Assembly (NCBI GenBank): GCA_965223415.1
Contig: OZ245002.1
Span: 4,576,001 to 4,640,000, forward strand
Reading direction: 5' to 3'
Length of the DNA: 64,000 nucleotides
Source: Myxococcota bacterium
GTDB lineage: Bacteria > Myxococcota_A > UBA9160 > UBA6930
The position numbers and the translations under genes are program-made. Each line of letters starts with the position of its first letter. Positions within the stretch are counted from its first letter, which is position 1. The notes under the pieces were generated by a model. The model was not told the origin of the DNA and ran no database searches. It worked only from the letters and a program-made list of their open reading frames with translations. Shown here one piece after another: positions 1-64,000 of this stretch.

Positions 1-224
1 GGAGGCACAGCCGCAACCTCTTCACCCTCGGCCCGACGGTCGACGACGCCCTCCTCGATCGAAGCGTCGACGACCTGCGCCGCGAGCTCTCCGTTCCGGA
101 GCAGGCGCCGGCGGGAACGCTGGGAGACGCGCTGGCCTTCGCCGGGTGGTCCGCGGCGGGGGTCGCGGTGGTATTCGGCCCCCTCGTGCCGATCGCGGCG
201 CTGCTCTGGTGGTGGCTCGCCTAG
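1..224 (+). CDS. 3' end of a hypothetical membrane protein (5'-truncated by window)
   Basis: Open frame from position 3 with GC-rich codon usage, ending ...AGWSAAGVAVVFGPLVPIAALLWWWLA-TAG(222-224); hydrophobic C-terminus. Confidence 0.6.
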   Translation, partial: RHSRNLFTLGPTVDDALLDRSVDDLRRELSVPEQAPAGTLGDALAFAGWSAAGVAVVFGPLVPIAALLWWWLA

Positions 225-242
225 CCTGCGGTCGGTCGCCGT

Positions 243-329
243 TGGTGCCCAGGACTGGAGTCGAACCAGCACGGGGTTGCCCCCACTAGATTCTGAGTCT
301 AGCGCGTCTACCAATTCCGCCACCTGGGC
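243..329 (-). tRNA. tRNA-Leu (anticodon CAG)
   Basis: Reverse complement reads GCCCAGGTGGCGGAATTGGTAGACGCG-CTAGA-CTCAGAA-TCTAG, long variable arm, GTTCGACTC T-loop, acceptor stem and encoded CCA; 87 nt. Confidence 0.97.
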
Positions 330-344
330 ACAGGCGGGATGCGA

Positions 345-373
345 AGGCTACGGGGCGGCCTGCGGCCCGTCAA
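345..373 (-). promoter_or_regulatory. sigma-70-type promoter for the tRNA
   Basis: Minus strand TTGACG-N17-TAGCCT, 15 nt upstream of the tRNA 5' end. Confidence 0.65.
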
Positions 374-2331
374 CTCGACGAAGCGGCGGCCTCGGCATCG
401 GCCATGGCGGCGAGCTCTGCGCCGAGTCGCTCGTACTCGGCATAGAGGGCCTCGATCTCGGCTCCGAGCTCGCCCCGCTCGGCCTCTAGGCCGCGCAGCC
501 GGTCCGGATCCTTGAAGAGCTCCGGGTCCGCGAGCTTCCAGCCCAGCTCGGCCACGGCGTTCTCCTTCTCGAGGATCTCCGCCTCGATGCGCTCGACCCG
601 GCGCTCCACCTTCTCCCGGGCCTTGCGGCGCTCGCGCTCCACTCGTCGGCGTTCCTTGTGGGACACCGGATCGCCTGGCGTCTGGTTCGCGGGCTCCGGG
701 GTGGCTTCGGGGGTCGGGGCCTTCGCCCGGGGTGCGGCGATCTTGGCGAGGTAGGCGTCGTAGTTGCCGGGGAAGAGCCGCAGGCGGCCCTCCTTCACCT
801 CGACGACGCGGGAGGCCAACGCGTTGATGAACGCGCGGTCGTGGGAGATGAAGACGAGGGTTCCCTTGTACTGGCGCAGCGCGTCCTCGAGCACCTCGCA
901 GGCCTGGACGTCGAGGTGGTTGGTGGGCTCGTCGAGCACCAGGACGTTCGACGGGCGCAGCAGCAGCTTCGCGAGGGCCAGCCGCGCCTTCTCTCCGCCG
1001 GAGAGCACGCTCACCTTCTTGTCGACGTCGTTGCCGCTGAACAGGAAGGCGCCCAGGTGGCCGCGCAGCCGCGGCACGTCGCCGGTGGTCGCCGCGGACT
1101 CCAGCTCGCCGAGCACGCTGCGGGAAGGGTCCAGGGATTCGAGCTGGTGCTGGGCGTAGAAGGCCACCTCGACCCGGTGGCCGAGCTCCCGCTCCCCCTC
1201 CTCGAAGGGCAGGACGCCGGCCAGGATGCGCAGCAGCGTCGACTTGCCGGCGCCGTTCGGCCCGACCAGCGCCACGCGATCGCCGCGCTCTATCGCCAGG
1301 TCGACGCCCGCGTAGACGACCGTCTCGTCGTAGCGCTTGTGGATGCCGTGCAGGGCGACGGGCACGGCGCCCGCCCGGGCCGGCTCCGGGATCCTGAGGC
1401 GGATGCGCCGCTTGTCCTCGTCCGGGAGCTCGATGCGCTCCTGCTTCTCGAGGGCCTTCACGCGGCTCTGTACCTGCCGGGCCTTGCTCGCCTTGTAGCG
1501 GAAGCGCTCGATGAAGCGCTCGGTCTCCGCCGCCTTGCGGTCGAGGCTCTTCTTGCGGGCGAGGAGCTCCTCCTTGCGCCGCTCGCGCTCCTCGAGATAG
1601 AAGTCGTAGCTCCCCGGGTACACCGTGAAGCGTCCCAGGGCGAGCTCGGCCACCTGGCCCACGTGGCGGCGAAGGAAGGTGCGGTCGTGGGAGATCACGA
1701 CCACGCCGCCGGCGAAGGCCGCCAGGGTCTCCTCGAACCACTGGATCGAGGGCAGGTCGAGGTGGTTCGTCGGCTCGTCGAGGAGCAGCACGTCCGGCTC
1801 GGCGAGCAGCAGCTTGGCCAGCTCGACCCGCATCATCCAGCCGCCGCTGAAGGTGCGCAGCGGGCGGCCGCGGCTCTCCATGTCGAACCCCAGGCCGGCC
1901 AGCACCCGCTCGATCCGGGTCTCGCGCTCGAAGCCGCCGGCGTGGTCGAAGCGCGCGTGGGCCAGGTCGTAGGCAAGGGCCAGATCGGCGCTCACCTCAC
2001 CGGTGCGGGCCATCTCCGCCTCCAGCTCGCGGAGCTCCCGCTCCAGGTCCTCCACGTGGGCCAGGGCGCGGCCCGCCTCTTCGCGCACGCTGTGGTCCTG
2101 GGCCGGGTCGATCTCCTGGCGCAGCATCCCGATGCGCGCGCCGCGGCGGACGCTGCGCTGGCCCGCGTCCGGCGGCTCGTCGCCGGACGCGATGCGCAGC
2201 AGCGTGGACTTGCCGGCGCCGTTCGCGCCGACGAGGCCGATGCGGTCGCCCGCGCGCACCTCGAGGGAGACGCCTTGGAAGAGCGTGCGCCCCCCGAAGC
2301 CGCGCGAGACGTCGTCGAGCCGGAGCAGCAT
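370..2331 (-). CDS. ABC-F family ATPase (YheS/Uup-like ribosome-associated factor)
   Basis: Two ABC domains (GANGAGKST/GPNGAGKST, SGGW/SGGE, LLDEPTNHLD twice), inter-domain linker, C-terminal coiled coil, no TM segments. Confidence 0.93.
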   Translation of the reverse strand: MLLRLDDVSRGFGGRTLFQGVSLEVRAGDRIGLVGANGAGKSTLLRIASGDEPPDAGQRSVRRGARIGMLRQEIDPAQDHSVREEAGRALAHVEDLERELRELEAEMARTGEVSADLALAYDLAHARFDHAGGFERETRIERVLAGLGFDMESRGRPLRTFSGGWMMRVELAKLLLAEPDVLLLDEPTNHLDLPSIQWFEETLAAFAGGVVVISHDRTFLRRHVGQVAELALGRFTVYPGSYDFYLEERERRKEELLARKKSLDRKAAETERFIERFRYKASKARQVQSRVKALEKQERIELPDEDKRRIRLRIPEPARAGAVPVALHGIHKRYDETVVYAGVDLAIERGDRVALVGPNGAGKSTLLRILAGVLPFEEGERELGHRVEVAFYAQHQLESLDPSRSVLGELESAATTGDVPRLRGHLGAFLFSGNDVDKKVSVLSGGEKARLALAKLLLRPSNVLVLDEPTNHLDVQACEVLEDALRQYKGTLVFISHDRAFINALASRVVEVKEGRLRLFPGNYDAYLAKIAAPRAKAPTPEATPEPANQTPGDPVSHKERRRVERERRKAREKVERRVERIEAEILEKENAVAELGWKLADPELFKDPDRLRGLEAERGELGAEIEALYAEYERLGAELAAMADAEAAASSS

Positions 2332-2376
2332 GGGCCCGGGAACCTAGGCAGCGGGGCGCGCCGGCGCGAATCCCCC

Positions 2377-2404
2377 TCAACTCCCGGCGGATCGAGGCCG
2401 ACAC
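2377..2404 (+). promoter_or_regulatory. candidate sigma-28 (FliA/WhiG) promoter
   Basis: TCAA-N16-GCCGACAC upstream of the 2426 ORF. Confidence 0.5.
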
Positions 2405-2425
2405 GTAGGGCAGGAGCGAGCCCAC

Positions 2426-2713
2426 GTGAACACGGACAAGCTGCTGGAGATCGGCGAACGGGGCATCCACCTGCTCTTCGACCGGCAGATGATCTCGGAA
2501 GCCTTCGACCAAGATGCGGATGTGCTCCGTGAGGACATCGCCGGCCGCATCGGCGAGATCCACGGCGCCATCCAGCAGCTCGTCGAGCTCGAGACCCCGG
2601 AGCAGGGCCAACGCTTCGTCGCCCGCCTCGCCCCGTCCGTCCGCCACGTCCTCGTCCTCCTCTACTTCGAGCTCCTCGACGGCCGCCTCCGCCAGAACCC
2701 CACCCTCCACTGA
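2426..2713 (+). CDS. small hypothetical helical protein (95 aa)
   Basis: AGGAG RBS before GTG; typical codon usage; fills the gap between neighbouring genes. Confidence 0.75.
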   Translation: MNTDKLLEIGERGIHLLFDRQMISEAFDQDADVLREDIAGRIGEIHGAIQQLVELETPEQGQRFVARLAPSVRHVLVLLYFELLDGRLRQNPTLH

Positions 2714-2748
2714 CGCATCGGCTCCCCCCTTCGTTCTTTCAACGACGA

Positions 2749-3174
2749 GCCGCTTCGCTTCTCTCGTGGGCATCCAGTCGCCGGGGGTGGGCACAGGCCG
2801 GGCTCCATGGCTCGGCCGTTGCGCGGAGGCCGCGTACGGCCCGCATGGAGGGGTCGCCGCTTCCGGCCTTCGGCCGGCGGCAACCTGAGCGCACGACGAT
2901 CATCGTGCCTGCCTGCGCTTGACTTCCGCCCGACCTGTGCCCACCCCCGGCGAAATGGGCCCCTTGGTCAGCTCGACCGATCGCGGGGCGGGGGGCGGCC
3001 AGCGCGGAAGTCAAGCGCAGGCAGGCAACACGTCCGTCGTCGGCAAGTTCGCCGCCGGCGAAGCCGAGGCGGCGAACCCGCCATGCGTCTTCCTGAGCGG
3101 CCTCGACGCCCCGGCCGAGCCATGGAGCGCTGGCCGCCCCCCGCTCCGCGATCCGCAAGGAGAAGCGAAGTGGC
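2749..3174. repeat. nested palindromic intergenic element, long copy (REPIN/MITE-like or structured RNA)
   Basis: Terminal IR GCCGCTTCGCTTCTC / GAGAAGCGAAGTGGC; inner IR GCTCCATGGCTCGGCCG / CGGCCGAGCCATGGAGC; central perfect 24-bp IR (2906-2929 / 3004-3027); long blocks shared with 27191-27428. Confidence 0.85.
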
Positions 3175-3195
3175 CTTGCTCAGAAAGGGTGGGGG

Positions 3196-6100
3196 TTAGG
3201 CGGGGCGTCTCGCGCCGTCGGGGGCTCGGGTGCGGGTGCGTTCGATGAGCTCGGGGATGGAGAGGGCGAGGGGGAGGCGGACGCGCTCGCCGCGCTTGGT
3301 GCGGAAGAGGAGGTGGCCCCGGTCGCGGGCGTGAAGGAAGAGGTCGCGGAGGAGAGCGACGTCCTGGCGGCAGTAGCGCTCGATCTCGTCGATGCGGCCT
3401 TCCTTCCACCATTGGAGGGACTGCAGGCCGTCGGCGGTCTTCGCGGCACCCAGGGTCTCCTCGCCCAGGTGGCCCAGGGAGAGGCGGAAGCCCAGACGCG
3501 CGTGGATCGCCTCGAGCAGGTCGAAGCTCGGCACGCCGCGCAGGCCGTCGTCGGTGTAGCCCTGGAGGACCTTGTAGTCGAAGCGGGTCGAGTTGAAGCC
3601 GATCACCAGGTCGGCGGCGGCGAAGTCGCGGAGCAGAGCGTCCACGTCCGCTTCCCGGTAGGTGCGGAAGGCCTCCTCCTGGCTGTCCCAGGTGCAGGCG
3701 AGGGCGACGCGCATCAGGTGGGCGTTGTGCCAGCCGCCCACCTCCTGGGCGCTGCGCTGGGTCTCGAGATCGAACCAGAGGAGCCGCGGCGCGGGCGCGG
3801 CCGGCGCCTCCGCCGCCGGCTCGGGCTCCCGCGGGCGGAGCGCCACCAGCGGCTCCTCCTCCGGGAGCGGCGGCAGTTCCTCCTGGCCGAGCACTAGCTC
3901 GAGCACGCGCAGGGCGGCGGTCTTGTCGATGGGCCGGTTGCCGTTGCCGCAGCGGGGCGAGTGGACGCAGCTCGGGCAGCCCGTCTCGCAGGGACAGTCC
4001 CGGATCAGGAGCTGGGTGGTTTCGAGCAGGCCCTCGACCCGATCGAAGGCGCTCCCGGTGAGCCCCATGCCGCCGTCGTGGCCGTCGTAGAAGAAGACGG
4101 CGGCGCGGCCGAGCTGGGGATGGCGGGTGTAGGAGATTCCCGCGACGTCGAAGCGATCGCACAGGGCGAAGAGGGGGAAGACCGCCAGGGCCGCGTGCTC
4201 GACGGCGTGGATGCCGCCCATCACGTGGCGCTCCTCGCGCTCGAGGACCGCCGGCAGCTCGTCGGGCATCTCGAGCCAGATTCCGGTGGTCTCGTAGGAG
4301 GTCGGCGGCAGGTCGAGAGGCTCGGTGCCGAGGAGCTCCTGACCGCGCACCCGCCGCCGCTCGTAGCCGGTGACGTGGGTGGTGACCTTCACCCGCCCCT
4401 CGACGAGGCGCACGTTGCCGACCGGGCGCGTCCGCTCCCGGGAGAGGATCTCCGTCTCCTTCTCCGAGATCGCCCGGGTGAAGTAGACCGCGTCCACCGG
4501 CTCCACCGTCACCCGCCGCTCGTCCAGCTCGAGGCGCGTCACGACGTAGGAGCGCCCGGCGTGAAGGTAGATCGCGCCCTCGTGGCACTCGGTGTAGACG
4601 TGCCCCGCTCCGACCTGGCCGACTACCCGGGGCTTGCCCTTGCCGGCCACGGGGGGCTTGCCCTTGCCGCGGCCTTCGCCTTTGGGCGCGGGGGCGTCCG
4701 GCGTTCCGCCCAGCACGATCGTGTAGCTGGCCCCGGCCGAGCGCAGGCTCACGTGGCGGTGGGGACTCCGCCGGGAGGCGAACCAGCGATCGCCGGACTC
4801 GCTGCGCAGGAGCTCGCCGGCCTCCTCCAGCCGGGCCAGCGCCGCCTGCACCGGCGGCTCCTGGAGGGCCGGCTCGCTGGCGCGCAGGGGCACCTCGGCG
4901 GCGGCGCAGGGCAGGTGGGCGTCGAGGATCTCGCCGTTGCTCGGATCGAGCACCGCGTGCTCGAAGCGCCCGGAGAAGAGTGCCTTCGGGTGGGCGACGA
5001 AGTACTGGTCCAGGGCGTCGGGCTGGGCGACGAGCGCCACGACGGCCTCGTGCCGCCGTCCGACCCGGCCCGCGCGCTGCCAGGTGGCGATCTGGCTGCC
5101 TGGGTACCCGACCAGGAGACACACGTCGAGGCCGCCCACGTCGATCCCCAGCTCGAGGGCCGAGGTGGAGATCACGCCGAGCAGGTCCCCGGTGAACAGC
5201 CGGCGCTCGATCTCGCGCCGCTCCTCGGGCAGGAAGCCGGCGCGGTAGGAGCTGATCTTGCCGGCCAGGGCCGGCTCGCTCTGGGCGATCCAGGTGTGCA
5301 TCAGCTCGGTCACCCGCCGCGCCTTGGTGAAGGCGATCGTGCGCAGGCCGTGACGCACCGCGAGGCGGAAGAGCTGGGAGGCCACGGTGTAGGGCGAGAG
5401 CTGGGGGTTCAGGAGCAGCACGTTGCGGCGGCTGCGGGAGGCGCCGTCGCTCTCGACCACGTCGAAGGGGCGGCCCGTCAGGTTCTCCGCCAGCTCCCCG
5501 GGGTTGGCGACCGTCGCCGAGGCGCACACGAGCTGCGGCGTCGCCCCGTGATTGCGCGCCACCCGCAGGAGGCGCCGCAGCACCTGCGACACGTGGGAGC
5601 CGAAGATGCCCCGGTAGGTGTGCAGCTCGTCCACCACCACCAGACGCAGGCCGCGGAAGAGACCGTCCCAGCTCTGGTGATGGGGGAGGATGCCAAGGTG
5701 CAGCATGTCCGGCGTGGTGATCAGCACGTGGGGCGGGTTCTCGCGGATCTTTTTGCGCCGCGAGGGGGGCGTGTCCCCGTCGTAGATCTCCACCTGCGGC
5801 CGGTCGTCCGGGGCCAGGAGGCCGAGGGCGTTGATGTCCTCCTCCAGCTTCTTGCGTTGGTCCTGCTCCAGGGCCTTCAGCGGGAACAGGAAGATGGCTC
5901 GGGCGTCCCGGTCGGCCAGGGCCTGCTCGAGGGTGGGCAGGCTGTAGACGAGGGACTTGCCGCTGGCGGTGGGCGTGGCGAGCACCACGTCGCGCCCGGC
6001 GCGCAGCGCCTCGATCGCGCGGGTCTGGTGGGCGTAAGGCGCCGCGATGCCGCGGCCCTTCAGGACCTGCTGGAGCGGCTCCGAGAGCGGAAGCTCCGGC

Positions 6101-6234
6101 GCCAGCTCCGGCTCGCGGGGCGGCATCACCTCGTGGTGGCGAAGCGCGGCGGAGAGATCCGCATCCTTCTGGATGGCGGCGAGGAACGCGGCCACGCGCT
6201 CGCTCGTGCTCGTTCGGCTGGCTCGTTCCGGCAC
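3196..6234 (-). CDS. DEAD/DEAH helicase with DUF1998 Zn domain fused to a C-terminal RNase H-like (DEDD) exonuclease (MrfA-MrfB-like fusion)
   Basis: TPTASGKS, DELH, SAT, QRAGRVGR motifs; CPCETGCPSCVHSPRC; C-terminal FDLETQ...GFNSTRFD...YCRQDV. Start placed at GTG 6234; the listed ORF extension to 9897 is a shadow of opposite-strand genes. Confidence 0.9.
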   Translation of the reverse strand: MPERASRTSTSERVAAFLAAIQKDADLSAALRHHEVMPPREPELAPELPLSEPLQQVLKGRGIAAPYAHQTRAIEALRAGRDVVLATPTASGKSLVYSLPTLEQALADRDARAIFLFPLKALEQDQRKKLEEDINALGLLAPDDRPQVEIYDGDTPPSRRKKIRENPPHVLITTPDMLHLGILPHHQSWDGLFRGLRLVVVDELHTYRGIFGSHVSQVLRRLLRVARNHGATPQLVCASATVANPGELAENLTGRPFDVVESDGASRSRRNVLLLNPQLSPYTVASQLFRLAVRHGLRTIAFTKARRVTELMHTWIAQSEPALAGKISSYRAGFLPEERREIERRLFTGDLLGVISTSALELGIDVGGLDVCLLVGYPGSQIATWQRAGRVGRRHEAVVALVAQPDALDQYFVAHPKALFSGRFEHAVLDPSNGEILDAHLPCAAAEVPLRASEPALQEPPVQAALARLEEAGELLRSESGDRWFASRRSPHRHVSLRSAGASYTIVLGGTPDAPAPKGEGRGKGKPPVAGKGKPRVVGQVGAGHVYTECHEGAIYLHAGRSYVVTRLELDERRVTVEPVDAVYFTRAISEKETEILSRERTRPVGNVRLVEGRVKVTTHVTGYERRRVRGQELLGTEPLDLPPTSYETTGIWLEMPDELPAVLEREERHVMGGIHAVEHAALAVFPLFALCDRFDVAGISYTRHPQLGRAAVFFYDGHDGGMGLTGSAFDRVEGLLETTQLLIRDCPCETGCPSCVHSPRCGNGNRPIDKTAALRVLELVLGQEELPPLPEEEPLVALRPREPEPAAEAPAAPAPRLLWFDLETQRSAQEVGGWHNAHLMRVALACTWDSQEEAFRTYREADVDALLRDFAAADLVIGFNSTRFDYKVLQGYTDDGLRGVPSFDLLEAIHARLGFRLSLGHLGEETLGAAKTADGLQSLQWWKEGRIDEIERYCRQDVALLRDLFLHARDRGHLLFRTKRGERVRLPLALSIPELIERTRTRAPDGARRPA

Positions 6235-6401
6235 GTCCCCATCCGTCCGCCAAGGGCGGACGCCTCTCTCACGCGGTCCGCCGGTGGAGGGACGCGGCGG
6301 TGTTGGAATGGGGACCCGGTGGAGACTAGGGGTCGCCCCGGAAAGAGCCAGCGCCGGCACCGCTCGCGGTGCCTCGCGTCCTACGGCACCGTCAGGGCGC
6401 C

Positions 6402-6851
6402 ATGCGCCTCTCCCTCCAGAGCCAGTACGCGATCTGTGGGATGTTCGACCTGGCCTACCACGGCGAGGACGGGCCCGTGCAGGTGCGCGTGATCGGCGAG
6501 CGCCAGCGCATCCCGGGCCGCTACCTCGAGCAGATCTTCCAGCGCCTGCGCAAGGCGGAGCTGGTGCGCGGCAAACGCGGCCCGGGCGGAGGCTACGTGC
6601 TGGCGCGTCCCGCGGCGGACGTGACGCTCCGGGACATCGTGGAGGCCGTCGAAGGCCCCCTCGAGGACTCCCTGGCCCCGGGTCCGCCGCCCCGGGACCG
6701 GGACGTCGCCGAGCGCCCGAGCTTCCTCTGGCCGGAGCTCGCCGAACGGATCGGCCGGGCCCTCGACGTGAGCCTGGCGCGGCTGTGCCGGGAGGCGGCG
6801 GAGGGCGGGGTCGCGCGGGCGAGCGCGGCCAATCGCATGTGGCACATCTGA
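6402..6851 (+). CDS. Rrf2 family transcriptional regulator (CymR-like)
   Basis: YLEQIFQRLRKAELVRGKRGPGGGYVLARP...VEAVEG signature; lacks the IscR Cys triad; ends MWHI. Confidence 0.9.
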   Translation: MRLSLQSQYAICGMFDLAYHGEDGPVQVRVIGERQRIPGRYLEQIFQRLRKAELVRGKRGPGGGYVLARPAADVTLRDIVEAVEGPLEDSLAPGPPPRDRDVAERPSFLWPELAERIGRALDVSLARLCREAAEGGVARASAANRMWHI

Positions 6852-6864
6852 AACCGCCGCCCCA

Positions 6865-6880
6865 TGTGAATCCCTTCACA
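6865..6880. promoter_or_regulatory. CRP-family binding site
   Basis: Perfect TGTGA-atccct-TCACA palindrome in a short intergenic region upstream of the 6943 ORF. Confidence 0.6.
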
Positions 6881-6942
6881 GCCGGCGCGCCCCCCGCCTG
6901 ACACGCTCCCCCTCGACCCCAGGGCCGCGCCGGAGAGCTTCC

Positions 6943-8667
6943 ATGAACGCAACCATCGACCTGGCGGGTCGGGCAGTGATGCTGCCCCGGATCGAGTTCG
7001 ATCGGCTCGTTCCCCTGTTTCCCCGCAGGCCCACGGTCCGCATCCTCGTCGTCGCGGACACGTCGGTGAGCTTCACCAACGACTTCGGCGTCGGCCGGGT
7101 CGTCGATCTCGTGCGCGCGAACGCCGACGGCTACGTCCGCTTCGAGGTGGACCTGGCGCGGCTGGGCGAAGACGGCTCCGCCCTCTCGGTGAACCCGAGC
7201 CCGACCGGCCACCAGGAGAAGTATCTGAACTTCCGCTTCGCGAGCCGTCACGGGGGCAACCTCGTGATCGACGACTACGACCAGCTGTGGTGCTTCGGCT
7301 TCGCGCCGGGTAACGATGGCTCGACGAGCGACGACAACGTGTGGGCCAGTCCCTATCGCTCGACGCCGGAGGACCTCGCCGCGCTCACCACCTGGATGAA
7401 CGCCGGGGGCGGCGTCCTCGCCATGGGCGATCACCACTACCTCGGCGCCGCCATGTGCGCCGAGATCCCCCGCGTCCGCTCGATGCGCCGCTGGACGAAC
7501 GCCCAGAACGTGCCGCCGATCGGCGGCACGGACCGGCACGACACGAACCGGCCGATGAACCCGGCCCAGGACGCAGCGCAGACGCCCGACCCTGTCGTGA
7601 TCCCTTCCTTCCCGGCCCAGGAAGACGGCGTGCCCCAGCCCGTCGATTGGAAGGGCTACGAAACCGGCTGGCCGGTGTTCCCGAACCGCAGCCGCCGGCC
7701 CCATCCGGTCCTGTGCGGGGGCTCTCTCGGCGTGATCGACGTGCTGCCGGACCATCCCCACGAGGGCTGGGTGTTCGAGGAAGACGAGATTGACCTGGCG
7801 GCGACCTACGCGTTCGACGGTGTGAGCGGTGACGAGTATCCGACCGTGGCCGGCGGGCAGCCGGCGCCGGAAGTGATCGCCTGGGGCACGACGCTCCCGG
7901 ATCCCCCGTACTGGCATGGCAAGGGCGACAGCCCGGCCAAGCGCTTCGGCCTGATCGGCGCCTACGACGGCGACGCGGCCGACGTCGGGCGGGTGCTCGT
8001 CGACAGCACCTGGCACCACTGGATGGACGTGAACCTGCTGGGCCTCGAGGCGGAAGCCCCGGACACGGAGTTCCGCAAGATCGTCCGCTACTTCCGCAAC
8101 TGCGCCGTGTGGCTGGCCCGCGCCGAGCAGCGGCAGCAGATGCTGGTCTACTCGGTCTTCTGGTCCACGGTGCTCGCCTCGACCTTCGAGGACATGAACC
8201 GCCGCCACTCGATCTGGGAGCTCGGCGGCTTCTCCATCGACGTGATCGGGCGGCACACCAGCGACTGCCTGGTGCGCGACTGGCTGCGCCCCTGGCTCGA
8301 CCCCGAGCTGGTCCGCTGGCTCGAGCACCCCCCGGTGCCCGTGCCCGACCCGGAGCCGCCGTTCCCGGTGCCGCCGGATCCGTGCTGGTCGTGTCCGCCC
8401 TTCGAGCTGCTCGAGCGGGCGGTGGTCGGCGGCATCGTGAAGGAGCTGCTGCCGGTGCGCGACCGGATCCAAGCCGCCGGTCCGGCGGCGGACCAGGAGC
8501 TCGAGCTCTCGCCGGACGAGTACCTGCACCTGGCCGAGCGCGGCGCCAATCGCGGTCTCGAGGCGTTCCAGAGCGCGGTCGCGGACAACCTCCGCACCCT
8601 CGAGAGGTTCCGGAAGATGGACGGAAAGGTGTGCCGGCTGCGGCGGACGCCCGAGCGAAACCTCTAG
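6943..8667 (+). CDS. conserved hypothetical protein (574 aa), possibly class I GAT/ThuA-like N-terminal fold, His-rich motifs
   Basis: GGAGAG RBS; motifs GGGVLAMGDH, PDHPHEG, DSTWHHW; Pro-rich segment followed by CWSC. Confidence 0.8.
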   Translation: MNATIDLAGRAVMLPRIEFDRLVPLFPRRPTVRILVVADTSVSFTNDFGVGRVVDLVRANADGYVRFEVDLARLGEDGSALSVNPSPTGHQEKYLNFRFASRHGGNLVIDDYDQLWCFGFAPGNDGSTSDDNVWASPYRSTPEDLAALTTWMNAGGGVLAMGDHHYLGAAMCAEIPRVRSMRRWTNAQNVPPIGGTDRHDTNRPMNPAQDAAQTPDPVVIPSFPAQEDGVPQPVDWKGYETGWPVFPNRSRRPHPVLCGGSLGVIDVLPDHPHEGWVFEEDEIDLAATYAFDGVSGDEYPTVAGGQPAPEVIAWGTTLPDPPYWHGKGDSPAKRFGLIGAYDGDAADVGRVLVDSTWHHWMDVNLLGLEAEAPDTEFRKIVRYFRNCAVWLARAEQRQQMLVYSVFWSTVLASTFEDMNRRHSIWELGGFSIDVIGRHTSDCLVRDWLRPWLDPELVRWLEHPPVPVPDPEPPFPVPPDPCWSCPPFELLERAVVGGIVKELLPVRDRIQAAGPAADQELELSPDEYLHLAERGANRGLEAFQSAVADNLRTLERFRKMDGKVCRLRRTPERNL

Positions 8668-8715
8668 AACCCGGGTCGGGACCGGGCGTATGGTGTGAGG
8701 CAGGGAGCCCCACCC

Positions 8716-9933
8716 ATGTCCGATCCCGCCCAGACCCACGAGCCCCGCCTGGACGCACCGGCCCTCGATCCGGGCCGCCACGCCGAGATCCACCCCCGCC
8801 CGGGCCTCGCCCTGCTGGTGGCGACCCGCAAGGGCGCCTGGATCCTGCGCCCCGACGGAGAGCGGCGGCGCTGGGAGACCGACGGCCCCCTTTTTCTCGG
8901 CAACATCGTCCATCACTTCCGCCTCGACCCGCGGGACGGCCGCACGCTCCTGATCGCGGCGCGGTCGGGCCACCTCGGGCCCACCGTGTTCCGCTCCCTC
9001 GACGGCGGGAAGAGCTGGGAGGAGTCGGTGCGGCCGCCCATGTTCGCCGGGCCGTCGCCGGCCGGCCGGGAGCGCGCCGTCGAGCAGGTGTTCTGGCTCG
9101 AGCCGGGGCACGCCCGCGAGCCCGAGGTCTGGTACGCGGGGACCGCGCCGGAGGGGCTCTTCCGCAGCGAGGACGCGGGGGTCACCTGGGCCCCGGTCGA
9201 CGGCTGGAATGACCATGCGAGCTGGGACCTGTGGGCCGAGCCCGACGATCTCGAGCAATCGACGCCGGACGGCTCGCCCCTCCACTCCATCAACATCGAC
9301 CCGCGCGACCCGACCCACCTGTACCTGGCCGTCTCGAGCGGCGGTGTGTTCGAGAGCGTCGATCAGGGCAAGGACTGGCGGCCGCTGAACGGCAACGTCG
9401 AGGCGAACTTCCATCCGGATCCGTACCCGGAGGTCGGGCAGGACACGCACCACCTCGCCCAGCATCCCCAGGCGCCGGACGTCCTCTACCAGCAGAACCA
9501 CTGCGGGATCTACCGGATCGAGCGGCCCGCTACCGCGTGGACGCGGATCGGCGACAACATGCCGCGGGAGATCGGCGACATCGGCTTCCCGATCTCGCTC
9601 CACCCGCGCGATCCGGACACGGCCTGGGTGTTCCCGATGGACGGCACCGACGTCTGGCCCCGCACGAGCCCGGACGGCCGACCTGCCGTCTACCGGACCC
9701 GCGACGGCGGCGAGAGCTGGGAGCGCCAGGACCGGGGGCTTCCACCCGAGCAGGCCTGGCTCACCGTGAAGCGCCAGGCCATGGCGGTGGACCAGCGGGC
9801 CCCCGTCGGCGTGTACTTCGGCACCACCAACGGCGACGTCTGGGCCAGCGCCGACGAGGGCGCGAGCTGGCAGTGCATCGCTCCTCACCTGCCCCACGTC
9901 TACGCGGTGGAGGCGGTGGAGTTCGCCCCGTGA
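8716..9933 (+). CDS. BNR/Asp-box beta-propeller protein (sialidase/WD40-YVTN-like)
   Basis: Repeated Asp-box motifs SLDGGKSW, SEDAGVTW, SVDQGKDW, TRDGGESW, SADEGASW; no signal peptide. Confidence 0.88.
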   Translation: MSDPAQTHEPRLDAPALDPGRHAEIHPRPGLALLVATRKGAWILRPDGERRRWETDGPLFLGNIVHHFRLDPRDGRTLLIAARSGHLGPTVFRSLDGGKSWEESVRPPMFAGPSPAGRERAVEQVFWLEPGHAREPEVWYAGTAPEGLFRSEDAGVTWAPVDGWNDHASWDLWAEPDDLEQSTPDGSPLHSINIDPRDPTHLYLAVSSGGVFESVDQGKDWRPLNGNVEANFHPDPYPEVGQDTHHLAQHPQAPDVLYQQNHCGIYRIERPATAWTRIGDNMPREIGDIGFPISLHPRDPDTAWVFPMDGTDVWPRTSPDGRPAVYRTRDGGESWERQDRGLPPEQAWLTVKRQAMAVDQRAPVGVYFGTTNGDVWASADEGASWQCIAPHLPHVYAVEAVEFAP

Positions 9934-10187
9934 AGGTGGCGATCCCCCAGCCGCTGCGGGGCTACACCGGCGCCGACGAGGTCGAAGCCGTCGGCGAATC
10001 GGTGGACGAGCTGCTCCGCGACCTCGACCGGCGCTTCCCGGGCATCCGCTTCCGCATGGTCGACGAGCTGGATCGGCTTCGGCCCCATGTGCGGGTCTTC
10101 CTGAATCGGGAGCGGGTGCGCGACCTCTCCGAGCCGGTGGCGGAGGACGATGAAGTGCAGATCCTCCAGGCCCTCAGCGGGGGGTAA
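9930..10187 (+). CDS. MoaD/ThiS/CysO-family ubiquitin-like protein
   Basis: 85 aa beta-grasp pattern (VKVAIPQPLR...HVRVFLN...DEVQILQALSGG) ending in GG; GTGA overlap with the upstream stop. Confidence 0.92.
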   Translation: MKVAIPQPLRGYTGADEVEAVGESVDELLRDLDRRFPGIRFRMVDELDRLRPHVRVFLNRERVRDLSEPVAEDDEVQILQALSGG

Positions 10188-10213
10188 AGGCCAGCGGCCC
10201 GGTGCGCCGATAG
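10185..10213 (+). promoter_or_regulatory. candidate sigma-28 promoter (leaderless transcript)
   Basis: TAAA-N17-GCCGATAG; ATG 10221 lies 7 nt after the -10 element with no RBS. Spacer is 1 nt longer than in the other copies. Confidence 0.45.
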
Positions 10214-10220
10214 GCCGACC

Positions 10221-10793
10221 ATGGAGCCCTCGATCAAGGGATTCGCCATGGGGCCGGCCATCGCTCGCTTGCGGGACCTGCGGGCCGAGGGCCGGGTGTC
10301 CGATCTCGCGTGGAGCCGTCTCGAGGCGGAGGACGTCAGGCTCGTCGAGCAGGGCGCGGCGCTCACCATCTGGTATCCGGTCGCCAGCCAGGGCCGTCTC
10401 CTCGATGCGCTGCGCACGGCCCTCGGCGGCACCGACGCCGGGTTGCGGGAGTTCGCACGGGAGACCGCGCGCGAGGTCTTGGCGGCACCGGCCCTGACGG
10501 TCCTCCTGGAGGGGACGTCGTTCCTGGGCGTGAAGCTCGGGCCCACCCTGGTCCGCATGGCCCGCTTCGGCTTCAGCTTCGGGACCTGGCGCTTCGAGGG
10601 CGAGGACCTGACCGCCTTCCGGGTCGTCGCCGACGGGATGGAGCCGATGCCGGAAGGCGTCTGTCTGAACATCCAGGGCTTCATCGAGCACCTGGCGGGC
10701 CACGTCACCGGCGAGGACGTGCGCTGCACCTGGACGCGCCCGTCCGCGTCGCGGCTGATCTTCGACGGCCAGCAGCGCGTCACGCCCGGCTGA
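10221..10793 (+). CDS. hypothetical protein (190 aa), resembles myxobacterial DUF2378/V4R-like proteins
   Basis: Good codon usage; SIKG..., WYP and ...NIQGFIEHL pattern; family call is tentative. Confidence 0.65.
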   Translation: MEPSIKGFAMGPAIARLRDLRAEGRVSDLAWSRLEAEDVRLVEQGAALTIWYPVASQGRLLDALRTALGGTDAGLREFARETAREVLAAPALTVLLEGTSFLGVKLGPTLVRMARFGFSFGTWRFEGEDLTAFRVVADGMEPMPEGVCLNIQGFIEHLAGHVTGEDVRCTWTRPSASRLIFDGQQRVTPG

Positions 10794-10877
10794 CCCCGCG
10801 GGGTGGGTGAAATCCCCGAGGGTGTTCCGTAGACTGCCGCCGCCCCACTCACAGGGGCCGAGCTCCCCAGGACGGCC

Positions 10878-11381
10878 GTGAGCGGACGCATCGACGTGAA
10901 CCGGTCGCTGCCTCCGGTGGCAGTGCCCGCCAGAGTATGGAACGAGCTTCGCGGGCACGCCCTGGAGACGATTCCGGAGGAGTGCTGCGGGCTCCTCCTG
11001 GGGAAGCACGCCGGCCGCTACGAACAGGTGGCGCGGTGTCGCAACGAGATGACGCGACTTCACCAGGAGGATCCGATCTCCCATCCCCGAGATGGGCGGG
11101 AGGCGTTCCACATGAACGAGATGGACTACGTGCGCATCCAGGAGCAGGCGGAGAGCGAGAGCCTCCAGGTGACCGGCGTCTACCACTCCCACGTGGGCGC
11201 CGGCGCCTACTTTTCGGAGCTCGATCAGGCCTTCGCCCTCCAGCCCCTGTTCCCGTTCCCCGGGGCGGACCACCTGGTGATCTCGGTGGTGGAGCATCGC
11301 GTGCGCGACATCGCGGTGTTCCGGCGCCTGGACACGTCGGAGGCCTTCGAGGGCCGGGCCCTGGCACCGGAGGCGCCGTGA
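10878..11381 (+). CDS. JAB/MPN+ (M67) metallopeptidase, Mec-like
   Basis: PEECCGLLLG and JAMM motif YHSH-x7-S-x2-D (YHSHVGAGAYFSELD). Confidence 0.9.
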   Translation: MSGRIDVNRSLPPVAVPARVWNELRGHALETIPEECCGLLLGKHAGRYEQVARCRNEMTRLHQEDPISHPRDGREAFHMNEMDYVRIQEQAESESLQVTGVYHSHVGAGAYFSELDQAFALQPLFPFPGADHLVISVVEHRVRDIAVFRRLDTSEAFEGRALAPEAP

Positions 11382-12403
11382 GGCGCCGGGTCGCCGCCAC
11401 CCTCGCGCTCCTCGTCACCGCTTGCGCGGGGCCGGGCTACGACTTCGAGGATCTCCCGGACCGCCCCATCGCGCTCGTCTATCGCAACATGACCGAAGCG
11501 GAGCAGGCCGCCGACGCCTACGACAAGGCGGAGAAGCGGCTGCGCGTCGCGCGCACGGGCGTCCCGATCCGCGGCCGTCCGAACACGCTGGACGTCGACG
11601 ACATCGCCCAGGCGTTCGGGGTGTACGGCACCTCCGAGGATCGCGCCGCCGCCAACCTCGGAAGGGTGGCGCTCCTCCACCCGCGCACCGGAGAGATCGA
11701 GACCGTCGACTGGGCGCCCCGGGGCTCGCGGCCCCTCGACTGGTCGGCGGACCACCAGCGCCTGCTCTTCGTGAAGCTGCGCCGCGGCCTCCCGCACATC
11801 TACGAGCGGGACTTCCGCACCGGAGACGTCCGCCCGATCACCCACGCCCGCCGGCGGCACCTCGACGCCTGCTACTGCGGCGAGGACGGGCTGATCTTCG
11901 CCGCCATCACGACCTCCGGGCGCAGTCAGCTCTTCCTGCGGCGCGCTGGCGGCGGCAAGCCCGTGGCCGTCACCGAGGGGCCCGGCGACTACGCTCCGAG
12001 CTGCACGCCGGACGGCCGCCGCGTGGTCTGGACCGGGCGGGGCGTGGAGGGCGAGTCGATCCGATCCCTCGACCTCGAGGATCCGGAGGCCGAGCCCACG
12101 CTGCTCACCCGCGGCCGGCATCCCGGCGTGACGCCGGACGGAGCGTGGATCCTCTACAGCGCCCTGACCCGCGACGGCTGGAAGGTCTGGCGCATGCGCA
12201 TCGACGGCACCGGGCGCCACCCCCTGGGCCGCGGACCGGAATGGGAGCACCAGCCCAACGTCTCCGGCGACGGCCGGTTTGCCGTCTACGTTTCGACCTT
12301 CGACAAGCACGAGATCGGCTTCAAGCTGTGGGTCCGCCCGCTCGACGGAGATGCCGATCGTCCCCTGCCCATCGACGGCGAAGCCCTTCACCCCGTCTGG
12401 TAG
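11378..12403 (+). CDS. TolB-like (PD40) beta-propeller lipoprotein
   Basis: Lipobox LVTA-C after a basic N-terminus; repeats WSADHQRLLF, TPDGRRVVW, TPDGAWILY, SGDGRFAVY; GTGA overlap with the JAB gene. Confidence 0.8.
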   Translation: MRRRVAATLALLVTACAGPGYDFEDLPDRPIALVYRNMTEAEQAADAYDKAEKRLRVARTGVPIRGRPNTLDVDDIAQAFGVYGTSEDRAAANLGRVALLHPRTGEIETVDWAPRGSRPLDWSADHQRLLFVKLRRGLPHIYERDFRTGDVRPITHARRRHLDACYCGEDGLIFAAITTSGRSQLFLRRAGGGKPVAVTEGPGDYAPSCTPDGRRVVWTGRGVEGESIRSLDLEDPEAEPTLLTRGRHPGVTPDGAWILYSALTRDGWKVWRMRIDGTGRHPLGRGPEWEHQPNVSGDGRFAVYVSTFDKHEIGFKLWVRPLDGDADRPLPIDGEALHPVW

Positions 12404-12438
12404 GCGAACGCCCCGGACCCCCTCGATCAGGAGCCCGC

Positions 12439-13704
12439 ATGTCCCCTACGCCCCAAGGCGATCTCGTCCCCGTTCACGGCGGCCTCGACGCCCCCGTCGA
12501 CCGCACCGTTCCCCTCTCCCAGCGCAAGGCGTTCCTGGCCGAGGCGGCGGGGCTTCCCGCCGTGCGCGTGAGCCGGGCGGACCTCTCGACCCTCTACCGC
12601 ATCGGCGACGGCGCCCTCTCGCCGCTCGAGGGCCCGATGGACGAGGAGACCTGGAACCGGGTGCTTGACGAGCAGGTGATCCTCCGGGACGGCCGGCGCT
12701 ACGCCTGGACCATTCCCATGGCGCTGCCCGTCACCGACGACGAGGCGGCACCCGTCGCGGGCGCCGGGGCCGTGGCCGTGCGGACGGAGGAGGGTGACGT
12801 CGTCGCCATCGTCGACGGACCGGCTTGCTACGGATGGGACAAGGGCCGCTACGTCAAGCAGGTCTACCGGACGGAGCGCTTCGATCATCCCGGCGGCCGC
12901 ATGGTCGAGAGTGATCCGCGCAGCCAGCTCCTCGGCGGCCGCCTCCGCGTGCTGCCCCAGCCGGTGAACCCCGAGTACGGCGAGTACATGTTCTCGCCGC
13001 GCATGGTGCGCACGCTGATCCGCGACCGGAAGTGGGAGCGGGCCCTGGCCTTCCAGACGCGCAACCCGCTGCATCGCGCCCACGAGTACGCGCTGGTCGC
13101 CGGGGCCGAGCGCCTGACCCGCGAGGGCCACTACACCGGCGTCGTGCTGAACCCGCTCGTCGGCGAGCTGAAGGGCGACGACGTGCCCGCGGCCATGCGC
13201 ATGGCCTGCTACCGGGAGCTCCACGACGAGAGCCTGCTCGGCCAGGGCGACAAGGACGAGGCGCTCTGGGAGGAGTGCGGCTACGACCTGCCGGAAGTCT
13301 TCGAGCTGATCGGGCTCGACATCAAGATGTTCTACGGCGGCCCCAGCGAGGCGATCATGCACGCCATCTACCGCCAGAACTACGGCTTCAGCGATCTCGT
13401 CATCGGCCGCAAGCACGCCGACGCGCCCTACGAGGACGGCGAGCCCATCTGGGGCGACTTCGACGCCCAGGAGATCTTCGACGACTTGCCCGGGGAGCTG
13501 CACCTGCAGCCCTGCAAGATCGGCTTCGCCGCGTTCTACGAGTCCCTTGGCCGCGTCGACCTGATGGAGCGCCACCCGGACGAGAAGCCCTACGGCATCT
13601 CCGGCACCAAGGTGCGCGAGCTGCTGAAGAGCGGCGAGCACCCGGACCCGCGCATTCTCCGGCCCGAGATCGCCGACATCCTGATCGAGGCGTACAAGTC
13701 CTGA
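12439..13704 (+). CDS. sat: sulfate adenylyltransferase (ATP sulfurylase)
   Basis: PVHGG N-terminus, FQTRNPLHRAHEY, GPSEAIMHAIYRQNYG, GRKHA (canonical GRDHA), ISGTKVRE; AGGAG RBS. Confidence 0.92.
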   Translation: MSPTPQGDLVPVHGGLDAPVDRTVPLSQRKAFLAEAAGLPAVRVSRADLSTLYRIGDGALSPLEGPMDEETWNRVLDEQVILRDGRRYAWTIPMALPVTDDEAAPVAGAGAVAVRTEEGDVVAIVDGPACYGWDKGRYVKQVYRTERFDHPGGRMVESDPRSQLLGGRLRVLPQPVNPEYGEYMFSPRMVRTLIRDRKWERALAFQTRNPLHRAHEYALVAGAERLTREGHYTGVVLNPLVGELKGDDVPAAMRMACYRELHDESLLGQGDKDEALWEECGYDLPEVFELIGLDIKMFYGGPSEAIMHAIYRQNYGFSDLVIGRKHADAPYEDGEPIWGDFDAQEIFDDLPGELHLQPCKIGFAAFYESLGRVDLMERHPDEKPYGISGTKVRELLKSGEHPDPRILRPEIADILIEAYKS

Positions 13705-13722
13705 TCCATTAGGCTCTGCGGC

Positions 13723-14847
13723 ATGAAGATCGGCGTGCCGCGCGAGACGAAGGACCAGGAGTTCCGGGTCGGCATGACCCCGGACGGCGCCCGCATGCTC
13801 GTGGCCCGGGGGCACGAGGTGCTCGTACAGACCGGAGCCGGCCAGGGGAGCGGCTTCACCGACGAGGAGTACAGCGTCGCCGGCGCGCGTCTCGTGCCGG
13901 TCGACGAGGCCTGGACCGCGCCGGACCTGGTCGTGAAGGTGAAGGAGCCGAACCCGAAGGAGATCGCCTGGCTTCGGGAGGGCCAGATCCTCTTCACCTA
14001 CCTCCACCTGGCGGCGGCGCCGGAAACCACCGCGGCGCTGCGCGAGGCCCAGGTGATCGGCATCGCCTACGAGACGATCCGCAACCCGGACGGCTCCTTC
14101 CCGGTGCTGGCGCCGATGAGCGAGGTGGCCGGGCGCCTGGCGGCCCAGATCGGGGTCACGCTCCTCCAGAAGAACCGCGGCGGGAAGGGCCTGCTGGTGG
14201 GCGGAGTGCCCGGGGTTCCACGTGGCAACGTCACGGTGATCGGCGGGGGCATCGTCGGCATCAACTCCGTGCGCATCGCCCACGCGCTCGGCGCCGACGT
14301 CACCGTGCTCGACGTCGACCTGCCGCGCCTGGCCTACGTCTACGACATCTTCCGCGGCGAGCTGAACACGCTCTTCTCCAACCCGGTGAACATCGAGCGG
14401 GCCGTTGCCGAGAGCGACCTCGTGGTCGGTGCCGTCTACGTCCATGGGCGGCGGGCGCCGACCCTCGTGACCGAGGCGATGGTGGCGAGCATGGAGGCGG
14501 GTTCGGTCGTGGTGGACGTCGCCGTCGATCAGGGCGGCTGCATCGAGACGATCCACCCCACGACCCACTCGGAGCCCACCTACGTCGTGCACGACGTCAT
14601 CCACTACGGCGTCGCGAACATGCCCGGCGCCGTGCCGCGCACCTCCACCTTCGCGCTCACGAACACGACCCTGCCCTACGTCGAGCACATCGCCGAGGTC
14701 GGCGTGGAGAAGGCGATCCTCTCGGACCACGCCCTCGAACAGGGAGCGAACCTGTGGCGGGGCGAGGTGGTGTGCGAGGGGGTAGCCGAGTCGCTGGGCC
14801 TGCCTTTTCGGCCGCTCGAGGCGCTGCTGACTCGCGAGGTGGGCTAG
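13723..14847 (+). CDS. ald: alanine dehydrogenase
   Basis: MKIGVPRETKDQEFRV, VKVKEP, FTYLHLAA, LAPMSEVAGR, DVAVDQGG, VANMPGAVPRTST. Confidence 0.96.
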   Translation: MKIGVPRETKDQEFRVGMTPDGARMLVARGHEVLVQTGAGQGSGFTDEEYSVAGARLVPVDEAWTAPDLVVKVKEPNPKEIAWLREGQILFTYLHLAAAPETTAALREAQVIGIAYETIRNPDGSFPVLAPMSEVAGRLAAQIGVTLLQKNRGGKGLLVGGVPGVPRGNVTVIGGGIVGINSVRIAHALGADVTVLDVDLPRLAYVYDIFRGELNTLFSNPVNIERAVAESDLVVGAVYVHGRRAPTLVTEAMVASMEAGSVVVDVAVDQGGCIETIHPTTHSEPTYVVHDVIHYGVANMPGAVPRTSTFALTNTTLPYVEHIAEVGVEKAILSDHALEQGANLWRGEVVCEGVAESLGLPFRPLEALLTREVG

Positions 14848-17108
14848 ACCATGCGGATGCGGGGGTGGGCGGCTCGCTTGAGGAGCGCCTCCCGGTCGCT
14901 GCCCTCGGCCGGGTGGACGGCGTAGCCGAAGGCGAGGACGACGCGGATGGGGTCGTTCAGGCGGTCGTCCTTGGAGATGCGGTCGGCGACGGCGCGAGAG
15001 ACGGCGGTGACGCGCTCTTCGGGGTTCGGACCCGGGTCCGGGAGGAGGAGGGTGAACTCCGCCTCCTCGGTGCGGGCGAGGATGTCGAAATCGCGCAGCG
15101 GCTCGCGGAGGGCCATGGCGGTCTGCTGGACCAGGCGGTCGGCGCGCACCGGGTCGCCGGCCCGGCGGATCTCGTCCAGGTTCTCGATGCGGCAGGTGGC
15201 GAGGGCCAGGCGGCCCTCCTGGCCGCGGGCTCGTGCCAGCTCCTGGTCGAGGCGCAGGGCCAGGTACTCGGCGTTGGGCAGCCCGGTCTCCTCGTCGAAG
15301 TTCCGGTGCTGGCTCGCACTCGCGTGGTAGAGGGCGTTCTCGAGGGCCTGCTCGACGTAGGAGACGTAGCGGCCGAAGACCTGCAGGTCGTCGTCGTTGA
15401 AGGGGCCGGCGTAGAACTGGTCCGGCGCCACCTTGTCGTAGAGGCTCAGGGTGCCGATCACCCGGCTCTCGCGCCGGAGAGGTGCCGAGAGGACGGACTG
15501 GAAGCGTTCGCCGACCTCGGCGAGGCTCGTGTCGTCCTCGACCCGCCTGATCAGTCGCGCCTGGCGGGTCTTGAGGGTCGCGACCGCCACGCGCTTGTCG
15601 AGCTGGAAGAGCTGCTCCTGGGTGCGCTGGTCGCCGGAGCCGTAGTAGGAGCGGATCACGAAGCGGCGGGTCTCCGGATCCTGGAGCCGTAGCACGGCGT
15701 GGTCCGCCTCGAGGATCAGGGCGCCGGAGGAGGTCGCGAGCCGGGTCACCTCGCTGATCTCCCGGGCCGAGACCAGGCGGATGCCGGCCTCGTTGATGGC
15801 GGTCACCTTGGTCGCGCGGGCGGACATGCGCGCCTCGCGCTCGGCCTGGGCGACGGCCTCGGCGGCGGCGGCGGCGATCTCGAGCAGGGCTTCTTCGAGG
15901 CCGCGGCCGTGAGGGACCGGGGCGCCGGCCTGTACCGCCAGGAGGCCCACCAGCTCGCCGCCGGCCATGAGCGGGAGCGCCGCGTAGGCCAGCCGGCCGT
16001 CGGGTCCGTGCAGCATCATCGGCTGGCGGCTGCGGGCGGCGCGGCCATCGATGCCGTCGCCGCTCTCGACCCGCCAGTCGGCGCCGAGCCCGGCGCCCTC
16101 CAGGGAGGTGGCCACCCAGCGCAGGGCGTCCTCGATCGGGTCGTACAGATAGGCGGTGGCGATCCCGCCGCCGGCCCGCCGCGCCACGAGCTGGCAGAGC
16201 GTGCGCAGGCTCGTGTCGAGGGCGTCACCGTCCGCCAGCGCGGTGCGCACCTCGCGCACGGCGGCGTAGCGCGAGGCCTCCCGCCGCAGGGTCTCGTGCT
16301 CCTGGGCCCGGTGGATGATCTCCGCATCGAGCCGGCCGAGCTGCTCGGCAAACTCGAGGTCGTCGTCGTCGAAGGCGTCGGCGCGGGTCGCGTGGTGCAG
16401 GTTCAGCACGCCGAGCACGCGGCCCTCGTGAATCAGCGGCACGCAGAGGGCGCTCTCCACGTCGAAGCGCTCGCGCAGGACCTGGAACTCCGCCTGGTCA
16501 GCGTGGCCGCGCACCTTCAGGGGGCGGCCGTCGGCGGCGACCTTGCCGGCGATGCCCTCGCCGAGGGTCACGCGGATCTTCGGCCACAGCTCCGGCTCGA
16601 CGCCCACGGCCACCCGGATCGCCAGGTCGCCCCGCTCCGCATCCAGCAGCATCAGGGAGCCGCCGTCGGCGCCGGTCACGCTCATGGCGATCTCGAGCAT
16701 GCGCCCGAAGAGCTCCTGGGGCTCGACCGTCAGATTCACGGACTCGACGATCTCGTGGAGGGCCTGCAGCAGCTCGCCCTTGCGATCGCCGGAGGAGACG
16801 CCGTAGCCCCACAGCAGGCGGGCGGTGAGCGGCGAGACGATCTGGGCGCCGTCGGCGGCGATTTCCGGATGGGCCTCGGCGAAGGGAGGCAGAGTGCCCG
16901 CGTCCACCACCGCGTGGAGCGGGGGCCCGAAGAGCGCCAGGTCGTCGGTGAGCCGCAGCTCCTGGTGCTGCTGGACGGCCCGCTCCCGGGCGGAGGCGAG
17001 GTCCGGATCGTAGGCGCCGCGCACCTCGATCTCCGGATTGTCCTCCAGGATCGGGACCAGGGCGAGGCTCTCCTCGCTCACCCCGTAGATGGCAATGGCG
17101 CGGCGCAT
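14844..17108 (-). CDS. multi-GAF protein with N-terminal Rossmann-like segment and degenerate GGDEF domain
   Basis: Three GAF-like repeats (LCVPLIHEGRVLGVLNL, LPLMAGGELVGLL, SAPLRRESRVIGTLSL); DEETGLPN...RDFDILARTEEAEF. Confidence 0.85.
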   Translation of the reverse strand: MRRAIAIYGVSEESLALVPILEDNPEIEVRGAYDPDLASARERAVQQHQELRLTDDLALFGPPLHAVVDAGTLPPFAEAHPEIAADGAQIVSPLTARLLWGYGVSSGDRKGELLQALHEIVESVNLTVEPQELFGRMLEIAMSVTGADGGSLMLLDAERGDLAIRVAVGVEPELWPKIRVTLGEGIAGKVAADGRPLKVRGHADQAEFQVLRERFDVESALCVPLIHEGRVLGVLNLHHATRADAFDDDDLEFAEQLGRLDAEIIHRAQEHETLRREASRYAAVREVRTALADGDALDTSLRTLCQLVARRAGGGIATAYLYDPIEDALRWVATSLEGAGLGADWRVESGDGIDGRAARSRQPMMLHGPDGRLAYAALPLMAGGELVGLLAVQAGAPVPHGRGLEEALLEIAAAAAEAVAQAEREARMSARATKVTAINEAGIRLVSAREISEVTRLATSSGALILEADHAVLRLQDPETRRFVIRSYYGSGDQRTQEQLFQLDKRVAVATLKTRQARLIRRVEDDTSLAEVGERFQSVLSAPLRRESRVIGTLSLYDKVAPDQFYAGPFNDDDLQVFGRYVSYVEQALENALYHASASQHRNFDEETGLPNAEYLALRLDQELARARGQEGRLALATCRIENLDEIRRAGDPVRADRLVQQTAMALREPLRDFDILARTEEAEFTLLLPDPGPNPEERVTAVSRAVADRISKDDRLNDPIRVVLAFGYAVHPAEGSDREALLKRAAHPRIRMV

Positions 17109-17136
17109 GGTGCAGCAGCCCAGCCCCGGCCGGGGG

Positions 17137-18168
17137 CTAGGCGTCCTCCAGCGGGTCGAGGCGGACCGTCAGCACCAGGCTGCGCTCCTCTCCCCGCTCG
17201 TCACGCAGGACGATGGGCACGGCTACGGCCCGGGACCCGTCGGCGCGCGCCGTCCCAACCTGGGCGATCTCGAAGCGGCCCTCCGGCGCTTCCGCCGCTG
17301 GCTCCGCCAGGTCCCCACCCAGGGCGTCGGCCGTGGCCTCCGTCGTCGCGGCCTGGAACGATTCCTCGAAGGTGCTCTCCGCCAGGGTCGTGGTGGCCTC
17401 GATGGCCTCGAGGTCGAGGACGTCCTCGGCCTCCGGAGCGACCTCAGCGGCGAAGCCCTCGGCCGGATCCTCCAGCACCAGCTCGGAGCCGACGCTCTCC
17501 GGCTCGAGCAGCTCCTCGGCGAGGCCCTCCGTGGGCACCGGGTCCGCCCGCGGTCCCGAGTCCTCGAGGGGGTCCGTCACCAGGGCCTCGGCGGCGTGCG
17601 CCGGTCCCCGATCGCGGAGCGTGCGAACGACCCGCTTGGAGATGGTGGTGAGGGTCTGGAGCACCCCGGTGCCCTCGGTGGCGACGGCCTCGAAGGCGGC
17701 CACGCCCGAGAGCTCCAGCTTGCGGTGCAGCTCCTCGAGGGCGAAGGGGTCCGAGAGGTCCCGCTTGTTGTACTGCACGACCATGGGCAGGTCCGCGAGC
17801 TCGCGGCCGTAGTCGGCGAGCATCTCCCGCAGCTCCGCCCAGCTCGCCAGGTTGGCGTCGAGCTGCTCCAGCTGGGTGTCGACGACGAAGACCACGCCGT
17901 CCACCTGGTCGAGGAGCTGGCGTCGAGTGGGCGCGTGCTCCTCGGTGCTCGGCGCCGTCTCGATGCGCAGCCGCGTGCGCAGGCCGCCCACGTCGCCGAG
18001 CTCGATGGGCAGGGCGTGGTAGCTCACCGAGGGGTCGATGCGCGTCGGATGGGCCTCGATCTCTCCCCGGTGGTCCGCCCGCAGCTTGGCGTGGATCGTC
18101 TTCAGGTTCGAGAGCTTGCCGGAGCCCGCTGCTCCCCAGTAGAGGATGCGGGCATTCACCTCGCCCAT
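17137..18168 (-). CDS. MglA-like small GTPase domain (degenerate) with acidic linker and C-terminal domain
   Basis: NARILYWGAAGSGKLSNL, VDGVVFVVD, QYNKRDL and EAVATEGTGV align with MglA; TAATG overlap with the upstream gene. Confidence 0.85.
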   Translation of the reverse strand: MGEVNARILYWGAAGSGKLSNLKTIHAKLRADHRGEIEAHPTRIDPSVSYHALPIELGDVGGLRTRLRIETAPSTEEHAPTRRQLLDQVDGVVFVVDTQLEQLDANLASWAELREMLADYGRELADLPMVVQYNKRDLSDPFALEELHRKLELSGVAAFEAVATEGTGVLQTLTTISKRVVRTLRDRGPAHAAEALVTDPLEDSGPRADPVPTEGLAEELLEPESVGSELVLEDPAEGFAAEVAPEAEDVLDLEAIEATTTLAESTFEESFQAATTEATADALGGDLAEPAAEAPEGRFEIAQVGTARADGSRAVAVPIVLRDERGEERSLVLTVRLDPLEDA

Positions 18169-19268
18169 TAGATCTTTCCCTTCTTCTGCAGGAGCCGGCG
18201 CGCGTGGGTGCTGATGGGTGTCGCCACGTCCTTGCTCTTCATGATCGATCGGAGGTCCCGTTCCTGGAGGAAATTCAGGAACTTCATGGCGGTCGGCACG
18301 GGGCACTTGGGATTCGTGGCCAGTCCGAGCTTCACCTGGTAGTTCCGGGTCCACTCCCGGTTGTTGGCGATGATCCGCAGGACGTCGTCGGAGACGTTGC
18401 GGGCCTTCGCCAAGCTCTCGATCTCGTTGTCCGTCATCTTCGGGCTGCGGATCGCCGCGGTGCTCACGAGCTTGTTGCGGTCCCGGACGAGCAGACCGCG
18501 GGCCTCCTTGTTGCCCATGCGCGCCAGCTTGATCTTCTGCATCACGTTCATCTTCTGGATGAGGGCGTAGAGGTTGCTCTCGGCCTCCTCGTCCAGCTCG
18601 AAGTCGTCGTCGGTCTCTCGGACGAGCTCCTCGGCGAACTCGCTGGCGTCGTCGCCGAGCAGGGCGCGTAGCGCCTCGGCGGCGGCCGCGTCGGTGATCT
18701 CCTCCGTGGGCGGGAGGTCGCCCGTGTCCTCCTCCTCGATCACCTCGGCGCTGGGCCGGTCGAGGCCGAGGAAGGAGAGGATGCGGTCGATGGTCGCTCG
18801 TCCGGTGAGCGGATTGTCGCCCAGTGCGTCGACGATCGAGGGACAGCGCAGCATCGCCTGCTGGTTGTTGGCGACGATGTCCACCACCCGGCGGTGGGGA
18901 AGGGTGGCCAGGAAGGCCAGGCTGCGGTCGTCCACGGCCGAGTTCAGCGCCAGCTTCTCCATGCGCTCGGCGTCGTCCTTCCAGACGTGGGCGAGCCAAC
19001 CCAGCAGGGCCGGGTGCGCCTCCGCCGCGAGCACGGTGTGGGCCACGCCTTCCGGCAGACCCTCCAGGCTCCGGCCGGCGGTCTGTTTGACCTCGTCGTC
19101 CGGGTCGTGGACCAGGGCGAAGAGGACGGTGGCCAGCTCGACGGGCTCGAGGGGCAGGGCGCCGCCCGCGGCCATCCGGCGCACGGAGACGGGCGCGTCG
19201 CGGCGGACGTACTTCTCCGCCTGGGGGGACAGGGTCAGGCGGAGGGTCTGCTTCTCGGGTCCGGACAT
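18168..19268 (-). CDS. conserved hypothetical alpha-helical repeat protein typical of deltaproteobacteria
   Basis: KIKLARMGNKEARGLLVRDRNKLV...WTRNYQVKLGLATNPK; GAAGGAG RBS-like sequence upstream. Confidence 0.82.
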   Translation of the reverse strand: MSGPEKQTLRLTLSPQAEKYVRRDAPVSVRRMAAGGALPLEPVELATVLFALVHDPDDEVKQTAGRSLEGLPEGVAHTVLAAEAHPALLGWLAHVWKDDAERMEKLALNSAVDDRSLAFLATLPHRRVVDIVANNQQAMLRCPSIVDALGDNPLTGRATIDRILSFLGLDRPSAEVIEEEDTGDLPPTEEITDAAAAEALRALLGDDASEFAEELVRETDDDFELDEEAESNLYALIQKMNVMQKIKLARMGNKEARGLLVRDRNKLVSTAAIRSPKMTDNEIESLAKARNVSDDVLRIIANNREWTRNYQVKLGLATNPKCPVPTAMKFLNFLQERDLRSIMKSKDVATPISTHARRLLQKKGKI

Positions 19269-19330
19269 GAGCCGGCACACTCCTTCTCTCGTGGTCCCAC
19301 GAGCCAGGCGCGGCCGGATCGTGTCCGGCG

Positions 19331-21397
19331 CTACCCCTCGTCCGCGGCCTGGGCCTTGGCCTCGGCGATGATCTTGTCGCGTTCGCTCGCCGGGACCTCG
19401 TCGTAGTGATCGAACTCCATGTGGAAGGCCCCCTTCCCACCGGTCAGGCTGGTGAGGGCACTCGCGTACTCCAGCATTTCGGCCATGGGGACCTCCGCCT
19501 TGATCACCGCCGTATGGCCCCGGCTCTCGGTGGTCTGGACCCTTCCGCGGCGGCTGGAAACGTCGCCCATGACGTCTCCCACGAAGTCGTCCGGAACGGA
19601 CACCTCCACCCGCATGACCGGTTCCAGGAGGGTGGGCTTGGCCTTCTCCAGAGCCGCCTTGAAGCCGAAGGAGCCCGCCAGCTTGAAGGCCATCTCGTTG
19701 GAATCGACGGAATGGTGCTTTCCGTCGATGCAGCGGACCTTGACGTCCACCACGGGGTAGCCGGCAAGGGGGCCCACGTCCGCAGACTCGAGGACGCCCT
19801 TCTCGACGGCGGGAATCAGCCCCCGGGGGATGGCGCCGCCCACGATCTCGTCGCTGAACTCGAGCCCTTCCCCGCGGGGTTTCGGCTCCACCGTGAGGTA
19901 GCAGACGCCGAACATGCCCTTGCCGCCGGTCTGCTTCTTGAGCTTGCCCTCCACGTTCTCGGCCTTGCCCTTGATTGTCTCCCGATAGGGGACCTTCGGC
20001 GTCTTCAGGTCCACGTCCACCTCGTAGAGCCGCTTCAGCTTCTGGACGGTGATGCGGATGTGCAGCTCGCCCATGCCGGTGAGCAGGAACTCGCCGGTTG
20101 CCGGGTCCCGGCCGAGCTGGAGCGTCGGGTCCTCTTCCACCAGCCGCCCGAGGGAAGTGAAGACCTTGTCCTCGTCGCCCTTGGAGGTGGCGGAGATCGC
20201 GTAGGACAGGACGCCCTGGGGAATCGGGATCGGCTCCAGGGCGACGCCCCCCTTTTCCTGGCAGAGCGAGTTGCCGGTGTGGACGTCCTTCAGCTTGGCC
20301 ACGGCCACGATGTCGCCGGGGCCGGCCTCGGGCACGTCCACGTGCTCCGCACCGCGCAGGAGGAGCAGCTTGCCGAGCCGCTCCTTGGCGTCGCGGGTGG
20401 CGTTCAGGATGGGCGTATCGCCCTTGATCGTCCCGGACACGACCCGGAACACCGAGAGGGTTCCGGCGTAGCGATCGATCACGGTCTTGATCACCCGCGC
20501 GGTGAAGGGTGCGGCCGGATCGGCGGTGACCTCGATCTCGTCCCCGTCGAGGGTCGCCTTCCAGGCGCCGCCGCGATCCTCCGGCGAGGGCAGCAGCTGC
20601 TGGATCGCCCGCAGACAGGAGAGGGCGCCCACCTCGAGGGGGGCGGCGCCACACAGCACGGGCACCAGGCTGCGGCTGCGGGTTCCGGTGACCAGGCCGC
20701 GCAGGACGTCTTCGTCGGAGAGCTCGCCCTCTTCGAGGTACTTCTCGAGCAGCTCGTCGTCGCTCTCCGCAGCGGCCTCGACCAGCTCCGCTCGCGCCGC
20801 CTCCGCCTCGTCGGCCAGCTCCGCCGGGATGTCCGCGTCCTTCCCGTCGACCACGGCCTTCATGGCCAACAGGTCGACGACGCCCGACAGGCCTTCGCCG
20901 CTTCCGATGGGCAAGCAGAGCTTGATCGGGTTGATCTCCAGGTCCTTCAGGCTGGCCACCGCGGCGTCGAGATCGGCCCGGTCGCTGTCCATGCGGTTCA
21001 CGAAGGCGACCACCGGCACGCCGGCGCGAGCACTCGCCCGCCACATGCTCTCGGTGCCCACCTTCGCGCCGTCCCCGGCCGACACCACCAGCACGGCGCC
21101 GTCCACGCCGTGGAGCAGCACCTGGCCGTCGCCCTGGAAGTTCGGGTCGCCCGGCGTGTCCGCCAGGGTGAGGTGCAGGTCGTTCCAGTCGAAGCCGTAG
21201 AGGGCGGACGAGAGGGTGTGCTTGCGCTCCTGCTCCTCCGGCGTGGAATCGAGCACGGAGCTGCCGTCCGCCGGCGAGCCGAGGGCGTTCGTCGCGCCGG
21301 CCACGTGCAGGAGGCTCTCGCCCAGGGAGGTCTTGCCGTCCGCTGTGTGTCCGATGAGCGCGAAGGATCGCGTGTTGGCGACAGCGGTGTTCTGCAT
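19331..21397 (-). CDS. fusA: elongation factor G paralog (EF-G2-like)
   Basis: Full five-domain EF-G (GMGELH, VPYRET, KKQTGGKGMFG, HHSVDSNEMAF, LLEPVM) with a divergent G domain; lies outside the str operon. Confidence 0.92.
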   Translation of the reverse strand: MQNTAVANTRSFALIGHTADGKTSLGESLLHVAGATNALGSPADGSSVLDSTPEEQERKHTLSSALYGFDWNDLHLTLADTPGDPNFQGDGQVLLHGVDGAVLVVSAGDGAKVGTESMWRASARAGVPVVAFVNRMDSDRADLDAAVASLKDLEINPIKLCLPIGSGEGLSGVVDLLAMKAVVDGKDADIPAELADEAEAARAELVEAAAESDDELLEKYLEEGELSDEDVLRGLVTGTRSRSLVPVLCGAAPLEVGALSCLRAIQQLLPSPEDRGGAWKATLDGDEIEVTADPAAPFTARVIKTVIDRYAGTLSVFRVVSGTIKGDTPILNATRDAKERLGKLLLLRGAEHVDVPEAGPGDIVAVAKLKDVHTGNSLCQEKGGVALEPIPIPQGVLSYAISATSKGDEDKVFTSLGRLVEEDPTLQLGRDPATGEFLLTGMGELHIRITVQKLKRLYEVDVDLKTPKVPYRETIKGKAENVEGKLKKQTGGKGMFGVCYLTVEPKPRGEGLEFSDEIVGGAIPRGLIPAVEKGVLESADVGPLAGYPVVDVKVRCIDGKHHSVDSNEMAFKLAGSFGFKAALEKAKPTLLEPVMRVEVSVPDDFVGDVMGDVSSRRGRVQTTESRGHTAVIKAEVPMAEMLEYASALTSLTGGKGAFHMEFDHYDEVPASERDKIIAEAKAQAADEG

Positions 21398-21418
21398 GAC
21401 GTCTCCCTTGGTGCCCGG

Positions 21419-22216
21419 CTAGGCCGCGGCGCGGTTCTTCTCGAAGAGGATGCGCAGTCCCTCCAGGGTGAGGAAGGGCTCGACGCGTTCGATCGTCTCG
21501 GCCTCGCGGGCGACGCGCTGGGCGAGGCCGCCGGTGGCGATGGTGCCGGCCTCCGGCCCCAGCTCGGCGCGGATGCGTGTGACCATGGCGTCCACGACGC
21601 CGGCGTAGCCGTAGAGCAGGCCGGACTGGATCGACTGGGTCGTCGTGCGGCCGATCACCGCCTTCGGCCGTACGAGCTCGACCCGGTGGAGCATCGAGGC
21701 CCGCTCGAAGAGCGCCTCCATCGAGATGTGCATGCCGGGGAAGATCGCACCGCCCAGGTACTCGCCCTTGGCCGACACGCAGTCGAAGGTGGTAGCGGTG
21801 CCGAAGTCGACGGCGATCACCGGGCCGCCCATCAGCTCGTAGGCGGCGACCGCGTTCACGATTCGGTCGGCGCCCACCTCGCGCGGGTTCTCGTAGCGCA
21901 CCGGCATACCCGTGCGGATGCCGGGGCCCACCACCATGGCTGGCCGGTCCAGGAGCTTGCGGCACACCCGCTCCCAGATCGGCAGGAGCGGCGGCACTAC
22001 GCTCGAGAGGATCACGTCGGTGAACGACTCGATCTTGCAGCCGCCCAGGTCGAAGAGCCCGCGCAGGGTGACCAGCACCTCGTCGGAGGTCTGCTCGCGG
22101 TGCGTCGCCATGCGCCAATGATGAACCAGCTCCCCCGGACCGCCGCCGTAGTCGAACACACCGAGAGTGATGTTCGTGTTGCCCACGTCGACGGCGAGGA
22201 GGACGGGGCTCGTCAT
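21419..22216 (-). CDS. coaX: type III pantothenate kinase
   Basis: LAVDVGNTN, SSVVP, EVGADRIVNA, VDFGTATTFD, IATGG; ATGA overlap with the birA stop. Confidence 0.96.
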   Translation of the reverse strand: MTSPVLLAVDVGNTNITLGVFDYGGGPGELVHHWRMATHREQTSDEVLVTLRGLFDLGGCKIESFTDVILSSVVPPLLPIWERVCRKLLDRPAMVVGPGIRTGMPVRYENPREVGADRIVNAVAAYELMGGPVIAVDFGTATTFDCVSAKGEYLGGAIFPGMHISMEALFERASMLHRVELVRPKAVIGRTTTQSIQSGLLYGYAGVVDAMVTRIRAELGPEAGTIATGGLAQRVAREAETIERVEPFLTLEGLRILFEKNRAAA

Positions 22217-23241
22217 CCCGCCCGTCCTTGTGGCCGCACGGAGGTGCCTCCGGGCTCCCCGGCCTCCGGCCGGAGGGTGACGTCGCCAGCGATCACCCGC
22301 TCGAGTCCGCCCTCGCCGCGCTGCAGTTCGAGGGTGCCGTCGGAGCCGATGCCGCCGGCGGTGCCAGTGCGCACGCCGCCGTCCAGGGCGGAGACCTCGA
22401 TCTTCCGGCCGCGCATCCGGTAGAACCCCTCGAAATCGGTGCGCAGGCCCTCGAAGCCGGTGTTGGCGTGGCGGTCGAGCACGGTTTCGAGAGTAAAGAA
22501 GAGACGCCGGGTGAAGTCCACCCGGTCGATCGGCCCGCAGGCGGCGGCGCACAGGCTGGTGGCCCGGGCCCGGAAGGCGTCGGGGAAGGTCTCCGGCGAG
22601 ACGTTCAGGTTGACGCCGATCCCGAGCACGAGATGCCCCACGCGGGTGGCCTCGGCGCTCATCTCCATCAGGATCCCCGAGACCTTGAGGCCGTCGACGA
22701 GCACGTCGTTGGGCCACTTGATCTCCACCCGGTCCGGATCGCCGAGGCGTTCTGCCACGCACTCGGCGACGGCGAGTCCCGCTCCGAGGATCAGCGTCGG
22801 TGCCTGGGCGATCGAGATCTCCGGTCGGAGCACGAGCGAGAGGTAGAGGTTCTGGTGGGCCGGCGAGTGGAAGCTTCGGCCCAGCCGGCCGCGCCCGGCG
22901 CTCTGGTGCTCGGCGATCACGGCGCTGCCGTGGGGCGCGCCTTCCCGGGCGAGCTCCCCGGCGACCCGGTTGGTCGAGTCGGTGGAGTCCAGGTGATGGA
23001 TCTCCCGGCCGAGCCACCGGGTCGCGAGCCCGCGCCGCAGCTCCTCCGGGTAGAGGCGGTCCGGTCGGGCCACGAGGCGGTAGCCGCCGCCCGGCGCGCC
23101 GTCGATCTCGTAGCCCCGGGCGCGCAAGGCCTGGACGTGCTTCCACACCTGGTTGCGACTCACGCCGAGCTGGTCGGAGAGCCGCTCGCCAGAGCAGGGC
23201 CCGGCCTCGAGGGCGGCGAGGATCTCCTCGGCGCCGCTCAA
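22213..23241 (-). CDS. birA: bifunctional biotin--protein ligase/repressor
   Basis: N-terminal HTH (SGERLSDQLGVSRNQVWKHV), DSTN, GRGRLGR, KWPND, KVSGILME, GIGVN; TTG start overlapping the nadC stop. Confidence 0.94.
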   Translation of the reverse strand: MSGAEEILAALEAGPCSGERLSDQLGVSRNQVWKHVQALRARGYEIDGAPGGGYRLVARPDRLYPEELRRGLATRWLGREIHHLDSTDSTNRVAGELAREGAPHGSAVIAEHQSAGRGRLGRSFHSPAHQNLYLSLVLRPEISIAQAPTLILGAGLAVAECVAERLGDPDRVEIKWPNDVLVDGLKVSGILMEMSAEATRVGHLVLGIGVNLNVSPETFPDAFRARATSLCAAACGPIDRVDFTRRLFFTLETVLDRHANTGFEGLRTDFEGFYRMRGRKIEVSALDGGVRTGTAGGIGSDGTLELQRGEGGLERVIAGDVTLRPEAGEPGGTSVRPQGRAG

Positions 23242-24110
23242 GCGCGTCTCCCGTCCCCGGACGCGACCTCCAGGGCGACGTCCGCGTTGGGTGCGGAGTG
23301 GGTGAGGGCGCCGATCGAGATGCGATGGACGCCGGTCTCCGCCAGCTCGCGCACGTTCGCGAGGGTGACGCCGCCGCTCGCCTCGAGCGGGACGCGATCC
23401 CGGAAGCGCGCCGCCAGCTCCCGCAGCTCCGCGGGCGAGCGGTTGTCGAGGAGCAGCAGGTCGGCGCCCGCCTCCAGGGCGGCCTCGGCCTGGGCCGCGC
23501 TCTCCACCTCGACCTGGATCTGCAGGTGCGGCGCCGCGTGGGCGCGCGCCGCCTTCACCGCGGCGCCGACGCCGCCGGCCGCAGCCACGTGGTTGTCCTT
23601 GATCAGGACCGCGTCGAACAGGCCGACCCGGTGGTTCGTGCCGCCGCCCGTGGCGACCGCGAGCTTGTCCAGGCTGCGGAAGCCGGGCAGCGTCTTGCGG
23701 GTGTCGACGATGGCGACGCCGGTGCCCGCCACGGCGCGGGCGAAGCGGCTCGTCCAGGTGGCCACGCCGCACAGACGGCCCAGGAAGTTCAGGGCGGTGC
23801 GCTCGGCGGCCAGCAGGCTGCGGGCGCGGCCGCGCAGCTCCACCAGCACCTGGCCCGGCTTGGCCCGGGCGCCTTCTCCGACCGAGGGCGCGAACACGGT
23901 GTCCGGATCCAAGGTTTCGAAGACCGCGGCCGCGACGGGCAGGCCGCACACGATCAGGGGCTCCCGGGCCTCGATCCAGCCGTAGAGCGTTTCGTCGGCC
24001 CCGAAGACCGCGGCGCTCGTCACGTCGCCGGTGCCAAGATCCTCCGCCACCGCGAGGTCGATCAGCGGCTGCCAGGTGCCGCGCGGGGGGAACGGGGGAA
24101 GGGGGCCCAC
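23238..24110 (-). CDS. nadC: nicotinate-nucleotide diphosphorylase (quinolinate phosphoribosyltransferase)
   Basis: EDLGTGDVTS, ERTALNFL, DTRKTLPG, LIKDNH, LLLDN, EASGG, ISIGALTHSA. Confidence 0.96.
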   Translation of the reverse strand: MGPLPPFPPRGTWQPLIDLAVAEDLGTGDVTSAAVFGADETLYGWIEAREPLIVCGLPVAAAVFETLDPDTVFAPSVGEGARAKPGQVLVELRGRARSLLAAERTALNFLGRLCGVATWTSRFARAVAGTGVAIVDTRKTLPGFRSLDKLAVATGGGTNHRVGLFDAVLIKDNHVAAAGGVGAAVKAARAHAAPHLQIQVEVESAAQAEAALEAGADLLLLDNRSPAELRELAARFRDRVPLEASGGVTLANVRELAETGVHRISIGALTHSAPNADVALEVASGDGRRA

Positions 24111-24178
24111 CCCACGAGTCTAACGGACGGCCGACCCGGTCGACCGAGCGTGTCCCGGGGAAGGGGCGTGGGGTCGGC

Positions 24179-26188
24179 TCAGTCGTTTCCCTTGAGCTTG
24201 CGGATCTCTTCCTGGATCAGGGTCTCCGCCATCTTGGGGATCACCTCCCAGGCCACGCGCTCGATGCGCTCGACCGCCTCCTTGATGAGCCGCTCGGACA
24301 GGTCGCCGAAGGCGTCCCAGGCCATCTTCTCGACGGCATCGTGGACCTGCCGCTCGAGCTCCGGGGACAGGACCGGCGGGGCCGCATCCGAGGGCGCCTC
24401 CACGGGCGCCGTCTGGGTGACCGCGTGGGTCTCCGGATCCGCGGGCCAATCCGGCTCGGTCGGCAGCGCCAGCGGCGCTTCGGACGCCCCGGCCCGGCTC
24501 AGGTCCGAGGAGGACACGTCGTAGTCACGGGCCGATTCCGGGTCGAGGGTCGCGTGGGCCGGAGCCGCGTCGAAGCCGCCGGGTCCCTCGAAGGGGTCCG
24601 GCTCGCCGGCGTCCGCAGCAGCCAGCGGCTCCGGGGATGCCTCGGGCGCGCTCGGAGCGCCGAACTCGAAGACCGTGGGCGCGTCCGGGAGCGGGGGCTC
24701 CATGGTGGGTGCGGCCGCCGCGGCCGGCTCGTCGAGCAGGGTGGTCGCCCCGTTCGGATCGGAGAGGCCGAAGGGCTCGGCCGCTTCGGCGACCTGCCCG
24801 ACCGGCGTTTCCGGCACCACGTCGTCCAGCAGGAGCGTGCCCTCGCCCGGGGCGGGCACGGGCTCCGCCAGCGAAGCGTCGACCGCCAGCTCGCCGTGCT
24901 GCACCCCGTCGTCTTCGGCTAGGAGGTCCGGGGCTTCCCCGATCTCCAGGTTCGAGCTCCTGTCGGGCTGGCCCGCCTCGGCGAAGTCCCGTCCGCCGGC
25001 CTCGACGAAGTCCGGCTCGCCGAACGGGTCGGAGGCCAGCACATCGGCCTCGGCGACCGGGGCGCCCGCCGGCGCGACGAGATCGGCTCCGGTCTCGCCG
25101 TCGCCCGAGAGCAGGTCGACGCCGGCTTCGTCGCTGCGGTCGAGCAGGTCGATGCCCGCCTCGCCTCCGCCGGCTGCGCCGAGCAGGTCGACGCCGGCGG
25201 ACGCTCCGGGCTGGGGCGGGAGGAACTCCGCCTCGCCCGCGGGCGCCGTCAGCAGGTCGTCGGTCGGCGCCAGCAGGTCCGACTCGGCCAGCGGGTCGCC
25301 CGCCGGGCTCATCGGCTCCGACTCCGCCGAGGCGTCGCCGGCCGGGGCCAGCAGGTCCGATTCGGCCAACGGGTCGCCCGCCGGATCCATGATGTCCGAT
25401 CCGGCGATCGGGTCTCCCGCCGGGTTCATCCGGTCCGATCTAACGATCGGGTCTCCCGCCGGGTTCATCCGGTCCGATCTAACGATCGGGTCTCCCGCCG
25501 GATCCATCCGGTCCGATCCGGTGATCGGGTCTCCCGCCGGCGCGAGGAGGTCGGACTCCGCGAGCGGATCGCCGGCCGGGGCGGCCGGTGCCAGGGGCTC
25601 GCCGCCCACGAGCACCGTCGTCGGCGGGCTCTCGACGGGCTCGGCCGTCGCCGGCTCCGGGCTGGCCGGGACGGGGCGCGGCGCCTCGTTCACGCCGCTC
25701 GGAGCGGTCACCTCGTCCTCGAAGAGGTCGTAGGCCTCGCCGCCGTCGCCGGCGGGGACCATGCCGGTCAGTCCGAGGGGATCCGGCTCGTCGGCGACGG
25801 GCGAGACGCCGGCCGTCGCCCGGGAGGCGAGGAGCCCGTTCACCTGGTCGACGAGCGCCTGCGCCTCGAAGGGCTTGGTGATGTGACCGTCGGCGCCCAC
25901 CTCGTTGGCCTGGGCCTCATCGAAGGTCTCGAAGGTGCCGGTCAGCAGGAGCACCGGCGTGTCCGCCAGCTCGGAATCGGCCTTGATCGCGTGACACACC
26001 TCGTATCCGGAGAGCCCCGGCATCACGACGTCCGCCAGCACGAGGTCCGGTCGGATCTCCCGCGCCCGGGTCAGGGCATCGTCGCCGTTGTCCACGGTCA
26101 CGATCTGCACGTCTTCGTTGGCGAAGCTGATGCCGACGACCTTCTGGATCGTGACACTGTCGTCCGCGAGAAGCAGGGTCTTGGGCAT
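24179..26188 (-). CDS. romR: RomR-family response regulator (REC - long acidic linker - RomR C-terminal helix)
   Basis: MPKTLLLADDSVTIQKVV...LLLTGTFETFDE REC domain; C-terminal IERVAWEVIPKMAETLIQEEIRKL matches the RomR-C pattern. Confidence 0.85.
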   Translation of the reverse strand: MPKTLLLADDSVTIQKVVGISFANEDVQIVTVDNGDDALTRAREIRPDLVLADVVMPGLSGYEVCHAIKADSELADTPVLLLTGTFETFDEAQANEVGADGHITKPFEAQALVDQVNGLLASRATAGVSPVADEPDPLGLTGMVPAGDGGEAYDLFEDEVTAPSGVNEAPRPVPASPEPATAEPVESPPTTVLVGGEPLAPAAPAGDPLAESDLLAPAGDPITGSDRMDPAGDPIVRSDRMNPAGDPIVRSDRMNPAGDPIAGSDIMDPAGDPLAESDLLAPAGDASAESEPMSPAGDPLAESDLLAPTDDLLTAPAGEAEFLPPQPGASAGVDLLGAAGGGEAGIDLLDRSDEAGVDLLSGDGETGADLVAPAGAPVAEADVLASDPFGEPDFVEAGGRDFAEAGQPDRSSNLEIGEAPDLLAEDDGVQHGELAVDASLAEPVPAPGEGTLLLDDVVPETPVGQVAEAAEPFGLSDPNGATTLLDEPAAAAAPTMEPPLPDAPTVFEFGAPSAPEASPEPLAAADAGEPDPFEGPGGFDAAPAHATLDPESARDYDVSSSDLSRAGASEAPLALPTEPDWPADPETHAVTQTAPVEAPSDAAPPVLSPELERQVHDAVEKMAWDAFGDLSERLIKEAVERIERVAWEVIPKMAETLIQEEIRKLKGND
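25268..25579 (-). repeat. coding tandem repeat, 8 x 39 bp (13 aa PAGDPxxxSDxxx) in the romR linker
   Basis: Units PAGDPLAESDLLA, PAGDPITGSDRMD, PAGDPIVRSDRMN (two identical), PAGDPIAGSDIMD, PAGDPLAESDLLA, PAGDASAESEPMS, PAGDPLAESDLLA. Confidence 0.92.
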
Positions 26189-26265
26189 GTTCCCCCCTGG
26201 ACTGCCAGCGCCCGAAGACCAGGGCGCAAATGCGCCGCCGGGCCGAAGCGGTCCCTACGCCGGGT

Positions 26266-26293
26266 CTATCGTCGGTCACGGGCGGGGGATTGA
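26266..26293 (-). promoter_or_regulatory. candidate sigma-28 promoter for romR
   Basis: Minus strand TCAA-N16-GACGATAG. Confidence 0.55.
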
Positions 26294-26386
26294 CCCCTTT
26301 TCGCGCGCGTCGACGGTGAACCGCCCCCAGCCTAGACGGCCCCGGGGTAGGGCGCACCCGCCCACCGGGCTCGTCGAGCCCACCGG

Positions 26387-26414
26387 TCAAGAAAGCCCCT
26401 GGCGCACCCGATAC
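26387..26414 (+). promoter_or_regulatory. candidate sigma-28 promoter for the PP2C gene
   Basis: TCAA-N16-CCCGATAC. Confidence 0.55.
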
Positions 26415-26459
26415 GCTCCGAACGGAGCCTCGCGCTCGCGAGGGCTCCGGGGAGCGCCC

Positions 26460-27188
26460 ATGATCCTGAAAGCGGCAGCGGCCAGCGATGTCGGCCTGCG
26501 GCGCAAGCACAACGAGGACCGCTACGCCCTGGCGCCCGAGCTGGGCCTCTACGTCGTTGCCGACGGCATGGGCGGGCACACCGCCGGTCAGGTCGCCGCC
26601 GAGCTGGCCGCCGAGGCTTCGCTGCGGGCGATCCAGACCCTGGAAGGCGCCGCCGCCACCCTGACCGAGAAGCTCCGCTACGCGGTCGCCTCCGCGAACC
26701 GCTCGATCTTCCAGACTGCCCAGCAGCGGCCCGAGTACGCGGGCATGGGCACCACCCTCGTGGTGATGCTCGCCGAGGGCGAGCGAGCGGCGCTGGCTCA
26801 CGTGGGCGACAGCCGCGCCTACCGCGTGCGAGCCGGCAAGATCCGCCAGCTCACCGACGACCACTCGATCGTCGGTGAGCTCCTGCGCCGCAACGAGATC
26901 AGCGAGGACGATGCCCGCGAGCATCCCCACCGCCACGTGCTGACCCGGGCGCTGGGGGTGCGCGAGAGCGCGGAGCCGGACCTGGCCGAGATCTCGCCGG
27001 CCATCGGCGATGTGTTCGTGCTGTGCTCGGACGGGCTCACGAACCACCTCGAGGACCACGAGATCGCGAAGCTCGTCACCGACCTCGAGGACCTCCAGGA
27101 GCTCTGCGACGCCCTCGTCGACCTGGCCAACGCGCGCGGCGGCGAGGACAACACGACGGTCGTCGCCGCGAGGTGCTGCGGCGACTGA
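26460..27188 (+). CDS. PP2C/Stp1-family Ser/Thr protein phosphatase
   Basis: SDVGLRRKHNED, VADGMGGH, GMGTT, AHVGDSRAY, LCSDGL, GGEDNTT; GGGGAG RBS. Confidence 0.95.
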   Translation: MILKAAAASDVGLRRKHNEDRYALAPELGLYVVADGMGGHTAGQVAAELAAEASLRAIQTLEGAAATLTEKLRYAVASANRSIFQTAQQRPEYAGMGTTLVVMLAEGERAALAHVGDSRAYRVRAGKIRQLTDDHSIVGELLRRNEISEDDAREHPHRHVLTRALGVRESAEPDLAEISPAIGDVFVLCSDGLTNHLEDHEIAKLVTDLEDLQELCDALVDLANARGGEDNTTVVAARCCGD

Positions 27189-27190
27189 GG

Positions 27191-27428
27191 GGCCGCTTCG
27201 CTCCTTCCTCGCGCAGCGAGTCGCCGGGGGTGGGCACAGGTCGGGCTCCATGGCTCGGCCGGGGCGTGGGGGGCCGCGTACGGGCCCGCATGGCGGGTCG
27301 CCGCTTCCGGCCTTCGGCCGGCGGCGAACACCCTGTCCACGCCGGTCCGCGGAGGCGGTGCCCCGGCCGAGCCATGGAGCGCTGGCCGCCCCCCGCCCCG
27401 CGATCACGCGTGGAGGAGCGAAGCGGCC
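27191..27428. repeat. palindromic intergenic element, short copy (same family as 2749-3174)
   Basis: Perfect 14-bp terminal IR GGCCGCTTCGCTCC / GGAGCGAAGCGGCC; inner IR GCTCCATGGCTCGGCCGGGGC / GCCCCGGCCGAGCCATGGAGC; lies between convergent genes. Confidence 0.85.
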
Positions 27429-27454
27429 AGGTCTCTGGCGGAAGGAAGGGGGGG

Positions 27455-28222
27455 CTACTCGCGGTCGAGGGTGTTCTTCAGCTTGCTGCGGAGGCGGAGG
27501 ACCGACTTGGTGTGGATCTGGCACACCCGGGATTCGGTGATCCCGAGGATGTTGCCGATCTCCTTCATGTTCAGGTCCTCGTAGTAGTAGAGCGAGATGA
27601 CGAGGCGCTCCTTCTCGGGGAGGACCGCGATGGTGTCCGCGATCAGGCCCTTCATCTCGTGGAGCTTGAAGGTCGCGAACGGGTTCTCGGCGTTCACGTC
27701 CTCGACGATGTCGGAGAAGCTGCCCGAGCGGTCGCCGTCCTGGCCGCCGCCGCGGATCTCCTCGAGGTTGACGAGCGAGATGCCCCGCACCTGGTTCATC
27801 AGCTCGTGGAACTTCTCGATCTGCAGCCCGAGGGAGTCGGCGACCTCCTCCTCGTTGGCCTGGCGGCCGAGGCGCTGCTCGACCTCGCCGTAGGCCCGCT
27901 CGAGCTTGCGGCTCTTCTGGCGGACGCTTCGCGGCACCCAGTCGAGGGAGCGCAGCTGGTCGAGGATCGCGCCCTTGATCCGGAACTCGGCGTAGGTCTT
28001 GAACTTGCAGTTCTTGGCCGGGTCGTACTTCTCGATCGCGTCCATCAGCCCGATGACGCCCGTGTTGTGCAGGTCGTCCAGGTCGATGTGCGAGGGAAGG
28101 CGCACGGCGATGCGGTTTACGATGTAACGGATGAGCGGCGTGTGCTCGAGGACGATGGCTTCCTTCAGGTCGCCCGGGATGTCCCCATGTTTCTCTCTCG
28201 CGTCGCGCAGCTGCGCCTCCAT
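27455..28222 (-). CDS. fliA: RNA polymerase sigma-28 factor (FliA/WhiG family)
   Basis: RLPSHIDLDDL..GVIGLMDAIEKYD, FKTYAEFRIKGAILDQLRSLDWVPRSVR, LYYYEDLNMKEIG..LGITESRVCQIH; GGAGGA RBS before ATG 28222. Confidence 0.96.
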   Translation of the reverse strand: MEAQLRDAREKHGDIPGDLKEAIVLEHTPLIRYIVNRIAVRLPSHIDLDDLHNTGVIGLMDAIEKYDPAKNCKFKTYAEFRIKGAILDQLRSLDWVPRSVRQKSRKLERAYGEVEQRLGRQANEEEVADSLGLQIEKFHELMNQVRGISLVNLEEIRGGGQDGDRSGSFSDIVEDVNAENPFATFKLHEMKGLIADTIAVLPEKERLVISLYYYEDLNMKEIGNILGITESRVCQIHTKSVLRLRSKLKNTLDRE

Positions 28223-28320
28223 CCGTTCCTCCACCTGTTGCGCGGGAATTCGCGTCATGGGCCTCGGGCTCCTGCAGGCGACCCCTCCTGCCGACCCGTT
28301 GCACGTCGGGTGCGGGTCAA

Positions 28321-28337
28321 AGCAGGCGCCGTGCCAA
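28321..28337 (-). promoter_or_regulatory. sigma-54 (-24/-12) promoter upstream of fliA
   Basis: Minus strand TTGGCACGGCGCCTGCT, i.e. TGGCAC with exact GG-N10-GC spacing, about 100 nt upstream of the start. Confidence 0.75.
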
Positions 28338-28603
28338 GGTCCCGGTTCTCGGATCCGGGATGCGGCCGGCGCTTCCCAGGGATCGGCGGGTGGCGCGCCA
28401 ACCCCGCGACCTCCCAGGCGTTTCGGGGAAAGGGCGGGGCGGCTCCCCGGCGAACACGGGAGGATTCGGGCGGGCGCCTCCCGCGGCGGCACCCCGGCAG
28501 GGGGCGCGCGGAACCGTCAAGGGACCAACAGGCGTCCGGGGCAGCAGTTACGAAACTGACACCCGGCCAGGACGGCTGGGGCCGCGGGTGCCGCGCCGCC
28601 TCC

Positions 28604-29992
28604 CTACGTTTCGGGCGTCAGGCCCTTCTTCTTGATCTTCTCGATCAGGGTGGTGCGGTTCAGGCCGAGGAGCTGGGCGGCCTGGTTTTTGTTCCAGTGG
28701 GTCTGCTCGAGGGCCTGGAGGATGAGGTCGGCTTCGAAGCGATCCACGACCTCGTTGAAGGAGAGGCCGGCCTCGCTCACCCGGGGCTGGCCGTCCGGGC
28801 TCCGGGGCAGGCGCCGCAGCTCCTCCGGCAGGTGCTCGACGCCGATCTCGCCTTCTCCCCGCATCACCACGAGCCGCTCGATCAGGTTCTCGAGCTCGCG
28901 CACGTTGCCCGGCCAGGCATGGCGGGCCAGGCTCTCGAGCGCCTCCTCCGAGAGCCGGCAGGGCGAGGCGCCCAGGTTCGCCGCGCAGCGCTCCAGGAAG
29001 TGGTGGGCCAGGAGCGGAACGTCTTCCCGGCGCTCGCGGAGCGGGGGCACCTGGATGGGAATCACGTTCAGGCGGTAGAAGAGGTCCTCGCGGAAGCGCT
29101 TCTCCTCGATCGCCTTGCGGAGATCCTGGTTGGTGGCGGCAATCACCCGCACGTCGACGCGCTCGGTGCGGGAGGAGCCGACCGGCTCGAAGGTCTTGTC
29201 CTGGAGCACCCGGAGCAGCTTTACCTGGAGGTTCGGGCTCATGTCGCCGATCTCGTCCAGGAAGATCGTGCCGCTCTCGGCGGCGGCGAAGCGGCCCTCG
29301 CGCTGGGAGACCGCGTTGGTGAACGCTCCGCGCACGTGGCCGAAGAGCTCGCTCTCGAGCAGCTCCTCCGGGATCGCCCCGCAGTTGACGGTCACGAGGG
29401 GCCGATCGGCCCGGGGGCTGTTGTAGTGGATGGCCCGGGCGACCACTTCCTTGCCGGTGCCGCTCTCCCCTGTGACCAGCACGGTGCTCTCGGTCTCGGT
29501 GACCCGGCGCACCATGGCCAGGACCTCTCGCAGCCCGCTGCTGGCTCCGACGATGTTGTCGAAGCGGTAGCGGTCGTGGAGCTGGTGCTGGAGGCGGCGG
29601 TTCTCGGCCTTGAGCCGCCCGTGCTCGATGGCCTGGCCCACGAGTCGGCGCAGCACGTCCTGCTGGGGCCCGTCCATGGCCTTCTCGAGGTACCAGTAGG
29701 CTCCCGCCCGAAGAGCCTCGACGCTGGCCTCGGCGCCGCCGTAGCCGGTGACCACGATGCAGGGCAGCTCCGGGTGCAAGTCACCGATCTGGCGGACCAG
29801 CTCCAGGCCGCTGATGCCCGGCATCTTGACGTCGCACATCACCAGATCCAGGGGTCCGCTGGTGACGGCTGCCATCGCCTCACTGGCGTCCTTGGCGGAC
29901 GACACCTGGTAGCCGGCACGGGTCAGCACCCGTTCGACCGCCCGGCGGTAGAGCTCGTGGTCGTCGACGACCAGGACGTGGGGCTTGCCCAG
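28604..29992 (-). CDS. sigma-54-dependent response regulator (REC-AAA+-HTH)
   Basis: VLVVDD...DVKMPG REC domain; GESGTGKE, ESELFGHVRGAFTNA, FLDEIGD, WPGNVRELEN; HTH NKNQAAQLLGLNRTTL. Start uncertain (CTG 29992 with RBS, or TTG 30025). Confidence 0.92.
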   Translation of the reverse strand: MGKPHVLVVDDHELYRRAVERVLTRAGYQVSSAKDASEAMAAVTSGPLDLVMCDVKMPGISGLELVRQIGDLHPELPCIVVTGYGGAEASVEALRAGAYWYLEKAMDGPQQDVLRRLVGQAIEHGRLKAENRRLQHQLHDRYRFDNIVGASSGLREVLAMVRRVTETESTVLVTGESGTGKEVVARAIHYNSPRADRPLVTVNCGAIPEELLESELFGHVRGAFTNAVSQREGRFAAAESGTIFLDEIGDMSPNLQVKLLRVLQDKTFEPVGSSRTERVDVRVIAATNQDLRKAIEEKRFREDLFYRLNVIPIQVPPLRERREDVPLLAHHFLERCAANLGASPCRLSEEALESLARHAWPGNVRELENLIERLVVMRGEGEIGVEHLPEELRRLPRSPDGQPRVSEAGLSFNEVVDRFEADLILQALEQTHWNKNQAAQLLGLNRTTLIEKIKKKGLTPET

Positions 29993-30125
29993 AACGGGAC
30001 CTCTTCCGGGGGGAAGCCGACGCAAGGTAGGAACCGGGGCAGGCCCGTTCAAGTCGGTGGCCCGATTCGGCCGCCCGCAGGTGGCCGTCGCGCGGGACCC
30101 GCCGCGGGTGGCTGCCGCGCGCGAT

Positions 30126-30153
30126 TCAACCCGCCGCGGGTGGCCGCCGATGA
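30126..30153 (+). promoter_or_regulatory. candidate sigma-28 promoter (leaderless) for the second activator
   Basis: TCAA-N16-GCCGATGA; ATG 30161 lies 7 nt downstream with no RBS. Confidence 0.6.
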
Positions 30154-30160
30154 ACCTGCC

Positions 30161-31614
<1,454 letters not shown>

Positions 31615-31615
<1 letters not shown>

Positions 31616-32826
31616 TGTCCTGTTTCGGAAAAAAATACGCAAAATAGTGCGAACTCCCAACGTGCAGGGGGCATCTTACCGGCATCACGTTGGGGGGACG
31701 TATGGCGAATCGTGGCCGGCCCAAGACGCCGATTGTGCTGACGGATGCGGAGCGAGAAGAGCTCCAGACGCACGCCAGAAGGCGGAAGAGCGCGCATCAG
31801 TTGGCCTACCGCTCGCGCATTGTATTGCTCGCAGAGCAGGGGCTGACGAATGGGGAAATCGCGGAACGCGTAGGCAAGCGACGAGAGACCGTCGGGATCT
31901 GGCGCAAGCGCTTCGTCGAAAAGCGGATCGCTGGGCTCTACGACGAGCCCAAGCCGGGAGCGCCCCGGACGGTGACCGACGAGCAGGTCGATGAGGTCGT
32001 GCGCTTGACGCTAGAGGAAACGCCCACGGGAGCGACGCACTGGTCCGTTCGCCTGATGGCGAAGCGGGTAGGCCTCCCGACGACGACGGTTCATCGCATC
32101 TGGCGAGCATTCAGCCTCCAGCCGCACCGAGTCGAGCGCTTCCGGCTCTCCAACGATCCCCATTTTGTGGACAAGGTGGTGGATATCGTCGGCCTGTACA
32201 TGTCTCCGCCGGCGAACGCGGTCGTCCTCTGCGTCGACGAGAAATCGCAGATCCAAGCGCTGGAACGGAACCAGCCTGTCTTGCCGATGCAACCGGGCCG
32301 GGCGGAGCAGCGCACACACGGATACCTACGCCATGGCACGACGACACTCTTTGCCGCACTCAACATCGCAACGGGCGAAGTGATCGGATCCCTCCATCGC
32401 CGGCACCGCACGGAGGAGTTCCTGAAGTTCCTCAGGACGATCGACGACAACGTACCCGCCGAACTCGACATCCATCTCGTGCTCGACAACTACACCACGC
32501 ACAAGACGAAGCGAACTCGGAGCTGGCTCGCGCGCCACCCTCGTTTCCACGTGCACTTCACCCCGACGTACAGCTCATGGCTGAATCAGGTCGAGCGGTT
32601 CTTTGCACTCATCACCGAGCGTTGCATCCGTCGCGGCGTGCATCGCAGCACGAGGGCGCTCGAGAACGACATCCGGAGCTTCCTGAAGACGACGAACGAC
32701 GATCCGAGACCCTTCGTCTGGACCAAGACCGCGGATCAGATCCTCGCGAGTGTGCGGCGCTACTGTGGTCGCGTCCTCGACGTCCACTCCGATTCTAATC
32801 GAGTGGTTTCTTCTGGAACAGGACAC
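31615..32826 (+). mobile_element. IS630-family insertion sequence
   Basis: Terminal IRs GTGTCCTGTTTCGGA / TCTGGAACAGGACAC, flanked by duplicated TA (31613-14, 32827-28) within CTAG; lower GC than the flanks. Confidence 0.95.
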
Positions 32827-32829
32827 TAG
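31702..32829 (+). CDS. IS630 transposase (intact single ORF)
   Basis: HTH region, then [47 protein letters not shown] (DDE). Confidence 0.96.
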
Positions 32830-32989
32830 AGCCGGTCTCACAAATGTGAAGCGCGTACCGGCCTTCCTCGGTGACACGGGCACGCTGGGCATTTCCGAGA
32901 CGGGCTCTAGCGCCTTCGCCCGCGGGCAGGTCGTCGGGTAGACTCGCCGCGTCGCCCCCCACGACATCGACCGACAGCTGAGAGGACCG

Positions 32990-34635
<1,646 letters not shown>

Positions 34636-34639
<4 letters not shown>

Positions 34640-35007
34640 GCGGCGACCTGCCGGTGGTGCTGCTGGTCGACGACGAGTGCCACATCCTGTCCGCCCTCCA
34701 GCGTTCCCTGCGCCGGGAGGGCTACGAGATCCTCACGGCGGGCTCGGCGGACGAGGCGCTGGCCCTCCTTTCCGCGCGCGCCGTCGACCTGATCGTCTCG
34801 GACCAGAAGATGCCCGGGACGAACGGCCTCGTGTTCCTCACCGAGGTGGGCCGCAAGGGATGCGACGCACCGCGGGTGCTGCTGACCGGCTGGCCGGAGG
34901 AGATCCCCCAGGCGGACATCACCGCGGCGGGCATCACCGCGGTGCTGCCCAAGCCGTGGGACGACGCCGACCTGAAGGCGACCCTGCGGGCTTGCCTCGG
35001 GCGCTAG
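34636..35007 (+). CDS. single-domain response regulator
   Basis: VLLVDDE, IVSDQKMPG, LLTG, KPWDD; GTGA overlap with the kinase stop. Confidence 0.9.
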
Positions 35008-35032
35008 GCCATGGCCGGCGCCACCGTCCGGC

Positions 35033-36280
35033 TCAGGTGCCGTTCGGCAGCCGGCTCAGGTACTCGAGATCGGTCTTCTGGGTGTTCTTGCCGCCGACGG
35101 CGAGCACCCGGAAGCGCCGGCTCCTGCCCTTGGTGGTGTAGATCCGGCCCTTGCCCGCGAAGCCGATCTCGAAGATCGTGAGGTAGGGCGGCAGGCCGCC
35201 GACCTTGCGGCGCACGCCGGCTGCTTCGGGATCGTCGCAGAGCTTCTTCAGGGCCTCCTCGGCGCGCAGCTTCTGGCTCTCGTCGCCCAGGGCGAGGATG
35301 CTGTCGATCGCGTGGTCGTCGACCTCGAGGTCCTTGTAGAGGGTCCGGAAGCGACGGGCGAGGTGCTCGGCGTCCTTGCTGGCTCCCTTGCCCGAGCGCT
35401 TGACCTGCTTCTGGAGCCGCTGGATCTCGTCGTCCTTGGCGGTGAGGTCCTGGGTCGCCTCTTCGAGCAGGTCTTCCAGGGCGCGGCGTTCCTGCTGGAG
35501 ATCCTGGGCGCCGGCGGTCTCGGCGCGAAGGGTCGCCTCCCGGGCCTCGACCTCGTCCAGGCGCCTGCGCAGGCGGGCGCGCTCGTCCTGGAGGGACTCG
35601 ATCTCCTCGACGTAGATCTCCTTCTCCGGCTCCACCTCGGCGAGGCGCTCGCGAACCTGGCCGAGCTCCTGCTCGATCGAGCTGGCGCGCTCCGCCGCCT
35701 GGGCACGTTCCCCCATCACGGCCTGGAGGGCTCGCTCTTCCTGGCGGGTGAGCCGGCGCGTGTAGGCGACGAGGCCGGACATCAGGAGCGCCGCGTAGAT
35801 CACGAGGATGCCGTTGGCGGCCAGCGCGTTGTGGGGAACGCCCACGTCCACGTCGCTGATGGCAGGCAGGAGCTCGGCGCCATTGCTCGGCGAGGGGGGG
35901 AAGGGAGGAGCGTGGCCCGGGGCGTAGACCAATGTGGTGCCGTCGGCGCCGAGGACGAGCGGACGCACGCGGACCTCGCCGTAGCGGACCCAGGGAGAGG
36001 CCGAGAGCAGGGCGTCGATGCGACTCCGCACCTGGCCGACGACCGGTCCGTTGGCCGGGTCGACGGCGAGCGCTTCGGCGACGGCGGCCTCGAAGTGGCG
36101 GGCCATCAGCGCCTCGAAGCCCTCCACCGAGAACACGTAGGCCACGAGGAACGCGAAGATGGCCAGGTAGGTGAAGCGGAAGCTGGCCAGGCGCTCGAGA
36201 GGGCCCGGGCGCCCGGCTCGCACGGCCTCGCCGGAGTCCCCGCGGGACCCCGACTCCGGCGTGGGCAGGGCGGTCTCCAT
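35033..36280 (-). CDS. membrane-anchored coiled-coil protein with C-terminal RelE/ParE-like domain
   Basis: Two hydrophobic segments, a long heptad region, and a C-terminal region ...IFEIGFAGKGRIY...RVLAVGGKNTQKTDLEYL; domain call is pattern-based. Confidence 0.7.
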   Translation of the reverse strand: METALPTPESGSRGDSGEAVRAGRPGPLERLASFRFTYLAIFAFLVAYVFSVEGFEALMARHFEAAVAEALAVDPANGPVVGQVRSRIDALLSASPWVRYGEVRVRPLVLGADGTTLVYAPGHAPPFPPSPSNGAELLPAISDVDVGVPHNALAANGILVIYAALLMSGLVAYTRRLTRQEERALQAVMGERAQAAERASSIEQELGQVRERLAEVEPEKEIYVEEIESLQDERARLRRRLDEVEAREATLRAETAGAQDLQQERRALEDLLEEATQDLTAKDDEIQRLQKQVKRSGKGASKDAEHLARRFRTLYKDLEVDDHAIDSILALGDESQKLRAEEALKKLCDDPEAAGVRRKVGGLPPYLTIFEIGFAGKGRIYTTKGRSRRFRVLAVGGKNTQKTDLEYLSRLPNGT

Positions 36281-36370
36281 GGCTGCGGTCAAGGTACGGC
36301 TTGCTCCCCGAATCCCCAATCAGGGCCTTCGACACCAGCGCCGCGGCCCCGGTTGCTACCGTGCGCCGCC

Positions 36371-37198
36371 ATGCGCGTCGTCGATCTCGACCGGGACATG
36401 AGCGACGTCATCCCGACCGGGACGACGCGAGACAGCGAGTACGTCTTCGACCGCATGACCCGCGCCACTCTCGCGGCGACCCGTCCGGGGCCCGGCCGGC
36501 GCATCCTGGACGTGGCGAGCGGCTTCGGACAGGACGCCATCGCGCTGCAGGCCGCCGGTGCCGAGGTGGTCGGGGCCGAGCCCTCCGAGCGGATGATGGC
36601 GTGGACCCGCATGAAGAGCGACGAGGCTGCGGGGCGGATCCCCGCCTGGGTGCGGGCCTGGGGCGACGTGCTGCCCTTCGCGGACGACAGCTTCGATGCC
36701 GCCTTCTGCAAGGGCGCCCTCGACCACTTCGATCAGCCCGACACAGCCATCGCCGAGATGGCGCGGGTCACCCGGCCCGGCGGTCGGGTGGTGCTGACCA
36801 TCGCCAACTACGATTCGTTCACCTGCCGCGCCGCTCGCGCGGCCGACGACGCGCGGGAGCTCGGCCTGGGCCGGCCGATGCGCCGCGGCCGCCGCCACTA
36901 CGACGTCCCGAACGACCATTTCACCCGCTACGACCTGCCGCTGATGCGCGAGCAGCTCGAGGCCCACGTCGACGTGGACCACGTCGAGGGCGTGTCCCTC
37001 GCCTGGGGTCTGCCCCTCTGGACGCGCGCCGTCGGCCACCTGCCCGCCGCCCTCGCCGACGCCGCTCTCCGCAGCCTCGATGGCCTCGCCGCCCGCCTCC
37101 CCGCCCTCGCCGACGTCCTCGTCCTCGCCGGCAGCCCCAGAGGGACAAGAAACGGGGCCAGAGTTAAGAGTTCAGTTCCGAAGGAACTGAACTCTTAA
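36371..37198 (+). CDS. class I SAM-dependent methyltransferase
   Basis: ILDVASGFG, LPFADDSFDAAF, EMARVTRPGGRVV. Confidence 0.88.
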   Translation: MRVVDLDRDMSDVIPTGTTRDSEYVFDRMTRATLAATRPGPGRRILDVASGFGQDAIALQAAGAEVVGAEPSERMMAWTRMKSDEAAGRIPAWVRAWGDVLPFADDSFDAAFCKGALDHFDQPDTAIAEMARVTRPGGRVVLTIANYDSFTCRAARAADDARELGLGRPMRRGRRHYDVPNDHFTRYDLPLMREQLEAHVDVDHVEGVSLAWGLPLWTRAVGHLPAALADAALRSLDGLAARLPALADVLVLAGSPRGTRNGARVKSSVPKELNS

Positions 37199-37214
37199 CT
37201 CTGGCCCCGTTTCT
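37148..37214. repeat. perfect 32-bp inverted repeat with GAA loop between convergent genes (REP-like insert / bidirectional terminator)
   Basis: AGAAACGGGGCCAGAGTTAAGAGTTCAGTTCC-GAA-GGAACTGAACTCTTAACTCTGGCCCCGTTTCT. Confidence 0.9.
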
Positions 37215-38457
37215 GTACGTCGCGGTAGAGCGCGGCGGTGCGCTCGGCGATGCGGGGCCAGGCGTAGGCGGCCTCGACGCGCGGGCGTGCGAGGGTGCCG
37301 AGGCGGCGGCGCTCTTCCGGGTGATCGAGCAGGGCGCGGATCGCCTTGGCGAGGGCTTCCGGGTCGTCCGGCGAAACGGTGACGCCGCCGCCGCCCACGC
37401 TCACCACCTCGGGCAGCGCGCCGGCGGAGGTGGTGACGACCGGGGTGCCGCAGGCCATCGCCTCCACGGCGGGCAGCCCGAAGCCTTCGTACCGGGAGGG
37501 CACCACCACCAGAGCCGCGCGCCGGTAGAGGTGGACCAGCTCGTCGGTCGGTACGCGGCCCGCCAGGTGCAGGCGCTCGCCGCAGCCGAGCTCCCGGGCC
37601 CACCTGGTCGCCTCGCTCTGGGGCGAGTCGACGAGGGTCAGGGAGGCCCGCTCGGGCAGGTGGGGCAAGGCGTGCACGAGGGTGCGAATGCCCTTGTTCG
37701 GGTCCGAGGCGCGGCCGATGCAGACGATCTCCGTTTCCGAGCGCGCCACCTCCGGGTCCGGCGAGAAGAGCTCGGTGTCGAGGCCGTTGCCCAGCATCGC
37801 GATCCGCTCCGGGCCCACGCCGAAGTCGCGCTCGATCTCCCGGGCGCTCGCGCCAGACGACGTGATCACCCGCTCGAGCCGGCGCGCCACGAAGGCCTGC
37901 ATGCCGATCGGATAGAACTGCATCGTGCCGATCGCCTCGCGCAGGCTCTCGTCCCGCACGAAGGAGGCCCGGCGGTCCACGCTGAGGGGATGGTGGACGG
38001 TCGTCACCACCGGCAGCCCCATGGCGCGCATGGCCAGGAGGCCGTAGCCCAGGCACTGGACGTCGTGGATCACGTCGTAGCGCGCGCCGCCCCGCAGCCG
38101 ATCCGCCAGCACCCGCAGCGCGCGCAGGCTGAACGCGAAGGGCTCCGGCAGGAAGCCCAGCCGGCTCGCCGCGAGCTCGTAGAAGTGGAGCGGGTGGAAC
38201 ACCCGCAGCGGATTCGGCCGCGGCAGGAAGCCCTTCCAGTCCTTCAGGAACCACTTGGCCCAGAACATCTCGTTCTCGACCCGGGCGACGCCCCCCGCGA
38301 AGGGCATCGGATCCGGGTAGGGCGGTCCCACGATCACGTCCACCTGATGCCCCAGCCGCACGAGCTCCCGGGCCAGGAACCACAGGTAGACGCCCTGACC
38401 GCCGCACTGCATGTTGCCGCGGTAGGCGACGAAGGCGATGCGGAGCGGCCGCGCCAT
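37195..38457 (-). CDS. glycosyltransferase family 4
   Basis: YRGNMQCGGQGVY N-terminus; NKG; PSRYEGFGLPAVEAMACG (EX7E). Confidence 0.92.
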   Translation of the reverse strand: MARPLRIAFVAYRGNMQCGGQGVYLWFLARELVRLGHQVDVIVGPPYPDPMPFAGGVARVENEMFWAKWFLKDWKGFLPRPNPLRVFHPLHFYELAASRLGFLPEPFAFSLRALRVLADRLRGGARYDVIHDVQCLGYGLLAMRAMGLPVVTTVHHPLSVDRRASFVRDESLREAIGTMQFYPIGMQAFVARRLERVITSSGASAREIERDFGVGPERIAMLGNGLDTELFSPDPEVARSETEIVCIGRASDPNKGIRTLVHALPHLPERASLTLVDSPQSEATRWARELGCGERLHLAGRVPTDELVHLYRRAALVVVPSRYEGFGLPAVEAMACGTPVVTTSAGALPEVVSVGGGGVTVSPDDPEALAKAIRALLDHPEERRRLGTLARPRVEAAYAWPRIAERTAALYRDVQKRGQS

Positions 38458-39203
38458 CACGCGGCCGCGCGCGGACCTTCCGCTGTAGGGACGGCATCTT
38501 GCGCCGGCTTGCTCGCGTAGAGGATGACGCTCTTCGGGCAGACGTAGTTGAGGACCTTCTTCTCGAGCCAGTCCATCAGCGGCGAGCCGGTCGCCCGCAC
38601 CAGGTAGAGGCGGTAGGCCCGCACCAGGGCGCTCTCGTCCGCCACCGGCAGGCGCATGATCGAGCGCAGCACCCAGTAGGGGGTGTGCAGGCCGTGGGCG
38701 AAGCCGGCGCCTTCGGTGGCGAGGCCGGCCCGAGCCAGGGCCCGGGCCAGCTGGCGGGGCTTGAAGATGCGGATGTGGCCGCCCGGGCTCTCGAAGTAGT
38801 CGTCCCCGAGCCGCAGGTAGAGGTGCTCGCTCGTGGCGGTGGGAATGGTGACGGCGATGCGGCCGCCGGGCTTCGTCACCCGCGCCAGCTCGCGCGCGGC
38901 GGCACCGTAGTCGTGGACGTGCTCCATCACCTCGGAGCAGATCACCCGGTCGAAGGTGGCATCGGCGAAGGGCAGGGCGAAGGTGTTGCCCTGGAGCATG
39001 CCCGTGGCGGTCGCGAGCTCGTCGCCGCGCCGGCGCAGGGCCCGGTGGGCGAGGCGCAGGCTCTCGAAGTCGAGGTCGAGGCCCACGACCCGGGCGCCCC
39101 GTTCCAACGCTCCGAAGCAGTGCCGCCCCTCGCCGCAGCCCGCGTCCAGCAGCAGCTGGCCGGGCCGGACGTCAAGCCGCTCGAGATCGACCGTGAGCAG
39201 CAA
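38457..39203 (-). CDS. class I SAM-dependent methyltransferase
   Basis: MLLTVDLERL...LLDAGCGEGRH, FDRVICSEVMEHV, PGGHIRIF; TTG start with GAGG upstream. Confidence 0.88.
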   Translation of the reverse strand: MLLTVDLERLDVRPGQLLLDAGCGEGRHCFGALERGARVVGLDLDFESLRLAHRALRRRGDELATATGMLQGNTFALPFADATFDRVICSEVMEHVHDYGAAARELARVTKPGGRIAVTIPTATSEHLYLRLGDDYFESPGGHIRIFKPRQLARALARAGLATEGAGFAHGLHTPYWVLRSIMRLPVADESALVRAYRLYLVRATGSPLMDWLEKKVLNYVCPKSVILYASKPAQDAVPTAEGPRAAA

Positions 39204-40431
39204 CGAGGACGTCCTCGAACACCTGGACGAGCTGGGCCGCCGCGTCGGCCCAGGAGAAGACGTGGAGGATGCGCTCCCGGGCGGCGCGGCCCATCTGGGC
39301 GGCCCGCTCGGGCTCCGCCAGGATCTCGGCGATCGCATCGGCCATGGCCCGCGGATCCCGCGGCGGCACGAGGCGTCCCGCCGAGCCGTCGGTGCCCACC
39401 ACCTCCGGGAGCGCGCCCGCTGCGTTGGCGATGACCGGCAGGCCACAGGCCATCGCCTCGCTCGCCGGGAAGCCGAAGCCCTCGAAGAAGGAGGGCACCA
39501 CGGCGATCCGGCCGGTCGAGTACTCCCGCACCAGCTCCGGCAGCTCCAGGAAGCGGTCGTTCACCTGCACCCGGTCGCCCAGGCCGAGCCGCTCTACCAG
39601 CGTCGGCACCAGGCCGTGGGGCGGGATCCGACCGTCGACGATCTTCAGGGTGACGTGCTCGGGCAGCAGCGAGAGCGCCTCGAGGAGCGTCCCGATGCCC
39701 TTCTTCCGGTCCTCGGTGCGGCCGACGAAGATCAGGTCGGTCTGCTTCTCCACGCCCGCCACCGGCCGGAACACCTCGGGGTCGGTGCCGTTGTAGACGA
39801 CAGCGATGTCCTTCTCCGGAATGCCGAAGTAGCGCTCGATCTCCTTCCGGGACGCCTCGCTCACCGTCACGATCCTGTCGAGGCGCGGCGCCACCTGCTG
39901 CTGCATGAACAGGGGGAAGTAGAGGGTGCGCTTCACCTTCTTCACGAGCCGCGGATCGATGGCGAAGTCCGCTTCCCGGTCGATGTGCAGGGGGTGGTGG
40001 ATCACGGAGACCACCGGCGTGCCGAGGGCGCGAATGCCGAGCAGCCCCCACGAGAGGCACTGGTTGTCGAACACCACGTCGAAGCGGTGCCGCTGCTGGA
40101 GCTCCTTCCAGCGCAGCAGGAGCCGCAGGCCGAAGGTCTGCATCTCCGGGAAGACGCCGAGGCGCGAGACGCCCAGCTCCCAGAGGTTCAGCGGCGAGAG
40201 CAGGGCCCGGGCGTCCTTCTGGCGCGCCCAGTCCTCGAGGGGAAGGCCGAAGACGTTCTCGTTGGGGATCACGTGGAGCGGGATGTCGGCCGGGAGGTCC
40301 GGAAGCGGCGGCCCGGCGATCACGTGGACGTCATGGCCCGCCTTCTTCCACTCACGGGCCAGGTAGGCGGCGTAGATGCCCTGGCCGCCGCAGTACATGT
40401 TGCCGCGGTAGGTGAGGAGCGCGATCCGCAC
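39172..40431 (-). CDS. glycosyltransferase family 4 (paralog of 37195-38457)
   Basis: YRGNMYCGGQGIY; KKG; PSFFEGFGFPASEAMACG. Confidence 0.92.
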   Translation of the reverse strand: MRIALLTYRGNMYCGGQGIYAAYLAREWKKAGHDVHVIAGPPLPDLPADIPLHVIPNENVFGLPLEDWARQKDARALLSPLNLWELGVSRLGVFPEMQTFGLRLLLRWKELQQRHRFDVVFDNQCLSWGLLGIRALGTPVVSVIHHPLHIDREADFAIDPRLVKKVKRTLYFPLFMQQQVAPRLDRIVTVSEASRKEIERYFGIPEKDIAVVYNGTDPEVFRPVAGVEKQTDLIFVGRTEDRKKGIGTLLEALSLLPEHVTLKIVDGRIPPHGLVPTLVERLGLGDRVQVNDRFLELPELVREYSTGRIAVVPSFFEGFGFPASEAMACGLPVIANAAGALPEVVGTDGSAGRLVPPRDPRAMADAIAEILAEPERAAQMGRAARERILHVFSWADAAAQLVQVFEDVLVAAHGRSRAA

Positions 40432-40435
40432 GGGC

Positions 40436-40705
40436 CTAGCCCCCGTCGGTCTCGTCGCCGCTCGCACCGGCGGCGGGAGGAGGCGAGGGCGGCTGGGTGG
40501 TCGGGTCCGCCTCCGGCTCCACCTGGATCGTGGCGATGGTCCACCCCACCCAGAAGGTGAGCCCGAGGACAAAGGCCAGCAGGATGCCCACTGGGATCGC
40601 CACCGCCCACCAGGCGCCGTCGATCAAGCCGTTCAGGAACACCAGGCCCAGGACGCCAGCGGCTCCGCAGATCAGGAACCCCTGGGTTCGGGACGAGTCG
40701 GTCAT
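40436..40705 (-). CDS. small two-TM membrane protein
   Basis: GGAGAG RBS; two hydrophobic helices, then a Pro/acidic tail; first gene of the GT4 operon. Confidence 0.75.
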   Translation of the reverse strand: MTDSSRTQGFLICGAAGVLGLVFLNGLIDGAWWAVAIPVGILLAFVLGLTFWVGWTIATIQVEPEADPTTQPPSPPPAAGASGDETDGG

Positions 40706-40716
40706 CGCAGGCTCTC

Positions 40717-40777
40717 CATGGGGGGCATTCCGGTCCGCCCGAGGACATTGGGGGGGGCATTCCGGTTCGCCCGAGGA
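40717..40777 (-). repeat. tandem ~30-nt repeat in the leader of the GT4 operon
   Basis: Plus strand CATGGGGGGCATTCCGGTCCGCCCGAGGA followed by CATTG(n)CATTCCGGTTCGCCCGAGGA; a third core GCATTCCGG at 40928. Confidence 0.75.
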
Positions 40778-41010
40778 GGGAGAGAGCTCGTTCCTGGTGG
40801 GGTCACCAGGTGGGCTCCATGTCACCGGGGCCGCCCCGTCCCGGGCCCGAGGGCCCGATCGGCAGCGCCCCTCTCCCCGACGCCCCTGATGACAGAGGTG
40901 GGTGGGGTGGAGATGCCTCGGGGGCGCGCATTCCGGCGAGGGACGGATCCCTTACACGTCTCCATCAGGAGCGAGCGCGGAATCCCATCGCCCGGGCGAA
41001 CCGGGGGCGG

Positions 41011-41039
41011 AGGATGGACGGTCGGACGCAGCGTGTCAA
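41011..41039 (-). promoter_or_regulatory. sigma-70-type promoter for the GT4/methyltransferase operon
   Basis: Minus strand TTGACA-N17-CATCCT, about 300 nt upstream of ATG 40705. Confidence 0.55.
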
Positions 41040-41119
41040 CGCGCCGCTCCCTAACCTCCCGCCGATGAAGAGCGAATCGCGCTCGTGCAGGTGATCGCGG
41101 CGACTCCGGAGGCGCACCG

Positions 41120-42262
41120 ATGCGGGTGATCGGCCTGATGTCCGGCACCTCGGCGGACGCCGTCGACGCGGCGCTGGTGGCCTGGCCCGAGGGCAAGGAG
41201 GCGCGGCCCTTCGAGCTGCTCGCCTTCTGCGAGCTCCCCCTCGGCGGCGAGCTCCAGGCGCGCATCCACCGGCTGGCGGCGGGCCGGGTGCCCGGCCCCG
41301 AGGCCCTGGCGGAGCTGGCGCGTCTCGACGTGGAGCTGGGGGAGCGCTTCGCCGGAGCCGCCGCCGAGGTGGCCGAACGGGCCGGCGTGCCCCTGGCGGA
41401 GGTGGACGCGATCGCCTCCCACGGCCAGACCGTGGCCCACCACCCGGAGCACCGGGCCACGCTCCAGATCGGCGACCCGTCGGTGATCGCCGAGCGCACC
41501 GGCTGCGCGACGGTGGCGGACTTCCGCACCCGGGACGTGGCGGCCGGCGGGGAGGGCGCGCCCCTGGCCCCCTTCTTCCACTGGGCGGCGATGAGGGACC
41601 CGGCCGAGCACCGGCTCGTGCTCAACCTGGGCGGCATCGCCAACGTCACCTGGCTTCCGGCGGGCGGCGCCGCCGACGAAGTCGTGGCCTTCGACGTGGG
41701 GCCCGCCAACTCGCTGATGGACGGCGTGGTCGCCGCCGCCAGCGGGGGGAGCGAGCGGTTCGACCGGGACGGTGCCGGCGCCGCCCGCGGCCGGGTGGAC
41801 GAGGCGCTGCTGGCGGAGCTGCTCGAGGATCCCTACCTGCGGCGTCCGCCGCCCAAGAGCACCGGCCGCGAGCGCTACGGGCTCGCCGAGGCGGAGGCCC
41901 TGTGGGCGCGGAGCCGGGAGGACGGCCGGAGCCTCGAGGACCTGTTGGCGACCCTGGTCGCGCTGGTCGCGCGCAGCGTGGCCGACGCGGCGGGGCGCCT
42001 GCTCGGTGCGCCCCGCATCGACCGCCTCCTGGTGGGAGGCGGCGGCGCCCGCAATCCCACGCTGATGGCCGCACTCCTCGACCACGGCGCCGCGCCGCGG
42101 GTCGAGCCCTTCGACGTGGTCGGCGTCCCCGCCGCGGCTGCCGAGGCCATGGCCTTCTCGCTCCTGGGACGCAACGCGCGCCTCGGCCTCGTGAACCACC
42201 TGCCCCGCACGACGGGCGCGCGCGGCGCGCGGGTCCTCGGCGAGGTGGTGCCCGGGCGTTGA
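41120..42262 (+). CDS. anmK: anhydro-N-acetylmuramic acid kinase
   Basis: IGLMSGTSADAVD, ASHGQT, DFRTRDVAAGGEGAPL, NLGGIANVT, FDVGPAN, PPKSTGRE. Confidence 0.96.
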   Translation: MRVIGLMSGTSADAVDAALVAWPEGKEARPFELLAFCELPLGGELQARIHRLAAGRVPGPEALAELARLDVELGERFAGAAAEVAERAGVPLAEVDAIASHGQTVAHHPEHRATLQIGDPSVIAERTGCATVADFRTRDVAAGGEGAPLAPFFHWAAMRDPAEHRLVLNLGGIANVTWLPAGGAADEVVAFDVGPANSLMDGVVAAASGGSERFDRDGAGAARGRVDEALLAELLEDPYLRRPPPKSTGRERYGLAEAEALWARSREDGRSLEDLLATLVALVARSVADAAGRLLGAPRIDRLLVGGGGARNPTLMAALLDHGAAPRVEPFDVVGVPAAAAEAMAFSLLGRNARLGLVNHLPRTTGARGARVLGEVVPGR

Positions 42263-42293
42263 GCCGCCGCGCTCCCGGCCAGGCGGTCCGCCG

Positions 42294-43451
42294 TTGAGCC
42301 GCAGCGTCGTCGGATTGGCTCTCCTGCTGATCGGCGTCGACTTCCTCGACGAGCTCTCTTCGGGCATCCCCTTCGTCTCCTCGCCGGACATCCAGGCCGA
42401 CTTCGGGCTCGGCTACGGCCAGGCGGCCGGCTGGCTGCTCACGGCGATGGCCGTGCTCGGCGTGGTGCTGGAGCCGCCGCTCCTGGTCCTCGCCGACCGC
42501 TGGCCGCGGAAGTGGTTCGTGTGCAGCGGGCTCGCGGCCCTGGGCGCGGTCTGTGCGATGGCGGCCTGGGCGCCGAGCTATCCGGTGCTGGTCGCGGCGC
42601 TGCTGCTCTTCGGTCCCGCCAGCGGCGTGGGAGTGAACGCGGCCCAGGCGACGTTGATGGACGCGCACCCGCGCCACCGCGAGCGCATGATGGTGCGCTG
42701 GACCCTGGCCGGCGCGCTCGGCGATCTGGCGACGCCCGGCTTCCTCCTGCTCTGCGGGCTGCTCGGCGGTGGCTGGCGTCTCGGGTTCGCCGCCGTCGGC
42801 GCGCTCCTGATCGGCTACGCGGCGCTGCTCTGGACCCGCGCCTTCCCGCGGCCGGTGCGTGACCCGGACGCACCCGCGCCCGGCGGGATCGCCTCCGTTC
42901 GCGCCGCCCTCCGGGAGCCCCGGCTTCGCGCCTGGGTGGCGGCCGTCCTTGCCTGCGAGCTGATGGACGAGATCCTGGTGGCCTTCGGCGCCCTCTACCT
43001 GCGCGACCACGTGGAGGCCGGCGCCTCCGTCCGGGCGGCGATCCTCACCGCCTTCCTATCCGGCGGCGTCCTCGGGCTCTTCGCCGCCGAGGCCGGGCTC
43101 CGGCGGGCTCGTCCGAAGACCCTGCTGATCGTGTCCACCCTGGCCTGCGTGGGCTGCTACGGCGCCTGGCTCACGGCGACCGCGCCCCTGGCGAGCGGCG
43201 TGCTGATGGCCCTCTCGGGCTTCTTCGCCGCCATGCACTATCCCCTGTGCCAGGCCCAGGCGTACCGGGCGCTTCCGCAGGCCTCCGGCACCGTCAGCGG
43301 CGTGCTGAGCGCGGCCGGGGCGATCATGCTCCCCATCCCCCTGCTGCTCGGTTGGATCGCCGACACCCAGGGGCTCGCCTGGACCCTGGGGCTGCTGCTT
43401 CTCCAGCCGGCGATCGTTCTCGGGGTCGCGTGGCGCGCGGCTAGAGCTTGA
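42294..43451 (+). CDS. MFS transporter
   Basis: About 12 hydrophobic segments; LADRWPRK motif-A-like loop; GWIADTQG. Confidence 0.85.
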   Translation: MSRSVVGLALLLIGVDFLDELSSGIPFVSSPDIQADFGLGYGQAAGWLLTAMAVLGVVLEPPLLVLADRWPRKWFVCSGLAALGAVCAMAAWAPSYPVLVAALLLFGPASGVGVNAAQATLMDAHPRHRERMMVRWTLAGALGDLATPGFLLLCGLLGGGWRLGFAAVGALLIGYAALLWTRAFPRPVRDPDAPAPGGIASVRAALREPRLRAWVAAVLACELMDEILVAFGALYLRDHVEAGASVRAAILTAFLSGGVLGLFAAEAGLRRARPKTLLIVSTLACVGCYGAWLTATAPLASGVLMALSGFFAAMHYPLCQAQAYRALPQASGTVSGVLSAAGAIMLPIPLLLGWIADTQGLAWTLGLLLLQPAIVLGVAWRAARA

Positions 43452-44178
43452 CGACGGTGCCGTCGTCGGCGACGTCGAAGCCCTGGTAATCGGTGAGCGA
43501 GCGCATGTCCTCACCGAGGTGGGTGAGGACGAGGGAGCCGACGTCGAATTCGCGGCGCTGCTCCGCGAGCTCCTCCAGGGAGAGGTGGTACTCGTAGCTC
43601 CGGCCCACCTGGGTGCACTCGCACAGGAACAGGTCGCAGCCGGCCACGTGGGCCGGGAGCTCGTCGAACCAGCCCGTGTCTCCGGAGTAGGCGACCTGGT
43701 GGCCGCCGGCGTCGACGATCAGGCCGTGGGGACAGGAGTCGGGCGAGTGGTGGGTCTCGAAGGTGCGGCAGCGCACCGGCCCGAGCTCCGAGTCGGAGCC
43801 CGGCGGGAGCTCCTGGAAGTGGATCGGGAAGCTCCACCCGTGGTCCTCGATGCCGTGTCCCAGGGCCATGGCCGCCCGTCGCACCCGGCGCTCCACGCTG
43901 GGCGGGCCGGCGATGCGCAGGGGCTTGCGCCGCTCGTCCTGGTACTCCGCTGCCAGCAGGAAGAGGGGGATGCCCCCGAAATGGTCGGCGTGGAAGTGGG
44001 AGACGACGATCACGTCGATCTCGTCGCGGGAGAGGCCCATCGCCGCGAGGCCGGTCCCGGTCGTCTGGCCGCAATCGAGGAGCGCGCCGCCGTTCGGCGC
44101 CCGCACCAGGTAGGCGCTCTGGCGCCGACCGCCCGAGCCGAACGCGTCGCTCGTTCCGATCAGGACGACGTCGGTCAT
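43441..44178 (-). CDS. MBL-fold metallo-hydrolase (RNase Z/AtsA-like)
   Basis: IGTSDAFGSGGR, LLDCG, SHFHADHFGG, YSGDT, LTHL; ATGA overlap. Confidence 0.88.
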   Translation of the reverse strand: MTDVVLIGTSDAFGSGGRRQSAYLVRAPNGGALLDCGQTTGTGLAAMGLSRDEIDVIVVSHFHADHFGGIPLFLLAAEYQDERRKPLRIAGPPSVERRVRRAAMALGHGIEDHGWSFPIHFQELPPGSDSELGPVRCRTFETHHSPDSCPHGLIVDAGGHQVAYSGDTGWFDELPAHVAGCDLFLCECTQVGRSYEYHLSLEELAEQRREFDVGSLVLTHLGEDMRSLTDYQGFDVADDGTVVKL

Positions 44179-45098
44179 GCGGCCGTTCCGCACGGGACGA
44201 AGTCGCCGCCGGCGAAGACCCCGTCCCGGCCGCGAAAGCCCTCGGGCACCCGTTCGCCGTCCCAGACGACGACCCGATCCAGCTCGGCGCTGGCGGGCAC
44301 CCGCGCGTCGGCTCCGAGGATGCGGTCCTTCCCGAGACGCACGCCGCGCCCGGCGGCCCGGGCCGGGACGTCGAGGTAGCGGAGGGCCGGCTCGGCGAAG
44401 TTGGCGGCCAGGTACTCCGCCGGCGTCCCGACCGGAATCCACACGGTCTCGTCCGTGCTGCCGATCTCGGCGCCCACGTCCCCCACCGTCTCGGCCCGGG
44501 GCGCCAGCCACTCGTCCAGGTGGCTGAAGGCCTCGCGCTCGGGCAGGGAGGCGAAGGCGTCCGGGGAGACGACGTTCAGCCAGGTGTAGACGCCGGCGGC
44601 CTGCTCGCCGCCCAGGTCGAAGCGCCGGGCGATCCGACGCAGGCGCCCCTCTCCGTCGATCCCGATCGTCCCGAAGCGCTCCGCCCTCGGGTCGTCCCGG
44701 AGGAGCAGGGTGGCCGCGCGGCCGCTCTGGCGATGGCGCGCCAGCAGGGCGGCCAGGTCCAGGTCCAGGATCATGTCGCCTCCGAGGATGAGACAGGGGT
44801 CGCTCTCCTGAAGGAACTCGACCACGCGCCGGATGGCCCCCCCCGTATGGAGGAGCTCCGGCTCGTGGGAGAAGTGGAGTTCGACGCCGGGCGGACAGGA
44901 CGCCCGACAGGCCTCGCGCAGGGCCGGGGCCAGGTGATGGGTATTGATCACGATCTCGCGCACGCCCACGGAGGCCAGCAGCGCCAGGGGGTAGGCGACC
45001 AAAGGCAGGCCGCGGACCGGCACCGCCGGCTTCGGCAGGAGCCGGGTCAACGGAGCGAGGCGCGTGCCCAGTCCGGCGCCGACGATCATCGCCCTCAC
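44175..45098 (-). CDS. NDP-sugar pyrophosphorylase (MurU-like nucleotidyltransferase)
   Basis: AMIVGAGLGTRLAPLT..LPKP, INTHHL, ELLHTGGAI; coupled to the amgK-like gene. Confidence 0.85.
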   Translation of the reverse strand: MRAMIVGAGLGTRLAPLTRLLPKPAVPVRGLPLVAYPLALLASVGVREIVINTHHLAPALREACRASCPPGVELHFSHEPELLHTGGAIRRVVEFLQESDPCLILGGDMILDLDLAALLARHRQSGRAATLLLRDDPRAERFGTIGIDGEGRLRRIARRFDLGGEQAAGVYTWLNVVSPDAFASLPEREAFSHLDEWLAPRAETVGDVGAEIGSTDETVWIPVGTPAEYLAANFAEPALRYLDVPARAAGRGVRLGKDRILGADARVPASAELDRVVVWDGERVPEGFRGRDGVFAGGDFVPCGTAA

Positions 45099-46183
45099 CG
45101 GGCCTGCTCCGGAAGCGCCCTCACCAGCTCGGCCAGCCGCTCCAGCTCCGGCGCGAGGCCCGCCGTGGCGGAGGCCGCCGCGTGTAGCATGCGGGCAGTG
45201 GCGGCGAGCGCCGCCGGCTCCTCTTCACGCCCCCGGGTCGCGGCAGCGTAGAGAAAGCGCGCGTGGTCCTTGCCCTTGCGCGTCAGGGTGAGCAGGTCGA
45301 AGCGCCGCCGCAGGACGTCCGCCGGGGGCGCATCGGGCAGGGCGGGGCCCACCCGGGCGAGCAGGGCGTCGAGCTCCGCGTCGGGGGTCGGCCGGTAGGA
45401 ATCGCGCAGCAGGCACACGAGGTCGTACTCGGGTGGCGCCAGGAACGCACCCTGGAGATCGATCCAGACGATCCGCGTCTCCGGCTCGAGATCGGCGAGC
45501 AGCAGGTTGCGGCTCTGCAGGTCCCGGTGGGCCAGCCGCTCCGGTGCCTCGGCGCAGACACCGGCGATCCACGCGAAGGCCTCGCGAACGGCGCCGATCT
45601 CGCTCGCCCTAGCCGAGCGGCCGAGCGCCTGGGGCAGGCTCCACGCGGCGAAGAGCTCCGCCTTGTAGCGGAACAGCGGCGCGTCCAGGTGACGCTCGAA
45701 GGCGGCCACCGCCGGGTCGCGGGGCACCTGCTGCAGGCGGGGGATCGTGTCGACGATGCGGCGCAGCCAGCCCGCGCAGCGCTCCGGCGCCAGACGCGCG
45801 GCGCGCTCGAGGGTGAGGTCGCCCGCGTCCTCCAGCAGCTCGATGCCGGCCTGCGCATCGCCGCCGAAGCGGCGCGGCACGGGAAGCCCGTGACCCTCGA
45901 GGTGGGTGCGCAGAGGCTCGAGGGGCGGCTCCGGCGGCACACCGGCCGGGCGCCCGGCGGGATCCTCCGGTGCATCGACCCGCGCGATCACGCGATGGGG
46001 TGCGGCCGCGAAGTGCAGCCGGTAGAAGTGGCGCAGGCCGAGGCCGGCGGGGATCCGCTCGACGCTGGTCGGCACCTTCCCCAAGACCGCTGCGGCGAGG
46101 GCCTCGACCTCCGCCGGGGCGCGCGACGTCGTCAACGCCGGCTTCCGGCGCGAGGGCGAAGCGGTCTGTGCTGCAGCCGACAT
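45095..46183 (-). CDS. aminoglycoside-phosphotransferase-family kinase (AmgK-like)
   Basis: GLGLRHFYRL, LLEDAGD, AHRDLQSRNLL, IDLQGA...YDLVCLLRDSY; GGAG RBS. Confidence 0.85.
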   Translation of the reverse strand: MSAAAQTASPSRRKPALTTSRAPAEVEALAAAVLGKVPTSVERIPAGLGLRHFYRLHFAAAPHRVIARVDAPEDPAGRPAGVPPEPPLEPLRTHLEGHGLPVPRRFGGDAQAGIELLEDAGDLTLERAARLAPERCAGWLRRIVDTIPRLQQVPRDPAVAAFERHLDAPLFRYKAELFAAWSLPQALGRSARASEIGAVREAFAWIAGVCAEAPERLAHRDLQSRNLLLADLEPETRIVWIDLQGAFLAPPEYDLVCLLRDSYRPTPDAELDALLARVGPALPDAPPADVLRRRFDLLTLTRKGKDHARFLYAAATRGREEEPAALAATARMLHAAASATAGLAPELERLAELVRALPEQAR

Positions 46184-46252
46184 CTCCAACTCTCCGCCGC
46201 GCGCGAGTACAGCCATGCGCCCGCGGTCGGCCCTCCCCGCATCGGCCGTCGA

Positions 46253-47575
46253 TCAGCCGAAGAAGAGATGGCAAGCCGCCACGGCACCGACGAACCCCGC
46301 AAAGTCTCCCGCCAGGCACGCCGGTAGGATGTGACGCGCGTCACCGATTCGTGCGGCGCCGAGATACACCGCCAACACGTAGAACGTGGTCTCGGTCGAG
46401 CCCATCAACGTGCTGGAAAGCAGCCCGGTGAACGAGTCGGCGCCGTGGGCCTGGAGGATCTCCGCCATCACACCGAAGGAGCCGGAGCCCGAGAGCGGAC
46501 GCAGCAGCGCCATCGGCAACGAAGCGGCGGGCACGCCGACGGCGGAGGTGAGAGGCTCGAGGGCGCCGATCAGGATGTCGAGGGCGCCGGAGCCCCGGAA
46601 CATGGCGATCGCCACGAGGATCGCCACGAGGTAGGGCGCGATGCGCACCGCCACGTCGAGGCCTTCGCGGCCGGCGTCCACCAGCACGTCGTACACGCGC
46701 ACCCGCCCGGCCACGCCGACCAGGACCAGGCCGGCGATCAGCAGCGGCAGCATCCAGTGCACGATGAACTCGTCGCGCACGAAACCCCAGCCGCCGACCT
46801 CGGGGACGCGCTCGTCGAGCCGGTAGAGGAGGCCCACCAGCAGGGCGAGGGCGAAGCCCGCCAGCACCGCGGCACGCCCGCGATCCATCGGCTCCCGGGG
46901 CGCGTCCACGTCCGGCAGCTCGACCTCGGGCAGGCCCTCCTCGTCGGGAGCCTCCATCTCGTCGTCCGCGTCCCCGGTGGGCGGGCGCGGACGGAAGATC
47001 CGCAGCCGTTGGAGCATCAGGCAGGTCGAGACCGCCACGGTCGTGGAGCACAGGGTGGCGATGAGGGTCGGGACCCAGATGGCGAAGGGCATCGCCGAGC
47101 CCGCCTCCACCCGCGCGAACACGGTGCCCGTGGGAGGGAACAGCACGATCGAGGAGGTGTTGATGGCCAGGAAGAGGGCCATCGTGTTGGTGGCAGAGCC
47201 GCGGATCGGGTTGAGCTTGTTCAGCTCGAGCATGGCCTTGATGCCAAAGGGCGTCGCGGCGTTCCCCAGCCCGAGGATGTTCGCGGCGAAGTTCATGATC
47301 ATCGCGCCCATGGCCGGATGGTCCGCCGGGACCTCGGGGAACAGGCGGCGCAGGATCGGGCGCAGCGCGCGGACCACCCAACGCAGCATGCCGCCGTCCG
47401 CCGCCACCCGGACCAGTCCGAGGAACAGGATCATCCCGCCGGTCAGGGTGATGACGAGCTCGATCGCGCTCTTCGCTGCCAGGAGGGCGCCGTTCGAGAC
47501 GTCCTCCATCCGGCCGGTGAACGCCGCCACGATGACGGAGAGGAGCACGAGGCCGATCCAGATGGCATTGAGCAC
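46253..47575 (-). CDS. spmAB: fused SpmA/SpmB (nucleoside-recognition Gate domain) membrane protein
   Basis: MNFAANILGLGNAATPFGIKAM (SpmA); ALLRPLSGSG...GSTETTFYVLAVY (SpmB). Confidence 0.9.
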   Translation of the reverse strand: MLNAIWIGLVLLSVIVAAFTGRMEDVSNGALLAAKSAIELVITLTGGMILFLGLVRVAADGGMLRWVVRALRPILRRLFPEVPADHPAMGAMIMNFAANILGLGNAATPFGIKAMLELNKLNPIRGSATNTMALFLAINTSSIVLFPPTGTVFARVEAGSAMPFAIWVPTLIATLCSTTVAVSTCLMLQRLRIFRPRPPTGDADDEMEAPDEEGLPEVELPDVDAPREPMDRGRAAVLAGFALALLVGLLYRLDERVPEVGGWGFVRDEFIVHWMLPLLIAGLVLVGVAGRVRVYDVLVDAGREGLDVAVRIAPYLVAILVAIAMFRGSGALDILIGALEPLTSAVGVPAASLPMALLRPLSGSGSFGVMAEILQAHGADSFTGLLSSTLMGSTETTFYVLAVYLGAARIGDARHILPACLAGDFAGFVGAVAACHLFFG

Positions 47576-47727
47576 CGCGCATCCCCCATCGGCGCCGCAT
47601 CGCCTGCCGCGCGGTTCGCCATCGGCGCAGGCCATGAGACAAGCGGTCGGGGGCCCGGGGTGCAAGCGCCGAGGCCCCGAGGCAGGGCGCATTGCCGGTG
47701 GCCCTGCCCGCGGATAGGTTCGGCGAC

Positions 47728-49158
47728 GTGCGCGGAAGAGGCCTGGCCGCCAAGCTGCTGCTCGGGTTGTCGGGCCTGCTCGGGCTCGTCGCGCCCGCGG
47801 GCGCCGATCCGGCGGAGGCCCTGTCCCGGGCCCTGACGGCGCGGGGGCTGGCTGGCGCGCGCCTCTCCGTGCTGGTCGTGGACCGGGGCGACGGGGAGGT
47901 CCTGTTCGCCCGCCATCCCGAGCGGGCGCTGGTGCCCGCCTCCAATCAGAAGCTCCTCACGGCAGCCGCCGCGCTGGCCGCCTGGGGCCCGGCCCACCGG
48001 TTCGAGACCGAGGTCCGCGCGCCGGCAGCGGTGAGCCCGGACGGCGAGCTCAGCGGGCTCCACGTGCGCGCCGGCGGCGATCCGGCGATGACCTCCGAGC
48101 AGTGGTGGCGGCTGGCGGCGGACCTGCGGGCGCTCGGGGTGGAGCGGATCCACGGCCCGTTGGTGGTGGACGACCACGCCTTCGACGACGAGCGCTGGCA
48201 TCCGAGCTGGCAGCCCATCACCGCCCGGGCCTACCACGCACCGGTCGGCGCGCTGTCGGCGAACTACGGCGCCTTCCGGGTGCGCGCTGCCCCGGGGGCG
48301 GGGCAGGGGCAGCCTGCCCGGGTCACGATCGATCCGCCGGTGCCCTACCTGCAGCTGCGAAGCCAGGCCCGGACGGGCCCGCCGGGCGGCCGTGCCGCGC
48401 TCACCGTGGACCGGGTTGCGCTCGGCGGCGCCGAGCAGGTGCGGGTCTCCGGCACCCTCCCCGCCGGAGGGGAGGCGGTGGACCTCTACCGCTCCGTCGC
48501 CCACCCGACCCGCTATGCGGCCGCCGTGCTGCGCCAGCAGCTGGCGGCCAACGGCATCGACCTGATGGGCCCGACCCGGCGCGGTCCGGCGCCCACGGAC
48601 GGACAGCCGCTCTTCACCTTCGAGGGCTTCGAGCTGGCGCGCATCGTCCAGCTGTTCGTGAAGAACAGCAACAACATGATCGGCGAGGCGCTGGTGAAGG
48701 CCCTGGGCCGCAGCGAAGGCGGAGAGCCCGGGAGCTGGCCTCGGGGCCTCGCCGCCATGCGCGCCGAGCTGGTCTCCCTGGGCGTGGACCTGGACGGCGT
48801 CCGCATGGCGGACGGCTCGGGGCTCTCCCGCGACAACCGGGTGTCGGCCCGCGTGCTCGTGGACGTGGTGCGGGCGGCGGACGCCCGCTTCGAGCTGGCC
48901 CCGGACCTGCTGGCCGCGCTCCCGATCGCCGGCCGGGACGGCACCCTGGAGAAGCGTGCCGCCGCCGTGCGGGATCGGGTACGGGCCAAGACCGGCCTCC
49001 TCACCGGGGTCACCGGCCTCACCGGCATCGCCCGCACCGCCGCCGGCCGAGACGTGGTCTTCTCGATCCTGGCGAACGGCTACGGCCGCGGCGACCGGGC
49101 GGCCATGGACGCCGTCGACGACTTCGTGGCCGCGCTGGTGGCGACCCGCTGGCCGTGA
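47728..49158 (+). CDS. dacB: D-Ala-D-Ala carboxypeptidase/endopeptidase PBP4 (peptidase S13)
   Basis: Signal peptide; PASNQKLLT (SxxK), KNSNN (SxN), DGSGLSRDN, AKTG. Confidence 0.94.
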   Translation: MRGRGLAAKLLLGLSGLLGLVAPAGADPAEALSRALTARGLAGARLSVLVVDRGDGEVLFARHPERALVPASNQKLLTAAAALAAWGPAHRFETEVRAPAAVSPDGELSGLHVRAGGDPAMTSEQWWRLAADLRALGVERIHGPLVVDDHAFDDERWHPSWQPITARAYHAPVGALSANYGAFRVRAAPGAGQGQPARVTIDPPVPYLQLRSQARTGPPGGRAALTVDRVALGGAEQVRVSGTLPAGGEAVDLYRSVAHPTRYAAAVLRQQLAANGIDLMGPTRRGPAPTDGQPLFTFEGFELARIVQLFVKNSNNMIGEALVKALGRSEGGEPGSWPRGLAAMRAELVSLGVDLDGVRMADGSGLSRDNRVSARVLVDVVRAADARFELAPDLLAALPIAGRDGTLEKRAAAVRDRVRAKTGLLTGVTGLTGIARTAAGRDVVFSILANGYGRGDRAAMDAVDDFVAALVATRWP

Positions 49159-49170
49159 GCCGGGAGACCT

Positions 49171-49500
49171 CTACCCCAGGGGCGAGAGGCCGAGCTCGTA
49201 GAGCGCGCCCAGGTTGTTGTGGACGGCGTAGGCCGTGCTCGCGATGACCACGGCCAGGAAGAGCACCTTCAGCTCTTCAGGTACCAGTCGCGTCCTTACC
49301 AGGAAGAGCATGCCGAGCAGGGTGACGGCGCTGTCGATCCAGAGGCCCGGCGCCAGCCCGATCGCCTCGAAGAGCCAGCGGGAGATGGGGTTCGCCTCGG
49401 TCACCGTCCAGCCCGCCACGGGCCGGTCCAGGCAGAGGAAGGTGGTCCAGTGGTCGGCCGCCGATACCAGCAACACCAGGAACGCGAGCGTGACGACCAT
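49171..49500 (-). CDS. small membrane protein (DUF5658-like)
   Basis: AADHWTT...EANP motif with three hydrophobic segments. Confidence 0.7.
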   Translation of the reverse strand: MVVTLAFLVLLVSAADHWTTFLCLDRPVAGWTVTEANPISRWLFEAIGLAPGLWIDSAVTLLGMLFLVRTRLVPEELKVLFLAVVIASTAYAVHNNLGALYELGLSPLG

Positions 49501-49674
49501 GGCGCCACACGGTTCAAGTTCCGTGCCCCCGGGCGTCTCGAAAGCGAGCTCGTGTGAACGAACGCGGGGTTCGGCGGCCGGTTGCCGGTGGGAGAGGGTG
49601 CGCAGCCAGCTGCGGCTCCCTTGGCGGAGGGAAGTGGATTGCCCACGAATCCCCGCCGCGGCGTCTCCGGGCCC

Positions 49675-49914
49675 TCAGCGCCCTCGGCGCATGCGTCCCT
49701 TGCCGAGCAGGAGCCAGTCGATCGAGACGTTCTCCTTCAGGGCGAGCTGGATCAGGAAATCCGTGTGAGGGGTCGTTCCGCTCTCGTAGCGGTTCACGTT
49801 CTGCTGGAAGACGCCGAGTTCTCGCGCGAACTGCCGCTGGGAGCGCTCGCCTCGTACCTGGGAGAGGCGCTCGGGCAGCTTCTTCTTCGCACGATCCACC
49901 GACGTCTTCGACAT
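49675..49914 (-). CDS. XRE-family HTH transcriptional regulator
   Basis: ERLSQVRGERSQRQFARELGVFQQNVNRYESG...VSIDWLLLGKG; GAGGAG upstream; TTGCAG-N18-TAGAAT on the minus strand at 50015-50044. Confidence 0.85.
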   Translation of the reverse strand: MSKTSVDRAKKKLPERLSQVRGERSQRQFARELGVFQQNVNRYESGTTPHTDFLIQLALKENVSIDWLLLGKGRMRRGR

Positions 49915-50087
49915 CCCCGTTCTCCTCGGTTCAGCGTTCGAAACCGCTCTGCGGCGGTGCTCCGCGACGGCCGGACCGCGCGTCACCGTACGGTGTCGTT
50001 CGCAGAGCGCGCGCATTCTAGGCGAGCCCTTCGGCTTGCTGCAATTCCGAAGTTGTGCTTCCCGCCCCCTCGCGCGAACTTTTTTCG

Positions 50088-50684
50088 ATGCGGGTGACCG
50101 GAGGAGCGCTTGCGGGCCGGCGGATCGACGCGCCCCGTCGGGGAACGGTGCGTCCGACCGCCGACCGTGTGCGCGAGTCCCTGTTCATGCGGCTCGGGTC
50201 CCAGGAGGGAAGTCGGGTCCTCGACCTGTTCGCCGGGTCCGGCGCCCTCGGCATCGAGGCACTCTCCCGCGGCGCGACGAGTGTGGTGTTCGTCGATCGG
50301 ACGGCGGTCTGCGCGGCAACGATCCGTCGCAACCTCGAGGCGCTCGAGGTGGGGGATCGTGCGCGGGTGCTGCGCAGCCCGGTGAAGGCCGCGCTGCAAC
50401 GGCTGGCCCGGGAGCGCGCTCGCTTCGATCTCGTGCTCGTCGACCCGCCCTACGCGGCGGGCGAGGCCCAGGCCGTGCTCGAAGCCGTCGCCCGGGAGGG
50501 TCTGCTCGATCCCGCGGGAACGCTGGTGCTGGAGACCGATCGCCGGCATGATCCCGACCCGGTCGCCGGGCTGCGCCGCACCGACGAGCGGCGCTACGGT
50601 GACACGCAGCTCATCTGGTTCGCCCCGGAGGGCGACACCTCGCAGCGTGGGGGCAAGGGCCCAGCGCCGAGCGGGGACGGATGA
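50088..50684 (+). CDS. rsmD: 16S rRNA m2G966 methyltransferase
   Basis: MRVTGG...RPTADRVRESLF, LDLFAGSGALGIEALSRGA, DPPY; adjacent to coaD. Confidence 0.95.
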   Translation: MRVTGGALAGRRIDAPRRGTVRPTADRVRESLFMRLGSQEGSRVLDLFAGSGALGIEALSRGATSVVFVDRTAVCAATIRRNLEALEVGDRARVLRSPVKAALQRLARERARFDLVLVDPPYAAGEAQAVLEAVAREGLLDPAGTLVLETDRRHDPDPVAGLRRTDERRYGDTQLIWFAPEGDTSQRGGKGPAPSGDG

Positions 50685-50700
50685 GGATCGAAGGAGCAAC

Positions 50701-51198
50701 ATGAGCGACAACGGGGACCGGCTGGCCCTCTTCCCCGCGAGCTTCGACCCGGTAACGAACGGGCACCTCGACCTGGTGCACCGCGCGCGCCGTGTCTTCC
50801 CCGAGCTGGTGGTGGCCGTCGCTCACAACGTCGACAAGAGCGGCACCTTCACGGTGGAGCAGCGCCTCGAGATGCTCCACGACGCGATCGGTGACGTGCC
50901 GGGCGTCCGCATCACCTCCTTCGCCGGTCTGGTCGTCGACTACGCCGCCGAGATCGGCGCCAGCACGATGGTCCGGGGCCTGCGCGCGAACCAGGACTTC
51001 GAGTACGAGTTCGAGATGGCCCTGATGAACCGGCACATGAACCCGGACATCGAGACCCTCTTCCTGATGACCGGCCAGGAGTACTTCTACGTCAGCTCCT
51101 CGCGCCTGAAGGAGCTCGTCTCCTTCGGTACCGACGTGAGCGAGTGGGTCCCGCCCCTGGTCGAGAAGCGCCTCCGCGAGAGGTTCGGCAAGCTCTGA
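50701..51198 (+). CDS. coaD: pantetheine-phosphate adenylyltransferase
   Basis: FPASFDPVTNGHLD, VRGLR...DFEYEFEMALMNR, SSSRLKE. Confidence 0.97.
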   Translation: MSDNGDRLALFPASFDPVTNGHLDLVHRARRVFPELVVAVAHNVDKSGTFTVEQRLEMLHDAIGDVPGVRITSFAGLVVDYAAEIGASTMVRGLRANQDFEYEFEMALMNRHMNPDIETLFLMTGQEYFYVSSSRLKELVSFGTDVSEWVPPLVEKRLRERFGKL

Positions 51199-51340
51199 CC
51201 CGGGGGGCGGGATTCCCGCAGACCGTCCCGCCGCGGTCCGTTTCAGGACCCGCTCGACGGCGCCCCCTCGCCGGGTCCCGGGGGTTCGGTACCCTTTCGC
51301 CTTACGTGGTTGTTTTCCCTTGGCTTTCTCGGATCCCGGC

Positions 51341-52561
51341 ATGAGCGGGGCAGCGCGGTCCGGCCGTGTGCTGCTGGTGGTCGCCGGCGGCATCGCGGCC
51401 TACAAGATGCCGGAGCTGGTGCGCCAGCTGCGACGGGCGGGGCACACCGTGCGATGCGTGCTGAGCGAGGCGGCGGCCGCGTTCGTCTCGCCGCTGGTCC
51501 TCCAGACCCTCTCGGGGGCGCCAGTGCGAAGCGCGCTCTTCGACCCGGGGGAGGAGGGCGAGATCTCCCACATCGAGCTGGCAGACTGGGCGGACCTGGT
51601 GGTCGTCGCCCCAGCGACGGCGAATCGCCTGGCCAAGCTGGCCCAGGGCCTGGCCGACGACCTGGCTTCGACCCTGCTGCTCGCGACCCGCGCGCCGGTT
51701 CTCGTCGCCCCGGCCATGAACGTGAACATGTGGTCCCACCCGGCCACCCGGGCGAACGCCGCGCTCCTGCGGGAGCGCGGCGTGCACTTCGAGGGCCCGG
51801 AGGCCGGCGAGCTGGCCTGTGGCTGGGAAGGGGAGGGCCGCATGGCCGAGCCCGCCGCCATCGCCGGACACGCGGAGCTCCTGCTCGGCGGCGACGGCTG
51901 GCGCGGCGTGCGGGTGCTGGTGAGCGCTGGTGGCACCCGCGAGCCGATCGACGCGGTCCGTTCCATCACCAACCGTTCCAGCGGCAAAATGGGCTTCGCC
52001 CTGGCCGCCGAAGCCGCGCGCCGGGGGGCCGAGGTGTCGCTGGTGGCCGGCCCCTGCGCGCTCGCGACACCGCCCGGCGTGCGTCGCATCGACGTGGAGA
52101 CGGCCCTCGAGATGGCCGCCGCCGTCGACCGCGAGTTCGACGCCTGCCAGGTGGCGATCATGGCCGCTGCCGTGGCGGACTTCCGGCCCGAGGCGCCGTC
52201 CGCCCGCAAGATCAAGAAGGAGGCCCTGGCGCCCGGGGCGGGGCTGCGGATCGGGCTGGTTCCGAACCCCGACATCCTGGCGGGGATCAGCGCTCGGCGC
52301 GGCGAGCGGGTGGTGGTGGGCTTCGCCGCCGAGAGCCACGACGTGGCCGACGCGGCCCGCCGCAAGCTCGAGCGCAAGGGCTGCGATCTGCTCGTCGCCA
52401 ACGACATCTCCCGCAGCGACGCCGGCTTCGACACGGACACGAACGCCGTCACACTGGTTTCCCCGGGCGGCGAGCTGGACGAGCTGCCGCTCCTGCCCAA
52501 GGCCGAGGTGGCAGCGCGCATCCTCGACCGGGTCGAGAAGCTGCGCGGGAGAGGCGCGTGA
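51341..52561 (+). CDS. coaBC: phosphopantothenoylcysteine decarboxylase/ligase
   Basis: GGIAAYK, APATAN, PAMNVNM, GELACG..GEGRM, GGTREPID..NRSSGKMG, VGFAAE. Confidence 0.97.
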   Translation: MSGAARSGRVLLVVAGGIAAYKMPELVRQLRRAGHTVRCVLSEAAAAFVSPLVLQTLSGAPVRSALFDPGEEGEISHIELADWADLVVVAPATANRLAKLAQGLADDLASTLLLATRAPVLVAPAMNVNMWSHPATRANAALLRERGVHFEGPEAGELACGWEGEGRMAEPAAIAGHAELLLGGDGWRGVRVLVSAGGTREPIDAVRSITNRSSGKMGFALAAEAARRGAEVSLVAGPCALATPPGVRRIDVETALEMAAAVDREFDACQVAIMAAAVADFRPEAPSARKIKKEALAPGAGLRIGLVPNPDILAGISARRGERVVVGFAAESHDVADAARRKLERKGCDLLVANDISRSDAGFDTDTNAVTLVSPGGELDELPLLPKAEVAARILDRVEKLRGRGA

Positions 52562-52592
52562 GCCTGTGCATCGCCCCCTTCGGGAGCCGCTC

Positions 52593-53960
52593 GTGAGCCG
52601 TCGTCGCCGGGCGCGCATCGCGCTCTGGTCGCTCTGCCTGCTGCCCTGGCTCGGCCTGGGCGGGCTCGCGGGAGCCGACGAGCCCGCCCGGCGGGACTCG
52701 GGCCCGATCACCGTGGTGCGCATCGACGGCTCGATCAACCCGGCCAGCAGCGACCACCTGCAGCGCGCCATCGCCCAGAGCGAGGAGCTCGGCGCCCGGG
52801 CGCTGCTCCTCGAGCTTGACACGCCCGGCGGCCTGGTCACCTCCACCCAGGACATCATCCAGGCGATGCTGCGCTCGAAGGTGCCCATCATCGTCTTCGT
52901 CTCGCCCCAGGGCGCGTGGGCCGGCTCGGCCGGCACCTTCATCACCATCGCCGGTCACGTAGCGGCGATGGCGCCGGGCTCCACCATCGGCGCCGCCCAC
53001 CCGGTGGGCGTCGGTCCCGGCAGCGGCAGCCCCGAGAGCGAGGAGGGCAAGAGCGAGGACCACGCGGCCGCCAAGGCGGAGAACATGCTGACCGCCTTCA
53101 TCAAGGCGATCGCCGAGGAACGCGACCGCAACGTCGAGTGGGCCCAGGAGGCGGTCCGCGACTCCGTCGCCATCACCGCCGACCGGGCCGTCGAGCTGAA
53201 CGTGGTGGACTTGGTGGCGGACGACCGCGCCGACCTGTTCGAGAAGCTCGAGGGTCGGGAGATCCGGCTGGGCAACCAGTCCGTCGTCCTGTCCCTCGCG
53301 GGGGCCACGACCCAGGAGCTGCAGATGCCGCTCCTCACCCGCATCCTCGACGTGCTGGCCAGCCCGGACGTGGCGATCCTGCTCTTCATGGCCGGCGTGC
53401 TGGGCCTCTACGTGGAAATGAACCAGCCCGGCCTGATCGTGCCCGGGGTGGCCGGCGCCATCTGCCTGGTGCTGGCGCTGATCGCCTTCCAGATCCTGCC
53501 GTTCTCGTGGGCCGGCGTCCTGCTGATGCTGGTCGGCCTCGGCCTGATGGTGGCCGAGGCCTTCGTCGCGTCCTTCGGCCTGCTCTTCATCGCCGGGGCG
53601 GCCTGCATGCTGCTCGGCGGCTCGATGCTCTTCGACCGCCCGGAGCTCTCGGACCTGAACGTCTCGTTCTGGCCCGTGCTGGTGCCCGCCGTCGCCGGCA
53701 TGGCTGGGTTCGGCGCCCTGGTGGTGTGGGCCGTCGGGCGCTCGATGGGCCGCAAGCAGGAGTCGGGGACCTACGAGCTGGTCGGCATGGAGGGCGTGGC
53801 CCGCACCGCCATCGACCCGTCCGGTACGGTATTCATTCGCGGGGAGTACTGGAACGCCCGCGCCGACGAGCCGATCCCCGCCGATGCCCCGGTGGTGGCC
53901 GAGCGCGTCGACGGATTGATCCTGGTCGTCCGGCCCGCCGGGGCCCAGGACGCCGGGTAG
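52593..53960 (+). CDS. nfeD: NfeD/STOPP membrane-bound serine protease
   Basis: Signal peptide; LDTPGG, AGSAG, MAPGSTIGAAHPV; TM block; C-terminal OB fold (GEYWNA). Confidence 0.92.
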   Translation: MSRRRRARIALWSLCLLPWLGLGGLAGADEPARRDSGPITVVRIDGSINPASSDHLQRAIAQSEELGARALLLELDTPGGLVTSTQDIIQAMLRSKVPIIVFVSPQGAWAGSAGTFITIAGHVAAMAPGSTIGAAHPVGVGPGSGSPESEEGKSEDHAAAKAENMLTAFIKAIAEERDRNVEWAQEAVRDSVAITADRAVELNVVDLVADDRADLFEKLEGREIRLGNQSVVLSLAGATTQELQMPLLTRILDVLASPDVAILLFMAGVLGLYVEMNQPGLIVPGVAGAICLVLALIAFQILPFSWAGVLLMLVGLGLMVAEAFVASFGLLFIAGAACMLLGGSMLFDRPELSDLNVSFWPVLVPAVAGMAGFGALVVWAVGRSMGRKQESGTYELVGMEGVARTAIDPSGTVFIRGEYWNARADEPIPADAPVVAERVDGLILVVRPAGAQDAG

Positions 53961-54011
53961 CAGAGCAGCGAGCAGCAGCGCCGGGCGCGTTCCGGCCTTC
54001 GGGAGGGGAGC

Positions 54012-54794
54012 ATGGCACTTTCACCGCTGATCATCCTGGTCGGCATCGTCGCGTTCATCGGCGTCGCCGGCGTGCGCATCCTCCAGGAGTACGAGCGCGG
54101 CGTCATCTTCCGCTTCGGCCGCTACGCCGGGGTGAAGGAAGCGGGCATCCGCTGGATCATCCCCATGGTCGATCGCCTCGTGCGGGTGAGCCTGCGGGAG
54201 ATCGTGATGGACGTGCCGCCCCAGGAGGTGATCACCCGGGACAACGTCTCCGTGAAGGTCAACGCGGTGATCTACTTCCGCGTGCTGCACCCGGAGAAGG
54301 CGGTCATCCAGGTGGAGAACTACCTCTACGGCACCTCCCAGCTCTCCCAGACCACCCTGCGGAGCGTCTGCGGCCAGGCGGAGCTGGACCAGCTCCTGGC
54401 CGAGCGCGAGAACATCAACCGCCAGCTCCAGGAGATCATCGACCTCCAGACCGAGCCCTGGGGCGTGAAGGTGCGCGCCGTGGAGCTGAAGCAGATCGAC
54501 CTGCCGAGCGACATGCAGCGGGCCATGGCCAAGCAGGCCGAGGCCGAGCGCGAGAAGCGCTCGAAGATCATCCACGCCGAGGGCGAGGCCCAGGCCGCCG
54601 AGCGTCTGCAGGAGGCGGCCCGCGTGCTGTCCGCCGAGCCGGCGTCCCTGCAGCTCCGCTACCTGCAGACCCTCTCTGAGATCGCTACCGAGCACAGCTC
54701 GTCGATCGTCTTCCCCATCCCGATCGACATCCTGAAGCCCTTCTACGAGATGCAGGCCGTCGGCGGCGACGGCTCCGGCGAGGGGAACGGCTAG
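54012..54794 (+). CDS. slipin/stomatin-family SPFH protein
   Basis: [53 protein letters not shown]. Confidence 0.95.
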
Positions 54795-55742
54795 ATGGCG
54801 AAGGGAGATGCGCCGGAGGAACGAGGGGCCGGACGTCTGATCCGGCGCTCCCTCACCCTCGTGATGCTGCTCGTCGGTCTCGGGGTCTGGGTGGCCTACA
54901 CCGGCACGTTTCAGCTCGCGCCGGGCGAAGAGGCGGTGATCCTGAGGCTCGGGGCCTTCCATCGGACGGTCACGTCCGAAGGCCTCGGTTTCCACCTGCC
55001 CGCGCCGATCGAGACCCACGACAAGGTCGAGACGGGCAAGATCCGCCGCGCCGAGTTCGGCGACGTCGACAAGCCGCTCGAGACCAAGGCCGAGACCGTC
55101 ATCCAGACCGGGGACAACGCCATCGTTCACCTGGAGTCGGTGGTTCGCTACCGGGTCGCCGACCCACGCCTCGCCCTCTATCGGGTCCGGGACGTCGAGG
55201 CGATGGTGCGGGACGCGGCCCAGGCCGCCATGCGTGAGGTGGTGGCGCGGAACAAGATCGATGGGGTGCTTTCCGAAGCCAAGTTCGCGGTGGAGGGGGA
55301 CGCGGCTGCCCTGCTGACGGAGCTGCTGACCCGGTACGAGACCGGCATCGAGGTCACCCAGGTCGAGCTCCAGGAGGTGCAGCCGCCGACCGAGGTGCGC
55401 GGCGCCTTCGACGACGTCGTGGCGGCCAACCAGGACAAGAACCGCCAGGAGAACGAGGCACGCGCCCACGCCAACGAGGTGCTTCCGCGCGCCCAGGCGA
55501 CGGCGGCGGAGCTCGTCGAGTCTGCCGAGGCCTACAAGCAGAGCCGCATCGCGGAGGCCGAGGGCGAGAACGCTCGCTTCCGCTCTCTGCTCGTCGAGTA
55601 CCGCAAGGCGCCCGAGATCACGCGGAAGCGGCTCTACCTGGAGACCATGGAAGCGGTGCTCTCGAAGTCCGAGAAGATCATCGTCGAGCCCGGTGCCGTC
55701 GTGCCCTACTTGCCCTTGGACCGGCTGGAGAAGGGGCGCTGA
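54795..55742 (+). CDS. hflK: FtsH modulator HflK
   Basis: TGDNAIV, VQPPTEVRGAFDDV, YRKAPEITRKRLYLETME. Confidence 0.92.
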   Translation: MAKGDAPEERGAGRLIRRSLTLVMLLVGLGVWVAYTGTFQLAPGEEAVILRLGAFHRTVTSEGLGFHLPAPIETHDKVETGKIRRAEFGDVDKPLETKAETVIQTGDNAIVHLESVVRYRVADPRLALYRVRDVEAMVRDAAQAAMREVVARNKIDGVLSEAKFAVEGDAAALLTELLTRYETGIEVTQVELQEVQPPTEVRGAFDDVVAANQDKNRQENEARAHANEVLPRAQATAAELVESAEAYKQSRIAEAEGENARFRSLLVEYRKAPEITRKRLYLETMEAVLSKSEKIIVEPGAVVPYLPLDRLEKGR

Positions 55743-56701
55743 TGAGACGGATCCTCCTACTTCTGTTCGTCGTTGCGCCGTTCGTGACGAGCTTCTTCGG
55801 ATTCGGGCCGCTGGTCCTGAACCGCGAAGGCGAGCAGAAGATCGCACTTCGCTTCGGTGATCCACGAGCCGTGATCACCGAGCCCGGCATCTCCCTCACC
55901 GAGCCAGTGACCGAGATCCGAACCTTCGACCGTCGCTGGCTCCATCTGAGCTCCGGGCCCGAGCCCAAGCCGATCCAGACCCGGGACCAGGAGCCGTTGG
56001 TGGTCGACAACTTCGCGATCTGGCGTATCAGCGACCCGCTCCAGTTCCACAAGAGCTTTCCCCAGGGCATCGAGGAAGCAGAACGCCAGCTCAACCAGGT
56101 GGTGAAGGGGCGGGTGCGCGAGGTGATCGGCCAGCTTCAGCTGGGCCAGGTGCTGGCCCGCGAGGTGCCGGAGATCGATCTCTCGGCGGCTCGCGAGATG
56201 GCTTGTCTTCCGACGCGCACGGACATCGACGGCAACGAGCTGCCCCTCAGCCTGACCGACGTGATCACCGCCCGCAGCTGCCAGGCGCTGGAGGGAACCG
56301 GTATCGAGCTGGCCGAGGTGCGGATCAACCGGACCGAGATCCCGGCGGGCGATCCCGAGGCCAAGGTGTACGACCGCATGCGCTCCGAGCGCCAGGAGCT
56401 GGCGAAGAAGTACCGCGCCGAGGGCGAGGAGCAGGCCCGCAAGATCCGCGCCGCGGCCGATCGCGACGCCGAGATCACGATCGAGCGCTCCCGGGCCGAC
56501 GCCACCCGCATCCGCGGCGAGGGCGATGCCGGGGCCGCAGGCGTCTACGCCGAGGCCTTCTCCGAGGATCCTGAGTTCTACGACTTCGTCCGCAGCCTCG
56601 AGGCCTACCGGAAGACCCTGGGCGAGGGCACCACGATGGTGCTGCCGCCGGATCACCCGTTCCTCGAGTTCCTCCAGTCCGGCGGCTCGGTGCGGCGCTG
56701 A
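55742..56701 (+). CDS. hflC: FtsH modulator HflC
   Basis: VYDRMRSERQ..A..YRAEGEE, DPEFYDFVRSLEAY; TGATG overlap with hflK. Confidence 0.92.
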   Translation: MRRILLLLFVVAPFVTSFFGFGPLVLNREGEQKIALRFGDPRAVITEPGISLTEPVTEIRTFDRRWLHLSSGPEPKPIQTRDQEPLVVDNFAIWRISDPLQFHKSFPQGIEEAERQLNQVVKGRVREVIGQLQLGQVLAREVPEIDLSAAREMACLPTRTDIDGNELPLSLTDVITARSCQALEGTGIELAEVRINRTEIPAGDPEAKVYDRMRSERQELAKKYRAEGEEQARKIRAAADRDAEITIERSRADATRIRGEGDAGAAGVYAEAFSEDPEFYDFVRSLEAYRKTLGEGTTMVLPPDHPFLEFLQSGGSVRR

Positions 56702-56716
56702 GCGGGCCGGGTCTCG

Positions 56717-57796
56717 CTACTGCGGGACCCGGGACAGGCGCCAGCTCCCCAGCGCGAAGAACACGATCAGCGTGAGCCAGGGGGCCAGGGCGGCGGAGAA
56801 CTCCCCCCGCGCGCCGAAGCTGGCGCCGTACTCCCGCACCAGCAGGAAGACGAAGAGCAGGCCCACCCCCTGGAGGGCGGGCAGGGCGAGGCTGCGGGTC
56901 TGCTCCACCGCCAGGCCGAGGGGGATGGCCAGCAGGGCGAAGAGGATCACCAGGAAGGGGACGGTGAGCCGACTGTGGAGGAGTGCGCGGGCGCGCCCCG
57001 GATTGCCCCCGTGGTTGAGCACCGCGGATACGTACTCGGCGAGGGTACCGAGGGGAAGGACGACCAGCTCCGCCTGTTGGAGGTGGGGCGGGCGGTCCTC
57101 GCCGAGCTCGAGCACGATGTCCGACGCCCGCTCGGTGACGGGCGGACGCTTCGCGTCCACCGGGTCGAAGGTGCGCACGGTTGCCCCGCGGAAGCGCCAC
57201 TCGTTGGGGGCGAGGCGGGCGGCTTCGCGGGCGTGGATCAGGCGGACGAGGCGGCCCGCCTCGTCGCGCTCGAAGACCCGCACGTCGCGCACCGTTTCGC
57301 CCTGGGGCCGTGGATCGCGGATGTTGTAGATGAAGCGGCCCGTGTGGTACCAGATCGTGCCCGAGCGCAGGGTCACTTCACCCACGGAAGACCCGCTGTT
57401 CGAGTTCAGGGCCCGCGCGGCGCGCAGGGCCACGGTTTCGTTCAGCACCAGGGCCAGGAGCGCGATGACCGCCGAGAGGGCGAAGATCGGCAGCAGGGCG
57501 CGCAGCGGTGACACCCCTCCGGCCTTCACGGCCACGATCTCGCGGTTCCGGGCCGCCTGCCCTACGGCGACGAAGGTGGCGGTGAAGGTGGCGACCGGGA
57601 TCAGGTAGGGAAGGTAAGTGGCCGCCGAGCGCTGCAGGAGCAGGCCGATCGCGCCGAGAACCGTCTCTTCGGCCTCGATCACGTCGCCGAGATTCAAGAG
57701 CATGTCGACGACGAGCAGAACGAGCGCGAGAATCAGCAGCGATCCGACGAAGGCCGTCAGGAAGCGCACAGCGAGATAGCGCCAGAGCGTGGGCAT
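56717..57796 (-). CDS. LptF/LptG-family LPS export permease
   Basis: TLWRYL N-terminus, three TM, EIVAVKAGGVS motif, periplasmic beta-jellyroll region, three TM. Confidence 0.88.
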   Translation of the reverse strand: MPTLWRYLAVRFLTAFVGSLLILALVLLVVDMLLNLGDVIEAEETVLGAIGLLLQRSAATYLPYLIPVATFTATFVAVGQAARNREIVAVKAGGVSPLRALLPIFALSAVIALLALVLNETVALRAARALNSNSGSSVGEVTLRSGTIWYHTGRFIYNIRDPRPQGETVRDVRVFERDEAGRLVRLIHAREAARLAPNEWRFRGATVRTFDPVDAKRPPVTERASDIVLELGEDRPPHLQQAELVVLPLGTLAEYVSAVLNHGGNPGRARALLHSRLTVPFLVILFALLAIPLGLAVEQTRSLALPALQGVGLLFVFLLVREYGASFGARGEFSAALAPWLTLIVFFALGSWRLSRVPQ

Positions 57797-57816
57797 CGGG
57801 CGCGGGAGTCTAGCGA

Positions 57817-58767
57817 TTGCGGGTGGTTCGAGGGAGTGAGGCGCTCGGCGAGCCTCTGGCGGGCTCGGTCCTGACTCCCGGCAACTTCGACGGCCTCCAC
57901 GTGGGCCACCGGGCGATCATGGACACGGTGATCTCCCGGGCCCGGGCGCTCGGCGGCGCGGCGGTGGTCTACACCTTCGATCCCCACCCCCGGAAGGTGC
58001 TCCACCCGGCCCGGGCACCCCGGCTGCTCACCACCCTGGAGCAGAAGCTGGAGCTGCTGGAGGCGCAGGGGGTCGACGTGGCGATCGTCGAGCCCTTCAC
58101 CCGGGAGTTCGCGCGCCTGCCGGCCGAGCGCTTCGCGCGGGAGGTCCTCCACGAGCGGGTCCGGCCCCGGGAGGTCTACGTCGGCTACGACTTCCACTAC
58201 GGCCGGGACCGGGAAGGGTCGATGCGCACCCTGACGGAGCTGGGTCCCCATCTGGGCTTCGCCGTGACCATCATCCCGGAGGTCACGGTGGGGGAGCGGG
58301 ACGTCAACTCCACACGGATCCGGATGCTGTTGGAGGAGGGCAAGGTGGAGGAAGTGGGGCTCCTGCTGGATCGGCCCTACACCGTGCGCGGACGCGTGGC
58401 GGTCGGCGACCGGCGCGGGCGCAGCCTGGGCTTTCCCACCCTGAACCTCGATCCCGAGAGCGAGATCCTGCCCGCCGCCGGCGTGTACGCCGGCCGCGTG
58501 CGCTTCCTGGACGAGGGAGAGCCCGGCTCGGGCAGCTCCTGGCCCGCGGTCACGAACGTGGGCCGCCGGCCCACCTTCAAGGCGGACGATCCGGTGCTCG
58601 CCGAGGCCCACCTGCTCGATTTCGAGGGCGACGTCTACGGCCGGCGCATCGACATGGGCTTCGAGCACTTTCTGCGGCCCGAGCAGAAGTTCGCCGACGT
58701 GGAGGCGTTGAAGGCTCAGATCCGCCGGGACGCGGACGCCGCGCGGGAACGCCTGGAATCCGCATGA
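57817..58767 (+). CDS. ribF: riboflavin kinase/FAD synthetase
   Basis: GNFDGLHVGH, TFDPHP, VGYDFHYG, NSTRIR, GRSLGFPTLN, NVGRRPTF, EAHLLDF. Confidence 0.97.
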   Translation: MRVVRGSEALGEPLAGSVLTPGNFDGLHVGHRAIMDTVISRARALGGAAVVYTFDPHPRKVLHPARAPRLLTTLEQKLELLEAQGVDVAIVEPFTREFARLPAERFAREVLHERVRPREVYVGYDFHYGRDREGSMRTLTELGPHLGFAVTIIPEVTVGERDVNSTRIRMLLEEGKVEEVGLLLDRPYTVRGRVAVGDRRGRSLGFPTLNLDPESEILPAAGVYAGRVRFLDEGEPGSGSSWPAVTNVGRRPTFKADDPVLAEAHLLDFEGDVYGRRIDMGFEHFLRPEQKFADVEALKAQIRRDADAARERLESA

Positions 58768-59849
58768 GCCAGGCCGCCTCCACCCGCGGTGCCGTTCGGC
58801 GCTGGGCCGATCCCCGCCTCTGGATCGGCCTGGTGATCACCGTGGTGGCGCTCGCTTTCGCCTTCCGCGACGTCGACTTCGCCGAGCTCGGCCGCCAGAT
58901 GGCCAGGGCGGACATGGCCTGGCTGCTGCTGCCGTCGGCGGCCGGCTACGTGCTCTGCGTGTGGAGCCGGGCCCTGCGTTGGCGGCACCTGCTGCGCGCC
59001 TTCGGGGCCATCGAGACCGGGCCGCTCTTCCGGGCCACGGCGGTCGGCTACATGGCCAACAACCTCTTCCCCTTCCGCCTCGGCGAGCTCGCGCGCTCCT
59101 GGTTCCTCGCGCGGGAGACCGGTACCTCCGGCGCCGCCGTCTTCGGCACCGTGATCGTCGAGCGGGTGATCGACGCGGTGGTCGTGCTGGCCCTGGCCGC
59201 CCTCGTGATCGGGAGCCAGGGCGCCCAGGCCACCGGCCTGGATGCTCGGCAGGCCCTCGTGGCCCTGTCGATCGTGGCCTCGGTCCCGCTGGTCGGGGTG
59301 GTGGCCCTGCGTCAGGCCCCGGACTTCTTCATCGGCCTGGTCCGCTGGGGGCTGGGCTGGGCCCCCCAGGGCCTGGTCGACCGGATCAGCCTGACCCTCG
59401 ACCAGATCGCCCAGGGGCTGCGCGGGATCCGGGATGGCCGGGACCTCTTCTGGGTCCTCTTCCACACGCTGACTTTCTGGCTGATCATCAACCTCGTTCC
59501 CTACTACGCGGCCCTCCGCTCCCTGGGGGTCGACCTCGGGGGCTTCCTGGCCGATCTCCACGGCGGGCTCTCGCTGATGGTGTGGGTGGGGGCAGCCGTG
59601 GCGCTGCCTTCCGCCCCGGGCTTCGCCGGGACCTACCACGCCGCCTGCCGGGCGGCCCTGGTCCCGCTCGGGGTGTCCGAGGAGGTGGCCCTGGCCCTCG
59701 GAACCCTGGCCCACATCGTCTTCTGGGTCACCCTGACCGCCCTCGGCCTGTCGGTGCTCCGCGTTCGCGGCACCCGGCTGGACGAGACCCTGGCCGGCGC
59801 CGAGGCCGAGGCCGGCGAGGCTCCCAGCCCGAGCGGGGCTCCGGAGTAA
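58764..59849 (+). CDS. UPF0104/lysylphosphatidylglycerol-synthase TM domain (flippase-like) protein
   Basis: RALRWRHLL, GYMANNLFPFRLGELAR, ERVID, PSAPGFAG. Confidence 0.88.
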   Translation: MSQAASTRGAVRRWADPRLWIGLVITVVALAFAFRDVDFAELGRQMARADMAWLLLPSAAGYVLCVWSRALRWRHLLRAFGAIETGPLFRATAVGYMANNLFPFRLGELARSWFLARETGTSGAAVFGTVIVERVIDAVVVLALAALVIGSQGAQATGLDARQALVALSIVASVPLVGVVALRQAPDFFIGLVRWGLGWAPQGLVDRISLTLDQIAQGLRGIRDGRDLFWVLFHTLTFWLIINLVPYYAALRSLGVDLGGFLADLHGGLSLMVWVGAAVALPSAPGFAGTYHAACRAALVPLGVSEEVALALGTLAHIVFWVTLTALGLSVLRVRGTRLDETLAGAEAEAGEAPSPSGAPE

Positions 59850-59874
59850 AGATCCCTCCGGGTCCCGCCGATAA
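59847..59874 (+). promoter_or_regulatory. sigma-28 (FliA/WhiG) promoter upstream of pilB
   Basis: TAAA-N16-GCCGATAA; both elements match the consensus exactly. Confidence 0.75.
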
Positions 59875-59966
59875 CCGGGCGGGTTCGCAGGGGTTTCCCA
59901 GGTGCGCAGGGGGCGGGGCAAGTCCGCGCCGGCACTGGGAATCGCGAAGCCGACGGGAGAACCGGG

Positions 59967-61667
<1,701 letters not shown>

Positions 61668-61675
61668 GAGCCACC

Positions 61676-62776
61676 ATGGCGAACCTGCACCAGCTGCTCA
61701 AGGCGATGATCGAGAAGGGGGGGAGTGACCTCCACGTCACCACCAGCTCGCCGCCCCAGCTGCGGATCGACGGCAAGCTGCATCCGCTCAAGATGCCGCC
61801 GCTCGCGCCGCCGGAGACCAAGCAGCTCTGCTATTCGATCCTCACCGACAGCCAGAAGCACAAGTTCGAGGAGAGCAACGAGCTCGATCTCTCGTTCGGC
61901 GTGCGCGGGCTCTCGCGCTTCCGTGCCAACATCTTCATGCAGCGCGGCGCGGTGGCCGGGGCCTTCCGGGCCATCCCCTACAAGATCAAGACCTTCGAGG
62001 ACCTCGGCCTGCCGAAGGTCGTGGCCGACCTGGCCCAGAAGCCGCGCGGCCTGATCCTGGTGACGGGCCCGACGGGCTCCGGCAAGTCCACCACGCTCGC
62101 CACGATCCTCGACAAGATCAACGCCGAGCGCAACGAGCACATCGTCACGATCGAGGACCCGATCGAGTACCTGCACCCCCACAAGGGCTGCCTGGTGAAC
62201 CAGCGCGAGGTGGGGGCCGACACGGGCTCCTTCACGACCGCGCTGAAGTACATCCTGCGTCAGGACCCGGACGTGGTGCTGATCGGCGAGATGCGCGACC
62301 TCGAGACGATCGAGGCGGCGCTCACCGTGGCGGAGACGGGCCACCTCGCATTCGCGACCCTGCATACCAACTCCTGCGTGCAGACGATCAACCGGATCGT
62401 CGACGTCTTCCCGCCCTACCAGCAAGCGCAGGTGCGGGCGCAGCTCTCTTTCGTGCTCGAGGGCGTGATCAGCCAAACGCTGATCCCCCGCGCCAACGGC
62501 CCGGGCCGCGCTCTCGGCATGGAGATCATGGTGCCGAACTCCGCCATCCGGAACCTGATGCGCGAGGACAAGATCCACCAGATCTACTCGCAGATGCAGA
62601 TCGGCCAGGACAAGTTCGGCATGCAGACCATGAATCAGTCGCTGGCTTCGCTGCACCAGCGACGGATGATCTCGCTCGAGGACGCGCTGGGTCGCAGCAG
62701 TGATACCGACGAGCTGCGCCAGATCATGGCGAACGGCGGAGCGCCCGCGGGGCGCCGCGCCGGCTCGGCAGCTTAG
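61676..62776 (+). CDS. pilT: type IV pilus retraction ATPase
   Basis: GSDLH, GPTGSGKSTT, TIEDPIE, LRQDPD, AIRNLMRE, GMQTM; AGGAG RBS. Confidence 0.97.
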   Translation: MANLHQLLKAMIEKGGSDLHVTTSSPPQLRIDGKLHPLKMPPLAPPETKQLCYSILTDSQKHKFEESNELDLSFGVRGLSRFRANIFMQRGAVAGAFRAIPYKIKTFEDLGLPKVVADLAQKPRGLILVTGPTGSGKSTTLATILDKINAERNEHIVTIEDPIEYLHPHKGCLVNQREVGADTGSFTTALKYILRQDPDVVLIGEMRDLETIEAALTVAETGHLAFATLHTNSCVQTINRIVDVFPPYQQAQVRAQLSFVLEGVISQTLIPRANGPGRALGMEIMVPNSAIRNLMREDKIHQIYSQMQIGQDKFGMQTMNQSLASLHQRRMISLEDALGRSSDTDELRQIMANGGAPAGRRAGSAA

Positions 62777-62791
62777 GCAAGGGGGTCTCCG

Positions 62792-64000
62792 ATGCCTGTC
62801 TACGTCTGGGAAGGTCGAACCCGCCAGGGGGGAACCAAGAAGGGCACGATCGAGGCGGCGAACGAAGCCGCGGTGATGACGCAGCTGCGTTCGCAGATGA
62901 TCATGCCGGTTTCGGTGAAGGCGAAGCCGAAGGATATCCTCGAGAACATCAGCCTCTTCAAGCCTTCGGTGAAGATCCGCGACCTGGTGATCTTCACACG
63001 GCAGTTCGCCACGATGATCGACGCGGGCCTGCCGTTGGTTCAGTGCCTCGACATCTTGTCGAGCCAGAACCCGAACAAGACGATGAAGGAGATCCTGCGC
63101 TCCATCAAGAACGACGTGGAGCAGGGAGCCACCTTCGCCGACGCGCTCGAGAAGCAGCCGAAGGTCTTCGACAATCTCTACGTGAACCTGGTCCGCGCCG
63201 GCGAGGTCGGCGGCATCCTGGACACGATCCTGAACCGCCTGGCGGTCTACCTGGAGAAGGCCGACTCCCTGCGCCGCAAGGTGAAGGGCGCGATGGTCTA
63301 CCCGACCACGGTCGTGCTCGTGTCCATCGCTGTCATCGGCCTCCTGCTGGTGAAGGTGATCCCGGTCTTCAAGAAGATGTTCGAGGACTTCGGCGGGGCA
63401 CTGCCCGCTCCGACGCAGATGGTCATCGACCTGAGCGAGTTCCTTCAGGAATGGCTGCTGATCATCCTCGCCGTCATCGCGGGCGTCCTGGTGCTGTTCT
63501 TCCAGGCCCGGAAGCGCTTCCGGGGCTTCCGCCTGCGCACCGACGCGATCTTCCTCAAGGTGCCGATCTTCGGGTCGCTGCTCCGGAAGGTGGCCGTCGC
63601 CCGCTTCACCCGGACCCTCGGCACGATGGTCTCGAGCGGCGTGCCCATCCTCGATGCCCTCGACATCTGCGCGAAGACCGCCGGCAACCTGGTGATCGAG
63701 AACGCGATCATGTCCACCCGGTCCGCGATTTCCGAGGGCCGCACGATGGCGGAGCCCCTCGAGGAGGCCGGCGTCTTCCCGGGCATGGTGGTCCAGATGA
63801 TCGCCGTCGGTGAGTCGACCGGTGCGATGGACACGATGCTCTCCAAGATCGCGGACTTCTACGACGAAGAGGTCGACAACGCGGTGGAGGCCCTGACCTC
63901 GCTCCTCGAGCCCCTGATGATGGTGTTCCTGGGCGGCGCGATCGGCGGCATCCTGATCGCGATGTACCTCCCGATCTTCAAGATCGCCGAGAGCATCAAG
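62792..64000 (+). CDS. pilC: type IV pilus platform protein (stop lies beyond the window)
   Basis: FTRQFATMIDAGLPLVQCL, AGEVGGILD, RFTRTLGTMVSSGVPI, VGESTGAMD, LLEPLMMV...MYLPIFK. Confidence 0.95.
   Translation, partial: MPVYVWEGRTRQGGTKKGTIEAANEAAVMTQLRSQMIMPVSVKAKPKDILENISLFKPSVKIRDLVIFTRQFATMIDAGLPLVQCLDILSSQNPNKTMKEILRSIKNDVEQGATFADALEKQPKVFDNLYVNLVRAGEVGGILDTILNRLAVYLEKADSLRRKVKGAMVYPTTVVLVSIAVIGLLLVKVIPVFKKMFEDFGGALPAPTQMVIDLSEFLQEWLLIILAVIAGVLVLFFQARKRFRGFRLRTDAIFLKVPIFGSLLRKVAVARFTRTLGTMVSSGVPILDALDICAKTAGNLVIENAIMSTRSAISEGRTMAEPLEEAGVFPGMVVQMIAVGESTGAMDTMLSKIADFYDEEVDNAVEALTSLLEPLMMVFLGGAIGGILIAMYLPIFKIAESIK

Follow-up and report, generated by a model that had tools for sequence, protein, structure and literature searches.

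The window, i.e., the whole stretch of 64,000 nucleotides of myxobacterial DNA that was analysed, carries six short motifs that are, judged from their sequence, real and conserved promoters of the sigma-28 type. We put at roughly 0.8 the probability that they are working promoters of one sigma-28-type class, most likely read by the FliA/WhiG sigma factor that the window itself encodes. In these uncultured myxobacteria this sigma appears to drive genes for pilus motors, polarity and c-di-GMP rather than flagellin.

Six Motifs and the Genes They Face

A sequence-only reading of the window had listed six motifs; all were present letter-for-letter at the positions it gave, and gene calls and NCBIfam matches placed each of them facing the gene it had named:

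2377..2404, + strand: predicted sigma-28-type promoter of the 95-aa gene, TCAA-N16-GCCGACAC, 18.6 bits on the weight matrix
10185..10213, + strand: predicted sigma-28-type promoter of the 190-aa gene, leaderless arrangement, TAAA-N17-GCCGATAG, 16.7 bits
26266..26293, - strand: predicted sigma-28-type promoter of the romR-like gene, TCAA-N16-GACGATAG, 21.4 bits
26387..26414, + strand: predicted sigma-28-type promoter of the PP2C phosphatase gene, TCAA-N16-CCCGATAC, 19.4 bits
30126..30153, + strand: predicted sigma-28-type promoter of bEBP-b, leaderless arrangement, TCAA-N16-GCCGATGA, 21.2 bits
59847..59874, + strand: predicted canonical sigma-28 promoter of pilB-pilT-pilC, TAAA-N16-GCCGATAA, 19.9 bits

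The genes that they face are:

2426..2713, + strand: 95-aa protein of unknown function, putative sigma-28-type target, without NCBIfam or Pfam match
10221..10793, + strand: 190-aa protein of a Myxococcota family, function unknown, without NCBIfam or Pfam match
24179..26188, - strand: RomR-like response regulator (Pfam: Response_reg only)
26460..27188, + strand: Stp1/IreP-type PP2C Ser/Thr phosphatase (NF033484, 262.7 bits, cut-off 230)
30161..31615, + strand: bEBP-b, a second sigma-54 activator and putative sigma-28-type target (NtrC/AtoC-family matches; protein 24)
59967..64000, + strand: pilB, pilT and pilC, the last running past the window end (NCBIfam profiles)

The pilus genes matched TIGR02538 (pilB, 821 bits), TIGR01420 (pilT, 483.5 bits) and NF052606 (pilC, 604.5 bits, under its cut-off of 700), and the translated RomR-like protein has a receiver domain, a long Pro/Ala/Asp-rich repeat region and a conserved helical C-terminus. 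The 95-aa protein is present in 25 genomes of the 41 searched, counting G000; its Atlas neighbours, hypothetical proteins of Bdellovibrionota and Myxococcota, are a lead only, because their scores fall below 0.9. The 190-aa gene is flanked by a MoaD/SAMP-like gene and a JAMM-like gene, and in the Atlas its product fell among hypothetical Myxococcota clusters (0.94-0.95) and gave a weak pointer to V4R. Gene starts came from a codon-bias caller that mis-set some of them, e.g., it extended the PP2C gene too far and began the 190-aa gene at 10248, not 10221.

Conservation was assessed in kin genomes, which are not independent of one another but are otherwise independent of the enrichment count in the training genome, with reversed sequences as controls (0-1 matches per locus set). 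A site of at least 16 bits lay within 200 nt upstream of the 95-aa gene in 25/25 loci (control 1/25), the start codon being 7 nt from it in many, and upstream of the 190-aa family, whose homologues in relatives show 24-34% identity, in 18/18 (control 0/18). The PP2C site was retained in 62 of 66 relatives (control 1/66) and that of bEBP-b in 19 of 20 (control 0/20). As the sequence-only reading had proposed to check, the motif is conserved at orthologous pilB, 87-152 nt upstream in 29/29 relatives (control 0/29), and in the same orientation at 60/66 romR-like loci (control 0/66), where the boxes are conserved and the spacers have diverged. Outside the window, the motif precedes mglBA (upstream of mglB) in 28 of 29 relatives.

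A Promoter Class with Fixed Geometry

Genome-wide, the class reads cT(C/A)AAG-N15-GCCGAT(A/G), which is, by its predicted boxes, the consensus of sigma-28 (FliA/WhiG) promoters, allowing C in place of A in the -35 box. The combination of TAAAG and GCCGATAA boxes is an established hallmark of sigma-28, and the pilB site is the genome's only 12/12 match to TAAA-N14-17-GCCGATAA. The -35 box most often seen in this genome is TCAAG, not the TAAA of known sigma-28 promoters. In its loosest form, T[AC]AA ... CGA[TC], the earlier pattern is degenerate.

That degeneracy is what would favour reading the six motifs as chance matches in GC-rich DNA or as ordinary housekeeping promoters, an explanation to which we give almost no credence. 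At 11/12 matches or better, T[AC]AA-N15-17-GCCGATAA occurred 23 times toward gene starts and once toward gene ends, the background over 20 dinucleotide shuffles having a mean of 1.3 and a maximum of 4, and the strict TCAA-N16-GCCGAT was found 40 times against 2 for the backwards-read control. The weight matrix, whose training genome was also the one used to count enrichment, gave 133 sites toward gene starts and 4 toward gene ends at 18 bits or more, and 178 and 7 at 16 bits or more; at 18 bits or more it matched 28 times in deep coding sequence (10.2 Mb) and 146 times in non-coding or gene-edge sequence (1.5 Mb). The scan thus bore out, as enrichment over shuffled background, the earlier argument that the motifs exceed chance: shuffle, orientation, coding-sequence and backwards-pattern controls agree in rejecting chance matches, and relatives retain each of the six sites. 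Housekeeping promoters were rejected as well, for a separate TTGAC-N17-19-TANNNT class exists (60 toward gene starts vs 3), from which the sigma-28-type class, with no preference for T after the -10 box in its matrix, is distinct.

The geometry bears on a further reading, that the boxes are not -35 and -10 elements but sites bound by a transcription factor, or a conserved DNA element of some other kind. Our evidence is drawn from sequence only, and bipartite conserved boxes may also be operators, but we consider this very unlikely given a spacer fixed at 16 nt in 175 of the 196 matrix training sites and the strict orientation toward gene starts at 18 bits and above. Called start codons most often lie exactly 7 nt past the -10 box (28 of 178 sites; 6-10 nt in 56 of the 178), and among sites of at least 18 bits the start codon lies at 6-9 nt in 44 of 142. 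So fixed a distance points to transcription that begins at the start codon rather than to an operator, and implies leaderless mRNAs, as would be expected of the 190-aa gene (ATG at 10221) and bEBP-b (ATG at 30161), both of which begin 7 nt past the -10 box.

The Sigma Factor and Its Own Promoter

The presumed reader of these promoters, and what lies upstream of it, are as follows:

27455..28222, - strand: fliA, FliA/WhiG-family sigma factor (TIGR02479, 278.9 bits, cut-off 189.6)
28322..28336, - strand: predicted sigma-54-type promoter about 100 nt upstream of fliA, TGGCACGGCGCCTGC, the window's only exact match
28604..29929, - strand: bEBP-a, sigma-54 activator immediately upstream of fliA (NtrC-family matches; protein 23, residues 525-974)

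The closest solved structures to the window sigma were Streptomyces WhiG (6PFV, 238.6 bits) and E. coli FliA (6PMI, 190.9 bits), and its 80 best relatives are 80-95% identical. It is the genome's only match to TIGR02479 above cut-off, although five other sigma paralogues reach 108-116 bits on that FliA/WhiG model. We infer that the window sigma recognises the motif; it is unlikely that the promoter class is genuine but read by another sigma, such as one of these five group-3-like paralogues, with the window FliA/WhiG sigma serving a different, smaller regulon. The paralogues themselves lend that alternative some substance, as does a relative without a FliA orthologue, G008 (91% complete), that nevertheless has 15 strict-pattern matches against 0 in the control. 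Those matches, however, have no TCAAG bias, and among the matches listed for FliA-less relatives the TCAAG signature occurs in 7/46, against 14/18 in G037. The five relatives without a FliA orthologue, whose best sigma matches are 28-32% identical, also have no PilB or MglA. Further weight against another sigma comes from the single passing FliA/WhiG match, from relatives whose flagellin paralogues bear the motif, from the lack of any second enriched sigma-28-like class that the window sigma might serve, and from the consensus, most clearly the GCCGATAA and TAAAG boxes at pilB, which are identified with sigma-28 in the available part of PMC3627812.

With the window sigma as the favoured reader, its own control would lie with sigma-54. 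In relatives, all 77 fliA loci have the pattern TGG[CT]A-N7-TGC upstream of the gene (reversed control 1/77), and the synteny of bEBP-a and fliA is conserved in relatives; by its position, bEBP-a is a candidate activator of the fliA promoter. No sigma-28-type site faced bEBP-a in any of 20 relatives. Autoregulation is common among alternative sigmas; no sign of it was seen for fliA, because no sigma-28-type site clearly faces this gene (4 of 73 loci at 16 bits or more).

The arrangement suggests a cascade from sigma-54 to sigma-28 to a sigma-54 activator. The conserved sigma-54 promoter, beside its activator, would drive fliA; RNA polymerase with the FliA/WhiG sigma would then initiate roughly 7 nt beyond the -10 box at some 140-180 promoters, around one third of which would start right at the start codon and yield leaderless mRNA. 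Among its targets would be pilBTC, the operon for the type IVa pilus motor, together with further PilB/PilT-like ATPases; mglBA and the RomR-like regulator, which make up the polarity module; the PP2C phosphatase; the second sigma-54 activator; chemoreceptors; and a large part of the c-di-GMP network (PilZ, GGDEF, EAL).

A Broad Putative Regulon and Its Relation to Flagella

Motif-bearing genes include 9 of 22 PilZ genes, 10 GGDEF/EAL genes, 7 of 9 T2SSE ATPase genes and many unknowns. In E. coli and Salmonella, FliA targets include chemoreceptors, the PilZ protein YcgR and the EAL protein PdeH; the typical FliA targets with the motif here are 2 chemoreceptors and PilZ and EAL proteins. The regulon, at about 140-180 promoters, is rich in PilZ, GGDEF/EAL and T2SSE ATPase genes and unknowns, and is not specific to pili or polarity. 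The proposal that a sigma-28 governs pilBTC, RomR and associated signalling is thus supported by enrichment, conservation and the mglBA sites, but was too narrow.

The window was correctly described as encoding a FliA/WhiG sigma and no flagellar or flgM gene. A complete flagellar gene cluster does exist in the genome, 2.4 Mb from fliA, which weakens the description of the regulon as aimed elsewhere "rather than" at flagella. That description still holds in two respects: the genome's flagellin and flgF have sigma-54 promoters, and in 33 genomes of the order FliA was found but FlhA was not (across 61 genomes, FliA was found in 52 and FlhA in 20). Two good sigma-28-type sites inside the flagellar cluster (23.4 and 22.3 bits) indicate that the regulon is not fully separate from flagella, and in some relatives flagellin paralogues are divided between sigma-54 and sigma-28 promoters, the motif being present at 4 of 29 flagellin loci. 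We propose that sigma-54 drives most flagellar structural genes in those genomes that have them; the FliA/WhiG sigma is retained in relatives where flagellar genes were not found. FlgM was not found in the genome, the best PF04316 match scoring 16.5 bits (cut-off 25) within a TetR-like gene.

Comparison with Known Systems

The regulon resembles the class-3 system of E. coli and Salmonella in its consensus (TAAA-N15-GCCGATAA, as cited in the available part of PMC3627812) and in its chemoreceptor, PilZ and EAL targets. It differs in being several-fold larger, in the distance of fliA from the flagellar cluster, in a flagellin not under the motif, and in that the FlgM checkpoint of those bacteria has no counterpart found here. 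The sigma-54 to sigma-28 flagellar hierarchy of Vibrio, Pseudomonas and Campylobacter has parallels here in a fliA with a sigma-54-type promoter in front of it and a sigma-54 activator as its neighbour, in sigma-54 promoters on flagellar structural genes, and in the divided flagellin paralogues of some relatives; the cascade here, however, would have a mostly non-flagellar output and is kept in relatives where flagellar genes were not found. Such retention of a FliA/WhiG sigma is shared with Streptomyces WhiG and chlamydial sigma-28, both of which have small regulons. WhiG is also nearer in sequence to the window sigma than E. coli FliA is, and is linked to c-di-GMP through RsiG, a link made here via targets, but those targets belong to motility and polarity, not to sporulation or late development.

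The nearest known counterpart is the FliA regulon that operates globally in attack-phase Bdellovibrio bacteriovorus, in which, according to the available part of PMC3627812, TTAAG-N16-CCGATA occurs at 92 of 140 promoters, an architecture nearly identical to the T(C/A)AAG-N16-CCGAT(A/G) found here. That part of the paper has 0 occurrences of the word "leaderless", and no counterpart to the frequent leaderless arrangement seen here was found in it. In Bdellovibrio sigma-28 has extended well past the flagellar genes, as it appears to have done here, and each regulon, known or proposed, takes in well over 90 promoters, pilus genes included: Tad/Flp type IVb pilus genes were shown to be Bdellovibrio FliA targets with an E. 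coli reporter (PMC5430801, available part). The same source has flagellins still as FliA targets and, in its discussion, lists pilA as not fliA-regulated, whereas the orthologous flagellin here has a sigma-54 promoter. Unlike in Bdellovibrio, most relatives keep the sigma where flagellar genes were not found, and in this lineage of uncultured Myxococcota the motif stands at the type IVa motor operon pilBTC, at mglBA and at the romR-like gene.

Sigma-28-type sites and the sigma factor of the window

Six two-box motifs, each facing a downstream gene, had been picked out in the sequence-only reading, and a read-out of the window located every one of them as described, confirming its observation.

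Sigma-28-type sites in the window: motif, coordinates, strand, downstream gene, and score on a weight matrix trained on the window's own genome, G000
TCAA-N16-GCCGACAC; 2377-2404; plus; gene for a 95-aa protein, 2426-2713; 18.6 bits
TAAA-N17-GCCGATAG; 10185-10213; plus; gene for a 190-aa protein, ATG 10221; 16.7 bits
TCAA-N16-GACGATAG; 26266-26293; minus; 669-aa romR-like response regulator, 24179-26188; 21.4 bits
TCAA-N16-CCCGATAC; 26387-26414; plus; PP2C phosphatase, 26460-27188; 19.4 bits
TCAA-N16-GCCGATGA; 30126-30153; plus; sigma-54 activator, ATG 30161; 21.2 bits
TAAA-N16-GCCGATAA; 59847-59874; plus; pilB-pilT-pilC, from 59967; 19.9 bits

Gene identities in the window were taken from NCBIfam and gene positions from a purpose-written codon-bias caller with six-frame competition, which over-extended the PP2C gene and set the start of the 190-aa gene too far downstream. 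All six sites carry a CGA core, and the pilB site is the sole perfect match to TAAA-N14-17-GCCGATAA in the G000 genome, a single contig of 5.83 Mb with 71% G+C. The matrix, seeded with 23 sites and brought in three iterations to 196 training sites, has the consensus cT(C/A)AAG-N15-GCCGAT(A/G). Its -10 box is GCCGATAA-like, with a core of C 0.99, G 0.99 and A 0.98 flanked by G 0.72, C 0.84 and T 0.74; its -35 box runs T 0.98, C 0.85 or A 0.10, A 0.86, A 0.79, G 0.72, the second base being mostly C, which gives TCAAG, and the spacer from TCAA to GCCGAT is 16 nt in 175 of the 196. The motif has both boxes of a sigma-28 (FliA/WhiG)-type promoter, a CGA-core -10 and a TAAA(G)-type -35 at fixed spacing.

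The fliA product (27455-28222, minus strand) scores 278.9 bits on TIGR02479 against a cut-off of 189.6, over model positions 2-224 of 224, and so belongs, at full length and above the curated cut-off, to the FliA/WhiG sigma family. It is the only match above that cut-off in the genome, five sigma paralogues reaching 108-116 bits, and its closest solved structures are Streptomyces WhiG (6PFV, 238.6 bits) and E. coli FliA (6PMI, 190.9 bits).

Enrichment over chance and spacing to the start codon

Set against shuffled controls, as the sequence-only reading had proposed, the motif proved enriched genome-wide: when 11 or 12 of the 12 positions of T[AC]AA-N15-17-GCCGATAA had to match, intergenic DNA contained 23 sites toward gene starts and one toward gene ends, the background in 20 dinucleotide-preserving shuffles having a mean of 1.3 and a maximum of 4, and with at least 10 of 12 matches there are 112 sites toward starts, 14 toward ends and 26.8 in the shuffles. 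The matrix, trained and first evaluated on this one genome, gave 178 start-facing and 7 end-facing sites at 16 bits or more, 133 and 4 at 18 or more, and 81 and 0 at 20 or more. In a gene-blind scan, non-coding or gene-edge sequence (1.5 Mb) yielded 146 matches at 18 bits or more and the 10.2 Mb lying deep within coding regions, both strands counted, yielded 28; the strict pattern TCAA-N16-GCCGAT matched 40 times, against 2 for the pattern read backwards. One 17.7-bit site (19476-19503, minus strand) lies deep within an EF-G-like gene, about 208 nt ahead of the next gene on that strand, which starts at 19268, and could be either a promoter internal to the gene or a fortuitous match. It is unlikely that the motif simply marks the housekeeping promoters, since these have a class of their own, TTGAC-N17-19-TANNNT (60 start-facing sites against 3), and the matrix has no preference for T after the -10 box.

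For the 178 sites of at least 16 bits, the gap between the -10 octamer and the start codon, the latter called independently of the motif, peaks sharply at 7 nt (28 sites), with 9 at 6 nt, 5 at 8, 9 at 9, 5 at 10, and at most one at each other gap from 0 to 14 nt; among the sites of at least 18 bits near gene starts, 44 of 142 have a gap of 6-9 nt. Two window sites are arranged in this way: GCCGATAG stands 7 nt ahead of ATG 10221, and GCCGATGA 7 nt ahead of ATG 30161. A fixed gap of 7 nt would place the transcription start at the start codon, implying that many mRNAs of the class are leaderless, and it argues against the two boxes being an operator, which is unlikely because an operator has no reason to keep such a gap. 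It also lends indirect support to transcription by a sigma-28 holoenzyme, which would begin 6-8 nt past the -10 box. Leaderless mRNAs would thus be tied to one alternative sigma, a combination that a limited look at the FliA literature on Myxococcota, MglA or RomR did not find.

Conservation in relatives

In the species collection the best 80 relatives of the window's sigma are 80-95% identical to it and come from metagenome-assembled genomes labelled Myxococcota or Deltaproteobacteria, some of the labels being discordant. Gene order is kept, with activator-b (the sigma-54 activator at 30161-31615, plus strand) leftward, activator-a (a second such gene, 28604-29929, minus strand) and fliA rightward, PP2C leftward and the romR-like gene rightward. 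The relatives' upstream regions were scanned with the G000 matrix, the same sequence reversed serving as control.

Relatives' loci with a site of at least 16 bits, and number in the reversed control
romR-like gene; 60 of 66; control 0
PP2C; 62 of 66; control 1
activator-b; 19 of 20; control 0
activator-a; 0 of 20; control 0
pilB; 29 of 29; control 0
95-aa gene; 25 of 25; control 1
190-aa homologues (24-34% identity; one locus with too short an upstream region excluded); 18 of 18; control 0

Motif conservation upstream of pilB and romR, a check proposed in the sequence-only reading, was found at pilB and at the romR-like gene. To these can be added mglB, with a site in 28 of 29 relatives and 0 in the control, all such counts being drawn from fragmentary metagenome assemblies and overstating the number of independent events because the relatives are kin. 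The boxes stay constant while the spacers diverge freely between genomes, and across 12 family-level groups the pilB boxes are TAAAG or TCAAG plus GCCGATAA, TAAAG being retained in most relatives. The bases right after the pilB -10 box (ccgggcgggttcgcag; window 59875-59900, loci L176-L204) are also conserved in most relatives, and may belong to a leader element at the 5' end or to a site bound by a regulator.

Content of the predicted regulon

Matches of 18 bits or more number 173 in the genome, and 142 of them passed a filter that asked for a gene start no more than 350 nt away and a position outside the deep interior of genes; the PP2C site was dropped by it because the call for that gene is over-extended. 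A Pfam scan (E 1e-8 or better) covered the first downstream gene of 138 of the 142, the other four being window genes. Among the 138 are 9 PilZ genes, 10 with GGDEF and/or EAL, 4 T2SSE ATPases (besides the window's pilB), 5 DUF4388 genes, one of them also PilZ, 12 receiver-domain genes, 5 with histidine-kinase ATPase domains, 3 FHA genes, 2 chemoreceptors, 2 Ser/Thr kinases, 2 sigma-54 activators in addition to the window's one, DivIVA, MreB and bactofilin, and an MglB-like Roadblock gene with MglA (344.5 bits to 6H17) as its downstream neighbour; there are also assorted metabolic and envelope genes, and a separate 42 genes are without a Pfam match. The motif stands before 9 of 22 PilZ genes (25 domain matches in the genome), as compared with 142 of all 5459 genes (Fisher p 1.6e-9), and 5 of 9 T2SSE ATPase genes are directly behind a site (Fisher p 1.3e-6), 2 more being next downstream on the same strand.

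Sigma-28-type control of the pilus motor, the polarity genes and associated signalling, as the sequence-only reading had it, is thus supported by enrichment and conservation, but a regulon for pili and polarity was too narrow a description: both the pilus motor and the polarity module belong to it, and so does c-di-GMP signalling, so that the predicted regulon is broad.

The 24179-26188 product, a candidate RomR, has a receiver domain (Pfam), an extended repeat region rich in Pro, Ala and Asp, and a C-terminus that is helical and conserved; tandem repeats of about 13 residues (PAGDPI.RSDRMN / PAGDPLAESDLLA) lie between the receiver and the C-terminal helix. For the 95-aa and 190-aa proteins, atlas look-ups gave hypothetical clusters alone. 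The 190-aa gene stands in a row between a MoaD/SAMP1-like gene (9930-10187) and a JAMM "desampylase"-like gene (10878-11381), and window 9930-11381 may encode a small-protein-modifier system. Just downstream of activator-b is an IS630-family transposase gene (31702-32829), 100% identical over 1128 nt to G000:C1:2137637-2138764 in the flagellar cluster; with 12 occurrences of a 60-mer from it in the genome, it looks like an active insertion sequence. Elsewhere, two pentapeptide-repeat genes of equal length and identical Pfam scores (G000:C1:5382838-5383386, plus strand, and 5765211-5765759, minus strand) each begin 9 nt behind an 18.3-bit sigma-28-type site, and probably represent a duplicated segment that includes its promoter.

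Flagellar genes and distribution across the order

That a FliA/WhiG sigma is encoded with no flagellar or flgM gene holds for the window but not genome-wide, as a complete flagellar gene set (motAB, fliLMNOPQR, flhBAFG, flgFAHI, flgNKL, csrA-fliW, fliC, fliDS, flgC, fliEFGHIJK, flgDE) lies at about 2.115-2.164 Mb. FlgM was not found in G000, the best PF04316 match (16.5 bits, E 0.067) being below the cut-off of 25 and residing in a 197-aa TetR-like protein, for which reason it was rejected; FlgM is short and divergent, so a profile search may miss a true one. Good sigma-28-type sites in the flagellar cluster are only two, before a DUF5610 gene (23.4 bits) and before the gene for a 101-aa protein (22.3 bits; G000:C1:2144478-2144783, minus strand) which has no Pfam match and whose size, position and promoter fit a candidate FlgM-like anti-sigma. 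Upstream of fliC there is a sigma-54-type TGGCACCCGCCTTGCA and a best sigma-28 score of 6.5 bits, flgF has a sigma-54-type TGGCACGCGTCTTGCT, and the best sigma-28-type site of motA reaches 11.6 bits. The flagellar intergenic regions (G000:C1:2104600-2164200, L012-L014) also contain recurrent CTGAAAC / GTTTCAG-like words, often paired (e.g., cgtttcagatcgaaacgcggcggtttcgatctgaaacg) and close to sigma-54-type promoters, and these words may be where a master activator of the flagellar genes binds.

Over 29 flagellin loci, G000 included, 21 are of sigma-54 type and 4 have a sigma-28-type site of at least 16 bits, the latter being paralogues in three relatives (G039, G036 and G050); that the motif serves some flagellins in distant kin is as expected of a true FliA. 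Of 61 genomes of the order, again with G000, 52 have an identified FliA, 20 an identified FlhA and 19 an identified flagellin. FliA was present and FlhA not found in 33 genomes, 18 of which have a completeness of 90% or more and a contamination of 5% or less, absence in incomplete genomes meaning "not found" and being no proof of absence. Such genomes retain the motif enrichment (32 vs 0 in G038, 38 vs 1 in G048) and the pilB promoter. What was found departs from a classical flagellar class-3 regulon, FliA with FlgM: no FlgM was found, the G000 flagellin has no sigma-28 promoter, and in many genomes the sigma occurs where no flagellar genes were found.

In five small genomes (G008, G010, G017, G019 and G024) no FliA orthologue was found, the best sigma matches being 28-32% identical in four of them and G024 having none at E 1e-40, and neither PilB nor MglA was found in any of the five. 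By hand count, G follows TCAA in 7 of their 46 strict-pattern matches, versus 14 of 18 in G037. A further relative, G016, was at one point a candidate for a FliA-less genome with the motif, and was rejected because its pilB contig carries part of fliA (residues 177-254, 85% identity).

Control of the sigma and assignment of the motif

A sigma-54-type promoter, TGGCACGGCGCCTGC (28322-28336, minus strand), is situated about 100 nt upstream of fliA, and TGG[CT]A-N7-TGC occurs upstream of fliA in 77 of 77 relatives' loci versus 1 of 77 with the sequence reversed. A sigma-28-type site facing fliA was not convincingly seen: of 73 relatives' loci, 4 reach 16 bits. A 16.1-bit site at 28608-28635 (minus strand) was considered as an autoregulatory promoter and rejected: it falls within the last codons of activator-a, and its likeness in relatives tracks the protein sequence (IKKKGL..PE). 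Sigma-54 with an activator, probably the adjacent activator-a, would be expected to drive fliA transcription, and sigma-28 in turn would drive its regulon, including activator-b as a second sigma-54 activator.

That the window's sigma reads the motif class we infer from several lines of evidence: the motif matches the sigma-28 consensus; this sigma is the only family member in the genome and is unusually well conserved; the targets are typical of FliA (chemoreceptors, PilZ, EAL, and flagellin paralogues in relatives); the genomes that lack FliA are also without PilB and MglA and have few TCAAG; and Bdellovibrio offers a precedent. It is quite improbable that one of the five paralogous sigmas is the reader instead.

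In its widest form, the proposal is that sigma-28 would in this order have ceased to be a flagellar sigma and would act as master regulator of surface motility and of a c-di-GMP lifestyle, both independent of flagella (type IVa pilus motors, MglAB/RomR polarity, PilZ/GGDEF/EAL and many leaderless mRNAs), placed in a cascade from sigma-54 to sigma-28 to a sigma-54 activator and checked by an undescribed non-FlgM mechanism. We put this proposal forward tentatively, at a probability of about 0.3. An anti-sigma of the WhiG/RsiG kind that depends on c-di-GMP could provide the check, as could the syntenic PP2C phosphatase through a phospho-switch, or a small conserved protein encoded by a sigma-28-type target, such as the 95-aa product (2426-2713).

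Comparison with known systems

In textbooks sigma-28 is the sigma of late flagellar genes. Members of the family also exist in bacteria without flagella (Streptomyces WhiG, Chlamydia), and Vibrio, Pseudomonas and Campylobacter have hierarchies running from sigma-54 to sigma-28, which PMC3627812 also cites. To our knowledge, little has been established on how the expression of motility and polarity genes is coordinated, even in Myxococcus. Among the matches listed by a search of full texts outside subscription journals and supplements, no paper tied FliA to a Myxococcota regulon or to mglA or romR promoters. The comparative evidence suggests that here sigma-28 and its promoter type govern the type IV pilus motor, the Ras-like polarity switch (MglA/MglB with a RomR-like protein) and much of the c-di-GMP network. 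The pattern is order-wide in uncultured Myxococcota, most of whose members show no flagellar genes, and it supplies a promoter code open to testing, with about 140 promoters as listed targets.

The closest parallel is Bdellovibrio bacteriovorus, in which TTAAG-N16-CCGATA is found at 92 of 140 mapped attack-phase promoters and is attributed to FliA (PMC3627812); when assayed with a reporter in E. coli, its Tad pilus operon is turned on by FliA, and a fliA deletion was not obtainable (PMC5430801). The promoter architecture is the same, but here the second -35 base is C in place of T or A, the targets are a type IVa motor, MglAB and a RomR-like protein, flagellin is under a sigma-54-type promoter, and the sigma is kept in genomes with no flagellar genes found; many sites here also have a leaderless arrangement, a word not found in PMC3627812. 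The lineages differ too, ours being uncultured Myxococcota. With 142 sites, 2 of them in the flagellar cluster, the genome's predicted regulon is of the expanded, or global, Bdellovibrio FliA type in having more than about 90 motif promoters that are mostly non-flagellar. The very high conservation of the sigma (80-95% identity in the best 80 relatives) is a slight hint that it may, as in that type, be essential and tied to a phase of the life cycle. Such an expansion in this lineage, well supported by sequence comparison, would be a second and independent case, after Bdellovibrio, of FliA becoming a global regulator.
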